Below, piece after piece: positions 1 to 64,000 of a stretch of DNA of 64,000 nucleotides. The position numbers and the translations under genes were made by a program. Under the pieces are notes generated by a model. It saw nothing but the letters and a program-made list of their open reading frames with translations. It was not told the DNA's origin and searched no databases. The stretch's first letter is position 1, and each line of letters begins with the position of its first letter. The stretch comes from Octopus vulgaris (taxonomy: Eukaryota), in contig OX597818.1 in assembly GCA_951406725.2 (NCBI GenBank), positions 93,930,001 through 93,994,000 of the forward strand, read 5' to 3'.

Positions 1-2
1 TA

Positions 3-1965
3 CACTAGGTAACAAATTTCAAGTATTTTGTTTTTGTTACAGACACCACTTGGTTCCTACCAAATTTCTGATGTTAATTTCAGATCTGATATCTAAATTT
101 CTTTATCACGTCCAGATTTTGTGTAACCGAAAATCCCTATTATTCATTATTTCTCATCCGCTTCTATTACGAAAGTTGTCTAAGCTACTTTTCCATACCA
201 TGTTCCATATTAAGTATACTTAAGTAAGTGAACAGGGAAGTCTTTCCTCCTTTATTCTGGCTTAAGACAGACAGCGGAATTCCGCAGGCAGAGTTGTCAC
301 CCCTGCACTCAACCATCCACCCAAAGCGCCTTAGTATTTTGTTACTACCTATTTCTTTATTACCCACAAGGGGCTAAACATAGATGGGACAAACATGGAC
401 AGACATAGGTATTAAGTCGATTCCATCGACCCCAGTGCGTAACTGGTACTTAATTTATCGACCCCGAAAGGATGAAAGGCAAAGTCGACCTCGGCGGAAT
501 TTGAACTCACAGCGTAACGACAGACGAAGTTACTACCGAAAGGCAACTTCTTCTTAATCAAAACTTTGGTGTTTCCTCTTCCTTTGCCGCTTGTAGGATG
601 ACGAGCTTTCCTTCTACAAGAAACAACATTAATTCCCCATCATATTTCCATAACTGAGATGTGTTGGTAGATGCACTCACCATGCTCGTCACTCACAGCC
701 CCAAGGTTAGCCGGGAAGAAGTCAAGTGGAGAATGTAAAAAATATATTTTCAAAGACATTTTGCATCCCATTTTTCAAGCATGTTTTCTATGAGTTCACG
801 ATGGCTTTCAGTTTTGTGGTTTCCAAGAAAAATTTTGACAGCTCCAATAGAAGATGATCATGTTCCTAGTTCATTTTCATTTAGATTCGAGGGAAACAAT
901 TGGATGTGGATAACACTGCGGATCTGTGGTCCAGTAAAAACTCCAACTTCTAGCTTAACATCTGTCAATATTCTTTAAACATTGGAAATCACTACCTTAT
1001 GAGCCATAACCATCACGAAATTTTTCATAAGGCTAAGTTTAATGTGAAGTAGTGGAATATGTACTTTCTGAGGTGTCAACAAGTGCTGGGTGTTTCATAT
1101 TTTGTTTACCAACATCATGTTCCATTCTAGATGACTAATTACGTTCTTTGTAGTGGTACATGTCATCTCTGCTGTTCCATACACACAAAAAGCACACATG
1201 CTTTGTGTCGCTGAATTGTAAACCAAGAATTAATGAAAGAACTTTCAAATCACCACAAATATTACATACATATTTCGTCCTTATATTCGATGAATCTTAG
1301 CAGTAGTTCTATTGATTCATAAGTTTCATTAATACCAGTGGCATATGCCACAGGTATTGAAGGTTTCTTCATTGTTGCTGTGCAGTAATACAGCTTTAAT
1401 GATAGCTTTGCTAGAGTCAGTGAACAGTCTCCATTCTTTTGGATCATAGCAAAAGCCAATCTTTCCCTCCAGGCCAATGACATCGTGGAAGATACAAATA
1501 TTTTCCTTCTGTGAGTAAAATGATGAAATGGTGACGGCGTAAATGCGAAAGTTTGGTGTTTGGTTGGAGAAAATTTTATTTTTGAAGTCTGGAACCGAGC
1601 AAGTCTGTTTTTTCTTTTGGTAATTCCAAATCGCTCACTAAGTCATTTAACATCTATTTATCTTAACATATGTGGTGAACTAATTGCATCTGGAACATAC
1701 ACACCATCTTTGCCTATTTCTATATCACGAGCAGAATCTTCAGATGAACTGCTGTCTTCCACAACCGCTCAACTGGAGTGTCATATAGCGACTGACAGTT
1801 GGGCCGTTACTATGATCTTGACTTAGTGTTGCCTTCTCCGGATAATTTTTATTAACCAAACTCGTTAGATTTTGTATATAGTTGGTAAACAAAAATTGCT
1901 TTAACCTTGAAAAGCATGTTTCATATAATTGGTACTAAGATGATAAAAACCAAAATTTATTTGTG
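3..1965 (-). mobile_element. Decayed DNA transposon, probably CMC/Chapaev3-like, interrupted by a SINE
   Basis: Minus-strand fragments read ...PSIPVAYATGINETYESIELLL..., ICGDLKVLSLILGLQ...CFLCVWNSR, IKLSLMKNFV, GVFTGPQIR, FLGNHK, MGCKMSLKIYFLHSPLDFFPANLGAVSDEHGE, with many stops and frameshifts. A CAC-starting terminus lies at position 3. Family assignment is from memory of the motif. Confidence 0.65.
347..530 (-). mobile_element. SINE copy (5'-truncated), same family as 46829-47059
   Basis: Reverse complement of gagttcaaattccgccgaggtcgactttgcctttcatcctttcggggtcgataaattaagtaccag...cccttgtgggta. Confidence 0.85.
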
Positions 1966-1969
1966 GTAG

Positions 1970-3620
1970 GGATCATGGTTTTGACGATAATCTGGCAGCA
2001 TTTGGGGAAGATGCACATCGTTCAGATTCAGACTGTTGATTCTTCAAGTGGGTCATTTTCTTTAGATTTTGTTAGTGGACTAGTTTCTATGTCAGCGGAG
2101 AAAACTCTATCTTAAAAAAGTGGCATAAAACGTCCTACCATCTCTATGGTCTAAACCAGAGAAAGATGCGAATTAGGCTTCAAATGCCAAAACATTGAAC
2201 AATAGCTGACCTACCGTGCCCAGTTTGAGCTGCTGGCTGACTAGAATAGATGTGACGATTGGCAAAGAGCGGTTAAGCTTGCTACTAGTCTAAAGGGTGC
2301 TACAATAGAGGTGCAGTGGAGGACAGAAGCCTTTATTCTTCACTAGTTGAAGTGTTACAAACATATGACACCATGCACCAGAATGAAGTGTACAGGACAC
2401 GATTCGGACCCGTGTAAGAGCTAGTGAGGAGTCACTACAACAACTTGCCTAGGACCCAGATAGTGTGGCACATAAGGTATACCCCACAGAAACACCTGAT
2501 CTCTTGGCTCTTCTTCTGAAAGAGCAATTTATCGATGTTCTGGGTAGTGCAGAGCTAGAAAGTTCACATTTAGGAGAGAGTGCCGGACATATGGTGAAAA
2601 GGGACATCTGAGATTTGATTGCCCTGCAAGAAAGAAGAAGAGTAAGAAGAAGGTAATGGAAGATAAAGGAAAGTCGGGAAACTACAAGGGGTGGTGTTAA
2701 AGGGTAACAGCCAGTCAAATATTCCAAAGAAACCCCACAATTGAAACGATGTGAAACGACTGTGATTGGCAGCGTACAAGTGAATAGGAGGATTGACGGC
2801 CAGAAGCGTCCCCTTGTGACTGATTCAGCCTCAGAGCAGGCTTTTGTGAGACCCGAGATTTTATATCACCCAGACCTACCAGAGTTATCTCAGCAGTTGT
2901 GTGATGTTACCGGACACTGTACTGAACTGAGGGGAAGAGTTGACGTCCGGATTGAATTTACAGGTCAAGAGGTCGTGCTTCCTGTTTACGTGATAGCAAT
3001 GGAGGATCCTTGTCTTTTGGATCTGGTCTACGTGACGTCTATGGGGTGTCAGCTAGACTTCTGCTCCATAAAGCTTTGGGTGCAAAGAAGATCAATCCCT
3101 GTTAAGGTGGTAAATCGGACCACTGCTGGTGGTGAGGTGAAAGAGTTACGGACGACAATGATCTCACCGTGGTCGGAACTACTGTTCCAGTGAAGTGTTA
3201 GTGACTTATTTGATGGCTGCTTTGGGATGGTGGAGCCCGACAAACAGTGCAAAATTAAGGCTGGAGTGATGGTGGGTTGAACCATGGTGGAGACAGGTAC
3301 TGATGAAGTGCTGGTTGTGACAGCTAATTTCTCATGGAAGTCACAGTAGATTCGGGGACTGTGGGACTGTGCCAGGCAGCAGACCAGGAGCAGTGTCGAC
3401 TGCGTGCCCGCAAAAGGAGTGTAGTCGAAGGAAGTGGGAGTCTGCCAGTGCATTTACAAGACCTGTTTGCACGGAGTTGTCACTGCTTGGATGACGCTCG
3501 GATGGTGCGGTTGAGGCTGCTACTAGCAAGGTATGCTGTGTTCTCTGCAGGAGACCTAGACCTATCAATGTCAGGAGCTAAAAGCCAGACATTAACCAAG
3601 GGATATTTCAATAAAATCTA
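1970..3620 (+). pseudogene. Remnant of a sixth paralogue of the repeat-protein family, split by a Gypsy fragment
   Basis: 1983-2204 translates with shifts to DDNLAAFGEDAHRSDS/DSSSGSFSLDF...KKWHKTSY...RIRLQMP, matching the P3 module. About 3583-3615 gives KPDINQGIFQ*, matching the P5 end MPDIKRQIFQ*. Confidence 0.8.
2205..3565 (+). mobile_element. Gypsy LTR-retrotransposon internal fragment (gag/protease), decayed
   Basis: TYRAQFELLA...AVKLATSLKGA (gag-like); degenerate aspartic protease region LVTDSASEQAFVRP...EDPCLLDL; HLQDLFARS...YAVFSAGDLDL (pre-RT). No LTRs seen. Confidence 0.75.
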
Positions 3621-3666
3621 AATTAAAATGAATAACATACATTGTATTTTGATATCTTTCATCTTT

Positions 3667-4110
3667 AAATTTCGCCGAGATCGACTCTGCCTTTTATTTT
3701 TTCGAGGTCCATAAAACAAGTACCAGTTGAGCACTGGGGTCAATCTAATCGATTTATTCTCTTCATCGAAATTGCTGGCCTTGTGCCCCGGTATTTATTA
3801 TATTTTTAAAGCCTGGTACTTATTCTATCGGTCTCTGTTATCGAATCGCTGATTTACGGGGACGTAAACACACCAAAGCCGGTTGCATGGAACAAATACA
3901 AATAAACACACACATATACTCTCTCTCTCTATGTCTCCCCCGCCACACAGACACGCACACATATACCACAGGCTTCTCCCAGTTTCATCTACCAAATCCA
4001 CTAACTAAGCTTTGATGAGCTCGTGACAATTGCCCACAGTGCTACGTAGTGAGACTGAACCCAGAACCAGGTGGTTGGGAAGCAAGCTTCTTACCACACA
4101 GACACGCCTG
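3667..4110. mobile_element. Cluster of three SINE fragments, shared with the P5 downstream flank
   Basis: Same SINE pieces in the same order at 52505-52830 and 53757-53902. Confidence 0.7.
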
Positions 4111-4495
4111 AGACTATATAATAAAATAAAAATATAAAAATATATAAAAAGAGGAATTTTGTACATTTAAGCTAAGCTACACAAGCTGGATCTTCAATTG
4201 CAAATTTACACACACTTTGAACAATAATGAAAACGATAGTTTTGTTACTTATGATTCGGTTATTCGATCTAAAAACGCAATCATATATTGGTTTATAGTT
4301 TAAACCATGACCTAAACCTTTTATTCAACCCAGACTTTAACCAACTATTCACTAAACTATAAATACTGCTGAGTTAGGTATTTAAAATCTTTACTGAACT
4401 ATAACCTGTACTAAACTATAACCAGAGCTAAATTGTACTAAAATATAATCTAAGTTAAATACCTAACTCAGCAGTATCTAACACAGACCTAAAAT

Positions 4496-4938
4496 CTGCC
4501 GCACCTTGCATGAATGTGGTCTGTATTTCTGCCGCACCTTGCATGAATGTGGTCGGTATTTCTGCCGTACGTTCCATCAATGTAGGATTTATTTCTGCCA
4601 AACGTTGCATGAATGTGGTCGGTATTTCTGCTGCACCTTGCATGAATGTAGTCGGTATTTCTGCCGCACGTTCCATTAATGTATCAACGTGGGAGGTATT
4701 TCTGCCGCACCTTGCATGAATGTGGTCGGTATTTCTGCTGCACGTTCCAACAATGTAGGATTTATTTCTGTCAAACGTTGCATGAATGATACATTAATGG
4801 GACGTGCGGCAGAAATAAATCCTACATTGATGGAACGTGCGGCAGAAATACCGACCACATTCATGCAAGATGTGGCCGAAATACCTCCCAGATTAATACA
4901 TGAATGGAACGTGCGGCAGAAATACCGACCACATTGAT
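4496..4938. repeat. 33-bp minisatellite that switches orientation (fold-back array)
   Basis: Units such as gcaccttgcatgaatgtggtcggtatttctgcc run forward 4496-4787 and as reverse complements 4788-4938. Confidence 0.9.
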
Positions 4939-5189
4939 ATAAGTAAATTATCAGTATCAGCAATAGCAACATTTGCACCAACCCCATGTCTCTACAACAT
5001 CAAATAATATGTCCATCCTTAGTGAATTGCCATTCAAATTCCTGCATTAGATTTCTCGAAAATTTACATCAGAAACGACACAGGAGACAGAAAAAGAAAA
5101 ACAGAACGAAATTACACAAGATGGAGGACTGGAAGCCGTGTGAATTTTGGAAAGGAATTAACTGTATCATAATGATTCGCGCGGGGTAA

Positions 5190-5908
5190 CAAAATACCGA
5201 CACCATGACTGCTACTGAATGTCCTGTGAATACTGTAAAAACAATAAGACGAGACATGGACGGCTGCAACGGAAACTACGAAGCCGTGGCTAACAGGAAG
5301 GGACACAGAAGGTGTTCTGACTGCGTCCGCACGCCAGAATTCATCGGAAAACCGACGAATAGAACCTTAGGCTTAATGCAAACGGCTACGTGAAGCTGAT
5401 GGAAACTGTGGTCAAACCCTGGCTGGAGAGGTTTGCTGCTGGAGAGTGTACTCGAACCATAGCTGGAGAGGGTTGCTGCTGGTAGGCCACATGTGTGACA
5501 GCAGAATTAGTGTCCTTGCTATACTCCTGGAAAGAGCCTGAGCGGTTGTCGGAAAATTTCTACAACTTCACCGACCCCAGTTTCTGCTCCCTTAGTTCCC
5601 CCGATTCTAATCCTACGGATTACTATCTGTTACGCGCGTTTGTGAAAGCCTCTAGCCGCTCTGCTTGCAATACCAAGGCCGAGCTGGTGGTCAAGATCAA
5701 GGACGTATTCGATGATCTTCCCTAGGATAAAGTGAGAAACGCATGCGCCAGGTTCCGGAGCCGTCTTAAGGCCATGGTGGAAGTTGATGGCGGTTACCTT
5801 TAGTAAATTATTTATCTCCCAGCCATTATTGGAGTTTTTTAAATACCTGTGGGTGGGCTATTGCGTTTTTACTTTTCATACAAACTGTCTAATTTAGGCT
5901 GAACACAT
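5190..5908 (+). mobile_element. Tc1/mariner-superfamily transposase remnant
   Basis: SSPDSNPTDYYLL...NTKAELVVKIKDVFDDLP resembles the C-terminal SPDLNPxDY motif; heavily deleted. Confidence 0.65.
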
Positions 5909-5965
5909 TGAACAGTGAATTGATTTGCAGTGGGAAGCGAGAAATCCAAAGTTTCGGTCACCTGT

Positions 5966-6288
5966 CTCTTCTTCTTCTTCTTCTTCTTCTTCTTCTTCTT
6001 CTTCTTCTTCTTCTTCTTCTCTTCTTCTTCTTCTTCTTCTTCTTCTTCTTCTTCTTCTTCTTCTTCTTCTTCTTCTTCTTCTTCTTCTTCTTCTTCTTCT
6101 TCTTCTTCTTCTTTCTTCTTCTTCTTCTTCTTCTTCTTCTTCTTCTTCTTCTTCTTTTTCTTCTTCCTTCTTCTTCTTCTTCTTCTTCTTCTTCTTCTTC
6201 TTCTTCTTCTTCTTCTTCTTCTTCTTCTTCTTCTTCTCTCTTCTTCTTCTTCTTCTTCTTCTTCTTCTTCTCCCCAAATTCTTCGTGT

Positions 6289-6372
<84 letters not shown>
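5966..6372. repeat. Compound microsatellite (TTC)n-(GT)n-(GA)n
   Basis: Directly visible; it explains the homopolymeric ORFs at 5894-6470. Confidence 0.98.
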
Positions 6373-8302
6373 ATTAAAATTCTGTTCGCAGAAAGGTAAT
6401 GAGAAAAGAAAGAGGCGTCAGTAACGAGAAGAGCAGTGCATTGAGAGGCGAGGAATAAAATAACAGGCACTGAAAATACAGATTTTTCTGCCGCTAGTTT
6501 TTGGTTTGCAAACCAGAAGTCTTTGTTTTTAGCTCAGAAATGATTTTTCCGTTTCTGTTTCATACCGTTACAAATCTAATAATGTTTTCGTTTAGCATTC
6601 ACATCCAGGAACTCCGTACATTTTCTTTTTCTTTCTCTTGTGTGTCTGGGTTCAATTGTTTGTAGTGGCGTTGGTATATTACCATTTTCTTTCGACGACA
6701 TCTTGTTTATTCTTTTTTCTTTGTTCTAAAAACAAAATACTTGAAATATGTTGCCTACTGTAAATTTTTGTTTAACAGTCAATTTTCTTTTTTCTGTTGG
6801 ACTGCACATCAATTTTCCCCATATTAATGTCCAATTTGATAATTTTTAATATTGAAAAAATAATTTTTAAACTGGGGCAAAATAAGTAATGACTAATTTC
6901 AATAAACTCTTCTCTTTAACTACATGGTGCAGAAATGTATCAGGAAGTGAACCAGAATGAATAAGCACCCCATATAACCTCTCATAACTTTTATTGTTTG
7001 AAATTTTCAGAAGATTTTTGCGAATTTGTATCCTACACACGGGAATCCATACGACTATGAAAATCAACGAAAACTTTTGTGTGTGTGTGTGTGTGTGTGT
7101 GATTTAAGAGCTATTTGGCTGTAATATTTAGCACATCTCAAGATCAGCTGGTACACTCCCCTTTTGCTTGTCATTCTGACGTATTGAAAAATTCGAAAAA
7201 TTGAAAGAGAATTTTTTAATAGTTGTATGAATTCCCGTGTGTAGAACACAAATCCGCAAAAAATCAAAAAAATCAAAAAGTTATGAGAGGTTATATGGAG
7301 TGCTTAAACTGGAATTCTGCCGAGAGCTACTCCAGCAGATCATGAGAAGCTATAGAGAATATTTTATGTTGAGTTATTTGATTTAGTTGGGTTTCGTTAA
7401 TTTCATATCGTGCCATTTTTCCATAATTCTCTTTCGTTTGACCTAGATATTTGAAATTTTTGCTGAATTTCTGATCTTTCTAGTGTCTAAGAGTGGAAAT
7501 TGATGAGTACGAGATTTTCTTTTCAAATGTTATTCTGAAAAATTTGAAGAGACAAATTTACCTTATCTTGTCTTATTCATTTTGCCCCATCTAAATTTGT
7601 CTTTAATATGCTGAAATAATTTTGTGAAATAGTGTTTTGAAAGTTATAGTATATTAATGCATTTAGAGAAGGTTATTTGCTTGTAAAACTACTTTTTTCC
7701 TCTAAGTCAAAAGTGTAGTCAATATTACTCATTGTACCCCACCACACTTACTGGTGGCGGAGAAAGCAGGCTTTTGGAATAGCTGTCACATACATGTTGA
7801 AATTCTCTCTTTATCTTGATAGCAAAACAACGAAGAGAGACTTTTTTAAAACAAAATGTATTAAAATCCATGTCTTTCAACTCCATATCTCTTTCCAGCA
7901 CACACACACATTCTCATCATGGCTTTGGAACAGTAACAACCACTAAAATGGTATATTTTTATTTTCATTTGGGTGGGGGGGGGGTTCTGTAATTTTTTCG
8001 TATTCTATCCCCCTTCTTCCCTCCGCCATTGTACTTATCACATTGAACATAAAAACGAACACTGCAAATGAATGTGTGAGGAAAAGAATTGAATTTTGAC
8101 ATCTGTAAAGCGACATTTTCAGTCATTTATTTAAAATTTCTCTGCTAACTCATCACATCCAATTACATCCAATAGATGGGTTTTGAGATATAGATTTTCT
8201 ATACTTCCATAACTTTAATTCTTCTGTAAGAGGGGCCCACAGAATTTCAAGTCCTCAGGCCCTCCATGGTTTAAATTCAGTCTTGGCTATGTAAAATACT
8301 GT

Positions 8303-10699
8303 TTAATTTATTCTTTTAAAGGTTTTAAGAACCGCGGGATCGGTACTCTTTGGTAAAGAACTGCGACGAGGATGAAATGAGGTGTCTGGCGCCCATGTAC
8401 GTTTTTTACCAAAAATACTGTGTACTTTATCTCGTAATTTGGTCGCTGCTTTTTTGAAGATACGACGACCCGCGCGGTTATGTGAAGAGGAGATTGGATG
8501 CCGTACATTTGATGCAATTCGTTCCAGTGAATCGCGATGTAGATATGATAGCTCTGGACTATGTAGTTGATGTGATCTAGTATCTTCCAGTGATTCTGGT
8601 GGTCGACTAGATGGTTGAAATGGCTCTACATTAATGTCATAGTCTGGTTGTTCAGTGGAGCGAAGGCGACGTGCTATTGCTTCCCATTGTGATCTAGTAA
8701 ATTTCAGATCTCCTAATTGACTATATTGCTGTGAACGTGAACGGTCATGCTTGGAATTAGATGGCTCTACATGAATGTGATAGTCTGGTACATATCGGGA
8801 ACTATGTGGTTGTTCAGTGGAGCGAAGGCGCCGTACTATTGCCTCCCATTGTGATCTAGTAAGTTTCAGATCTCCTAATTGACTGTATAGTTGTGAACGT
8901 GAACGGTCATGCTTGGAATTAGATGGCTCTACATTAATGTCATGGTCTAGTACATATCGGGAACTATGTGGTTGTTCAGTGGAGCGAAGGCGCCGTACTA
9001 TTGCTTCCCATTGTGATCTAGTAAGTTTCAGATCTCCTAATTGACTGTATAGTTGTGAACGTGAACGGTCATGCTTGGAATTAGATGGCTCTACATTAAT
9101 GTCATGGTCTAGTACATATCGGGAACTATGTGGTTGTTCAGTGGAGCGAAGGCGCCGTACTATTGCTTCCCATTGTGATCTAGTAAGTTTCAGATCTCCT
9201 AATTGACTGTATAGTTGTGAACGTGAACAGTCATGCTTGGAATTAGATGGCTCTACATGAATGTGATAGTCTGATACATATCGTGGAGGTCGTCTATCAA
9301 TTTTCAGTGCAGCTCCACGTTTGCGTAATGGTTTTACGGTATGGAAACATTCTGATATATATCGTGGATGTAGTCTCTCAATTTTCAGTGGAGCTCCACG
9401 TTTGCGTAATGGTTTTACCGGATGGAAATATTCTGATATATATCGCGGACTATGTTGTTGATGTGATCTAGTATGTTCCAGTGATTCTGATGGCCGACTA
9501 GCTGGTTGAAATGGCTCTACATTAATGTCATAGTCTGATACATATCGTGGAGGTCGTATATCAACTCTCAGTGCAGTTTTGTGTACGTGTGGTGGTCCTA
9601 CATTGTGGTGATATTCTGATACATATCGTGAAGTATGTGGTTGTGAAGTGACGTGAGAGCCCCGGTTTTTCAATGCCTTTCGTAATCCATCAATCTCGTA
9701 ATTGACTATATCCAGTGAATCTCGTAATTGACTATATTGCTGTGAACGTGAAAGGCCTTGCTTGGATTTTGGGCTTGCTGAATTATTATTATTCTGTAAA
9801 TATGAAACACTCCAACACCGAAGAGGCGCTGAAACTTTGCTTTCAGAAATTCTTCTATGAGGATAATTTGTTTTTCTTTCAGATCTGTAATATGACATGT
9901 CTACCACCGAAAGTCTGTATTCACATGACGACATACGGTGAGGATATGGTTTTGGTATACTGAGGTGTTGTTCGTGTGTTGTGAAATTTTGGCATTCCTC
10001 AAATGGTCTTCTAGTTGACGAAATTCCATCATTATTTTCTGGTTGTTCCTGCCTTGAACGTTTAGGAATATAGAACGAGCATGTTAAATTTGTCTTACTA
10101 TTTTGAATCCTTTCCGTGGCTGTATTAATGCGATGTGGGTTTATTCTTGATATGGAAGATATTTTTCCTCCTTTGATTATGTATTTTTTGTTCGTTGCAA
10201 AATTTTCCTCGTCTTCTTTTGGTGAAAAGTTATCTAATTCTGCGCTTCTCTTGTTCAATTTTACTGGATGTTTGTCACGGCAGACATCCTTTTCTCCATT
10301 CAGTGTCTTACACTCCAATTTGTTGTTTACATACATGTTCTTATCGTCTGCTACTTCACATACACATCTCTTAGTTTTCTCGTCTTTTGAATAGTCATGT
10401 TTTGCTGTTTCATCATCATCATTTAACTGGTTATTGTTTTGATCTTCCATAACATCTATTTGAATCGTTTCCATCACATCACCAATATGATTCTCAGTAT
10501 TATTTTCACGATCGTCGTCTCGAGAATCAATGTGTCCAGTATTTTCTTCTGTAAAATCCTCGCCTTCATTCAGTTCTGTAGTTTTGTGTAATCCCTCATA
10601 TAGAACATCTGGATATTGCGAATGGTTAGCCAATTTTTCGGTTTCGGAACAGAGGTTCTTATAACACTTCGAAAAAACATAACTCTCTGTGGTATTCAT
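8303..10699 (-). CDS. P1: intronless uncharacterised Ser/Arg/His-rich repeat protein, about 798 aa (ORF track extends to 10801)
   Basis: Long open frame; acidic N-terminus shared with P2, P4 and P5; four 54-aa (162-bp) repeats and two 27-aa repeats. Start placed at the MNTTE ATG conserved between paralogues. Confidence 0.8.
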   Translation of the reverse strand: MNTTESYVFSKCYKNLCSETEKLANHSQYPDVLYEGLHKTTELNEGEDFTEENTGHIDSRDDDRENNTENHIGDVMETIQIDVMEDQNNNQLNDDDETAKHDYSKDEKTKRCVCEVADDKNMYVNNKLECKTLNGEKDVCRDKHPVKLNKRSAELDNFSPKEDEENFATNKKYIIKGGKISSISRINPHRINTATERIQNSKTNLTCSFYIPKRSRQEQPENNDGISSTRRPFEECQNFTTHEQHLSIPKPYPHRMSSCEYRLSVVDMSYYRSERKTNYPHRRISESKVSAPLRCWSVSYLQNNNNSASPKSKQGLSRSQQYSQLRDSLDIVNYEIDGLRKALKNRGSHVTSQPHTSRYVSEYHHNVGPPHVHKTALRVDIRPPRYVSDYDINVEPFQPASRPSESLEHTRSHQQHSPRYISEYFHPVKPLRKRGAPLKIERLHPRYISECFHTVKPLRKRGAALKIDRRPPRYVSDYHIHVEPSNSKHDCSRSQLYSQLGDLKLTRSQWEAIVRRLRSTEQPHSSRYVLDHDINVEPSNSKHDRSRSQLYSQLGDLKLTRSQWEAIVRRLRSTEQPHSSRYVLDHDINVEPSNSKHDRSRSQLYSQLGDLKLTRSQWEAIVRRLRSTEQPHSSRYVPDYHIHVEPSNSKHDRSRSQQYSQLGDLKFTRSQWEAIARRLRSTEQPDYDINVEPFQPSSRPPESLEDTRSHQLHSPELSYLHRDSLERIASNVRHPISSSHNRAGRRIFKKAATKLRDKVHSIFGKKRTWAPDTSFHPRRSSLPKSTDPAVLKTFKRIN

Positions 10700-10773
10700 T
10701 CTGGTCACCTCAAATTGACTCTCAATGCAGAGAAATGAAACTAAATGGTTTAATAATGATTTCCTTTCAACTA

Positions 10774-10781
10774 TGACGTCA
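10774..10781. promoter_or_regulatory. Full CRE palindrome upstream of P1
   Basis: TGACGTCA, 75 bp from the ATG at 10699; same position in all paralogues. Confidence 0.65.
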
Positions 10782-10810
10782 TCAATGAATGTGACAGTCA
10801 TTTTGGCATC

Positions 10811-11801
<991 letters not shown>

Positions 11802-13998
11802 CAGCAGCAGCAGCTGCTAACCAAACCCTAATTCTCTCTGACTCCGAGACTCAAAACCACTACTGATGGCGACAGCAGCAACAGCGGCGGTCACCAGTCC
11901 ACACGTTAATATGAATATTATTTCAAATATATATAACAGCTGATAATGGTTCAATTGGTGAAACAATAAACAAAATGTCTAGCTGTATTCAGTTACGTAT
12001 ATTTCCGTTCTGTATTCAAACATTGTGGTTGGTAAGATGAGCACTAATTAAATACTGAAGTAGATTTTAATTAACTATTTCTTCATCTTAACATTTTCAG
12101 TTTCCATCATAAAATTGCAGTTTCGTGGTTATGCTAAAAATTCATAGAGGTATCTAATCGATTCCAACACCGACAGACAAGCCACAAAATATATCTACCT
12201 AGAATTGGAAAAACTCAATCGCAAGTGTGTATTTCGTGCTACGCTGAATATTACGAAATGATAATAGATAATAGATACACACACAAGGTTTCCTTTCAGT
12301 GGGTGACCGTTGCTTTAAGATGGTAAGGCACACACCTGAAAACCGTCCTCTAACTCTGAGCCTATTCCCTGTTCAAACTCCTATTTCTAAGCAAAACTGC
12401 AAAATCAATCCCTTATTCCACTCATTAAATTCTCACCTTTTAGGAAAACGTTTACTGGCATGTAAAGTTTCTTTCTCTATTCTTTCTTCCACGTCCCGTG
12501 ATACTTAAAGACAGTTTACAATGTTTCGTTTAAAGAAGAAAATACCTTTTAAGAGGTCTTTCAGCCTTGTCCACATCATATTCAGCTGGATGTTTTAACA
12601 TGATGAAGAGATAACGATATTAATTTGTATGACTACTAGACCAAGTGACTTTCGAAATTATCTATTTTCCTCAACCTAAAGTACATCGGAAAATGTCTGC
12701 TCAAAGTACACTCATGACAAACGCGTGTATGTCCAATCATCCTCACTTGAACACTTCGCTAGTCTTCTATAATATAAAAGAAGGTATCATGATATCTAGC
12801 TGATAGAAATGCAACAATACTTGACAACTCTTCCAATAACAAGCACTTTTCCTCACTCTACACTTCCCTCAAGACTATTGCTTAGCTACACCGATGGGTT
12901 TTAAGAAAACTTGTTTGTCAAGCGACAATTAAATCTGTTCATTGTCATAGCTCGTGTCTACAAGTTATAGCATTCTGAGACCTCGCTAAGTAACATTTGG
13001 GGTAGTAAAACAGTAGTTGTTTCAAAGTAGCTATATAACCAAATAGTAAAGAATTAATAAACTATCGAAGTTTTGTAGATCTTTACCACCACCTCCTTTC
13101 GAACTTTCGAGAATGGCTTCCTCTCAATTCATTTCCAAAGAAAATTCAGTTACTCTGTTCGGCATGCGGCTTTAGTTCTTATCTCAGCTACATGTAACTT
13201 AACTGGACATTAGTGAAGCTACAAAATCTGGTCGACACGAACTTATTTTATCAGGTACGAAATACACGCTCTCCCAAACGACTTGGGCAATAAAATGATC
13301 CTATTATCATTTCGTAATATTCAGCGTAGCACGAAATACACACTTGCGATTGAGTTTTTCCAATTCTAGGTAGATATATTTTGTGGCTTGTATTTCGGTA
13401 TTGGAATCGATTAGATGCTTCTATGATTTTTTAGCATAACCACGAAACTGCAATTTTATGATGGAAACTGAACATTTTAAGATGAAGAAATAGTTAATTA
13501 AAATCTACTTCGGTATTTAATTAGTGCTCATCTTACCAACCACAATGTTTGAATACAGAACGGAAATATACGTAACTGAATACAGCTAGACATTTTGTTT
13601 ATTGTTTCACCAATTGAACCATTATCAGCTGTTATATATATTTGAAATAATATTCATATTAACGTGTGAAATTTGACTGGTGACCGCCGTTGCTGCTGCT
13701 GCTTCTGTTGTTGTTGTTAAGCAACAAGACGGGTAAGGGTGATTGGGTGATGGTCTAGGGCTTAGGGGCGGGAGATCCCAGACTTTTGAAGAAAAAAAAA
13801 ACCTTTGGTCGTCTTGTTGTAGTCGAGGGCTCTTCGTTGACGCCGGACACCACTAGGAGGTGGCTCTCTCAGTCCCTGGAAATGGAAATCTCCAGGTCCA
13901 AATTCTTGAACGGCTGTAGCTGCTGTCGCCATCAGTGGTGGTTTTGAGCCTCGGAGGCAGAGAGAAATAGGGTTTGGTTAGCGATGTTAGTACTGCTG

Positions 13999-14055
<57 letters not shown>

Positions 14056-14114
14056 ATAATAATAATAATAATAATAATAATACACGATGCCAAAATGACT
14101 GTCACATTCATTGA

Positions 14115-14122
14115 TGACGTCA
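14115..14122. promoter_or_regulatory. Full CRE palindrome upstream of P2
   Basis: TGACGTCA ending 75 bp before the ATG at 14197. Confidence 0.65.
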
Positions 14123-14196
14123 TAGTTGAACGGAAATCATTTTTCAATCACTGAGTTTCATTTCTCTGCATTGAGAGTCAATTTGAGGTGACCAAA

Positions 14197-16128
14197 ATGA
14201 ATACCACGGAGAATTATATTTTTTCGAAGTGTTATGAGAACCTCTATTCCGAAACTGAAAAAATGGCTGACCATTCGCAATATCCAGATGTTCTAAATGA
14301 GGGATTACACAAAACTACAGAACTGAATGAAGGCGAAGATTTTACAGAAGGAAAAACTGGACACATTGATTCTCGAGACGACGATCGTGAAAATAATACT
14401 GAGAATCATATTGGTAATGTGATGGAAATGATTCAAATAGATGTTAAGGAAGGTCAAGACAATGACAAGTTAAACGATGATGATGAAACAGCAAAACATG
14501 ACTACTCAAAAGATGAGAAAACTAAGAGAAGTGCATGTGAAGTAGCAGACGATAAGAACGTGTATGTAAACAACAGATTGGAATGTAAGACACTAAATGG
14601 AGAAAAGGATGTCTGCCCTGACAAACATCCAGTAAAATTGAGCAAGAGAAGCGCAGAATTAGATAACTCTTTACCGAAGGAAGACGGGGAAAATTTTGCA
14701 ACGAACAAAAAATGCATAATCAAAGGAGGAAAAATATCTTCGATATCAAGAATAAACCCACATCGCATTAATACAGCCACGGAAAGGATTCAAAATAGTA
14801 AGACAAATTTAACAAGCTCGTTCTATATTCCTAAACGTTCAAGGCAGGAACAACCAGAAAATAATGATGGAATTTCGTCAACTAGAAGACCATTTGAGAA
14901 ATGGCAAAATTTCACAGCACACGAACAACACCTCAATATACCAAAACCATATCCTCGCCGTATGTCGTCATGTGAATACAGACTTTCGATGGTAGACATG
15001 TTATATAACAAATCTGAAAGAAAAACAAATTATCCTCGTAGAAGAATTTCTGAAAGCAAAGTTTCAGCGCCTCTCAGGCGTCGGAGTGTTTCATATTTAC
15101 AGAATAATAATTCAGCAAGCCCAAAATCCAAGCAAGGCCTTTCACGTTCACAGCAATATAGACAATTACGAGATTCACTGGATATAGTTATTTACGAGAT
15201 TGATAGATTACGAAAGGCATTAAAAAACCGGCGCTCCCACATCGCTTCACAACCACATACTTCACGTCCACGGCGATATAGTCACTTACGAGATTCACTG
15301 GAACTTGCTAAATTACGATGGGCATCAAAAAACCGGGGCTCTCCCTTCACTGCACTACCACATACTTCACGATATGTACCAGAATATCACCAAAATGTAA
15401 GACCACCACACGTACACAAAACTGCACTGAGAGTTGGTAGACGACCTTCACGATATGTATCAGACTATCACATTCATGTAGAGCATAATTCCAAGCATAA
15501 CCGTTCACGTTCACAACCATACAGTCAATTAGGAGATCTGAAACTTACTAGATCACAATGGGCATTAATAGTACGGCGCCTTCGCTCCACTGAACAACCA
15601 CATAGTTCCCGATATGTACCAGACTATCACATTAATGTAGAGCCATCTAATTCCAAGCATGACCGTTCACGTTCACAGCAATATAGTCAATTAGAAGATC
15701 TGAAACTTACTAGATCACAATGGGAAGCAATAGTACGGCGCCTTCGCTCCACTGAACAACCAGACTATGACATTAATGTAGAGCCATTTCAACCATCTAG
15801 TCGACCACCAGAATCACTGAAAGATACTAGATCACATCAACTACATAGTCCACGATATATATCAGACTTTCAGACTATAGAGCCATCATATCCACATCGA
15901 GATTCACTGGAAAGAAATGCATCAAATGTAGGGAAGCCTGTCTCCTCTTCACATAATCGCGCGGGTCGTCGTATCTTCACAAAAGTAGCGACCAAATTAC
16001 GAGATAAAGTACGCAGTATTTTTGGTAAAAAACGTATATGGGCGCCAGACGCATCATTTCATCCTGGAAGTTATTTACCAAAGAATGCCAGTTCCGCGGT
16101 TCTTCAAACCTCTAAAAGAATAAATTAA
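14197..16128 (+). CDS. P2: intronless paralogue closest to P1, about 643 aa
   Basis: Open frame, highly similar to P1; two 54-aa repeats and an extra YSHLRDSLELA module; AATAAA at the stop and near 16300. Confidence 0.8.
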   Translation: MNTTENYIFSKCYENLYSETEKMADHSQYPDVLNEGLHKTTELNEGEDFTEGKTGHIDSRDDDRENNTENHIGNVMEMIQIDVKEGQDNDKLNDDDETAKHDYSKDEKTKRSACEVADDKNVYVNNRLECKTLNGEKDVCPDKHPVKLSKRSAELDNSLPKEDGENFATNKKCIIKGGKISSISRINPHRINTATERIQNSKTNLTSSFYIPKRSRQEQPENNDGISSTRRPFEKWQNFTAHEQHLNIPKPYPRRMSSCEYRLSMVDMLYNKSERKTNYPRRRISESKVSAPLRRRSVSYLQNNNSASPKSKQGLSRSQQYRQLRDSLDIVIYEIDRLRKALKNRRSHIASQPHTSRPRRYSHLRDSLELAKLRWASKNRGSPFTALPHTSRYVPEYHQNVRPPHVHKTALRVGRRPSRYVSDYHIHVEHNSKHNRSRSQPYSQLGDLKLTRSQWALIVRRLRSTEQPHSSRYVPDYHINVEPSNSKHDRSRSQQYSQLEDLKLTRSQWEAIVRRLRSTEQPDYDINVEPFQPSSRPPESLKDTRSHQLHSPRYISDFQTIEPSYPHRDSLERNASNVGKPVSSSHNRAGRRIFTKVATKLRDKVRSIFGKKRIWAPDASFHPGSYLPKNASSAVLQTSKRIN

Positions 16129-17964
16129 ACAGTATATTACGTAGCCAAGACTGAATTTAAACCATGGAGGGCCTGAGCACTTGAAATTCTGTGGGCCCTT
16201 CATACATAAGAATTAAAGTTATGGAAATATAGAAAATCTATATCTCAAAACCCATCTATTGGATGTAATTGGATGTGATGAGTTAGCAGAGAAATTTTAA
16301 ATAAATGACTAAAAATGTCGCTTTACGTGTCAAAATTCAATTCTTTTCCTCACACATTCACTTGCAGTGTTCGTTTTTATGTTCATTGTGGGAAGTACAA
16401 TGCAGGAGAGAAGAAGGGGATAGAATACGATAAAATGACAGAAAATTACAAAAAAGTAGTTTTACAAATGTTCACTACCTTACAAAAACTATATCAGCTA
16501 AGCAAATGACCTTCTCTAAATGCATAAAAAATATTGTAACTTTCAAAACACTATTTCACAAAATTATCTCCGCTCTCTTTCAGCATATTAAAGACAAATT
16601 TAGATGGGGGCCAAATGAATAAGACAAGATAAGGTAAATTTGCCTCTTCAAATTTTTCAGAATAACAATTGAAAAGAAAACCTCGTACTCATCAATTTCC
16701 ACTCTTAGACTCTAGAAAGATCAGAAATTCAGCAAAAATTTCAAATAACTAGGTCAAACGAAAGAGAATTATGGAAAAATGGCATGATATGAAATTAACG
16801 AAACTCGACTAAATCAAATAACTCAACATAAAATATTCTCTATAGCTTCTCATGATCTGCTGGAGCAGCTCTCGGCAGAAAACTAGTTTAAGCACCCCAT
16901 ATAACCTCTCATAACTTTTATATTTTTTGGAATTTTCAAAAGTTTTTTGTGGATTTGTGTTCTACACACGGGAATTCATACAACTATTTAAAAATTCTCT
17001 TTCAGTTTTTCGAATTTTTCAAAAAAGAACCACAGTTTAATATACGGACATTCCAAATTTTTTTTTGCTTAATCGCAGCAATAGACCATTAAATGTGTTT
17101 ATGGGGAGAAAGATTTTGAAAAACATCAATACGTCAGAATGACAAGTAAAAGGGGAGTGTACCAGCTGGTCTTGAGGCATGCTAAGAATTACAGCTAAAT
17201 AGCTCTTAAATCACTCACACCCACAAAAGTTTTCGTTGATTTTCATTGTCGTATGGATTCCCGTGTATAGAATACAAGTTCGCAAAAATCTTCTGAAAAT
17301 TTCAAACAATAAAAGTTATGAGAGGTTATATGGGGTGCTTATTCATTCTGGTTCTCTTCCTGATACATTTCTGCACGATGTAGTTAAAGAGAAGAGATTA
17401 TTGAAATTAGTCATTACTTATTTTTCCCCAGTTTAAAAATTATTTTTTCAATATTGAAAATTATCAAATTGGACATTAATGCGGGGAAAATTGATGTGCA
17501 GTCTAACAGAGAAAAGAAAATTGATTGTTAAACATAAAAAAAGGTCGTGCTTCTGTTATTTTGTCAACCTTCAAATTTTCTCAACAAAAACCATAAGGGA
17601 TTACTGAAAGCATAAACATCATCATAGTGGCACTGCAACACTGAAATATACTTCTGCCATGAAGTATCCTGTCACTGGCAAGAAAACCACTTCCTGCTTT
17701 CAGTTTCTGAATGGTGGTTCGAGACTAACTAAGTTTTTTATAGCCTTGATAAAGGTATCTCGAAATATAGCAAGTCGAAGTGACTGTAGCATCTATGAAT
17801 AGGACAGAATTGAATGATTTCTTGGAATCTAGTCACACTGTAGCCAAGCTCCATCTAACCTTTGATATCACAATTGTTTTTAGTCGCTGTATGAGGAGGA
17901 TTCATCTATTTGGCTATTCTCTTCTTCCTGCCTCCAAACATTGTTTCGATTTTGTTTTTCACTA

Positions 17965-19223
17965 TCTCTTCTACCCAACAATATTCTCCTCACCTTCCTT
18001 TTCAAAACTCCTCACGGATATTCTAATGGGTTTAAATCAGGTGACATGGTAGGCCAAGGCAACGCCTTTACCTTTTTATCTAATAAAATCTTAGTCGTCA
18101 TCTTTGAAGTGCGTTTAAGGTCATTATCATGTTGGACCATGGAATGTCTTCCTAGTTCCTTCATGCTTTCAACATTTTCTGCAATATGTCACAAAAAAGT
18201 CTTGAATCCATTGTTCTCTCAATAAATGTAGGTCACCCCACACCAGCCTCACCCATGCATACCCAAAGTATAACATTTCCGCCGGTGTGTTTCACGCTAG
18301 GCACGGTGCAGCTGTCGCTATTATCTTCACCTGGTCGTCGCCATATTCGTTTAATACCATCTGACCCAAACAAGTTGATTTTAGTCGCGTCAGATGAAAG
18401 AATTTTATTTCAAAACTCCTTCCCCTTATTCACATAGGTTTTGGCAAAAGAAAGATGACTTGATTTATGCCTGGTCGTGAGGAGAGGCCTCCTACGAGTA
18501 ATGCGTCCATAAAAACTTCGGCGAACTGTTTGGGCGGATACATTATTTCCACTAACAGAAGACACTTCTTGGGCCAAAGATGAAGCGATTCGATGCCCGT
18601 CGTCCATTGCGCAACGTTGGATATGGTGAATATCATACGCAGTTAAAATAGTAGAACGACCTGGACCATGTTTATTACTTAGCCGTTCTGTAGCTTTGTA
18701 CTTCTGAATTACTTTGGCAACTGTGTTTACGCTAATATGTATTCGTTTGCTATTTAACTTGTATCCTAAACCATTCTTGTGCAAATTAAAAATAATTTTC
18801 TTCAAATCTTCCGACAATTCGTTTCCTTTTGGTGACGTTTTAATCATAATGATTTTCACCATGGTACATAAATCAGAATTCCTGCAGATGCATTAACAAT
18901 GATCAATGCAAAAATGCCAGGAGAAATAATTTATCAGTATTGAAATTATCAGCAATATCTGAATTTAGTAAAAAAAAGTGGATAAAATATTGAATATAGC
19001 AAATTTCCTTTAGGGTGTACATATTTTTGCAACGTTTGAAACTTAATATTTCGTTCATATCTTTGAAAATGTTTATTGTTTTGTGCATCAAATTTGGATA
19101 ATGTTTGCATGTATAATATATGTTATTCAGTATAAATTTCGTTTGATTTCCTTCAATATTATCACAATACTAGCAAGTTTACCGAAATTGTTTTAAGGGT
19201 GTACATACTTCTGTGAGATACTG
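17965..19223 (-). mobile_element. Tc1-like transposon, decayed, one terminus retained
   Basis: TA|CAGTATCTCACAGAAG terminus at 19223; paired-like ELSEDLKKIIFNLHKNGLGYK...GPGRS; SSDATKINLFGSDG; QHDND; WPTMSPDLNPLE. Confidence 0.9.
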
Positions 19224-19566
19224 TATATATTTATATATTCTTTTGTGAGTTATACTTTAGCGTTTGAAACTATTGAATTTGTTCCAATTTATAAGATTTA
19301 TACTTTCTAAGTCATTCGACATGAGTTGGAGTCGTTCTATCTATTTCTTGCATTTGTCTCAATATACTTAATGAGATAGTTTACTAAACTATTCAGCAGC
19401 GCTTCTACTCTCTTGCTATAACAACGTTTTTACTTTTTCGCTCTGTTTGTCTTCTGGATTTGAAAGTTAATTCTAAATGCTTACTAATCGTCTCTTACGT
19501 GTGTGTGTATATTTGTATACATATATGTATATATGGGTGTGTGTGTGTGTATGTGTGTGTGTGTGT

Positions 19567-19609
<43 letters not shown>

Positions 19610-19664
19610 TATATGTTTGTATATATAAATGTGTGTCTATGTTTGTATTTGTTCCCCATCATCA

Positions 19665-19830
19665 CTTAACAAACTGTGTTGCTTTGTTTACGTCCCCGTA
19701 AATTAGCGGCTCGACATAACGAGATCGATAGAATAAGTACCGAACTTAAAGATAAGAACTGGGATCAATCTGTTCAACAAAACTTTGAAAGTTGTGTTCC
19801 AGCGTGGCCGCAGCCCAAGGATTGAAATAC
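19665..19830 (+). mobile_element. SINE fragment following (GT)n; related to 32030-32215
   Basis: tgtttacgtccccgtaaattagcgg...gatagaataagtac recurs at 32060-32130 and inverted at 3812-3895 and 52755-52830. Confidence 0.7.
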
Positions 19831-19879
19831 ATTACCACGAAACTCTGTTAATTCCTATTATTGCTTGCATTGACATTTT

Positions 19880-21240
19880 ACCTTCTTCCTTCATTGATCA
19901 ACTCATCGATGGCACTGATGCATGCTGGTACTATTTCTTCGTAAAGTCCTAAGAAGTCGTTTAATGATTCTGGCTACGGTTTCTTCCAGACTCTTTTAAT
20001 GCAGTTCTTTGTCACTCATCCCAGTTTGTTTTGATATTACCTATGCTCTTTTTAGATGTGGTCAGTTTTTTCAATTGCCCTTGGTCATTAGTTTCTTTAA
20101 TAAGTTGTTCGAGACGTTCGGCAAAAGTAATAGGTGTCGATATCAGAAACTACACACTAATTCATATGTTGGAATAAGGAAGTGATGTTTGCTTATAGTT
20201 AAACTATCTCGACAAGAATATAGGTCTGAAGGGTGAAGAGAATCTAGCAATGACCTGGAGTATTATTAAACAATAGTTTTATACTCAAGATCAGGTTCTT
20301 CACAATATCTTCCCGCTGCTACACAAAAGTATGATACAAGATCCATTTTGAAAATTTCTATTATCATCTAGTTCTATCAATTTAATGTCCAAATCACAGG
20401 CAGATGCATTTCTGATATTTTCCTTATTAGTTCATTGGTTTAAATTGTTTCTTGTAGTATAATTACTAAGTAGTCTAATACTTTTGTTGAAAAACGATCT
20501 TTTCTGATCTTGGACATGGAGGCTGGCTTTTATTTCTTTTCGGGTGATAAAAGTGTGGAGTGAGTTTCTTTTCCAGAAAGTGGTCTGTCTCATCTCTAAG
20601 CTAATACTTTTGTTGAAAAACGATCTTTTCTGATCTTGGACATGGAGGCTGGCTTTTATTTCTTTTCGGGTGATAAAAGTGTGGAGTGAGTTTCTTTTCC
20701 AGAAAGTGGTCTGTCTCATCTCTAAGCTGAAACAGAGACAACTTCTGAGTAAGAAGACAGTTAAGGAACTTCTCCATACTTTCAAAAGTATTATCAAGCA
20801 CGGCAGCTAATATTCCCAACATCTAACTTGAATATACATGTCGCGAAGGGTAGCTGCCACGTTTTATTATACTTTTAAGAATCTCGAAAAGTTTCTTGAC
20901 TATTTGGGTGTCTAAGAATTTCCAGTTTCATTAGAGATGCTGATGCTGTGTAGGTGATACCGTTGGTTTGCTTCTATCAAACAGATCCCTACCAGCTGTG
21001 AATCTTTCCGAATTATTGACACTGTCATATTCTTAGATTTTTAAAGATGCTCCTTGCTCTTCCATGATGAAAGTTGAATTAAGAGCAGTTTTGTTTCTTC
21101 CACCAATGTAGCAAGTATACCTACTATTTCCCCCTAAATATTACTTTCAACAAGTCAACTTCTTTACTGATAACCATGTGGTTATCTTAACAGAAGCTTA
21201 TATTTTGTCAAAATTCTCACGGTGAGTCTAATCAGTTTAA
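19880..21240 (-). mobile_element. Tigger/pogo transposase remnant with an internal 126-bp tandem duplication
   Basis: FQLRDETDHF/TTFWKRNSLHTFITRKE (DET motif), LPVIW, CIKRVWKK. 20475-20600 is repeated at 20601-20726. Confidence 0.65.
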
Positions 21241-21337
21241 ATGCTTACTAACATATAACTTACGTTCGTGATCTTCCAGTCACTTCAACCCTTGCAATTT
21301 TACATCTAAGATGTGGCTTTACCTCGACACATTAGGT

Positions 21338-21618
21338 CAGTGGTTCACAGATATTTGCAAGTTACCGCTCCCTTGGCAAGCAGGCCACTTTTCTAGCGCC
21401 CCGCTTCTTCCCCCTCACCACCACAAACATGGACTACTTTTTGCAGCAAATTCAGAACAACTGTATTTTATAAATATTACTTAACCTAATTAACCCAATT
21501 TTTTTTACATACACTGCTCGCTTTTGGCCAAACCATTATCGCTCCACTTTTTTTCAACGCTCCCTGGATCTTTTCACTGTCTCCAGCGGGGCAGTACTGC
21601 CCACTGTCGGAACTACTG
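21338..21618. mobile_element. hAT-type MITE
   Basis: Termini cagtggttc...gaactactg; 8-bp TSD cattaggt/cattagat. Confidence 0.8.
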
Positions 21619-21966
21619 CATTAGATGAACTTTCGCTTCAAGCGTCACATTTATTAACATGCAGTAACAGATAGTTTAATAGTAAGGAAAAAGCTAAAGA
21701 TTTTAGTCATCTTTCGCTTGCTTTTCTTATCCTTTCTATAGTTATGCATTTTTTTGCACTACAAATTTTATTCTCCCTTCAGACTTTTATTACCAGTGCT
21801 TGTTTCAAGTGTGACTCAAAGATGGAGACTTTCATACCAAGGTATGCAACTATACAGTCGTTGATGATTCTATCTAATATATATATAGTTGTCCATCCAT
21901 GGCTACACACACACACCAGCTCATACACACACATAAACACACACACACCAGCTCATACACACACAT

Positions 21967-22004
<38 letters not shown>

Positions 22005-22262
22005 TCACACACACATACGGTTTCCATTTAGTGTTTGACCGTTACTTAAAATTGTATAGTACACACAACCTGAAAACCATGTTCTACCCTGTGCGTATTC
22101 CCTATTCAAACTCCCATCTCTAAGTACAAAAACTGCAAACACAGTCCCTTATTCCGCTCATCAAGTTCTCAGTTTTCAAGCAAAAATTTACTGGTATGTA
22201 GAGTTTCTTTCTGTATTCTTTCTTACCTGTCGTGTGACACTTAAAAATGGTTAACATTGTTT

Positions 22263-23787
22263 CCTGTAATTTGGAAACAACGGTCCGGAGACTAGCTTGA
22301 AAAAGGAGAATATATGTTTCCTTTCCTTGAAGCTTTAAATTTAATTTGTTCAGTTGGTTGAAAATGCCCTCAATGTACGCAACCCTTTTATTCCATGCTT
22401 CATCTTCGAAGCGAGCTACAAGATCTTTCTTTTTTTGAACCTCCAGGAATAGCTTTATCTCATTTTTCATCACGAAGACACGATTAACAACGTTCCCTTT
22501 CGATAACCAACGTACTTCTACGTAGAAAAGAAGGACTTCGTCCTTTGCATAGTTCTTTGAATAGCCGAGTGTTGAGTGCTGCAGTCTTTACATAATTTAC
22601 AATTTTGATTACAGAATCAAGCACTTCCTGCAGAGAGGCATGGAGAGTCTTACTGACGAGAGCATATCAGTGGATCATGCAGTGGATGCCTTTGACTTGA
22701 TGTGCTAGCTTCTTCATTCTCGACAAGACTCCTGACTTCGATCCCAGCGTAGCCAGTACTCCATCCGTACAAACCCCACACATGTTTTCCCATTGAAGGC
22801 CTTCCTCCTGGAAAAAATTTTAAACTTTTTCCATGACATCATCAGATTTTGTAGTGGTTTCAAGTGCAGTGCAGAACAAGAATTCGTCTTTAATGTCACC
22901 TGAATTAATGTATCTCACGAAGACAAGCGACTGAGAAGATGAACTTACATGTGTTGACTCATCGATCTCAAAGGAGAACAACGGAGACGCCTTGATTTCG
23001 GTCAGAACCTACTCCTTCACATCCATAGACATTTTAGAAATGCGCCTCTCTATAGTAATATTTGACAGGACTACTTGCTGTATCTTCTTTTCACAGGCTT
23101 CGCCAAGAAAACGATTTACTGCTTTCAATATGCATAGTTTTAGAAGTATTTCTCCAATCGTGTGAGGCTTTTTTTCTTTAGAAATTTCTACCGCAATTTC
23201 ATATGAAGCTTCCACTAAGGCTACACTCTGCTGCTGAAACGACCCACTGGCATCGACTCTTTAACTTTTGAGGCACCGTTCATGCCGTTTCAAGCAATGT
23301 AAATCCTTCTTTGCATGTTCTGGATGTTTCGTCTCGAGATGACGCTTGAGTTTCGATGGTTTCATTGACACTGCACTCGGGACAGCATGACACAAAACAC
23401 ACTGTGGTTTCCCGATGTCGTCATTGGTGAACATAGTGGTGAAGCCAGTGTTGAGGTAGCATTTTGAATATCTGCGCCGTTTAGCCATAGATTCAAATCT
23501 GCCAATAGAATAAAATCATATAGAATAGATTCAATTAGAAAATATACGAGAAACTGGAATAAAAACATGTCTCCACTCAAAATCTCACACCACAACATAC
23601 CTGCTAGACATAACTCACCTCTACTGCACTAAAAACCGGCGAGACGCATGACACAATCACCACAGCTCGCTGACTTATGCCACGCACTTCTGGCACCGCA
23701 TCCCAGTTCGGGTCAGTCGCGCGATTCGTCATCTACCAATCAGTGACGGGCATGCGACTCACGTGTCGACAGCGAGCGCGCGCACAT

Positions 23788-23831
<44 letters not shown>

Positions 23832-24119
23832 CAGTAGTAAGATTAACTGAGCGCACATGCTAAACAGACACTCAAACATACGTACACTCACATACTCGCT
23901 AGTACAGGCGCATACATACACTTGCAGACACATATACACATTCACGCATACAGACACCCCAATGTCATCTAATGACATTGAATCGCTGTAACACGTTTTT
24001 TTTTTTGCACTGTAACGAAAACAAAAAAATATCTAAGGGCGTAAATTTGTGATTGATGACTTAAGGCTTCGCGACGCCACGCCACCAGGGGGTTGGAAAC
24101 CACCGGTCGAGAACCCCTG
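22263..24119 (-). mobile_element. hAT Buster/Charlie-like transposon, decayed and 3'-deleted
   Basis: Terminus CAGGGGTTCTC at 24119; KPQCVLCHAV...MKPSKLKRHLETKH; EASYEIAVEISKEKKPHTIGEIL; IFNQLNKLNLKLQG. Confidence 0.9.
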
Positions 24120-25039
24120 CTCTATAGTATATAAAAGAAAGGATGATCCATTGACCATGTTGTTTAGCTGATAGAAATATGTTAATTCTTGGTAACTCAT
24201 CCATTATCAAGCACTTTTCCTCACTCTGCACCTCACTCAAGATAAACCAATGGGTTTCGGGAAAATTTGTCAAGCGACGATCAAATCTGTTCACTATCAC
24301 AGCTCACGTTTATAATATAAGTTATAGCATGCTGAGACCTCGCTAAGTAACAGTCGGAGTAGTAAAACAGTAGTTATTTCAAAGTAGTAATATAACCAAA
24401 TAGTAAAGAATTAAACTATCGAAGTTTTGTAGATATCTACCATAATTAATAAACTATCGAAGTTTTGTAGATATCTACTGTCCACATTCGAACTTTAAGA
24501 GATAGCTTCCTCCCAGTTCGTTTCCGAGGAAAATCAGTTAATATATACAGCATGAGGCTCCAATTTCTATCCCAGCTCCATGTAATTTAACTGGACATTG
24601 GTCAAGCTACAAAAGCTGGTGAATATAGACTTATCTTTCCAGGGGCAGAGTTACAAGTTCTCCCAAACGTCTTGGTTAATGAATGATTCTTTTATTATTT
24701 CGTAATCCTTCAGCGTAGCACGAAATATAGATTTGCGATTCTGAAATTATTTGCTAGGGTCTATTTACAATATTGACCCTGTATTGTTCTGACAACTCCA
24801 TCATTTCAAAGTTCATCTAGAGACAGTGTTGACTGATATTTGTTCGTGCTGCCGTCCAATTCCTCAACATCAGTCATGAAGACAAAAATGTTAAGATGAT
24901 ACTGCAAGATATAAGTTTCAACGGTTGTTATGTATTCCAAAGTCAATATCTATACAGCAAAAGAAAGTGGGGTATGATGTGAGGGATATTCGGTTGTTAT
25001 TTGTAGCTATATGAATAACACAGCCAAAAAGTGGATTGA

Positions 25040-25335
25040 AGGGCATTGTTGGGGTGAAGAACAGATCTGGTAGGCTGCAGAAAGCTCCTGAGAAGGCAAA
25101 GAATGCAGTTAAGCATGAAACATGAATGTGTAACTGAAATTTGAGGTTCTAAATTCTATGGATATTTTGCCACATTGTGTAAGAACAACATTAAAAATCC
25201 TTGGATATGAACGAAGAGTTGCAAGAAATAAGCCTATGATTTTAAAATCCAATAAGACCAAAAGTTTCAACTGGACTAAAAAGTTTTGTAACAAAGAAAA
25301 CAAATGTTACTTATCTATAATTTGGTCTAATAACA
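25040..25335 (+). mobile_element. Tc1-like fragment in the P3 upstream cassette; duplicate at about 39900-40205
   Basis: VRTTLKILGYERRVARNKPMI...IIWSN resembles the Tc1 HTH-to-WSDE region; absent upstream of P1/P2. Confidence 0.55.
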
Positions 25336-25705
25336 GTAACTCTTGCCAGATGTTGCAATTCTATGTAGATATACTTTGTGGCTCGTCTTTCGGTGAGGGA
25401 ATCGATCAGATATAATTATGATTTTTAACATAACCACAAAACTGCAAACTTATGATGAAGAAATAGTTAATTAAAATCTACTTCAGTATTCAATTAATGC
25501 TTATTTTACCAACCTCAAGATGTTTGGACAGGGAGCGGAAATATACGTAACTGAATACAGCTAGACACTTTGTCTATTGTTTCATTAATTGTGCCATTAG
25601 CAGCTGTTGTATATATATTCATATTAACAGCAACAGTAAAATGGTAGTGATGATATTACTACCACTGCCACAGTACGATACCGAAATGACTGTCACATTC
25701 ATTGA

Positions 25706-25713
25706 TGACGTCA
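25706..25713. promoter_or_regulatory. Full CRE palindrome upstream of P3
   Basis: TGACGTCA ending 75 bp before the position homologous to the family ATG (ATA here, 25788). Confidence 0.6.
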
Positions 25714-25802
25714 TAGTTGAAAGTAAATCATTATTGAATAATTTAGTTTTATTTCTCTGCATTGAGAATCAATTTGAATTGACCAGCATAAATACCACAG
25801 AA

Positions 25803-28800
25803 ATGGCTGACCGTTCACAATATCCAGATGATCTAAACGAGGAATTAGAGCTTGCTACATCACGTCAGCTACATAGTCCAAAATATGTATCAGAATATCA
25901 CTTCAATGTAAGGCCATCACAACTACATCGAAATTTACTGGAACCTGACAATGCAGATCAAACACATAGATCATCATATGCATCACCACGTCATTCCATG
26001 TCTCCGTATAGGTCCAGACATTCACTACCACGCTGGAGCAGATCAATGCCATCATTTCGAGATGATTTATATCGTACTTATCCACTGAGTCTTGCAACTA
26101 GTAGAAAACTGGCACCCATATTTCTACATAATTTAACCTATCAAGGGTACTCTACTGCCTACACAACACCATCACCGGATGGATTGCAACGTCTATCTGA
26201 ACAAAAAGTATCTCCTCTCGTAACATGGGACCTTGATACTTCGAGACAGAGTCGTGATATTTCGAGGTATGGGCCAAGCACGGCATCAAGACATACGGCA
26301 AGACGTTTTCATAGCACCAGTACATTACCGACAGAAAAAACAGAATTCCGTCATACTCGCATTGAGAGCTTTAGGAATAGCACACCACAACGACATGGGA
26401 CATCAAGTTTACGTATCAGAAGCCCATCAACATCAGAACCACCATTTCATGATAGTCATATTTCGAGCTCTGAACAAAGCTCAGAGTCACGATATTCGTT
26501 ACCAATCCACCTTGGTAACAGTTCAGAGGAATATAGGGCACGTGACTTACATTCAACAGATACAATTTCTGATCTTGGAGAATTTGAACATATAGTATCT
26601 CCTGATTCTTCGAGAGGGACTCCTGATTCTGACGACTATTTTACGGCATTCGGAGAAGATGCACATAATCCAGATTCGTCAAGTGGGTCATGTTTTTCAG
26701 ATTATATCGGTGAAATGGAACCTCTGTCAGAAAATGAAATAAGGTCTCATCTCTTAAACAGAGTGTGGGATAGTGCATTTTATCGTCAATATTCTCGAAG
26801 CCAGAGAGTTTCGCGAATTAGACCTGAAATGCCAAACGTTGGACAATGTGTATTTGAACAACAAATATCCCCTGACGCAACGCGGGATGCTGACACAAGG
26901 CCGGACACTGATGCAACGGGGGAACCTGACGTAACACGGGACCCTGACGCTTCCAGACAAACTCGTGATTCTGATGACAATTTGGCATCATTTGGAGAAG
27001 ATGCACGTAGTCTAGATTCGTCAAGTGGGTCATGTTTTTCAGATTATATCGGTGAAATGGAACATCTGTCAGCGGATGAAATTAGGTCCCATCCGTTAAA
27101 CAGAGTGTGGGATAGAGCATTTTATCCTCGAAATCCTCCGAACAATAGAGTTTCGCGAATTATACCTGAAATGCCAAACGTTGAACAATGTGTATTTGAA
27201 CAACAAATATCTCCTGACGCAACGCGGGATCCTGAAACAACGCGGGACACTGACGCAGCACTGGACTCTGACACTTCCAGACGAACTCGTGACTCTGTTG
27301 ACTATTTGGCAGCATTTGGAGAAGATGCACATAATCCAGATTCGTCAAGTGGGTCATGTTTTTCAGATTATATCGGTGAAATGGAAGCTCTGTCTGCGAA
27401 TGAAATAAGGTCTCATCCCTTAAGCAGGCTGTGGGATATAGCAATTTATCGTCGATATCCTCGAAGCCAGAGAGTTTCGCGGATTAGACCTGAAATGCCA
27501 AACGTTGAACAATGTGTATTTGAACAACAAATATCTCCTGACGCTATGCGGGATGCTGACACAAGGCGGGACCGTGACACAACGCGGGACCCTGACGCAG
27601 TGAGCGACCCTGACACTTCCAGACGAACTCGTGACTCTGATGACTATTTGGCAGCATTTGGAGAAGATGCACATAGTCCAGATTCGTCAAGTTGGTCATG
27701 TTTTTCAGATTATATCGGTGAAATGGAAGCTCTGTCTGCGAATGAAATAAGGTCTCACCCCTTAAGCAGGCTGTGGGATAGAGCATTTTATCGTCGATAT
27801 CCTCTAGGCCAGAGAGTTCCACGAATTAGACCTGAAATGCCAAACGTTGGACAATGTGTATTTGAACAACAAATATCTCCTTACGCAACGCGGGATGCTG
27901 ACACAACGCGGGACAATGATGGAACGCGGGACCCTGACGCAACACAGGACCCTAATACTTCCAGACGAACTCGTGATTCTGACGAATATTTGGCAGCATT
28001 TGGAGAAGAAGCACGTAGTCCAGATTCGTCAAGTGGGTCATATTTTTCAGATTTTATCGATGAAATGGAACATCTGTCAGCGGATGAAGTAAGGTCTCAC
28101 CCCTTAAACAGGCTGTGGGATAGAGCATTTTATCGTCAATACCCTCGAAGCCAGAGAGTTTCGCGAATTAGACCTGAAATGCCAAACGTTGGACAATGTG
28201 TATTTGAACAACAAATATCTCCTGACGCAACGCAGGATGCTGACACAACGCGGGATGCTGACACAACGCGGGATGCTGACACAACGCGAGACCGTGACAT
28301 AACGTGGGAACCTAACGTAGCACGGGATTCTGACACTTCCAGACGAACTCGTGACTCTGATGACTGTTTGACAGCATTTGGAGAAGATGCACATAGTCCA
28401 GATTCGTCAAGTGGGTCATGTTTTTCAGATTATATTGGTGAAATGGAAGCTCTGTCAGTGGATGAAATAAGGTCTCATCCCTTAAGCAGGCTGTGGGATA
28501 GAGCATTTTATCGTCAATATCCTCCAGGCCAGAGAGTTCCTCGAATTAGACCTGAAATGCCAAACGTTGAACAATGTGTATTTGAACAACAAGTAATACC
28601 TCTCGTTGCACGGGACTCTGATATCTCGAGGGAAAGAAGAACAGGAGTTCGTCGTCGTCTCTTTGAGAGCACCGGGAGAAGCACACCAACACGGGATAGA
28701 ACATCAAGTTTACATAGCATCAATTCGTTATCACCAGTGCCATCATTTCGTGATCATCGTGTTTCGAGCCCTGAGCAAAGCTCATCGCCACGATATTCGT

Positions 28801-29822
28801 TACCAAGACCACTTCGCAGCACTTCAGAGGAATATAGTGCACGTCACTCTCAAACGACAGATTCAAGTTCTGATACTGAACAATTTGAACATCTAGTATG
28901 TCATGACTCAACACAGGTCTTTGACACTTTGAGACAAATATTTGACGATGATTTGGCTGCATTTGGAGATGAATATATTCCACGGCCAGAGAGTGATTCC
29001 TCAAGTGGTTCATGTTTTGCAGATTATGTCGGTCAACTTAATCCTCTCTCAGCGGATGAAATACAATCTCATTTCTTAAATATGGTGTGGCATACAGCAT
29101 TTTATCAGCGAAATGCTCTAAGCCAGAGATTTTCGGCAATTAGGCCTGAGATGCCATTAGTTGATCAATGTCTATTTCAACAAGCAACAGAGGAATCTGA
29201 TGTCTCGAGATGGAGTTATGAATCTTCGAGCGATGAGCCAAGCGCATCATCAGGATATACGGCTAGTCCCTTTGAGAGCACCGGGAGAAGCGCACCAACA
29301 CGAGATAGAACATCAAGTTTACGTAGCATCAATTCGTTATCACCAGTGCCATCATTTCGTGATCATCGTATTTCGAGCCCTGAGCAAAGCTCATCGCCAC
29401 GATATTCGTTACCAAGACCACTTCGCAGCACTTCAGAGAAATATAGTGCACGTCACTCTCAAACGACAGGTACAAGTTCTGATACTGAACAATTTGAACA
29501 TCTAGAATCGCGTGACTCAACACAGGACTTTTACACTTTGAGACAATTATTTGACGATGATTTGGTTGCATTAGGAGATGAATATATTCCACGGCCAGAG
29601 AGTGATTCCTCAAGTGGTTCATGTTTTGCAGATTATGTCGGTCAACTTAATCCTCTCTCAGCGGATGAAATACAACCTCATTTCTTAAACAGGGTGTGGC
29701 ATACAGCATTTCATCAGCGAAATGCTCTAAGCCAGAGATCTTCGGCAATTAAACCTGAAATGCCATTAGTTGATCAATGTCTATTTCAACAACAAGTAAT
29801 ACCGCCCGTTGCACGGGACTGA
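25803..29822 (+). CDS. P3: intronless Ser/Asp/Arg-rich repeat protein, about 1339 aa (ORF track starts at 25641; true start uncertain)
   Basis: 4-kb open frame; six tandem modules spaced 324-378 bp and two repeats offset by 609 bp; AATAAA near 29933. Confidence 0.8.
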   Translation: MADRSQYPDDLNEELELATSRQLHSPKYVSEYHFNVRPSQLHRNLLEPDNADQTHRSSYASPRHSMSPYRSRHSLPRWSRSMPSFRDDLYRTYPLSLATSRKLAPIFLHNLTYQGYSTAYTTPSPDGLQRLSEQKVSPLVTWDLDTSRQSRDISRYGPSTASRHTARRFHSTSTLPTEKTEFRHTRIESFRNSTPQRHGTSSLRIRSPSTSEPPFHDSHISSSEQSSESRYSLPIHLGNSSEEYRARDLHSTDTISDLGEFEHIVSPDSSRGTPDSDDYFTAFGEDAHNPDSSSGSCFSDYIGEMEPLSENEIRSHLLNRVWDSAFYRQYSRSQRVSRIRPEMPNVGQCVFEQQISPDATRDADTRPDTDATGEPDVTRDPDASRQTRDSDDNLASFGEDARSLDSSSGSCFSDYIGEMEHLSADEIRSHPLNRVWDRAFYPRNPPNNRVSRIIPEMPNVEQCVFEQQISPDATRDPETTRDTDAALDSDTSRRTRDSVDYLAAFGEDAHNPDSSSGSCFSDYIGEMEALSANEIRSHPLSRLWDIAIYRRYPRSQRVSRIRPEMPNVEQCVFEQQISPDAMRDADTRRDRDTTRDPDAVSDPDTSRRTRDSDDYLAAFGEDAHSPDSSSWSCFSDYIGEMEALSANEIRSHPLSRLWDRAFYRRYPLGQRVPRIRPEMPNVGQCVFEQQISPYATRDADTTRDNDGTRDPDATQDPNTSRRTRDSDEYLAAFGEEARSPDSSSGSYFSDFIDEMEHLSADEVRSHPLNRLWDRAFYRQYPRSQRVSRIRPEMPNVGQCVFEQQISPDATQDADTTRDADTTRDADTTRDRDITWEPNVARDSDTSRRTRDSDDCLTAFGEDAHSPDSSSGSCFSDYIGEMEALSVDEIRSHPLSRLWDRAFYRQYPPGQRVPRIRPEMPNVEQCVFEQQVIPLVARDSDISRERRTGVRRRLFESTGRSTPTRDRTSSLHSINSLSPVPSFRDHRVSSPEQSSSPRYSLPRPLRSTSEEYSARHSQTTDSSSDTEQFEHLVCHDSTQVFDTLRQIFDDDLAAFGDEYIPRPESDSSSGSCFADYVGQLNPLSADEIQSHFLNMVWHTAFYQRNALSQRFSAIRPEMPLVDQCLFQQATEESDVSRWSYESSSDEPSASSGYTASPFESTGRSAPTRDRTSSLRSINSLSPVPSFRDHRISSPEQSSSPRYSLPRPLRSTSEKYSARHSQTTGTSSDTEQFEHLESRDSTQDFYTLRQLFDDDLVALGDEYIPRPESDSSSGSCFADYVGQLNPLSADEIQPHFLNRVWHTAFHQRNALSQRSSAIKPEMPLVDQCLFQQQVIPPVARD

Positions 29823-30184
29823 TATCTCGAGACGGTGTTGTGATGCTTTGAGCCATGAGCCAAGTCCACCATCAGGATATAGGGTGATAAGTTTTCAAAG
29901 CATCAGTACGATCATTGAGGAAAGGTTATTTGAATAAAATGAACATTTTCAATTAAATATAACTGAAAAAGATATATTGTATTTTAATATGAAAAAATGC
30001 ACAAACTTCTGAAATTATCTCCATATAATAATGGCCGATACAACATTATATAGGAAGAGAAGGGACCATAAAATAGAGAAAGAGAGCGAGATAAAGAAAG
30101 AGATAATGAAAGTTAATATGGGAGGTGCGCGATGCTTACACTTACAAGACTTAGTTGTAATAGTCAACAATGAGTCAAGGTACA

Positions 30185-30228
<44 letters not shown>

Positions 30229-30532
30229 TCACTGGCTCTCACACACACACACACACACACACACATTCACTGGCTCTCTCTCACACACACACAAACACAC
30301 GATTACAGTTAGACAGGAAGAATCTTAGGGACAGAAAAGAAAACGAGGAGGGGCTGTAAATAACAGACAAGTTAAGGGTGGAGTTATACAAATGAGAAAT
30401 TTGTTTTATCTAATTCTATTTTCGGATAATAAATAATATCTTTTGAAAATTGTAATTGATTTCTTCATTCAGTATAAGTACTAAGAGATTTCATAAAAGT
30501 TAGATTATAATTTTACATACAAATTAACAATA

Positions 30533-30880
30533 ACTAGCACTGTGACCCGGCAACGCCGGGTCATAGTGCTAGTGCATGCATATACAGCTGTGTGCGTGCG
30601 CACATACACGCGAGTACTGTCCAAATCTCCGACCAATCACATACAGCTACCTGGAATTCAATTGGCGTATCAAGTTTCGAGCATTTTGATTGGGTTTTGG
30701 ATAGAAAACTCACAAAAAAGTGACTTCTATTGATTTTTTAATGGCTTTGTGGGGTGACTGGGGAAATGTAAAGATGTGCACGACCACCCTTGGACGGTTT
30801 TGAATGACCATAGAAAGTGCGAGCCCTCAACTGAAAAATTGTGGATTTGTATAAAGGACATAGATACAGACATTTTGCCG
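30533..30880 (+). mobile_element. Non-autonomous element with 5' hairpin (Helitron/Helentron-MITE-like)
   Basis: 19-bp stem actagcactgtgacccggc/gccgggtcatagtgctagt (30533-30573) and an acagacattttgccg end. Class assignment is by resemblance only. Confidence 0.5.
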
Positions 30881-31113
30881 TTTGAACTCAGAACGTAACG
30901 GCAGACGAAATACGGCTGGGCGAAATGCGTAGCCGTATTTCGTCTGCCGTTACGTTCTGAGTTCAAATTCCGCCGAGGTCGACTTTGCCTTTCATCCTTT
31001 CGGGGTCGATAAATTAAGTACCAGTTCACTGGGGTCGATGTAATCGACTTAATCCGTTTGTTTGTCCTTGTTTGTCCTCTCTGTGTTTAGCCCCTTGTGG
31101 GTAGTAAAGAAAT
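30881..31113 (+). mobile_element. SINE with an inverted 5' segment
   Basis: Body matches 46829-47059; 30881-30917 is the exact reverse complement of 30931-30967. Confidence 0.85.
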
Positions 31114-31656
31114 ATATATACATAGAGATGAAAATGATAATTTTTTTACCAATGCTCTAGGCATTCAACTTGAAAGAATCAACCTATTAAACGTCGATCT
31201 AGCGAATATTGCGATAACTAACAAGGTGCTAGCTATCAGAATCGTTACCGCACCGGACAAAATACTTAAGGACATTTCGTTCGTCTTTATGTTCAAATTC
31301 CGCCGACGTCGACTTTTTCATTTTATCCTTTCGAGCAGAGAAAATAAGGACTAATCTAGTTTTGAGATCGACCCGCTCCGCTGAAATTGCTGGCCTCGTA
31401 CCAAACTTTGAAGCCAATACTGTAACAATCAACTATCTTTTTAGTTTTTGCTTTAACTTCAAAACCTCGGTACAATATTAACTGCAGTTCAGTAAATCTG
31501 GATGAAATGAAGAGAATGGTGTTTGACAGAAAGTAAAATAAAAGTAAATGTATCACCAGACAATATTATTCACAATCATACACAATCTACTATAGCCTCG
31601 GGCTGACCAAAGCCTTGCGAGTGGATTTGGTAGACAGAAACTGAAAGAAGCCCGTC

Positions 31657-32021
<365 letters not shown>

Positions 32022-32959
32022 TGTGTTTGTCCCCCAACATCACTTGACAACCGATGCTGGTGTGTTTATGTCCCCGTAACTTAGCGGTTCGGCAAAAGAG
32101 ACCGATAGAATAAATACTATGCTTACAAAGAATAAGTCCTGGGGTTGATTTACTCGACAAAAGGCGGTGCTCCAGCATGGCCTCAGTCAAATGACTGAAA
32201 CAAGTAAAAGAGTATAAGAGTAAAATCACTATCATTTCTAAATGACATTGATCAGGCAAACATGAAGTATGGTGTTTCACCATTTATATTGACCTTCTCA
32301 TGTATGAAGCCCAATATTATGAGGACTGGCCTCACCCCTTTATTCATATCTTCGACAGGTACCTTCTATCAACAGAACATAGCCCTCACCGTCCATAACA
32401 TAATTTATGAAGTTTTAATGTATAAAGTCATGTGAAACGGTCAAACAGACATGTAAATACTTTAAAAAGGCAAAAAAAAAGTTCTCAACGAAGTTTTTCA
32501 CGAAAATTTGCACAAATCTGTCCTGATCGAGAGGCCGATCTGTCGCGGAAGGCATGCTCTGACAAGGAATAAATAAAAATTTATATAAAACTGTCTATTA
32601 TAAAAATTACCTGGCAACGATGGGCTATTGATCTAGTGCATGTGTATATATATATATATGAGAAAATGGAGGAAAAGATTCCTTTCAATCATCAACTTAC
32701 AGATAATACCAATTCATATTATTTATTAACTACTTAAATAGGAACATCCAAATCCAACAGAATAAAACAGCATAAAACAATATACATCTAAGATAATACC
32801 ATAAAAATAATACATATAAAATGGATCTTACAGCTGTTTCAGTCTGTAGATAAAGGTATCACATTGTGCCTATATTAGTCATATGTATTGAGGTAATATG
32901 CACTTAAAAATGAGTTACTTATATATATATCCCAAGGCCTTGTCTATATACATATATAT

Positions 32960-33291
32960 GTGCTGGGACCCCCTTCGGTCATGACTAACCATGGGATTGC
33001 ACCTAGAAAGTTACCCTCCCAGGCACAAGTCCGGGCAAAGTTGTTTATGGAAGACCAGCAGTCACCCATGCATACCGGCCTCTCCTCTCCACGGCACCAG
33101 TGTTATCCAAGGGAAAGGCAAAGGCTGATACAGCTTGGTACCTGTGACGTCGCAACTCATTTCTACAGCTGAGTGAACTGAAGCAACGTGAAATAAAGTG
33201 CCTTGTTCAAAGAACACAACACGCAGCCCAGTCCAGGATTCGAACTCACAATCTCACGATCGTAAGCTCGACGCTCTAACCACTGAGCCAT
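32960..33291 (-). mobile_element. tRNA-derived SINE
   Basis: Minus-strand head ggctcagtggttagagcgtcg...gagttcgaatcc (A/B boxes). Confidence 0.75.
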
Positions 33292-33335
33292 GATAATGAT
33301 GGTGATGATGATGATAATATATATGATGATGATGA

Positions 33336-33389
<54 letters not shown>

Positions 33390-33394
<5 letters not shown>

Positions 33395-36300
33395 AAGGGA
33401 GGGGCGATACAAAACAGACATCAAGTGTCGGGGTTTACATGCAATGAAAGGATTAGATATATAAATTTTAAAAAATCATAGAAAGAGGTTTAAGTATACT
33501 TAAACCTCTTTCTATGAAAAGGAAGGGGAATATACATAGTATACAAAGCTTAAGAAAAGAAGGATATAGATGTAGTCCACCTGATACAGGATGACCTCTA
33601 TCGATAATCGAAGAACTCCACTGTCCAAGATCTCCCTGAACACCAAGGGCAAGTAACTTCTCCAATTCCTTTTTCCGATTCAGGTCTACACTTAGAGAGG
33701 TACCACCCACTCTTGCCATCTTTGCAACTTTGGATAAACTCACACGAGGACAGCAATTCCCTCTCCACCCTCAGTTTCCTTTTCCAATGAAACTTGAAGA
33801 AATCAATGAGAGTTCTACCAAAGAAGAATATATTTGTCCTCATGCCTTTCAGCCTCGTCCACCAGACAAACCTCTTTCGCCACAGACATCAGGCAAAGGA
33901 AAACTGCATTCGCTGCCCCATTAAAGGAAGGCAACGGGGCAGTCATCATTATGGACTTGGCCAACAGACGCATACGTTTCATACGTGACAACAGCTGTTA
34001 AACATAACCCCACAAGTTAGCAATACCCGGACACTGAATGAAAGCGTGTACCCGGACACTGAATGAAAGCGTGTAGAACGGTTTCGTCACTCTGCTCGCA
34101 CCTTGGACGATTCTGTATGACAGCACATTCATGCCTATAGAGTTTATCTTGAACTGCATATTATCCATGATAGTTCCCGACCGGAAAGTCCTCATGATAG
34201 ACTGGCCAGTTCATTTTCGTTTCCCCGAGAAAATCGTCGCACTTTCCCGCCACTAATCTTCTAAAATTTCTTAAGCAGAACATACCGACCGGTAGAGGAG
34301 TGTGAGCGCCTGACGACATTCTAGGTGCCAGAAGCCCAGTCATGGTCTTTTCTTAATCCAGGACTGCAGCTCTGTTAAGGAGACAAGCTGTGGAAAGGCG
34401 AGCCTCTCAAACGGAATCCACATACGTTCGCCGTTCAGAAACCGTTGCAGGTGGCGCAACCTAAGGGCGTGTCTGCGCGTTAGAAGCCACGGTATACCTA
34501 ATCCACCACTCAGAAGGTGCTGACAACAGACTGACCGCCTGACCATTGGAACGCGTCTCTTCCACAAAAATGTGAATAGAGACGCTCTAACCTGGTCAAG
34601 TAGTAACCGAGGCAAGGCACGATGGTCAGACGATAAATGGTAATAGAAGCGATGTAGGCATTCGTCACTTCCGCCCGACATTTTAAGGACAGCTTCCTTT
34701 CAGCCCTATTCGTCAACGTTTTCGCTAGCACCTCTGTACATCCCCATTGTCGGGTCCTTCTTCAGCACTGTCACCACATCCGACTAACAACACTAGGAAT
34801 TCTCCTGTTCTGTTGCCAGTTGCGGTAGACGTCTGTCAAAAGGTCACCAAACAAATCTGGCATGAATACATAGAATTCAAAGGGCAGACCATCTAAACCT
34901 GGTTGTTTGCGACTTGTGCAACTGCTCATCGCTTCCCGATTTTCAGCGGCTGTTATCGGCTTTTCACATAACCTTGCATCCGCTGCCGAGAAGCGCAGCA
35001 CGCCGTCCAGGTCCGAACTGAAGTCCGCTATTGTCGTCGATCTTTCGCCCTCCCCAAACAGCTGCGCAAAGTGCTGCTGGAATGCCGCACACATCTGCTC
35101 GGAGCTGAGTAGCACGCGCCCGCTGCAACCCGTCAAAGAGCTGATCGAAAGCTTTCGACTGATCTAAATTGATCAGGGCCTCACCGAAGCTTTAGTCTTT
35201 CTCTACGATGTAGCGCACAAAGCGGAGGTTGCCGTCGATAGACGTGCTCGAGATTTCACACATTTGTGCCTCGCCGACCTGACTGCTGATGACAAATGCC
35301 AACCTTTCCGCTAACACTTGGGCCAGAATCTTAAAATTTGTATTTAGTAGAGTTATGGATCGAAAATTCCCTGACACGTCCCCATTATCGGTGACCTTTC
35401 TCAGCAGCGTTATCATATCTCTGCAAACAGTACTAGGAGTTCTTCCATTCTGCTGCCAGTTATTGTAGACGGCTGCCAAACAAATTTGGCATAAATACAT
35501 AGAATTCACAGGGCAGACCATTCCAAACTGGGCGATTTGCGACTTGTGCATTTGTTCATCCCGCATTTCAGTGACTATAATCGGCGTCTGTTACCAAGAT
35601 CCGTGATAGGCCGTCCGTTACCGTCGCCGACCCATCACCCTCCCAAACAGCCACGCAAAGTACTGCTGGAAAGCCGCACACATTTGCTCAGAACCGAGTG
35701 GCACGCACCCGTCTTTATCCATCAAAGACTTGATCATGGTTTTGTTTCTATTCAGGTCCATCGGACGGCTTTAGTTCCTTCGTATTTTAGCACACGTGTC
35801 TTAGCTCTGACAACGCACCCTTCGTGTTTCGCCTCAAAGAAATGGTCAAATGCGATTCTTACCGCTAACATGTCGGTTGCAATAACATTTCTAATTGCTT
35901 CTTCTCGTTTGTTAACTAGTTCTCCCTCTAATCTAATTCTTTCTATTCGTAAATATTTGCTAAATGCTATCGATTCAACTCTAATCGCTCTCTTCAGAGC
36001 GATCCACCACCGGTTGTTGACAATTGTCCCCATCAACTACCGCTTAACTAGTTCGGTAATCCGGTCCCTGTTTTCTTTGCAAGCCAGTAAGGAAGCATTC
36101 AACTTCCAGTAACCGGGTCTCTGTCTATGGGTCCTATCTGTATCAGTTATGCATATTACAAATTTGTGATTTGTGTAGCCGACCAATTTACATAATGGAA
36201 AACCTATGTTATCCCTGTCCTCTGACCTAACAAATACTCTATCTAAATACTTTCTGGCACATCAGGGAAATCCAGTCAGTACCTGTCAGGAAGCTAGAAA

Positions 36301-37462
36301 GTCCTGAGCAGGTTTTCGTGGGTTTTACACCTTCTTTTCCTATGTACTAAGCCCACACAGTCCTTCCGTGCGTCCAATATACTATTCCAGTCACCCACTA
36401 GTACTAAAGTGTGAGACGTTCCAAGAATATTTTCAGACGCCTGAAGAAATCTGGCCTTCCAGTTCCTGTCGGGGCATAAACCTCCACCAGTCTGAAGGTG
36501 CCATTCACGCTGCCATTCACGTCCAGGAATGCCCAACCATCCGGGTCCAGGAAGACAGCCGTACTTGGCTATCTAAGGATTTCTGGAGTAGTACTGCTAC
36601 ACTGCCACCCGCTCCCGATAGACCACAAGATGAAGATACCTCGTAGTCCTCGAAGATAGATGCTGAAACATGTTTCTGGAGATCCTTGTTTCACTAATGG
36701 TAGCTATGTCTAAATCTAGCGACCGGAGATCATTGAGTAAGTGACCTTGCTTCCAAGCTGAACGCAGTCGAGGATCCGGTCAGGTTACGCCGCTGACCTC
36801 GTGTCGCGTCGCCGCCGGCGCGGCGGACGGGCTAGTCGTCGCTTCCCGATCCGCTATAGGCGACGCGGCGTCACCGAAAGAGAGCGGTACCGTCTGAACC
36901 CAGGCCATGCACATTCGCACACCCCATTCCAGGCACGGTCATGTTCGTCGGAGAAATAAAAAGAAGAGGTTACTCACCTTGATTTTCGATTTTCAGCAGA
37001 TCCTGGCCTTTCTCCTCGCGAAAATTTGTTAAAAGGCCCTTCCAATAGCCTTTTATCAACTGATTTTTTAAAAAAATCCCTGCAGTACATGGGAATTTTT
37101 TCATATAGTTTTAAAAACGTCTGACGATGTTTTAATTAAAAGTCTGTACTTAGGGGTTTTGAAGATGAAATCCTCAAGTTCCTTTCCCTCTGCCTTTATT
37201 TTGTTTTTGCTTTCACTTACAAAATCCATCAATTTATTGTTGAACTTGTTTACAACAGTGAAATTGATGGATACATTTCGTCTATAGTTTGATGAATATT
37301 GTTTTTGAAGTTCTGTAATTGGGTGGTTCTGTGTTTTTGTGATTTCATGCTGTTGTTGATAATGTTACTGTTTTTGAAGTTGTTGGTCTTGTTCTTGTTT
37401 TTGTTGGAGTTGTGGTTTCTGTATATTTTTTTAGGTCTTCGAGTAGGGCTATGTACTCTCCT
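33390..37462 (-). mobile_element. Tx1/L1-clade LINE, decayed (ORF1 tail, endonuclease, RT, C-terminal region)
   Basis: LVLVGDWNSILD, YLDRVFV, PGYWKLNASLL, PGLDGLPFEFY, FRSITLLNTNFKILAQVLAERL, LINLDQSKAFD, GGLGIP. 34740-35140 duplicates 35390-35710. Confidence 0.88.
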
Positions 37463-38957
37463 CCGAGGAAGAACTATTAAAGCTTATTGATGATATGGAC
37501 AAGGAATTGGAAGGAAGAAAGAGAAAGTTTGCGGACATCGCCCGGATGACAATGTGGAGATAAATATAGGAAAATACAAAAAACTATCGGGACTGTTACA
37601 ACGCACAAGTAACCCCCACCCGCAGGAAACAACAAAAATAATAAAAAGTAGAACGGTGATATACAAGACCTACTCGGTCAAAAAAGGTAAAATTGACCAC
37701 ATGGCAACGGAGCAAGTAGAGAAGGTGCTGAGGCCAGTCTGGCAAGAAATAACATACCTTGCCAGAGGGGCGAAATTTGGAGAAGTAGAAGTAAGATATA
37801 AAAATGAAAATACTGCAAAAAACAAAAAAAAAAACATGCGGCAACACCGCTAAGGGACGACGAATTAGTACTTCTATCCACGTATCTGGGACAGAGAGCG
37901 TCTCGGGTAAGGGTAGAAGGAATTCCATCGGAGATAGACGTGGCCTGGATAGCGGCCGCTGTCTTGGCGGAAACCGAGGTCAAAATAACGGTGCTCCAGG
38001 CCATGAAAACGAAAATCATAAATTGGAAAGAACAAATTTTAAACATGATAATTCAAGGATCAAATGAGGCAATTGAAGAAATGGTGGAAACAGTAACGGT
38101 AAACGATACCGTAATGAATGTAAGGGTGGAGGGTAGAATTCCTCGCTGTTTCTAGTGTGGCCAAAAGGGCTACATAAGGGCTACATAAGAGCGAAATGCT
38201 CTCCACCGGATAAAAGAGTGGAAGAATTACAGGAGGAGGACAATAGGGAAAAAAACGCAAGAGAGGCCCCAGGAAGGACCAGAGGCGGAAGAATAGCAAA
38301 AAATGGGAAAAAGAAAGAGAAGGAAGAGGAAGAAAAGTCCGGTACACAAGGAACTTCACCCAATAACTACTCAAGGTCCACCCATATCCTCTTTGTCTCA
38401 CCCTCGCCCTGCAGACACTAAGCCTTCCTATTCCCGTCCATCACAAAAACAAAAGACACACACACACACAATGAATCACAAATATCCTCTCCCTGTTTTG
38501 CATGTTTAATAGAGGATGATGATCTATTTGTAAAGGTAATCAAATGGGAGAACACGGTTTTTGTTCATGTAGTGGATGAGGACGAAAATAACGAGATGGT
38601 GATATTATTAACAGAACGGCAAAAAGTAGAAATAGAGAGGCACAACGGGGATTGTGAACTGTGGAAGGTTGACTTGGACAAAGAAAGGCTTCCACGGAAT
38701 ATAGATTTCATAGAACTGAAAAAGAAGTTTTTCATAGACATAAATGGGGAAGCCAATCACAACCTTCAACAAATTCACAAATTCAAAACAACATTCAACA
38801 ACTCGGCAACTCAACAATACAGCAATTCAACAATTCCGCAATTCAACAAAGCAATAAATAACTCACACAAACTTCAGCAGTCGACTCTGAACTCTGAAAT
38901 CACTCGGATCGTTACTATTTATACTTTACTCAGACCAGTCCATCTCTCGCAAAGGGG
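37463..38957 (+). mobile_element. LINE ORF1 (gag-like) remnant in opposite orientation to the adjacent ORF2
   Basis: RGAKFGEVEVRY, RVRVEGIP, zinc knuckle RCF*CGQKGYIR..C followed by a Lys/Glu-rich tract. Confidence 0.65.
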
Positions 38958-39154
38958 TGTCTTATCTTTCGTCACAACAGGTTATCATACCAGAAGCTTA
39001 TATTTTGTCCACATTCTTCTCGTGGTTTGTCTAATCGTTGACGCGATCTAATTTAAAGGCTTACTAGCATATAACTGATGTTCGTGATCTTCTAGTTACC
39101 TCAACCTTTACAATTTTAAATCTAACGTGTGGTTTTTACCTAGACACATTAGGT

Positions 39155-39426
39155 GAGTGGTTCCCATACATTCTCAGGTTGCAATCCCTTTTGCAGGCAG
39201 GCCGCATTCCTAGCGTCCTGCCCCACCCCCTACTCACCACCACTTTCTGCATCAAATTCAAAACAACTGTATTTCACAAATATTACTTAACCTAATTAAT
39301 CCATTATTTTTTTTATATACACTACTCCCCTTTAGCTAAACCATTATCGCTCCACTTTTTTTCAACGCTCTCTTGACTTTTCTACTGCCCACAAGGGGGC
39401 AGCACCGCCCACTTTTGGAACCAATG
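39155..39426. mobile_element. hAT-type MITE, same insertion as 21338-21618 copied by segmental duplication
   Basis: Matching flanks (gacacattaggt...ttagatgaactttcg) and body. Confidence 0.8.
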
Positions 39427-39703
39427 CGTTAGATGAACTTTCGTTTCAAGCTTATTTATTTTTATGGGGTTGCAGATAATTTAACATTAAGGAAAAGGCT
39501 CAAGTTTATAGTTATCTTTCATTTGCTTTTCTTATCCTTCCTATAGTTAAGCAAATTTTATGCACTACAAATTTTATTCTCCCTTCAGACTTTTATTGCC
39601 TGTGCTTGCTTAAGAGTGGCTAAAGGTATGCAACTGTATATTCATTGATGATTCTATCTTATATATATATAGTTTCTCATTCATGGCTACATAGACACAC
39701 CCG

Positions 39704-39773
<70 letters not shown>

Positions 39774-40564
39774 GTTTTCTTTCAGTGGTTGACCGTTACT
39801 TTAAGTGGGTAAGGCACACAACCTGAAAACCATACACTGCCCGAACCTGTTCCCTATTCTCTAAGCAAAACTGCAAAATCGGTCCTTTAGTCCATTCAAT
39901 CCAGGGCATTGTTGGGGTGAAGAACAGATCTGGAAGGCTTTAGAGAGCTCCTGAGAGAGCAAAAAAAAGAAAAGGCAGTTAAGAGGAAAATTACTAAATA
40001 TGAATGTGTAACTGGAAGTGAGGCTGTAAATTCTACGGATATGCTGCCACATTGTGTAAGAACAGTATTGAAAATCCTAGGATATAAACGTAGAGTTTCA
40101 AGAAATAAACTAATGATTTTAAAAGACCAAATAAGACAAATTGCTTCAACTGGGCTGTATGAAAGAAAACAAATGTTACTTATCTATAATATGGTCTGAT
40201 AACAGCAACTCCTGCCAGATTTTGCAATTCTATGTAGATATATTTTGTGGTTCGTCTTTCGGTGGTGGAATCGATCAGATATAATTATGATTTTTAACAT
40301 AACCACAAAACTGTAACTTTATGATGAAGAAATAGTTGATTAAAATCTATTCAATTAATGCTTATTTTACCAATCTCAAGATGTTTGAACACAGAACGGA
40401 AATATAGGTATCCGAAAACAGTTAGTCCTTTTTTTTATTGCTTCACTGATTGTGACATTAGCAGTTGTTATGTATTTAACTTAATATTCATATTTAATAG
40501 TAACAGTAAAATGATAGCGATGATACTACTACAGTACGATGCTGAAATGATTCAAATTCACTGG

Positions 40565-40572
40565 TGACGTCA
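40565..40572. promoter_or_regulatory. Full CRE palindrome upstream of P4
   Basis: TGACGTCA ending 75 bp before the ATG at 40647. Confidence 0.65.
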
Positions 40573-40646
40573 TAGTTGAAAGTAAATCATTATTAAACTA
40601 TTTAGTTTCAGTTCTCTGCATTGAGAATCAATTTGAGGTGATCAGA

Positions 40647-43600
40647 ATGAATACCATAGAGAAAGACAGTATTTCGAGTTATGAACACCTCTACTCCCAA
40701 ACTGAAGAAACGGCTGACCATTCACAATACCCAGATGATCTAAATGAGGAATTATGCATAACTACAGGACTGAATAAATGCGAAGCTATTATAGAAGATA
40801 CTATTGGACATGTTGATTCTCTAGACAACGTTGGTGAAAATTCTAATGCGAATGATAATGACGATATGATGAAAAGGATTGAAATAGATGTTAGGGTAAG
40901 TCAAAACAATGACCAGTTAAACGATTATGGTGAAAATTGCTCAGCAAAACATGACTATTCTAAAGACGTGAAAACTGGGCGATGTGTATGTGAAGTAGCA
41001 GACGATAAAAACGTGTATGTAAACAACAGATTGGAATGTGAGACACTGAATGGAGGAAAGGATGTCAGCCCTGACAAACATCCATTTAAATTGAACAAGA
41101 GAAGCGCAGAATTAGATAAGTTTTTACCAGAGGAAGACAAAGAAAATTTTGCAACGAACAAAGAATGCATAATCAAAGGAGGAAAAATATATTTGATATC
41201 AAGAATAAACTCACATGGCATTAATACAGCCACAGAAATGATTCAAAATAGTATAACAAATTTAACTTACACGTTGTTTTATATTTCTAAATATTCAAGG
41301 AAGAAAAAATCGGAAAATAATGATGAAATTTCGTCAATTAGAAAACCATTCGAGGAATGCCAAAATTTCGCAACACAAGAACCTAACCTCAGTATACAAA
41401 AATCATACCCTCTCTGTATTTCGTCACGTCGATACAGAACTTCGTTTGCGGATATGCCATATAGCAACACATCGGTAAGAAAATCAATCAACTCATCTAG
41501 AAAAAATTCTAAAAGCAAAATTTCAGCGCTTTTGAGATGTCGGACATTTTCATATTCACGTAATAATAATAATTCAGCAGAACCACATTCGAGGCCACCC
41601 AGTCCAATATCACGGCGATTTCGTCGGTTACGAGATTCACTGGAACTTGCTGCTAGATCACGTGAGATACCAATTGCACATTTACCTCGCTCTTCTACAC
41701 ATGTACCATATAGTCGGTTACGAGATTCACTGGAACTTGCTGCTAGATCACGTGGGATACCAGTTGCACTTTTACCTCCTTCTACAACACATGTACCATA
41801 CAGTCGGTTACGAGATTCACTAGAACTTGCTAGATCACGTGGGGTACAAACTGAACTTTCACCTCATTCTACAGCACATATACCATATAGTCGGTTACGA
41901 GATTCACTGGAACTTGCTGCTAGATCACGTGGGATACCGGTTGCACTTTTACCTCCTTCTACAACACATGTACCATATAGTCGGTTACGAGATTCACTAG
42001 AACTTGCTAGATCACGTGGGGTACCAACTGGACTTTCAACTCATTCTACAGCACATATACCATATGGTCGGTCACGAGATTCACTGGAACTTGCTGCTAG
42101 ATCACGTGGGATACCGGTTGCACTTTTACCTCCTTCTACAACACATGTACCATATAGTCGGTTACGAGATTCACTAGAACTTGCTAGATCACGTGGGGTA
42201 CCAACTGGACTTTCAACTCATTCTACAGCACATATACCATATGGTCGGATACGAGATTCACTGGAACTTGCTAGATCAAGTCAACTACGTGAGCCACGAT
42301 ATGCACCAGAATATCAATTCATTGAAAACTCACCACACTCATATCGAGGTTCACTGGAACCTGTCAATATAGATATATCAAATAGATCATTATATGCATC
42401 ACCACGTTCTTCCATGTCTCCGTATAAGTCACAACATTCATTGTCACGCTCGAGCATATCAATGCCATCGCTTCGTTGTCGTTGTAGATCGATCTCTGAA
42501 CAAAGCATGCCGTCACAATATTGGTTACCAAGGCCACTTCGTAGAAGTTCAGTGCCAGCAGGCCTTTTGTGGCCTGCTACAAGCTCACCGGAACAATATA
42601 GGGTACGTGACTTACAAACAACAGATATAGTTGTTCCTCAAGAATTTGAAAAACAAGTATCTCCTTTCGTAACATGGGATCCTGATACGTCGAGATGGAG
42701 TCGTGATTTTGAAGACAGTTTGGCAGAATTTTGGGATAAATCAAAGCGTATCGATGTTGTGGGTCGTGGTACCTCTACAAGACCAGCATCCATATTACGA
42801 GAGAAATCAAGAGGGGCCGACAGAGTTCACTGGCGTAGTTCTTTGGCGCCAGAAGCATCATTTCGTTTTCGTCGCCTTTCGAGCCCTAGACAAAGCACAC
42901 CGTCTCCACATAGGTCTCCACGATTACGTAGCAGCAGTCCATTGGCGCCAAGAACATCATTTCGTCTTCGTCGTAGTTCGAGCCCTAGACGAAGCACACC
43001 GTCTCCATATAGGTCGCCAAGATTACGTAGCAGCAGTCCATTGGCGCCAAGAACATCATTTCGTCTTCGTCGTAGTTCGAGCCCTAGACGAAGCACACCG
43101 TCTCCATATAGGTCGCCAAGATTACGTAGCAGCAGTCCATTGGCGCCAAGAACATCATTTCGTCTTCGTCATAGTTCGAGCCCTAGACGAAGCACACCGT
43201 CTCCATATAGGTCGCCAAGATTACGTAGCAGCAGTCCATTAGCGCCAAGAACATCATTTCGTCTTCGTCGTAGTTCGAGCCCTAGACGAAGCACACCGTC
43301 TCCATATAGGTCGCCAAGATTACGTAGCAGCAGTCCATTGGCGCCAAGAACATCATTTCGTCTTCATCATAGTTCGAGCTCTAGACGAAGGGCACCATCA
43401 CAGTATCGGTTACCAAGTACACGTCGTAGCAGTTCAATGCCAGCAGGCCATTTGTGGCATACTACAAGCTCACCGGATAAATATAGGGTACGTGACTTAC
43501 AAACATCAGATATAGTTGTTCCTCAAGAACTTGAACAATTATCTCCTATCAGAGCACCGCCACAGGACCCTTTGTGGTCTAACGCAAGCACACCCGAGCA

Positions 43601-45191
43601 TTATAGGGTACGTGACTTTCAAACAACAAATATAATTGTTGATCCTCAAGAATTTGAAAAACAAGTAGGTCCTTTCGTAACATGGGACCCTGACACTTCG
43701 AGATGGAGTCGTGATTTTGAAGACAGTTTGGAAGAATTTTGGGAAAATTCTTACAGAGAAGATTCTAGGCATAAATCACCATTAGTGAAATATTCCAGCA
43801 GCAATTCATTGGGGCCAGAAACATCGTTCGATCTAAGTTACATTTTGAGCCCTGGGCGAAGCACATCGTCATCATCCAGGTCACAAACTTTAGATAGCAG
43901 CAGTCCATTGGGGCCAGAAACATCATTTCGTCTTCGTCGTAGTTCGAGCTCTGGACGAAGCATACCGTCACAATATCAGTTGCCAAGTCCACGTCGCAGC
44001 AGTTCGATCTCCGGACGAAGGATACCATCGCAGTATCGGTTATCAAGGCCACTTCGCAGCAGTTCAGTGCCAGCGGGCCCTTTGTGGTCTAACGCAAGCA
44101 CGCCCGAGCAATATAGGGTACGTGACTTTCAAACAACAAATATAAGAATTGATCCTCAAGAATTTGAACAAGTATCTCCTTTCGTAACATGGGACCCTGA
44201 CACGTCGAGATGGAGTCGTGATTTTGAAGACAGTTTGGCAGAATTATGGAATAAACCAATGCGTATCAATGTTGTGGGTCGTGGTACTTCTACAAAATCA
44301 GCAGCCATATTACCAGAGAAATCAAAAGGTGCCGACGGAGTAAGTCGTGGTACTTATACAAGGCCAGCGTCCATATTACGTGAGGAATCAATAGTTACTG
44401 ATGGAGCACGTCGTGGTACTTATACGGTGCCAACGTCCATGTTACATCGTGGTACTTATACGAAACCAGCGTCCATATTGAGGGATGAATCAAACCGTAG
44501 TAGTTCTAGCTATGATAGTAGTGCTTCGGCGGAATATAAGTCACGTAAGTTACGTGGATTTCAAACAACAAATATAATAATTGATCCTCAAGAATTTGAA
44601 AAACAGGTATCTCCTTTCGTAACATGGGATCCTGACACTTCGAGATGGAGTCGTGATTTTGAAGATAGTTTGGAAGAATTTTGGGCAAATCCTTACAGAA
44701 AAGATTCTAGACATAAATCACCATTAGTGAAATATTCCAGCAGCAGTTCACTGGGGCCAGAAACATCGTTTGATCTTCGTCGCATTTCGAGTCCTTGGCG
44801 AAGCGCATCGTCATCATCCAGGTCACGAACTTTGGATAGCAGTTCATTGGGGCCAGACACATCGTTCGATCTTCGTCGCATTCCAAGCCCTTGGCGAAGT
44901 ATATTGTCATCATCCAGGTCACGAACATTAGATAGTAGCACTTTATCGGAGCCAGAAACATCGTTCGATCTTCGTCGCATTTCGAGCCCTGGGCGAAGCA
45001 CATTGTCATCATCCAGGTCACGAACTTTAGGGGAAGATACTGAGAGCTCAGGTTCAGAGAGTTATTCTTCAAGTGCGTCATGTAGTTCATGTTATACCGA
45101 TGAGCCAGATTCTATGTTAGCAGACGAAATACACTTTCAATCCTTAAACAGGGCTTGGCATCGTCCAAACTTGAGGAGATTCTTGAATTAG
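40647..45191 (+). CDS. P4: intronless Arg/Ser/Pro-rich multi-repeat protein, about 1514 aa
   Basis: 4.5-kb open frame; family N-terminus; 8 RDSLELA units, about 5.5 units of 33 aa, four FVTWDPDTSRWSRDFEDSL modules; AATAAA near 45212 and 45252. Confidence 0.82.
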   Translation: MNTIEKDSISSYEHLYSQTEETADHSQYPDDLNEELCITTGLNKCEAIIEDTIGHVDSLDNVGENSNANDNDDMMKRIEIDVRVSQNNDQLNDYGENCSAKHDYSKDVKTGRCVCEVADDKNVYVNNRLECETLNGGKDVSPDKHPFKLNKRSAELDKFLPEEDKENFATNKECIIKGGKIYLISRINSHGINTATEMIQNSITNLTYTLFYISKYSRKKKSENNDEISSIRKPFEECQNFATQEPNLSIQKSYPLCISSRRYRTSFADMPYSNTSVRKSINSSRKNSKSKISALLRCRTFSYSRNNNNSAEPHSRPPSPISRRFRRLRDSLELAARSREIPIAHLPRSSTHVPYSRLRDSLELAARSRGIPVALLPPSTTHVPYSRLRDSLELARSRGVQTELSPHSTAHIPYSRLRDSLELAARSRGIPVALLPPSTTHVPYSRLRDSLELARSRGVPTGLSTHSTAHIPYGRSRDSLELAARSRGIPVALLPPSTTHVPYSRLRDSLELARSRGVPTGLSTHSTAHIPYGRIRDSLELARSSQLREPRYAPEYQFIENSPHSYRGSLEPVNIDISNRSLYASPRSSMSPYKSQHSLSRSSISMPSLRCRCRSISEQSMPSQYWLPRPLRRSSVPAGLLWPATSSPEQYRVRDLQTTDIVVPQEFEKQVSPFVTWDPDTSRWSRDFEDSLAEFWDKSKRIDVVGRGTSTRPASILREKSRGADRVHWRSSLAPEASFRFRRLSSPRQSTPSPHRSPRLRSSSPLAPRTSFRLRRSSSPRRSTPSPYRSPRLRSSSPLAPRTSFRLRRSSSPRRSTPSPYRSPRLRSSSPLAPRTSFRLRHSSSPRRSTPSPYRSPRLRSSSPLAPRTSFRLRRSSSPRRSTPSPYRSPRLRSSSPLAPRTSFRLHHSSSSRRRAPSQYRLPSTRRSSSMPAGHLWHTTSSPDKYRVRDLQTSDIVVPQELEQLSPIRAPPQDPLWSNASTPEHYRVRDFQTTNIIVDPQEFEKQVGPFVTWDPDTSRWSRDFEDSLEEFWENSYREDSRHKSPLVKYSSSNSLGPETSFDLSYILSPGRSTSSSSRSQTLDSSSPLGPETSFRLRRSSSSGRSIPSQYQLPSPRRSSSISGRRIPSQYRLSRPLRSSSVPAGPLWSNASTPEQYRVRDFQTTNIRIDPQEFEQVSPFVTWDPDTSRWSRDFEDSLAELWNKPMRINVVGRGTSTKSAAILPEKSKGADGVSRGTYTRPASILREESIVTDGARRGTYTVPTSMLHRGTYTKPASILRDESNRSSSSYDSSASAEYKSRKLRGFQTTNIIIDPQEFEKQVSPFVTWDPDTSRWSRDFEDSLEEFWANPYRKDSRHKSPLVKYSSSSSLGPETSFDLRRISSPWRSASSSSRSRTLDSSSLGPDTSFDLRRIPSPWRSILSSSRSRTLDSSTLSEPETSFDLRRISSPGRSTLSSSRSRTLGEDTESSGSESYSSSASCSSCYTDEPDSMLADEIHFQSLNRAWHRPNLRRFLN

Positions 45192-46828
45192 ACCTCAAAT
45201 GCCAAACGTTGAATAAATGTCTATTTGAATTCGACGAAAAATTTTAAGAAAATAAAACTGGAAAAAGTTATATTGTATTTTAATACGAGAAAAATCAAAT
45301 GCTTCTGAAATTTTCTGCATATCATAATAACCATAATTTAGTTGGTGGGTTGAATTCTCCAGTCACGCATTGCAGCATTTAGAAAAAGAGGAGAAGAGAA
45401 TAAAAAAATGAGAGAGAGAAGAGAAAAGGAGATTGAGAGAGAGAAAGGGAGAGAAAGAGAGAATGTGTGTGTGTGTTTGTGTTAACATAGGAGGTGCGGG
45501 ATGCGTCCATTTACTAGGCTTAGTAGTTACAGTCAATGAGTAAAGGAACACTATACACACATATGGGGAGAGGGGTAGAGGGAGAGGTTGTGGTGTGTGA
45601 AATGTATAATTTTTTTTAACCAAGTTTTTTCTCCGTTACTTAGCCCGTCTGTAACGTTTTCACGTGATTAGTTGAAGAGAACGGCGAAGAGTAAAGGAAC
45701 AAGGAGAGAGAACAAGTAAGTATGACGTCGAGTGAGAGAGAAAGCGGGAGAGTGCTGTGTATTAAGTCTATAAAATTGTTATAAAGTATATACAGTGTAT
45801 ATATAACGTGCATTAAGTAATCATTGTATTCCAGTTTCCTTCATTTTTTAATAATTAGCAGATGAGCGACTATTTTTTAGTACAGACACAGCACAGACTA
45901 CACTTTCAGGTTTTAGGATAACGTTTTCAGAAATAACCCAATAAGTTTACCATTAATTCCATAAAATATTCACGGATCTCGCTAGTTATTATTGTATACA
46001 TGACATATTTCTTGATGTTACCGTTTGTAGCAAAAGTATATTACCAAAGTTACCTGTTATATGACAAGTATCAAGCCTGTTTGAAATATTAATTGGCTGA
46101 ACACATTGGCTCTGCAATCGAAATTTTACAGTGATTAAAAGGATAATTTTGTTACCAATGCTCCTGGAGGAATCAATCTGCTAAATGTTGGTCTAGGTAA
46201 TATTGCGACAAAGTAGCGAGTTGTCAGAATCGTTACCGCACTGGGCAAAATGTTTAATGGCATTTCGTCTGTCTTTCTTTAATCCTTTCGGGCAGAGAAA
46301 ATTAGTACAAATCGAGCACTGAGGTCGATGTAGACGACTTACCTACTCTGCCGAAATTGCTGGCCTCGTGCTAAATTTTGAAACCATTTATTGTTACAGT
46401 TCGCTACATTTTTAGTGTGTGCTTTAACTTCAAAACCTTGGTACAGTATTCACAGTAGCTCAATGACTATGGATGAAATGAAGAGAATGGTGTTTGACAG
46501 AAAGTAAAATAAAAGTAAATGTACCACAAGACAATATTCTTACTCACAATTAACTGTCATCTCTATATTTTAAAGTTTATATTAGACCGTAACTTAAACT
46601 CAATTCTACAGCGAAGACAAACTTGTAGTCTGACGTTCTAGGAACGACCAAACGGGGTAATAGTTAGTGGGGAGTGTGGGGTGGTGGATACAATGTGGAT
46701 GACAAGAGACGGTGAGACGGGTGAGTCACTATTAGGAGATGAGAGAGAAGAGATTACACATGAAGATCAGGTGCATAATATGTTGCTAGGCGACTTCGTG
46801 CCAATTAGTTGAGATGGTATCTATTCAG

Positions 46829-47059
46829 GGCGGCGAGCTGGCAGAATCGTTAGCACGCCGGGCGAAATGCATAGCCGAATTTCGTCTGCCGTTACGTTCT
46901 GAGTTCAAATTCCGCCGAGGTCGACTTTGCCTTTCATCCTTTCGGGGCCGATAAATTAAGTACCAGTTACGCACTGGGGTCGATATAATCGACTTAATCC
47001 GTTTGTCTGTCCTTGTTTGTCCCCTCTGTGTTTAACCCCTTGTGGGTAGTAAAGAAATA
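46829..47059 (+). mobile_element. Full-length tRNA-derived SINE with 13-bp target-site duplication
   Basis: Head ggcggcgagctggcagaatcg...gagttcaaattcc; TSD ggtatctattcag at 46816-46828 and 47060-47072. Confidence 0.92.
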
Positions 47060-47072
47060 GGTATCTATTCAG

Positions 47073-47810
47073 ATTCGGCTGAGAATGTCTGTGTATAGCA
47101 ACAGAATTCTTTCCTTTATAGCTCTCATCTTATCTCGACAGCTGACGGGGTCGAAGTGTTCTTCGGCTCTGAATTGGAAGGACATTTATCATGCAGTATT
47201 TGGTATGTCAAGTTATGCATTTACCGGGAGGGTTCCTCAGTGAGAGTGAAACTCAGCATTTCTCGCGATTTAGGAGTATTCTAGTATCATGTTGTTTGTG
47301 TGTTTAAAAAGGGTTGCCATGATGTTTTCACGATATATTTAATAGTTGCGTCTTTGTACTGAGAAAGGTGACAAGATTAGCGTGGCCACATTGAAAATTG
47401 CCTCCAGGTTCCTGTTTATTGTGTCAAAGCATGTTTGTTGCAAGGTGTCTTGGTTGCTTGGGCGCAAAAGATTAGTAAGTAATAAAAGCTGGTAAGATCT
47501 ACACAGGAATAGGTGTTCTTCGAGGTGATGACAAAAAGGTCATTGGTATATAAGAGGAAAATTTTGTGGGACCAAACCGTATGATGGAGCACACCTTACT
47601 TAATTGCGCCCTAGTCAGAATAAGCGTGTCAACACTCGTTCCGATGACTTGATCTTACCTGAAGTCATTGATTCAAGATATGGATTGTACCCGTAAGAGA
47701 GAATTATGGCCCGGAGATTTGCATGCCAGACACGGTCGACAGCTTTACAGATGATGTAGATCTGCCTCAACAAATGTCATATTGGTAGTTATTGTGGGCT
47801 CGATCAGGAG
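47073..47810 (-). mobile_element. Possible highly decayed Penelope-like endonuclease region
   Basis: Only weak motifs (GNFQCGH..., RAIKERILL...); no intact frame. Confidence 0.3.
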
Positions 47811-47849
47811 TAGCGATATTCCCATAGAATGAAAGAGAAAGAGAGAAAA

Positions 47850-47960
47850 TATGTATGCATGCATGTATGTATGCATGTATGTATGTATGTATGTATGTAT
47901 GTATGTATGTATGTATGTATGTATGTATGTATGTATGTATGTATGTATGAATGTATGTAT
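47850..47960. repeat. (TATG)n microsatellite
   Basis: Directly visible. Confidence 0.97.
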
Positions 47961-50861
47961 AATTTTAAATTCTTTCTCTATGTCTGCGGTGGCCGAACTT
48001 GAATTTGACGCAAAATCTCTAACATAAATTCGAAGCTAAACACTATTCTTATTCTGTACTCATTTTAACCTAAGCTCTGCAGTAAACTCGTTTGAACCTT
48101 GAACCCTGTTCTGTTACTACTAAAATGGACTATCTTCTCTAAAATAATCAGTTGTAAGGTCTGTCCGGGAATGTCGTAGAAATGGCTAACTTTTCGTGAC
48201 TAAACCATGAAAAAGAATACTGCTTGATAGATACAACGTAAATGAATATCCTGCCAGAATAATATGGACAGGCTGTATGTAGTTAGCAGAGGAACCTGAT
48301 GTATTAAAGAGTAAAATCAAACGAAATCCATATATGATATCCTTTCATACCAGCCAGTATTAGACGATGGACAAGAACGATACTAGTAAATGCCATGAGT
48401 AGAGAGGTTACACACCGTTGTAAATTATTCTGGCAACATGGAAGTCATCGTTTGCCATATATTTCGAGCAGCACAAATACATTTCGACATTATCACTCTC
48501 ACCAACAGTTCCAGATAGTATTGATATTACCAGAAAATACCCTGCTTCTTTTGTCCTTCAACTTACTTTTCTCTTTCTACATTTTCCTGTCATTTTTAAT
48601 GTCTCTACATGAAACGAAGGACGATTGCAATTACTTCAACTAACTCAGTGATTATTCGTTGAATGACTCGTCATGTATCTGAGGATCGTTGTCAGCGTTG
48701 GTGTTTTTCCCACATGCATTTGCCATTTCCAAATGATTCATTCTCTGCTTATTCTACAGTCTACAAGTCACTACCTCGCCATTCTTCCTAAGCTCAATGT
48801 CAGTCAGCGATCTAACTACAAGCACACCACATCCCACTTGAGGCAATTTTCTTTCAGGTCACTTTCCCAAAGCACCGTCAACTCAACAACATGAAAGTTA
48901 ATTTTCCGCAAACAAAATGAATATAAAGGTAGATAAAACTGATCTGTTAGTTGGCTGTAAGGAAAAATAAGGGCTAGAACATTTTGAACATAGTCCTTCA
49001 TCGAAGGATCTTTTAATCTCCGACAGAGAGTCATGTCCGAAATATCAGACATATAACACTCATGACACGCTAACTTTTTCCACTACGTGAACTGATTGCC
49101 TTTACTACTTGTTGATAAAGATTATCGCTAGTTTTGTCGAATTTTGCGGCTTCACTTGAATAAAGGCGATATATGTTATGTATATATATATATATATATA
49201 TATATAACTATTATATAAGCGTGCATGATATCATCCGTATTGTACCTGTAGTTCCGACTTTCATTGGTCCTGCAAATTGACATTAGCAATGACTCTCTCT
49301 GCTCCTTGTAGACATAAAATGGTTTAAAAAGCGATATTTTTATATCAACCAAAAATTACAATTTTTTTCATTTATTATAAGATAGCTTGCGACGTAACTA
49401 TACTTAAACATACTCGTCTTTTGCTAAATATGCTTTGAACGAGAAACGTGTTTCCTTTGTAAAGACGTTTAAAATGAATGACGCAAGTAGCTTGTACTTT
49501 TTTGCATATGTTCGTTGACCTGTGCAAGAATATTTGTAGGCATATATGCATACATACTTGCATATTTACTTACACACATGAGGTCAGGCAACAAAAGCTA
49601 CGTTATGCAGTTAAATATTTTTTAAAGAATCCTCATCAATAATGAGAGTGTCACTACTCTAATCATTGTCACTCGCACACTGTATTATTTAGAGAATGAA
49701 AAAAAAGGTCATTGACCATGTTGTCTAACTGAGAGAAATATGGCAGTTTTTGGCAGTAATCCTGATACCAAGCACCTTTCCTCACTCTACACATCACCAA
49801 GATTACGACTTCTTCAAACTCATGGGCTTCGGGAAAACTTGTAACGATCAAGCATACCGAGACCCTGTTTAGTAGTAATTGGTTGCAGATATACGTTTTA
49901 AGGAATGGTACTTGTCCTTTGTACAATGAGCAAAACAGAAACTGTTTCAAACTAATTATAAAACCAAATGGCGAAGTATTAATAAACCATCGACGTTTTG
50001 CAGATATGTACCTAACCTATTCGAACTTTCAGGGATAGCTTCCACTCAGAGTAATTCCAAGAGAAATCAGCTACTCTGTTCTGTATGGGGCTTCGGTTCC
50101 TATCCAAGCTCCATGTAATTTAACTGGACCTTAATCAAGCTAGAAAAGCAGGCCAACACAAACTTATTTTTCCAGATACTAAGTTAAAAGCTCTCCCATA
50201 CGACTTGGTTAATGAATTATTCTCTTATCATTTCGTAATCCTCCAGCGTAGCACGAAATATAAACTTACTTGCGATTCTTGAATTATTTGCTAGGAACCA
50301 TGTACTGGTAGTTATCAATATTGTATTGTTCTGACACCCCCATAACTTCAAAGTTTATCTAGAGACAGTTTTGACTGATATCTGTTCATGCTGTCGTTCA
50401 CCAATTTCCCAGCATCAGTCGTGAAGACAAATTTTTCACCGTTGCTCCAACTGCCATTGTAGATTCTATAAAGGGCAAAACTTTGCAAAAATATTCATAA
50501 GATGCTAAAATGATAGATACTTCAAGAAACAGGTTTCAGCGACTGCTATGTATCCCAAAGTTCGGCACTAAATAACATAATATAGTAGGGTGTGATTTGA
50601 GATTCAATTGTTATTTGTAGCGCGAAGTCTCCCCCATTGGCTTGTCTTTCAGTGGTAAAATCGAGTAGAGATTTTTCACATAGCTACTACAAAAGTGCAA
50701 CTTTATAAAGAACGAGTTGATTAAAATCTTCTTCGGTATTTGAATGCTGCTTATTTTACCAGCCCCAGAAGAATTAGAACCCAGAACGGAAATATATGTA
50801 ACTAAAAACTGCTAAGCATTTTGTTTATTGTTTCACTGATTGTGCTATTAAGCGCTATTGA

Positions 50862-51118
50862 CCCATGACCTGGTGGTTAAAGTGTTGCACTCACAATTTC
50901 GAGATCGTGGTTTCAGTTCCTCGACTGGGTGGTGCGTTGTGTTCTTGAGCAAAACATATAATCTCACGTCGCTCTGCAATTACTTCGCCACTTGATGTGT
51001 GGTATACTGTATACCTGTTCAGGCAATATTGATTTGATGGAGAGAATGAGCTGATGAACCGCACATACAATTGATCACTATAAACAAATCATACGTCATC
51101 TTCGACGGAGGAGTCCAT
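50862..51118 (+). mobile_element. tRNA-derived SINE inserted in the P5 upstream cassette
   Basis: catgacctggtggttaaagtgttgcactcac...ggtttcagttcc head; absent at the equivalent position of the other paralogues. Confidence 0.65.
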
Positions 51119-51129
51119 TATACGTATAA

Positions 51130-51175
<46 letters not shown>

Positions 51176-51208
51176 GCATGATGCCGAAATGATTGTCGCA
51201 TTTATTGA

Positions 51209-51216
51209 TGACGTCA
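51209..51216. promoter_or_regulatory. Full CRE palindrome upstream of P5
   Basis: TGACGTCA ending 72 bp before the ATG at 51288. Confidence 0.65.
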
Positions 51217-51287
51217 CAGTTGAAAGTAAAACAATAAATCATTTAGTATAATTTCTGTCCATTGAGAATCAATGTGAGGTGACCAGC

Positions 51288-52454
51288 ATGAATACCACAG
51301 AGAATGATAGTTTTTCGAGTTATCAACACCTCTGCTACCAACCTGATCAAATGGCTGACCATAATCAATATCAAGACAATCTAAATGAAGAATCAGACCA
51401 AACTACAGGAGATAATAATGATATGTATTCTGAAGACGACAGTCGTGAAATAACTGATGAAGATGACATTGGTGATGAGAAGGAAAGTCAAAACAACGAC
51501 CAGTTAGACGAAGATTTCTCATCAGAAGATGACTATCCAAAAGACGAGAAAGCTGAGATCTGTGTGTGTGAAGTAGCAGACGATGAGAACGGAGGTGAAA
51601 ATAACATATTGGAAAGTAAGACACACAATGAAGACGAGAATGTCAGTCTGGATAACATTACAGTTAAATTAAAGAGTGGAACGGCAGAATTTGATAAATC
51701 TGTACCAAACGAAGACGAGGGTAATTATGACACGAGTATGAAATATGCAATCGAAGGAGGGAAAATAAATACGATGTCAGACACTTACCCACACAATGTG
51801 AATAGTGATCTGGATAGATATCAAGACGGTGAATCATTTGTAATATATCGAATGTTTTATATTCCTAAATTTCCAAGGAAGCGGGAACCAGAATATGAGG
51901 TTGAAAACATCCCGTATACTGGTGTCTATGAACTTGAAAGACCGTACAGTCCGAGAGGTTTATTAGAACGTCGTACCCGCTCAATATCAGCGTCAGGACG
52001 TCGTATAAAGCTACCACGGGAACGTCATACCCATTCCATCCTGTTACCTGAACATCATTTATATAAACGTCAAACCAGGTTAACCAAACCACTGAAATAT
52101 CGCACTGCTTCAGTACCACGATATAGCTCTGGAGATACACCGAGACCCAGTCCTTTTACCATACGGTCCCCTAAAAACTGTGTTTTTGTTGAGGGTGAAT
52201 CACGTGTAAAACTTGCACCTTATATACAGCCTCCTGATCTCCAAGAAGATGGTCATGTGTCTGGTATGTCCGTAACTGGGACGTCTTTTCCAGGTTTTGC
52301 AGTCGATCCTATATCCGTGCCAGAAGCTAAGTCGAAATATAAAGCTTTGTTTCGAAAGTGGGATCCAGTGTTTTATAATGTCGATCTTCCACCATTTAAA
52401 CAAAAGATAACTGTTAGCGAAATGCCAGATATTAAACGACAGATCTTTCAATAA
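51288..52454 (+). CDS. P5: shortest, most divergent, unexpanded paralogue, about 388 aa
   Basis: MNTTEND...MADHNQY...CVCEVADD...IEGGKI...FYIPK aligns with P1, P2 and P4; single C-terminal KWDPVFY...EMPDIKRQIFQ module. Confidence 0.8.
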   Translation: MNTTENDSFSSYQHLCYQPDQMADHNQYQDNLNEESDQTTGDNNDMYSEDDSREITDEDDIGDEKESQNNDQLDEDFSSEDDYPKDEKAEICVCEVADDENGGENNILESKTHNEDENVSLDNITVKLKSGTAEFDKSVPNEDEGNYDTSMKYAIEGGKINTMSDTYPHNVNSDLDRYQDGESFVIYRMFYIPKFPRKREPEYEVENIPYTGVYELERPYSPRGLLERRTRSISASGRRIKLPRERHTHSILLPEHHLYKRQTRLTKPLKYRTASVPRYSSGDTPRPSPFTIRSPKNCVFVEGESRVKLAPYIQPPDLQEDGHVSGMSVTGTSFPGFAVDPISVPEAKSKYKALFRKWDPVFYNVDLPPFKQKITVSEMPDIKRQIFQ

Positions 52455-52847
52455 GAACCAAATTAAAATGAATAACGTATATTGTATGTAAATATCTTTT
52501 ATCTTTTAATTCCGCCGAGGTCGACTTTACCTTCCATCCTTTCGGTGTCCATAAAACAAGTACCAGTTGAGCACTGGAGTCGATCTAATCGATTTATTCG
52601 TTTCCTCCAAATTGCAGGCCTTGAGCCGAAATTTGGGACCATTGTCTTTTAACTTTTACTCGTTTCAGTCATTAGACTGCGGCCATACTGGGACAACGTC
52701 TTGAAGAATATTTTTGTCGAACGAATCGACTCCAGTATTTATTTTTTAAAAGATGGTATTAATTATATCGGTCTCTGTTATCGAATCGCTAATTTATGTG
52801 GACGTAAACACACCAAAGTCGGTTGCAAGGAACAAATATAAATTCAC

Positions 52848-52916
<69 letters not shown>

Positions 52917-53058
52917 TACACATACCTACCTACCTAAATACCTACGGCACACAGTCATGTCTCACCACACTTTACACACCTTACACACCATACCGCACAC
53001 ACTAGTACTGACCGCTTCGCAACACCCACACTGTCGTCCACATATCTACACGGCACAC

Positions 53059-53731
53059 AATTTCTAGTTAACTAAACACTTTAAAACTTCGTATACTGGT
53101 AGTATGTGTCAAAATAAAACATTTTTTTCTCTTGGCTTTCTTGAGAAAATTGTAATTTGTTTGTTTAACGTAGTTTAATTTTTCGAATTTTAACCAATCC
53201 TATGCTCTCTTTTGAGCTAAAATCATTTGCTGCGTCTAAAACTGAGACAACATCCTGTCACTAACCCTCAACCTAACCCTAACCCTAATTTTTTTTTCTT
53301 AATTGTTAAATTAATTTAATTGTTACGCGTGTAAAAAAAAAACGAAGGCAATGGAAAATAATTTAAACAATTAACAAACGAAATTATAGAATTATTTTGT
53401 TTGTTAATTGTTTAAATTATTTTCCATTGCTTTCGTTTTTTTACACACGTAACAATTAAATTAATTTAACAATTAAGAAAAAAAAATTTAGGGTTATGGT
53501 TAGGGGAAGGTTTAGGGTTAGTGACAGGATATTGTCTCAGTTTTAGACGCAGCAAATGATTTTAGTTCAATGGAGGTAATCGATTGGTTAAAATTGCCGA
53601 AATGCTCGGATTTTCAGACGAAATATCTTACAAACTATAGAATTTTCTCAATAAAACTAAGAGAAAATGATGTTTTATAAACACATTCTACCAGTATACG
53701 AAGTTAAAAACTTTTTAGTTACCTAGAAATT
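53059..53731. mobile_element. Fold-back MITE, palindromic along its whole length, with (TAACCC)n-like repeats
   Basis: aatttctagttaactaaa...cttcgtatactggtag mirrors ctaccagtatacgaag...ttagttacctagaaatt; inner arms also mirror; absent from the homologous flank near 3900-3970. Confidence 0.85.
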
Positions 53732-54548
53732 ATGTTACAAACTGCCGTTCAAAAGGAAAACATCCCTACAAACAAATCCACTAACAAAGCTTGAATCAAT
53801 CCGAGCCAATGGTAGAAGACACTTGCCTAAGGTGTTACATAATGAGACTGAACGCGGAACCATGTGGTTGGGAAGCAGACTTCTTACCACACAGACGCCT
53901 GCGATTACAAAAATATAACAATAAATAAAAAGAGGAATTTTGTACATTTGAGCTAAGCTGCACAGGTTGGGTCTTTAATTACAAATTTACATTCAATTTG
54001 AACAATAATGAAAACGATAATTTTGTTACGTATAATCCGGTTATTTAACTTGAAAACGGAATCATATGTTGACTTAAAATTTAATCCATGACCTAAACAT
54101 TTTATTTAATTCAGACCTTAAGTAAACTATTCACTCAACTGTAAATCAGGCATATTAACTCAATTAAAATCTTTACTGGACCATAATCTTAGCTGTCTAC
54201 AAAATAGTAATAAACTATAATCTACTAAATGCTTAACACTAAACTCTGTAGTATTTAATACAGACCTTAAATCTCACGGTAAAACTTTTATGGTTAAGGG
54301 GAGACAACTAGTTTTGTATTTTAAAAACATCAACCGATATTGGTCAATTTGTTGATCAAAAGTTTTCTCCGTTTTCTGATTATTTAAATTCGATTCCTGA
54401 TAAACTTTTCTTTGTTCTGTTGTTACCTGTACCCTATTAGCATAGTGTGCCTGCATACCCATGCCCATTGAAAGCATATGTACTTGATACCGATAGTAAG
54501 AACGGATACTATAATCCCTTAAACGGTTATTACAACCGATAACTCTGC

Positions 54549-54549
<1 letters not shown>

Positions 54550-54622
<73 letters not shown>

Positions 54623-54642
54623 GTGTGTGTGTGTGTGTGTGT
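54550..54642. repeat. (TATC)n-(TG)n microsatellite
   Basis: Directly visible. Confidence 0.97.
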
Positions 54643-54644
54643 AT

Positions 54645-54946
54645 ATTGTCTGTTCTTTCTCGAGCCACGCATGGCTCATAAGGGCCGGTTTCCTTGTTTA
54701 CTTGGCGTATAGGTTCCCCACCTGGACGGGACGCCTGTCCGTCGCAGGTGAGCTGCAAGATAGAAGAGGAAAGAGTGAGAGAAAGTTGTGGCGAACGAGT
54801 CAGCAAAAGTTCGCCAGTACCTTCAGCCGGAGCCGCGTGGAGCTTAGGTGTTTTCGCTTATAAACACACACATCACCCGGTCTGAGATTCGAAACCGCAA
54901 TCCCTCGACCGCGAGTCCTCTGCTCTAACCACCGGGCCATGTGCCT
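54645..54946 (-). mobile_element. tRNA-derived SINE
   Basis: Minus-strand head ggcacatggcccggtggttagagc...ggtttcgaatct. Confidence 0.75.
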
Positions 54947-54951
54947 CCACG

Positions 54952-55035
<84 letters not shown>

Positions 55036-55109
55036 TATATATATATACAAGATAGACTTACTTGGAAGTGGATGTGTGGCATTCAATCAAATGATATATA
55101 TATATATGC

Positions 55110-55160
<51 letters not shown>

Positions 55161-55161
55161 T

Positions 55162-55991
55162 AATTCTTTTATTGGCTACAAGGGCTGACAAAAATTATAA
55201 AGGGACAAAACACAGGACGAAAGTTACAAAGGGTTTTGTCCGTTTGTAAAAAACCGTGTAAAAACAGTGTAACAACGAAAAATTATAACAACGAAAAACT
55301 CCCAATAGGGGGAGGCGTTATGAAAGGTTCCTGGGGGAAAAACCCATAAAAGCCACGGGAGCCTGGTCAAAAGTGAGGTAGAGAGCCCTTTCTCCTTTTA
55401 TATTACCTTTTTAATTACATGTGTATCCTCAGAATGGCTCCTTTCAGTAAACTTGCTAACGGACAGCACTTCCCTCTCTACTCTCATCTTCCTTTTCAAA
55501 TGAAACTTGAAAACGTTGATGAGGCCTGGGCCAAAGAGGAAAGTGTCTGACCATAGCCCTTTTAAACGGGTCCACCATACCACCTCTTTCGCTACAGCCA
55601 CTAGGCAAAGGAAAACTGCCTTGCCCTCTCGGTTAAAGGAGGTCGGCGGGACAATCTTCACTATGGATTCAGCTGATAGCCGGATCCGTCCTATACGCGA
55701 CAGTAGCTGTTCGACATAAACCCATAGTTCAGTAATACTCGGACACTGGACGAGTGCGTGTAGAACGGTTTCGTCATCCTGGCTGCACCTCGGGCAGGTC
55801 CGGCTGACGGCACTTCCGTGCCGGTAGAGTTTATCTCGAACAGGCAGAGCCCCTCGGTAACACTGCCAGGCGAGGGACTTCTGGAAATTATCCATTGGCC
55901 CCGGCCCGAAAGTCCTTCCGAACAGACTGCTCAGCTCGTTATCGTCAACGCCTAGAGTTTCCCCGAGAACGTCGTCGCACTTTTCTTCCAT
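55162..55991 (-). mobile_element. 3' fragment of a Tx1-like LINE
   Basis: AWQCYRGALPVRDKL...CPRCSQDDETVLHALVQC (zf-RVT-like); homologous to 33740-34250. Confidence 0.85.
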
Positions 55992-56060
55992 GATTCCAAA
56001 CTTACAGGGAAAAGTTCAATTTAGTAATAGTAAACCAAATTTCACAATATATAATATATG

Positions 56061-56097
<37 letters not shown>

Positions 56098-56198
56098 CAA
56101 TTGAGGATAAAATCTTTAAAAGAAATTATCAGTAGTCAGCGTGAAAAACCTCGTAAGAGAAAAAATCCGTAAATTCTTCCTCTTTGAAAATATTCATT

Positions 56199-56796
56199 TA
56201 TATTATATTGAGGGTACTACTATTCGTAGATACCAACACGCTAAGAGGGACCAATGCGGTCAAAACTACTAAAAATAAACAAAATTTTACCGAATTCAAA
56301 ACTTCAAAACACATCATTTTAAAAAGAATTCAGTTACATATCACATGTGATTTCGCATTTAATGCAGAATATGCATTCCATGTTCGTCAGTGCAACAAAC
56401 TCAAGAAATATAAGAAAAAACATAACATTACAAACTCGATAGTCAACCGTAGAATTCGTCGTAGCTTGTACGAATGTTTATCCTTACATATCTATGAAAA
56501 TGGCGGGCTTTTTCGCAATGCATTTCGGTAACAAATTGCCTGGTCGGGATAAAAATTCAGTATTGAACTATTCCGGTGAAAAATATAAATTAACAAAAAT
56601 TGAGTTTGTTGCACTGACGAACATGAAATGCATATTCTGCATTAAATGCGAAATCACATGTGATATGTAACTGAATTCTTTTTTGAAATGATGTGTTTTG
56701 AAGTTTTGCATTCGGTAAAATTTTGTTTATTTTTAGTAGTTTTGACCGCATTGGTCCCTCTTAGCGTGTTGGTATCTACGAATAGTAGTACCCTCA

Positions 56797-56806
<10 letters not shown>
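56199..56806. repeat. Inverted repeat, about 205-bp arms (56199-56404, 56600-56806) around a spacer of about 195 bp
   Basis: The same peptide IILRVLLFVDTNTLRGTNAVKTTKNKQNFTE appears on both strands in the ORF track. Confidence 0.92.
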
Positions 56807-56844
<38 letters not shown>

Positions 56845-57142
56845 CACACACACAAATTGAAATAGGGGTTGTAAATGCAACCCTCTATGGGATATGGCCG
56901 AAACAGCTGTAAGATCTAATTTATACATGTATTTATATTCTCTTTTATATATATTCTACTTATTATACAACATTACTCTTTTATGTACACTTTTTTATGT
57001 ACATTCCTTTATGTACACTGATTTGTTCTGCTTTTTATATTTAACCCTACAGTCTCTTATGTGGTGGTTTAATAAAGTATGTGATTGAGTATTATCTGGT
57101 AATTGATATTTGATTTAGATGTATTTCTCCATTTTCTTATCT

Positions 57143-57243
<101 letters not shown>

Positions 57244-57254
57244 AAATTAGAGAA

Positions 57255-57613
57255 GAACCACCATGTATCAATTCAAGAATGATAATTAAATCATGCCTTA
57301 TACGAAAAATTAAATATACGATAAAACATTTACGGAGAACTAAATAAAGTACAAAATAATAAATAAATAGTATATAATTAGGAAATACACTACACGTGTT
57401 TCGTGGCTATATTTTCGAACTGATAACAGTAAAATCAATTTAATATAAATATAGTCACTCATCAGGTCCAAGATAAAAGCAATAAAATAATTAAATAAAT
57501 ATATGTATATTATTATACTTTATTTAGTTCTAGGTAAATGTTTTATTGTATATTTAATTTTTCTATATGGTATTATCTAATTATATCATTGTTGAATTGC
57601 TACATGGTGGTTC
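57255..57613. repeat. Inverted-repeat element (about 105-bp arms) enclosing a hammerhead core
   Basis: gaaccaccatgta... mirrors ...tacatggtggttc. Confidence 0.8.
57388..57470 (-). ncRNA. Putative type I hammerhead ribozyme
   Basis: CTGATGA-gtgactatattt(loop)aaatatagccac-GAAAC-acgt-GTA: intact core, long stem II, palindromic stem III; stem I is weak. Confidence 0.6.
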
Positions 57614-57639
57614 ACACACACACACATATATATATATGT

Positions 57640-58690
57640 AACTAGAATTTACAAAAAAAATCAATACAGGAAGACAGGTGTATAAACAACAAACAGGTGA
57701 ATTAGTTTAACGCTCGGAAAGGTGAGAAAATCTTTTACGTTTCGAACCTACGCTCTTCAGCAGAAAGAAACACGAGAAAATAAATAGAGAAAAAAAAGCT
57801 TTAGTGGCTAGCGGTCGGTCATGACGGCTGGCTGGACAGAGGTGGTCAGACAGGAAAGCTAGGAAGAAGGGGAGATAATAAAGTAGTGGTGATCCGAAAA
57901 CGAAAGTGCATGTGCGTGTGTGTATGTAGATTGGGGCTGTTGACCTTGACGTGTGGATGTGTGCATGTGTAGATGTGTGGACGACAGTGTGGGTGTTGCG
58001 AAGCGGTCAGTACTAGTGTGTGCGGTATGGTGTGTAAGGTCTGTAAAGTATGGTGTGACATGATGTGGTGTGGTGTGGGTACTGGGAAGTGGTCAATGCT
58101 AGTGTGTGCAGGGGGTGCGATGTGGTGTGGTGGTGTGGTGTAGTGATGTGTGGTGAATTGTGGTGTGGTGGTGTTGGGTTATCGGAGATGCGAGAGCGGG
58201 GGATGCTAGGGTGGGGTTTGTGGGAGTGGGATGTGAGGGTGGGGTTGGGTGTGTGGGAGAAGGATGTGTGCTGGTTGGGTGGGATGGTGGGTTGGTGGGG
58301 TTGTTACGTGCAGGAAAGGGGTGCGGATGGAGGGGTAACGATGAAGGGAGAAGGTGGGTAGGAGCGAAGAGAAGAAGTAGGTGTCAGGGCTAGAGAGGAG
58401 AAGAGAGGAGAGGTGGGTGGGAGTGAAGAGAGGAAGTAGGTGTGAGATGAAGAGAGGAAAGGGGAGACTGGAAAACCATCTTGAACGCACGCTTAGATTG
58501 TGTGGGGTTAGTCAGAAGAAGAAGGGGTGCAAAACTATGCAAACATGTTCGGACGTTTTCAACTGTCTTACAGGTACTGATTGGATTTCCGAATGTACCA
58601 GTGTTGACTTGAACGAACCGCATCGGGTCGTTTTGATCGTGGCTTAATAGAGTATTCTGTAGGCCAGGATAGTATAAGTTGTCCACTTTT
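57640..58690. mobile_element. Penelope-like remnant with GT-rich tract and degenerate hammerhead motif
   Basis: Minus strand tcttt-ctgctga-agagc-gtag-gttc-gaaac-gta-aaaga at about 57731-57768; 57960-58063 is an inverted copy of 52945-53055. Confidence 0.5.
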
Positions 58691-58729
58691 TTAAATCGAC
58701 GGCTACACAGACCACAAATTTGTGATCTG

Positions 58730-61255
58730 AACGGTCGACCTCGATAGACTTTGTAAGCAGAGGCCCAATTACTGGAAGTTGAATGCGTTACTCCAAGCGT
58801 GCCAGGCTGACAGGGACCGGATTAACAAATTAGTTAAGAGGGCGTTGATAGGGTCAATCGTTAACAACAAATGGCGGTTTGCCTGGTAAAGGGCAATTAG
58901 AGTAGAATTGATTAGGTTTAGTAAGGCATTAGAGATAAAGAAAAATAGAATAGAGGGAAACATAGAAATTTAGAAGAGGCACTTAAGAAAGACATCGCAA
59001 CCGACGTGCTGGCAACGAGACTGACCCTGGACCACTTCTTCAACGTTAAGCATGAAGGATGCATTGTCAGAACTAAAGTACGTACTCTAACGATCGAAGG
59101 AACGAAAGCTGCTCGATGGGATCGAGTGGCAGAGGAGCAAAGTGGCAACAAAGTCACAATTCGTCTTTGATGGACCAAAATGGGCGCAAGGTACTCGAGC
59201 TCGAGCAAATGTGTGCGGCATTTCAACAGCACTTCGCTCAGCTGTTTGGAACGAATGGACGAACGGAACGCAGGATAAAGTTCATGTCTACCTCAACAGC
59301 GTACCATGACTCTCGGTAAGTGAGGCGGAACGTTGCGAAATGCTGACAACAGCCGCAGAAATACTGAATGTAATAATGGGCTGCACGGGGAGCAAAACGC
59401 TTGGTTTGGATGGTTTATCCTACTTGCGTTACTTTTATATGTCAGACTTGTTTGGTAGTCTCTTAGTATATATCTACCGCAACTAGCAGCAGAAAGGAAA
59501 AGCTCCTAGTTCTGTAAGTCGAGGAGCGGTGGCAGTGCCGAGAAAGGACCCAAACAAGGCGGATCAAATAGAAATTTTTAAGCCCCTAACGCAGACTTCA
59601 AAATTTTGGCCAAGGTGCTAGCAAAGAGGTTGGCCCCTGTCTTCGAGGAACTGATTGGTGATGTACAAACATGCACCAACCCAAGCAGATCCAATACGAC
59701 AACCTCCACCTCAAGTGATATATGAGAGACAGGGTGAGTAAAGAAGCACGCATGAGTGGGGCCCTCATTAATTTAGATCAATCTAAAGCCTGTGATAGGG
59801 TCGGCACCAATACTTCGCAGCCGTTCTCACGGCGGCCGGTTTCGGTCCCGTTTTCTGTATCTGGTTTTCCGCAATCCACAGAAGCATCTACTCGGTTGTT
59901 CGGTTGAATGGTTACCTATTGGAACGATTTCGCATCATGCATGCGGTCCGTTTGTACTGGCCGTATAGCCACTACGGCGAAAATTGGAGGCGTTGAGAGG
60001 CATCCCGCGCGAACTAAGACGTGAGAGAACCGTGTCGGCACATGCAGATGACATCACCATCACAGTATCGAATACCAAGCACAGAGACCTGGTCGACACA
60101 ACTCTAACAGAATACGAGGCAGTGATAGGAACAAAAATTAACCGAAAATAATCACTGGGCCTGCAGTTTGGCACCTAGAAAGGCAGGTTTGTGCTATTCA
60201 ATAACATCATGGGATGCTGGACGGAGGGACCGGTTAAACTGTTCGGGTCTGGTCTGGCCCGGATCTCCAGATAAAGGAAAACTGGGACGAGGTGAATAGC
60301 AGGGTGGCCAATCCCATCCAGAAATTGGCCAAGAAAAAGTTATTCCTGAAAGGTCGGGCAAAGGTGGCGAATGCTAACATCTGTTATATTTTACTGTTTG
60401 ACCACCTTGTCTTGTCTCAATTTACGTCTGACTAAATTGCAGCGCATACTCTTCCGCTTTATGCAGAAAGGATGCGTTCCATTGGTGAGGCCCCTCATTT
60501 GTTGTCACCACCCGCTGAGTGGAGGGCTGGGCATGCCGTAGCTGCTGATGTACAGATATGCACTGAGGCTGCGACATCTCTAGCGCTTCCTAGACGATGA
60601 GTAGATGTGGACACCGTTTGTCAGACAGGATTTATTACAGCTTCTCTCTTTGTCTGAGTTGCAGTCCTTGATCAAGTGTAGACCGAAGTAGGGCGCTTAG
60701 CACCTAGAGTATCGCCAGGCGCTCACAATCTTCAGTCAGTCGAGTAATGCAGTCGGTGGAAGTTCCACTTTGGCGCTCTATACAGGATTTATTACAGCTT
60801 CTCTCTTTGTCTGAGTTGCAGTCCTTGATTAAGTGTAGACCGAGGTAGGGCGTACATCTATAGACAATAAGAAGTCATTTGCCCTGAAGTCAGGGATTGC
60901 ACGGTTTTGTGAGGTTTCTATGAACAGCCCTTGGAAGTGGGGAATTTTTTATTGTTAGAATATATTTTATGGTTTTCACTGTAGACACACTTCATTTTAT
61001 GTAACCTCACATTGTATTGCTTTGTACAGTACCCATCAGCATAGCTAGAGTGTGTCGCTCGGGGTGGCCCTCCCGTTTGTCGCCCCCGGACCCCCACAAA
61101 AGAAAACATTGCCTACGACAGACCCAAATTGGTTCCCCTTTAAAAGTGCCGCCCGGAGCAGGGGGGGGCCTCTACCACTCCCCCTAGATACGCTAATGAC
61201 AGTACTCTTTCTTTTTTCTTATTTTTTTGTGTACCCTTATTGTTACTACTATTAT
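58730..61255 (+). mobile_element. Tx1/L1-clade LINE ORF2 and 3' end, decayed
   Basis: PNYWKLNALL, EQMCAAFQQHFAQLFG, GLDGL, ALINLDQSKACDRV, SAHADDITI, GGLGMP; (TTA)-like tail near 61240-61255. Confidence 0.85.
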
Positions 61256-61257
61256 TA

Positions 61258-61444
61258 AAGCGGTAAGCTGGTAGAGTTGTTAGCACGCAGGGCAAAATAA
61301 TGCTTAGCAGCATTTCGTCCGTCTTTACCTTCTGAATTCAAATTCCGCCGAGGTCGACAAAATAAGTACCTGTTAAGCACTGAGTTTGATGTAATCGACT
61401 TACCACTCCCCCAAAATTGCGAGCATTGTACCAAAATTTGAAAC
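61258..61444 (+). mobile_element. SINE copy with internal deletion
   Basis: gcggtaagctggtaga...ttcaaattccgccgaggtcgac...aagtacc; related to 46829-47059. Confidence 0.75.
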
Positions 61445-64000
61445 ATTATTGAATGAACTTTTTGTGTCTCTGGTAAGCATGTAGAATACAAATTCGCAAA
61501 AATTTTCTGAAAATCCAAGACAAATATAAGTAAAGGCAAAAGAAAAAAAATTTCTATACCAAAATGCTGGAAAATAGACTTTAGATCGTCTGACCACATA
61601 CAATATTTTTTACTAAAAATACACAGCGTGTTGAAATGAGGAAAGCAAGCTAACAAGTTTTTAAAAATTTCGTTATCCCCGAATCGGACCGATTTCTGGA
61701 TTAAACCAAAAGGATTCTTTCTTGGTCAGCAAAAAAAAAAAAAAGAAAAAAGAAAGAAAAAGAAAAAAAAAGAGAAAGTTACGAGGGGTTATATGGCGTG
61801 CGTAAAGCAGAATTCCGCCAATATTTCATTTGTTTACAGTTGACAACATGTGCTGTCACGGATTAACTCGGTAAGAATGATCAAACTTTCAACCTCCAAC
61901 TTTTTAAAAATTGTTATAGAAAAAGTGAATTATCTCCTGAGATTTAGGAGGAAAATTACATCAGTACACCAAATTTTAAAATTTTCACGGAACTGTAAAA
62001 TTTCCACAGGTGCAACATTTCTTCACCGAACAAGAAACTTTATTCAATTTTCGCAAAAAAAAAAAAATAATAATAATAAATTAGTCGAACAGGAGCCCTG
62101 TGTGAGAATGGTGTGTAAAATGAACGTCTTGTCATTAGCGTTTGATTGCAGTGAGGATCATTTACCGTCTGTAGTTGAATACAACATTATATAAACACAG
62201 CCGCACCGTCTCATGTATTGAGCGTGTTGATGTTAACCAACATGTTGACCAACAAAGTTGTCCCTTTCATTCGATCTCGGTCCCTTTCTTCCATCACCAA
62301 CAAATACTTCTGGAGATGTCTACACCGTACCAATGTGTTCGAAGCAGGTATGTCTTGCTCTACTTACTTTTAACATTAATACTTGTGTTATCTTTATTTT
62401 CCATGGAAGTTCTCCGATTGTTGATACTTGTTTTCGTTCTAACCAAGGTCAGTTCTGATCGAGCACATCTATAATTAAAGATGTTCTAACCAGGTCCGTC
62501 TTAGGAACATTATAGTTCCTTGCGTAATTCAAAGCGCTAAGTCCTGTAGTATTTAGCATTTATTAACACCAAGCTACAAAATACATAAATAAAAATAGAG
62601 CCCCTAAACCTATATGGGCCCCGGGTAACTGCCCAATGTGTCCATGCCCTAAGATGGCACTGGTTCTAGCTGTGGTTATCCTGTTCAAAGTAAGACAACA
62701 TGACTGAAGTTCCTTCCCCAACTTCGTTTCTTCATAACTTTTTAGAAAATGTTAATTTTGTTTAGGAAATTCTGCAGGGATTCCTTTTCAAAGGAGTAGA
62801 TTACGATTATGCTGATGACTTTTAAAAAAATTTGAAAGAACTTCAGCTCATTCTTTTCTTCCTTCCAACTTTGTTTCTTCAGAATTTCAAGAGTAGATTA
62901 CGTAATGTTGATGTTTCAAGCATATAAATCTGAAGAGAAACAGTGAAAAATGATAAAGTCACACGGAAATTAGCGGTAACAACGTCAGGACGATGTAGAG
63001 AAAGTACAATCCGAAACTTCTCTAATATTGAAATTAAAAAAAAAAGAAAAATTATCAATATAATTCTGAGGTACGTCCTCGAAAACTTTCTGTAAAATAT
63101 ATTAGAAATTATGCATTTCTCAGAAAGTTAAAGGAAACAAAATCGGGGCGATGTAATCGACTAGGGTTAGAACATTAACTTCGACTAGCCCCCGTCTCCA
63201 AAATTTTTCAAGGCCTTCTGCCTAGAGTAGAAATAATTATTTCCATCAGGCGTGTAGAATCCTCAAATGTCTAAAAATTCTAAGGTGTGATGTTTTATCT
63301 CTATAAAATATACCATGTAATTGAGTAATTAACAAAGTTTGATTAATCTTGTAAGTCACTTATGTAACATGACGATTTATTTATAAATTGGGTGAACGTA
63401 GCATGTCGTTTCTATATGGTTCTTCCACGCACGTTGTTTACGTACACACTCGACAACGTAACCCCTTTTCGTATAATTAAAGTATTATTATTTTCCTTAG
63501 CGATTCTTCTGTACATGCAATTCACTCCTGGTATAAAAAAGAGGACCTGTAGTCTTCCGTTTTGTGATCCAGGAAAGTGAAAATATTCAACTCGCTAGAG
63601 GTTGTCATTTACTAGAAACTAAACAGTAAAGTGAAAAAGAAGAAATTGTTTTCTTTGAAACTAAAAATATATTTTGGGATACAGTGAGACCAATACATAA
63701 GAGAATACACTCACACACTCACATGTATGAAATGTGTGTGTGTGTGTGATGGTCAATAAAATACATTTTTAAAAAATGAATGGGAAACATGTTTTAAGAT
63801 CCAGCAAGTTAAGTTTAATATGGAAGTAAGCTGATTTAATGAATAACTAGATCAGTACAGCTTTTAACATTAAGGTTAATAAGCAAGTGTAATATCTAAA
63901 ATATTACAGTTTCTGTTATAAAACTTCTGAACTTTTTAATCTGTTTGAGTTGTATCATTTATTTACAGAAACTTCCAGTGCTTCACAACCTAAAGAAGAG

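What the first reader, a model, noticed from the sequence alone, without database searches (positions are those of the whole stretch)
26620..52454. A conserved C-terminal module (GEDxH...W-D/H-xxFY...EMP...FQ) is the likely ancestral functional unit
Seen: P3 has eight copies (e.g. AFGEDAHSPDSSSGSCFSDYIGEMEALSANEIRSHPLSRLWDRAFY...IRPEMPNVEQCVFEQ). P5 ends in one divergent copy (LQEDGHVSGMSVTGTSFPGF...LFRKWDPVFY...VSEMPDIKRQIFQ). P4 ends in a broken copy, the pseudogene holds parts, and P1/P2 lack it. Conserved aromatic/hydrophobic positions within disordered sequence suggest a small fold or binding motif, with P3 an octavalent version (inference).
Basis: partly seen in the sequence, partly recalled or inferred. 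Interest (0 to 1): 0.7.

Follow-up and report, generated by a model that had tools for sequence, protein, structure and literature searches.

The report
Octopus-specific repeated protein docking module
A cluster of fast-evolving, largely unstructured octopus proteins shares an undescribed 60-residue tail segment whose aromatic residues and spacing are preserved and which one gene repeats eight times, probably as a partner-binding patch, though its partner and tissue are unknown.

Summary
Observation largely confirmed; interpretation half right. The window is Octopus vulgaris. P3 holds eight copies of a 60-residue core. P5 ends in one true but distant copy (0 of 5000 shuffles reach its score; DNA profile E=0.006). 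P4's copy is frameshifted, a module-only remnant lies at 1973-2203, and P1/P2 lack it. Searches added two O. vulgaris paralogs (one with a single terminal copy, one with three plus a stub) and an O. bimaculoides ortholog of P5; no named hit lay outside Octopus. A single C-terminal copy is therefore the likely ancestral state. The core is gap-free in 14 of 14 intact copies, and five columns stay aromatic against 0.5-0.6 expected under neutrality. However, GEDxH (4 of 14) and EMP (10 of 14) are not family-wide. The module is less conserved than the shared N-terminus, its dN/dS of 0.67 is not distinguishable from 1, AlphaFold finds no fold, and two other motifs are amplified in sister genes. Best reading: a fold-on-binding docking segment, one of several in a birth-and-death family of disordered intracellular proteins, with P3 a multivalent version. 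It is undescribed, but of a known kind, and no function is shown.

The parts
25551..29822 (+). P3 ORF (1423 codons stop to stop; possible starts 25641, 25686, 25803); lacks about 1.5 kb of the family's N-terminal acidic region; carries 8 modules; not found in the protein collection
26640..26864 (+). P3 module 1 (Trp codon 26766)
26982..27206 (+). P3 module 2 (Trp codon 27108)
27306..27530 (+). P3 module 3 (Trp codon 27432; F+4 replaced by I)
27648..27872 (+). P3 module 4 (Trp codon 27774)
27990..28214 (+). P3 module 5 (Trp codon 28116)
28368..28592 (+). P3 module 6 (Trp codon 28494)
28953..29186 (+). P3 module 7 (Trp codon 29088; second subtype, 35 of 60 identical to module 4)
29562..29795 (+). 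P3 module 8, terminal (Trp codon 29697; Y+5 replaced by H)
26199..26261 (+). P3 partial copy of motif A that keeps its first Trp; the spacers between modules are Trp-depleted motif A derivatives with an 18-nt microrepeat
51252..52454 (+). P5 ORF (388 aa from ATG 51288); 80% identical, gap-free, to O. bimaculoides A0A0L8H842
52227..52454 (+). P5 single divergent C-terminal module (60-codon core 52269-52448, Trp codon 52359)
40551..45191 (+). P4 ORF (1514 aa from ATG 40647): N-terminal region, 8 copies of motif C, Arg/Ser/Pro-rich 33-aa repeats, 4 copies of motif A, broken module
45026..45229 (+). P4 broken module: in frame to the Trp, then a net 20-nt loss; the 3' half is out of frame behind the stop
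42627..42740 (+). P4 motif A copy 1 (other copies 43632-43748, 44142-44255, 44574-44690)
41610..42290 (+). P4 array of motif C (LRDSL core), 8 copies
1973..2203 (+). isolated module remnant with frameshifts and stops; no other family sequence detected in 1-3500
8303..10867 (-). P1 paralog (798 aa from the MNTT start); no module
14155..16128 (+). P2 paralog (643 aa), inverted duplicate of P1; no module
25353..25616 (+). upstream non-coding element shared by all five genes (also 11873-12267 on -, 13301-13701, 40217-40494, 50638-50850); promoter or 5' exon by inference
52478..52487 (+). 3'-flank decamer found only behind the three module-ending genes (also 29973-29982 and 45269-45278); pattern chosen after seeing it

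Best explanation
The module is a roughly 60-residue fold-on-binding docking segment at the C-terminus of an Octopus-restricted family of intracellular, intrinsically disordered proteins whose coding sequences are single long ORFs in a tandem cluster undergoing birth and death. SHOWN: common descent of the copies; a fixed 60-residue register; retained anchors F(-24), F/Y(-21), L(-4), W(0), F/Y(+4), Y(+5), P(+22), I/V(+24); near-neutral change elsewhere; no signal or membrane segment; amplification to 8 copies in P3 and 3 plus a stub in CAI9722905.1. INFERRED: the L-x3-W-x3-F-Y stretch forms an amphipathic helix that, with the upstream F-x2-F/Y and the downstream P-x-I/V stretch, lies along one partner surface, which is why the spacing never changes. 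The partner is a folded, more conserved protein. Tandem amplification by unequal exchange raises valency, so P3 binds with higher avidity or cross-links several partners, and the Ser/Arg-rich spacers allow phospho-regulation. The module is one of at least three short motifs (C, A, module) that lie in series in the compact paralog CAI9722906.1 and are amplified or lost separately in sister genes, so it is an ancestral part, not the sole functional unit. GUESS from the general pattern only (about 0.4): the family acts in the male germ line.
For: Homology of the P5 tail. Single terminal copy in P5, its ortholog and CAI9722906.1 (E=2.8e-16, residues 396-461 of 461). P5 is the most distant branch in both module and N-terminal trees (midpoint root only). 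Gap-free core in 14 of 14 intact copies. All-aromatic columns 5 observed vs 0.50-0.60 in neutral codon simulation, reached in 1, 1 and 0 of 5000 runs for three roots; P5 vs CAI9722906.1 identity 5 of 9 at aromatic vs 10 of 51 other positions, p=0.036. Frames kept open although about 5 (P3 cores), 9 (P1/P2) and 13 (four N-termini) nonsense changes are expected. Both AlphaFold2 models put a helix over the Trp with no tertiary packing. Hydrophobic moment of the Trp 11-mer is 0.41-0.55 in 8 of 9 copies scored (P3 90th percentile 0.45). Highest 19-residue hydropathy 1.39 or less in 8 of 8 proteins. Motif A: 4 copies in P4, 4 in CAI9722905.1, 1 in CAI9722906.1; motif C: 8 in P4, 2 in P2, 1 each in P1 and CAI9722906.1.
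Against: No partner, tissue, transcript or protein evidence was obtained. Core dN/dS 0.67 does not differ from 1 (p=0.13). The total number of invariant columns (5) is what neutrality gives (3.5-3.9; reached in 1358-1738 of 5000 runs). The aromatic test is partly circular because aromatic matches drive detection, and it used a star tree with 5 of the 14 copies as lineage representatives. Anchors are lost in two P3 copies (module 3 F to I, module 8 Y to H) and module 7 has a low hydrophobic moment (0.21). P5 has Pro at W+2, which would break the helix. P3 is absent from the protein collection under three starts and from three searches, so its expression is unproven. Monophyly of each gene's repeats is not secured: AU p=0.06 for a mixed clade. 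The trees have no outgroup.
Confidence: 0.55

Rival explanations
1. The module is a small autonomous fold (mini-domain) and P3 is a beads-on-a-string repeat protein.
For: No indel across 60 residues at about 20% identity; 9 columns hydrophobic in all 5 lineages. The alignments given to AlphaFold2 were shallow (12 and 9 rows), so a fold could be missed.
Against: pTM 0.15 and 0.19, mean pLDDT 52 and 57, 1 and 3 residues at 70 or above. Atlas models of whole P5 and CAI9722906.1 have pTM 0.10 and 0.16. dN/dS near 1 and faster divergence than the acidic N-terminus are unusual for a folded core. The two Cys of P3 are not shared by P5 or CAI9722906.1.
Confidence: 0.15
2. The aromatic residues are 'stickers' for self-association or condensate formation (reflectin-like block copolymer), and copy number tunes assembly rather than binding to a defined partner.
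For: Disordered, charge-blocked proteins (acidic N-terminus, basic middle) with repeated aromatic motifs; reflectins are a cephalopod precedent (PMC11931252, passages).
Against: Stickers do not need an invariant 60-residue register or residue-specific L, W, Y and P. Met and Tyr are low (0.8-2.6% and 1.8-5.4%) and the reflectin motif is absent in 8 of 8 proteins.
Confidence: 0.12
3. The module is a nearly neutral relic: only open frames and overall disorder are selected, the eight copies come from repeat slippage, and aromatic retention reflects ascertainment.
For: dN/dS 0.67-1.4 everywhere tested, none different from 1; invariant columns at neutral level; module broken in P4, absent in P1/P2, decayed at 1973-2203; P3 unannotated.
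Against: All-aromatic columns 5 vs about 0.55 expected; no indels in 14 of 14 cores; the register is also fixed by the stop position and the 3' flank; the Trp block is 19 of 19 identical between O. vulgaris and O. bimaculoides P5, although equally conserved windows are common in that pair (121 of 354).
Confidence: 0.1
4. The module is a microtubule-binding repeat of sperm or ciliary microtubule inner proteins (TEX33/CIMIP4-like).
For: The only feature hit for P5 residues 310-388 in the ESM Atlas was a TEX33/CIMIP4 cluster (score 0.75, 114 of 256 features). Such proteins are unstructured alone and bind through short aromatic motifs (recalled).
Against: 0.75 is below the level shuffled proteins reach a third of the time. 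The CAI9722906.1 tail gave no usable hit. Pfam gave 0 families for 9 of 9 module rows at E up to 10. No axonemal chain among PDB matches and no such protein among the HMMER hits.
Confidence: 0.08

Closest known systems
NBPF / Olduvai (DUF1220) domains of primates (analogy)
   Same: A lineage-amplified, intrinsically disordered unit of about 65 aa, tandemly repeated within genes, with subtypes and gene-specific copy number (10.1101/2021.07.06.450945, passages).
   Different: No sequence match. Olduvai units are encoded by exon doublets, whereas the octopus units lie in one uninterrupted ORF. No per-repeat furin-type site (1 R-x-K/R-R in all of P3).
Reflectins (cephalopod disordered block proteins)
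   Same: Cephalopod-restricted, disordered, conserved motifs joined by variable linkers (PMC11931252, passages); tandem gene clusters (PMC6386654, passages).
   Different: No MD-x5-MD motif, low Met and Tyr, ordinary Leu content in 8 of 8 proteins; no reflectin among the HMMER hits.
TEX33/CIMIP4 and other sperm microtubule inner proteins
   Same: A weak language-model feature resemblance of the P5 tail; disordered proteins binding through short motifs (recalled).
   Different: Score at chance level; no Pfam, PDB or HMMER support.
Fast-evolving, tandemly duplicated, disordered germ-line gene families of animals (e.g. SPANX, GAGE; recalled, not tested)
   Same: Uninterrupted coding sequence, tandem and inverted duplicates, dN/dS near 1, pseudogene remnants, narrow taxonomic range.
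   Different: No homology; germ-line expression of the octopus genes is unknown.

Membership tests
Any Pfam family | match at the curated cut-off | tested here: not met
   0 families for 9 of 9 module rows at E up to 10; P3 and P5 none at cut-off; P1's CCDC85 whole-protein score 24.3 vs cut-off 23.8 has 0 passing stretches and sums tandem repeats
Reflectin | repeating MDX5(MDX5)nMDX3-4 motif | tested here: not met
   0 matches in 8 of 8 proteins (pattern recalled when run, confirmed by PMC11931252 passage)
Reflectin | Met/Arg/Tyr-rich, under 2% Leu/Ile/Val | tested here: not met
   Met 0.8-2.6%; Leu 5-8%
NBPF/Olduvai | sequence homology to DUF1220 | tested here: not met
NBPF/Olduvai | two-exon encoding of each unit | tested here: not met
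   all 8 units lie in one 1423-codon ORF
NBPF/Olduvai (works like) | disordered unit of about 60-65 aa amplified in tandem in one lineage | tested here: met
   disorder is predicted only
TEX33/CIMIP4 microtubule inner protein | homology to PF15400 or to a solved axonemal chain | tested here: not met
   Atlas score 0.75 is a chance-level lead
TEX33/CIMIP4 microtubule inner protein | location in the axoneme lumen | not testable with these tools
   needs proteomics or cryo-EM
Autonomous folded domain | confident compact model | tested here: inconclusive
   pTM 0.15 and 0.19 from alignments of 12 and 9 rows
Fold-on-binding docking motif | conserved aromatic/hydrophobic anchors inside a disordered, fast-evolving chain | tested here: met
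Fold-on-binding docking motif | a specific partner | not testable with these tools
   no candidate partner known
Secreted or membrane protein | signal peptide or transmembrane segment | tested here: not met
   maximum 19-residue hydropathy 0.06-1.39 in 8 of 8 proteins (simple scale, no dedicated predictor)

The most novel reading that the evidence does not exclude
The cluster is a combinatorial valency system. A compact ancestor carried three docking motifs in series (C, A, module), as CAI9722906.1 does, and paralogs specialised by reciprocal amplification and inactivation. P3 multiplied the module eightfold while stripping the tryptophans from motif A; P4 multiplied A and C while frameshifting the module; P1/P2 kept only C-type repeats. 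Each gene thus became a multivalent scaffold or competitor for one partner, with fast change between fixed anchors reflecting a genetic conflict, for example in the octopus germ line.
Probability: 0.2. Interest if true: 0.65.

Novelty: new member of a known kind. Interest (0 to 1): 0.4.

Why it matters
It defines an undescribed octopus-restricted protein family and pins down which residues matter: five aromatic columns, Leu and Pro in a fixed register, not GEDxH or EMP. That gives a precise mutagenesis and pull-down design. It also flags a 4.2-kb open frame that seems to be missing from the protein collections. If the reciprocal amplification of motifs is functional, the cluster is a compact natural example of how orphan disordered proteins diversify by changing motif valency. 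Without a partner or tissue, the wider importance is modest: lineage-specific disordered repeat families are a known kind.

Tried and rejected
Pfam on 7 main ORFs, 9 module rows and 39 further ORFs of the 70 listed: only transposon domains. PDB sequence searches with three profiles: best E 0.065, chance level. Rfam at gathering thresholds: 0 matches. ESM Atlas: one chance-level lead and one blank. Complex prediction for two copies of the module: no answer (score 0.00); it is no evidence either way. Foldseek and VIA searches were not run because both models were too uncertain. One HMMER hit outside Octopus names (P0008, an unnamed 192-aa tandem-repeat ORF, E=4.5e-6 summed over 4 stretches of 17 residues) was dropped as a probable chance repeat match and left out of all alignments and counts. 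Mosaic origin of CAI9722905.1 (module tree vs N-terminal tree) is not shown: AU p=0.087. Known short motifs (LIR, FFAT, eIF4E, PP1, clathrin box) were compared by eye from memory and fit only some copies; not tested. Preferential conservation of the module between P5 orthologs: not found. Paper searches for the accessions gave 0 papers; searches on octopus orphan, testis or disordered families found no description in the listings; the TEX33 search gave 0. The 2015 octopus genome paper was not held, so its tissue-expression supplements, which could bear on expression, were not seen. The word-index search is incomplete (it missed CAI9722906.1), and the 50% library hides close relatives behind representatives, so other octopod copies may exist. 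Bacterial and archaeal genome, phage and plasmid collections were not searched, as irrelevant; metagenome and viral contigs stayed unchecked.
Full report
Setting. The window is animal genomic DNA, rich in microsatellites and transposon remains, with five long ORFs: P1 8303-10867 (-), P2 14155-16128, P3 25551-29822, P4 40551-45191 and P5 51252-52454. P1, P2, P4 and P5 are in the protein collection on a 147,548,901-bp contig that also carries two proteins named Octopus vulgaris, CAI9722905.1 and CAI9722906.1, so the source is O. vulgaris and the cluster extends beyond the window. All five genes share an upstream non-coding element and the start region. P1, P2, P4, P5 and the two outside paralogs share a 200-300-residue acidic N-terminal region, of which P3 lacks about 1.5 kb.

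Observation. P3 has eight copies of the module: six close ones and a second subtype of two. The P5 tail is at noise level in a blind protein search (domain E=0.8, below four antisense frames of P3). It is clearly homologous in targeted tests: 0 of 5000 protein shuffles and 0 of 1000 codon shuffles reach its score, a P3-only DNA profile finds it nearly full length at E=0.0059, and hhalign gives E=2.8e-4. A decamer that occurs 3 times in the window lies behind P3, P4 and P5; I chose it after seeing it, so it is modest support. P4's copy is frameshifted after the Trp codon, a module-only remnant lies at 1973-2203, and P1/P2 show no trace.

Relatives. Word-index searches found the O. bimaculoides ortholog of P5 (A0A0L8H842, 80%, gap-free) and CAI9722905.1, which has three modules and a stub. 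HMMER over 1.84 billion representatives gave 4 hits at E up to 0.001: CAI9722905.1, P5, CAI9722906.1 and one unnamed tandem-repeat ORF that I dropped as chance. CAI9722906.1 (461 aa) ends in a single module in the same register as P5. No named hit lay outside Octopus; cephalopod coverage of the library is unknown and close relatives are hidden behind representatives. P3 was not found under three starts or in three searches. The genome paper lists developmental Iso-Seq and adult bulk RNA-seq as annotation evidence, and the words testis and gonad do not occur in its main text (PMC10700109; 12 of 25 passages seen). That may explain the gap (inference).

What is conserved. A 60-residue core aligns without gaps in 14 of 14 intact copies. 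Across five lineages (P3 module 4, P3 module 7, CAI9722905.1 copy 1, CAI9722906.1, P5; 5 of the 14 copies) F(-24), L(-4), W(0), Y(+5) and P(+22) are invariant, and five columns are always aromatic. In neutral codon simulations matched to the observed identities, five invariant columns are ordinary (1358-1738 of 5000 runs), but five all-aromatic columns are not (1, 1 and 0 of 5000). The simulation used a star tree and the test is partly circular.

What is not. The module is the faster-changing part of the family. P5 shares 11-15 of 60 core residues with paralogs but 38-49% of the N-terminal region; CAI9722905.1 and CAI9722906.1 are 93% identical in the N-terminal region but share 32 of 60 in the core. 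The branch separating P5 is about 3.2 changes per column in the module tree and 0.9 in the N-terminal tree. Between P5 orthologs the module (57 of 74) is no more conserved than the rest (p=0.52). Codon models give dN/dS 0.67 for the eight P3 cores (p=0.13 against 1), 1.38 for spacers, 0.96 for P1/P2 and 0.88 for four N-termini; none of nine tests differs from 1. Yet the frames stay open where about 5, 9 and 13 nonsense changes are expected, so these are or recently were translated genes.

Other motifs. Motif A (Trp-containing, just upstream of the module) has 4 copies in P4, 4 in CAI9722905.1 and 1 in CAI9722906.1. In P3 it survives mostly as Trp-depleted spacers with an 18-nt microrepeat. Motif C has 8 copies in P4, 2 in P2 and 1 each in P1 and CAI9722906.1, and the 162-nt repeats of P1 resemble the P2 region that holds motif C at 72-75%. 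CAI9722906.1 carries C, A and the module once each, in that order. P3 thus amplified the module and eroded A, while P4 amplified A and C and broke the module. Each gene's module copies group together in the tree, suggesting separate amplifications, but a mixed clade is not rejected (p=0.06) and there is no outgroup.

Structure. AlphaFold2 gives pTM 0.15 and 0.19 with a helix over the Trp and no packing (alignments of 12 and 9 rows). Atlas models of two whole proteins are also unconfident. No protein has a strongly hydrophobic segment, so the family is probably intracellular. Pfam, PDB and Rfam give nothing.

Mechanism. I favour a fold-on-binding docking segment (0.55). A few aromatic and hydrophobic anchors at fixed spacing, in a chain that otherwise drifts, is what an extended motif bound along a conserved partner would leave, and tandem copies would add avidity. 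Homology, register and anchor retention are shown; helix formation is predicted; binding, partner and tissue are inferred or unknown. Rivals are a mini-domain (0.15), self-association stickers (0.12), a nearly neutral relic (0.10) and a sperm microtubule inner protein repeat (0.08, from one chance-level Atlas lead).

Comparison and verdict. It works like primate Olduvai units in architecture (10.1101/2021.07.06.450945, passages) and recalls reflectins as cephalopod disordered block proteins (PMC11931252, passages; PMC6386654, passages), but it fails membership in both. Searches for the accessions and for such an octopus family found no description (listings only); most subscription papers and the 2015 genome paper's supplements were not seen. 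The module is real, undescribed as far as these searches reach, and probably ancestral as a single C-terminal copy, but it is not the family's sole or best-conserved unit. New member of a known kind; interest 0.4.

Noticed in passing
window 25551-29822 (+): The 4.2-kb P3 ORF appears to be missing from the protein collection while its four neighbours are present; the family's usual start codon reads ATA in P3 (near 25788).
   Followed up: partly
window 7985-10875 (-) and 14022-16443 (+): P1 and P2 are an inverted duplicate pair (90-93% DNA identity) with dN/dS 0.96 over 634 codons; their 54-aa repeats seem derived from motif C.
   Followed up: partly
window 42843-43390 (+): P4 has 5.5 copies of a 33-aa Arg/Ser/Pro-rich repeat (96% matches) resembling RS-domain or protamine-like kinase substrates (resemblance recalled); P4 has 55 R-x-x-S sites.
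   Followed up: no
window 11873-12267, 13301-13701, 25353-25616, 40217-40494, 50638-50850: A non-coding element of about 300 bp, 72-96% identical, lies upstream of all five genes, with a possible splice donor in the same column; a retroelement fragment (11237-11704, zf-RVT) and microsatellites sit between it and P1.
   Followed up: partly
window 2200-3500 (+): Directly behind the module remnant lie decayed frames with a zinc-knuckle-like and an aspartyl-protease-like stretch, suggesting an old LTR retrotransposon (motifs recalled; Pfam gave no hit on three ORFs there).
   Followed up: no
window 21180-22155 and 38980-39893; 25040-25801 and 39903-40660: P3 and P4 share kilobases of upstream flank (75-81%), marking a segmental duplication unit of 15-18 kb.
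   Followed up: no
window 26757-28703 (-): Antisense frames of the P3 modules score 5-12 bits against the module's own protein profile, with a Trp and Pro at like spacing; probably a coincidence, but it sets the noise level for the P5 match.
   Followed up: no
window 18413-18892 (-), 55398-56015 (-), 4495-4938, 53055-53735: A Tc1/mariner transposase fragment, a LINE zf-RVT fragment and two long inverted repeats (one built of 33-nt units).
   Followed up: no
window 38422-39051 (+): A 209-codon ORF with protein-like composition and only sub-threshold Pfam matches (DUF3276, E=0.024); nature unclear.
   Followed up: no
   Followed up: partly
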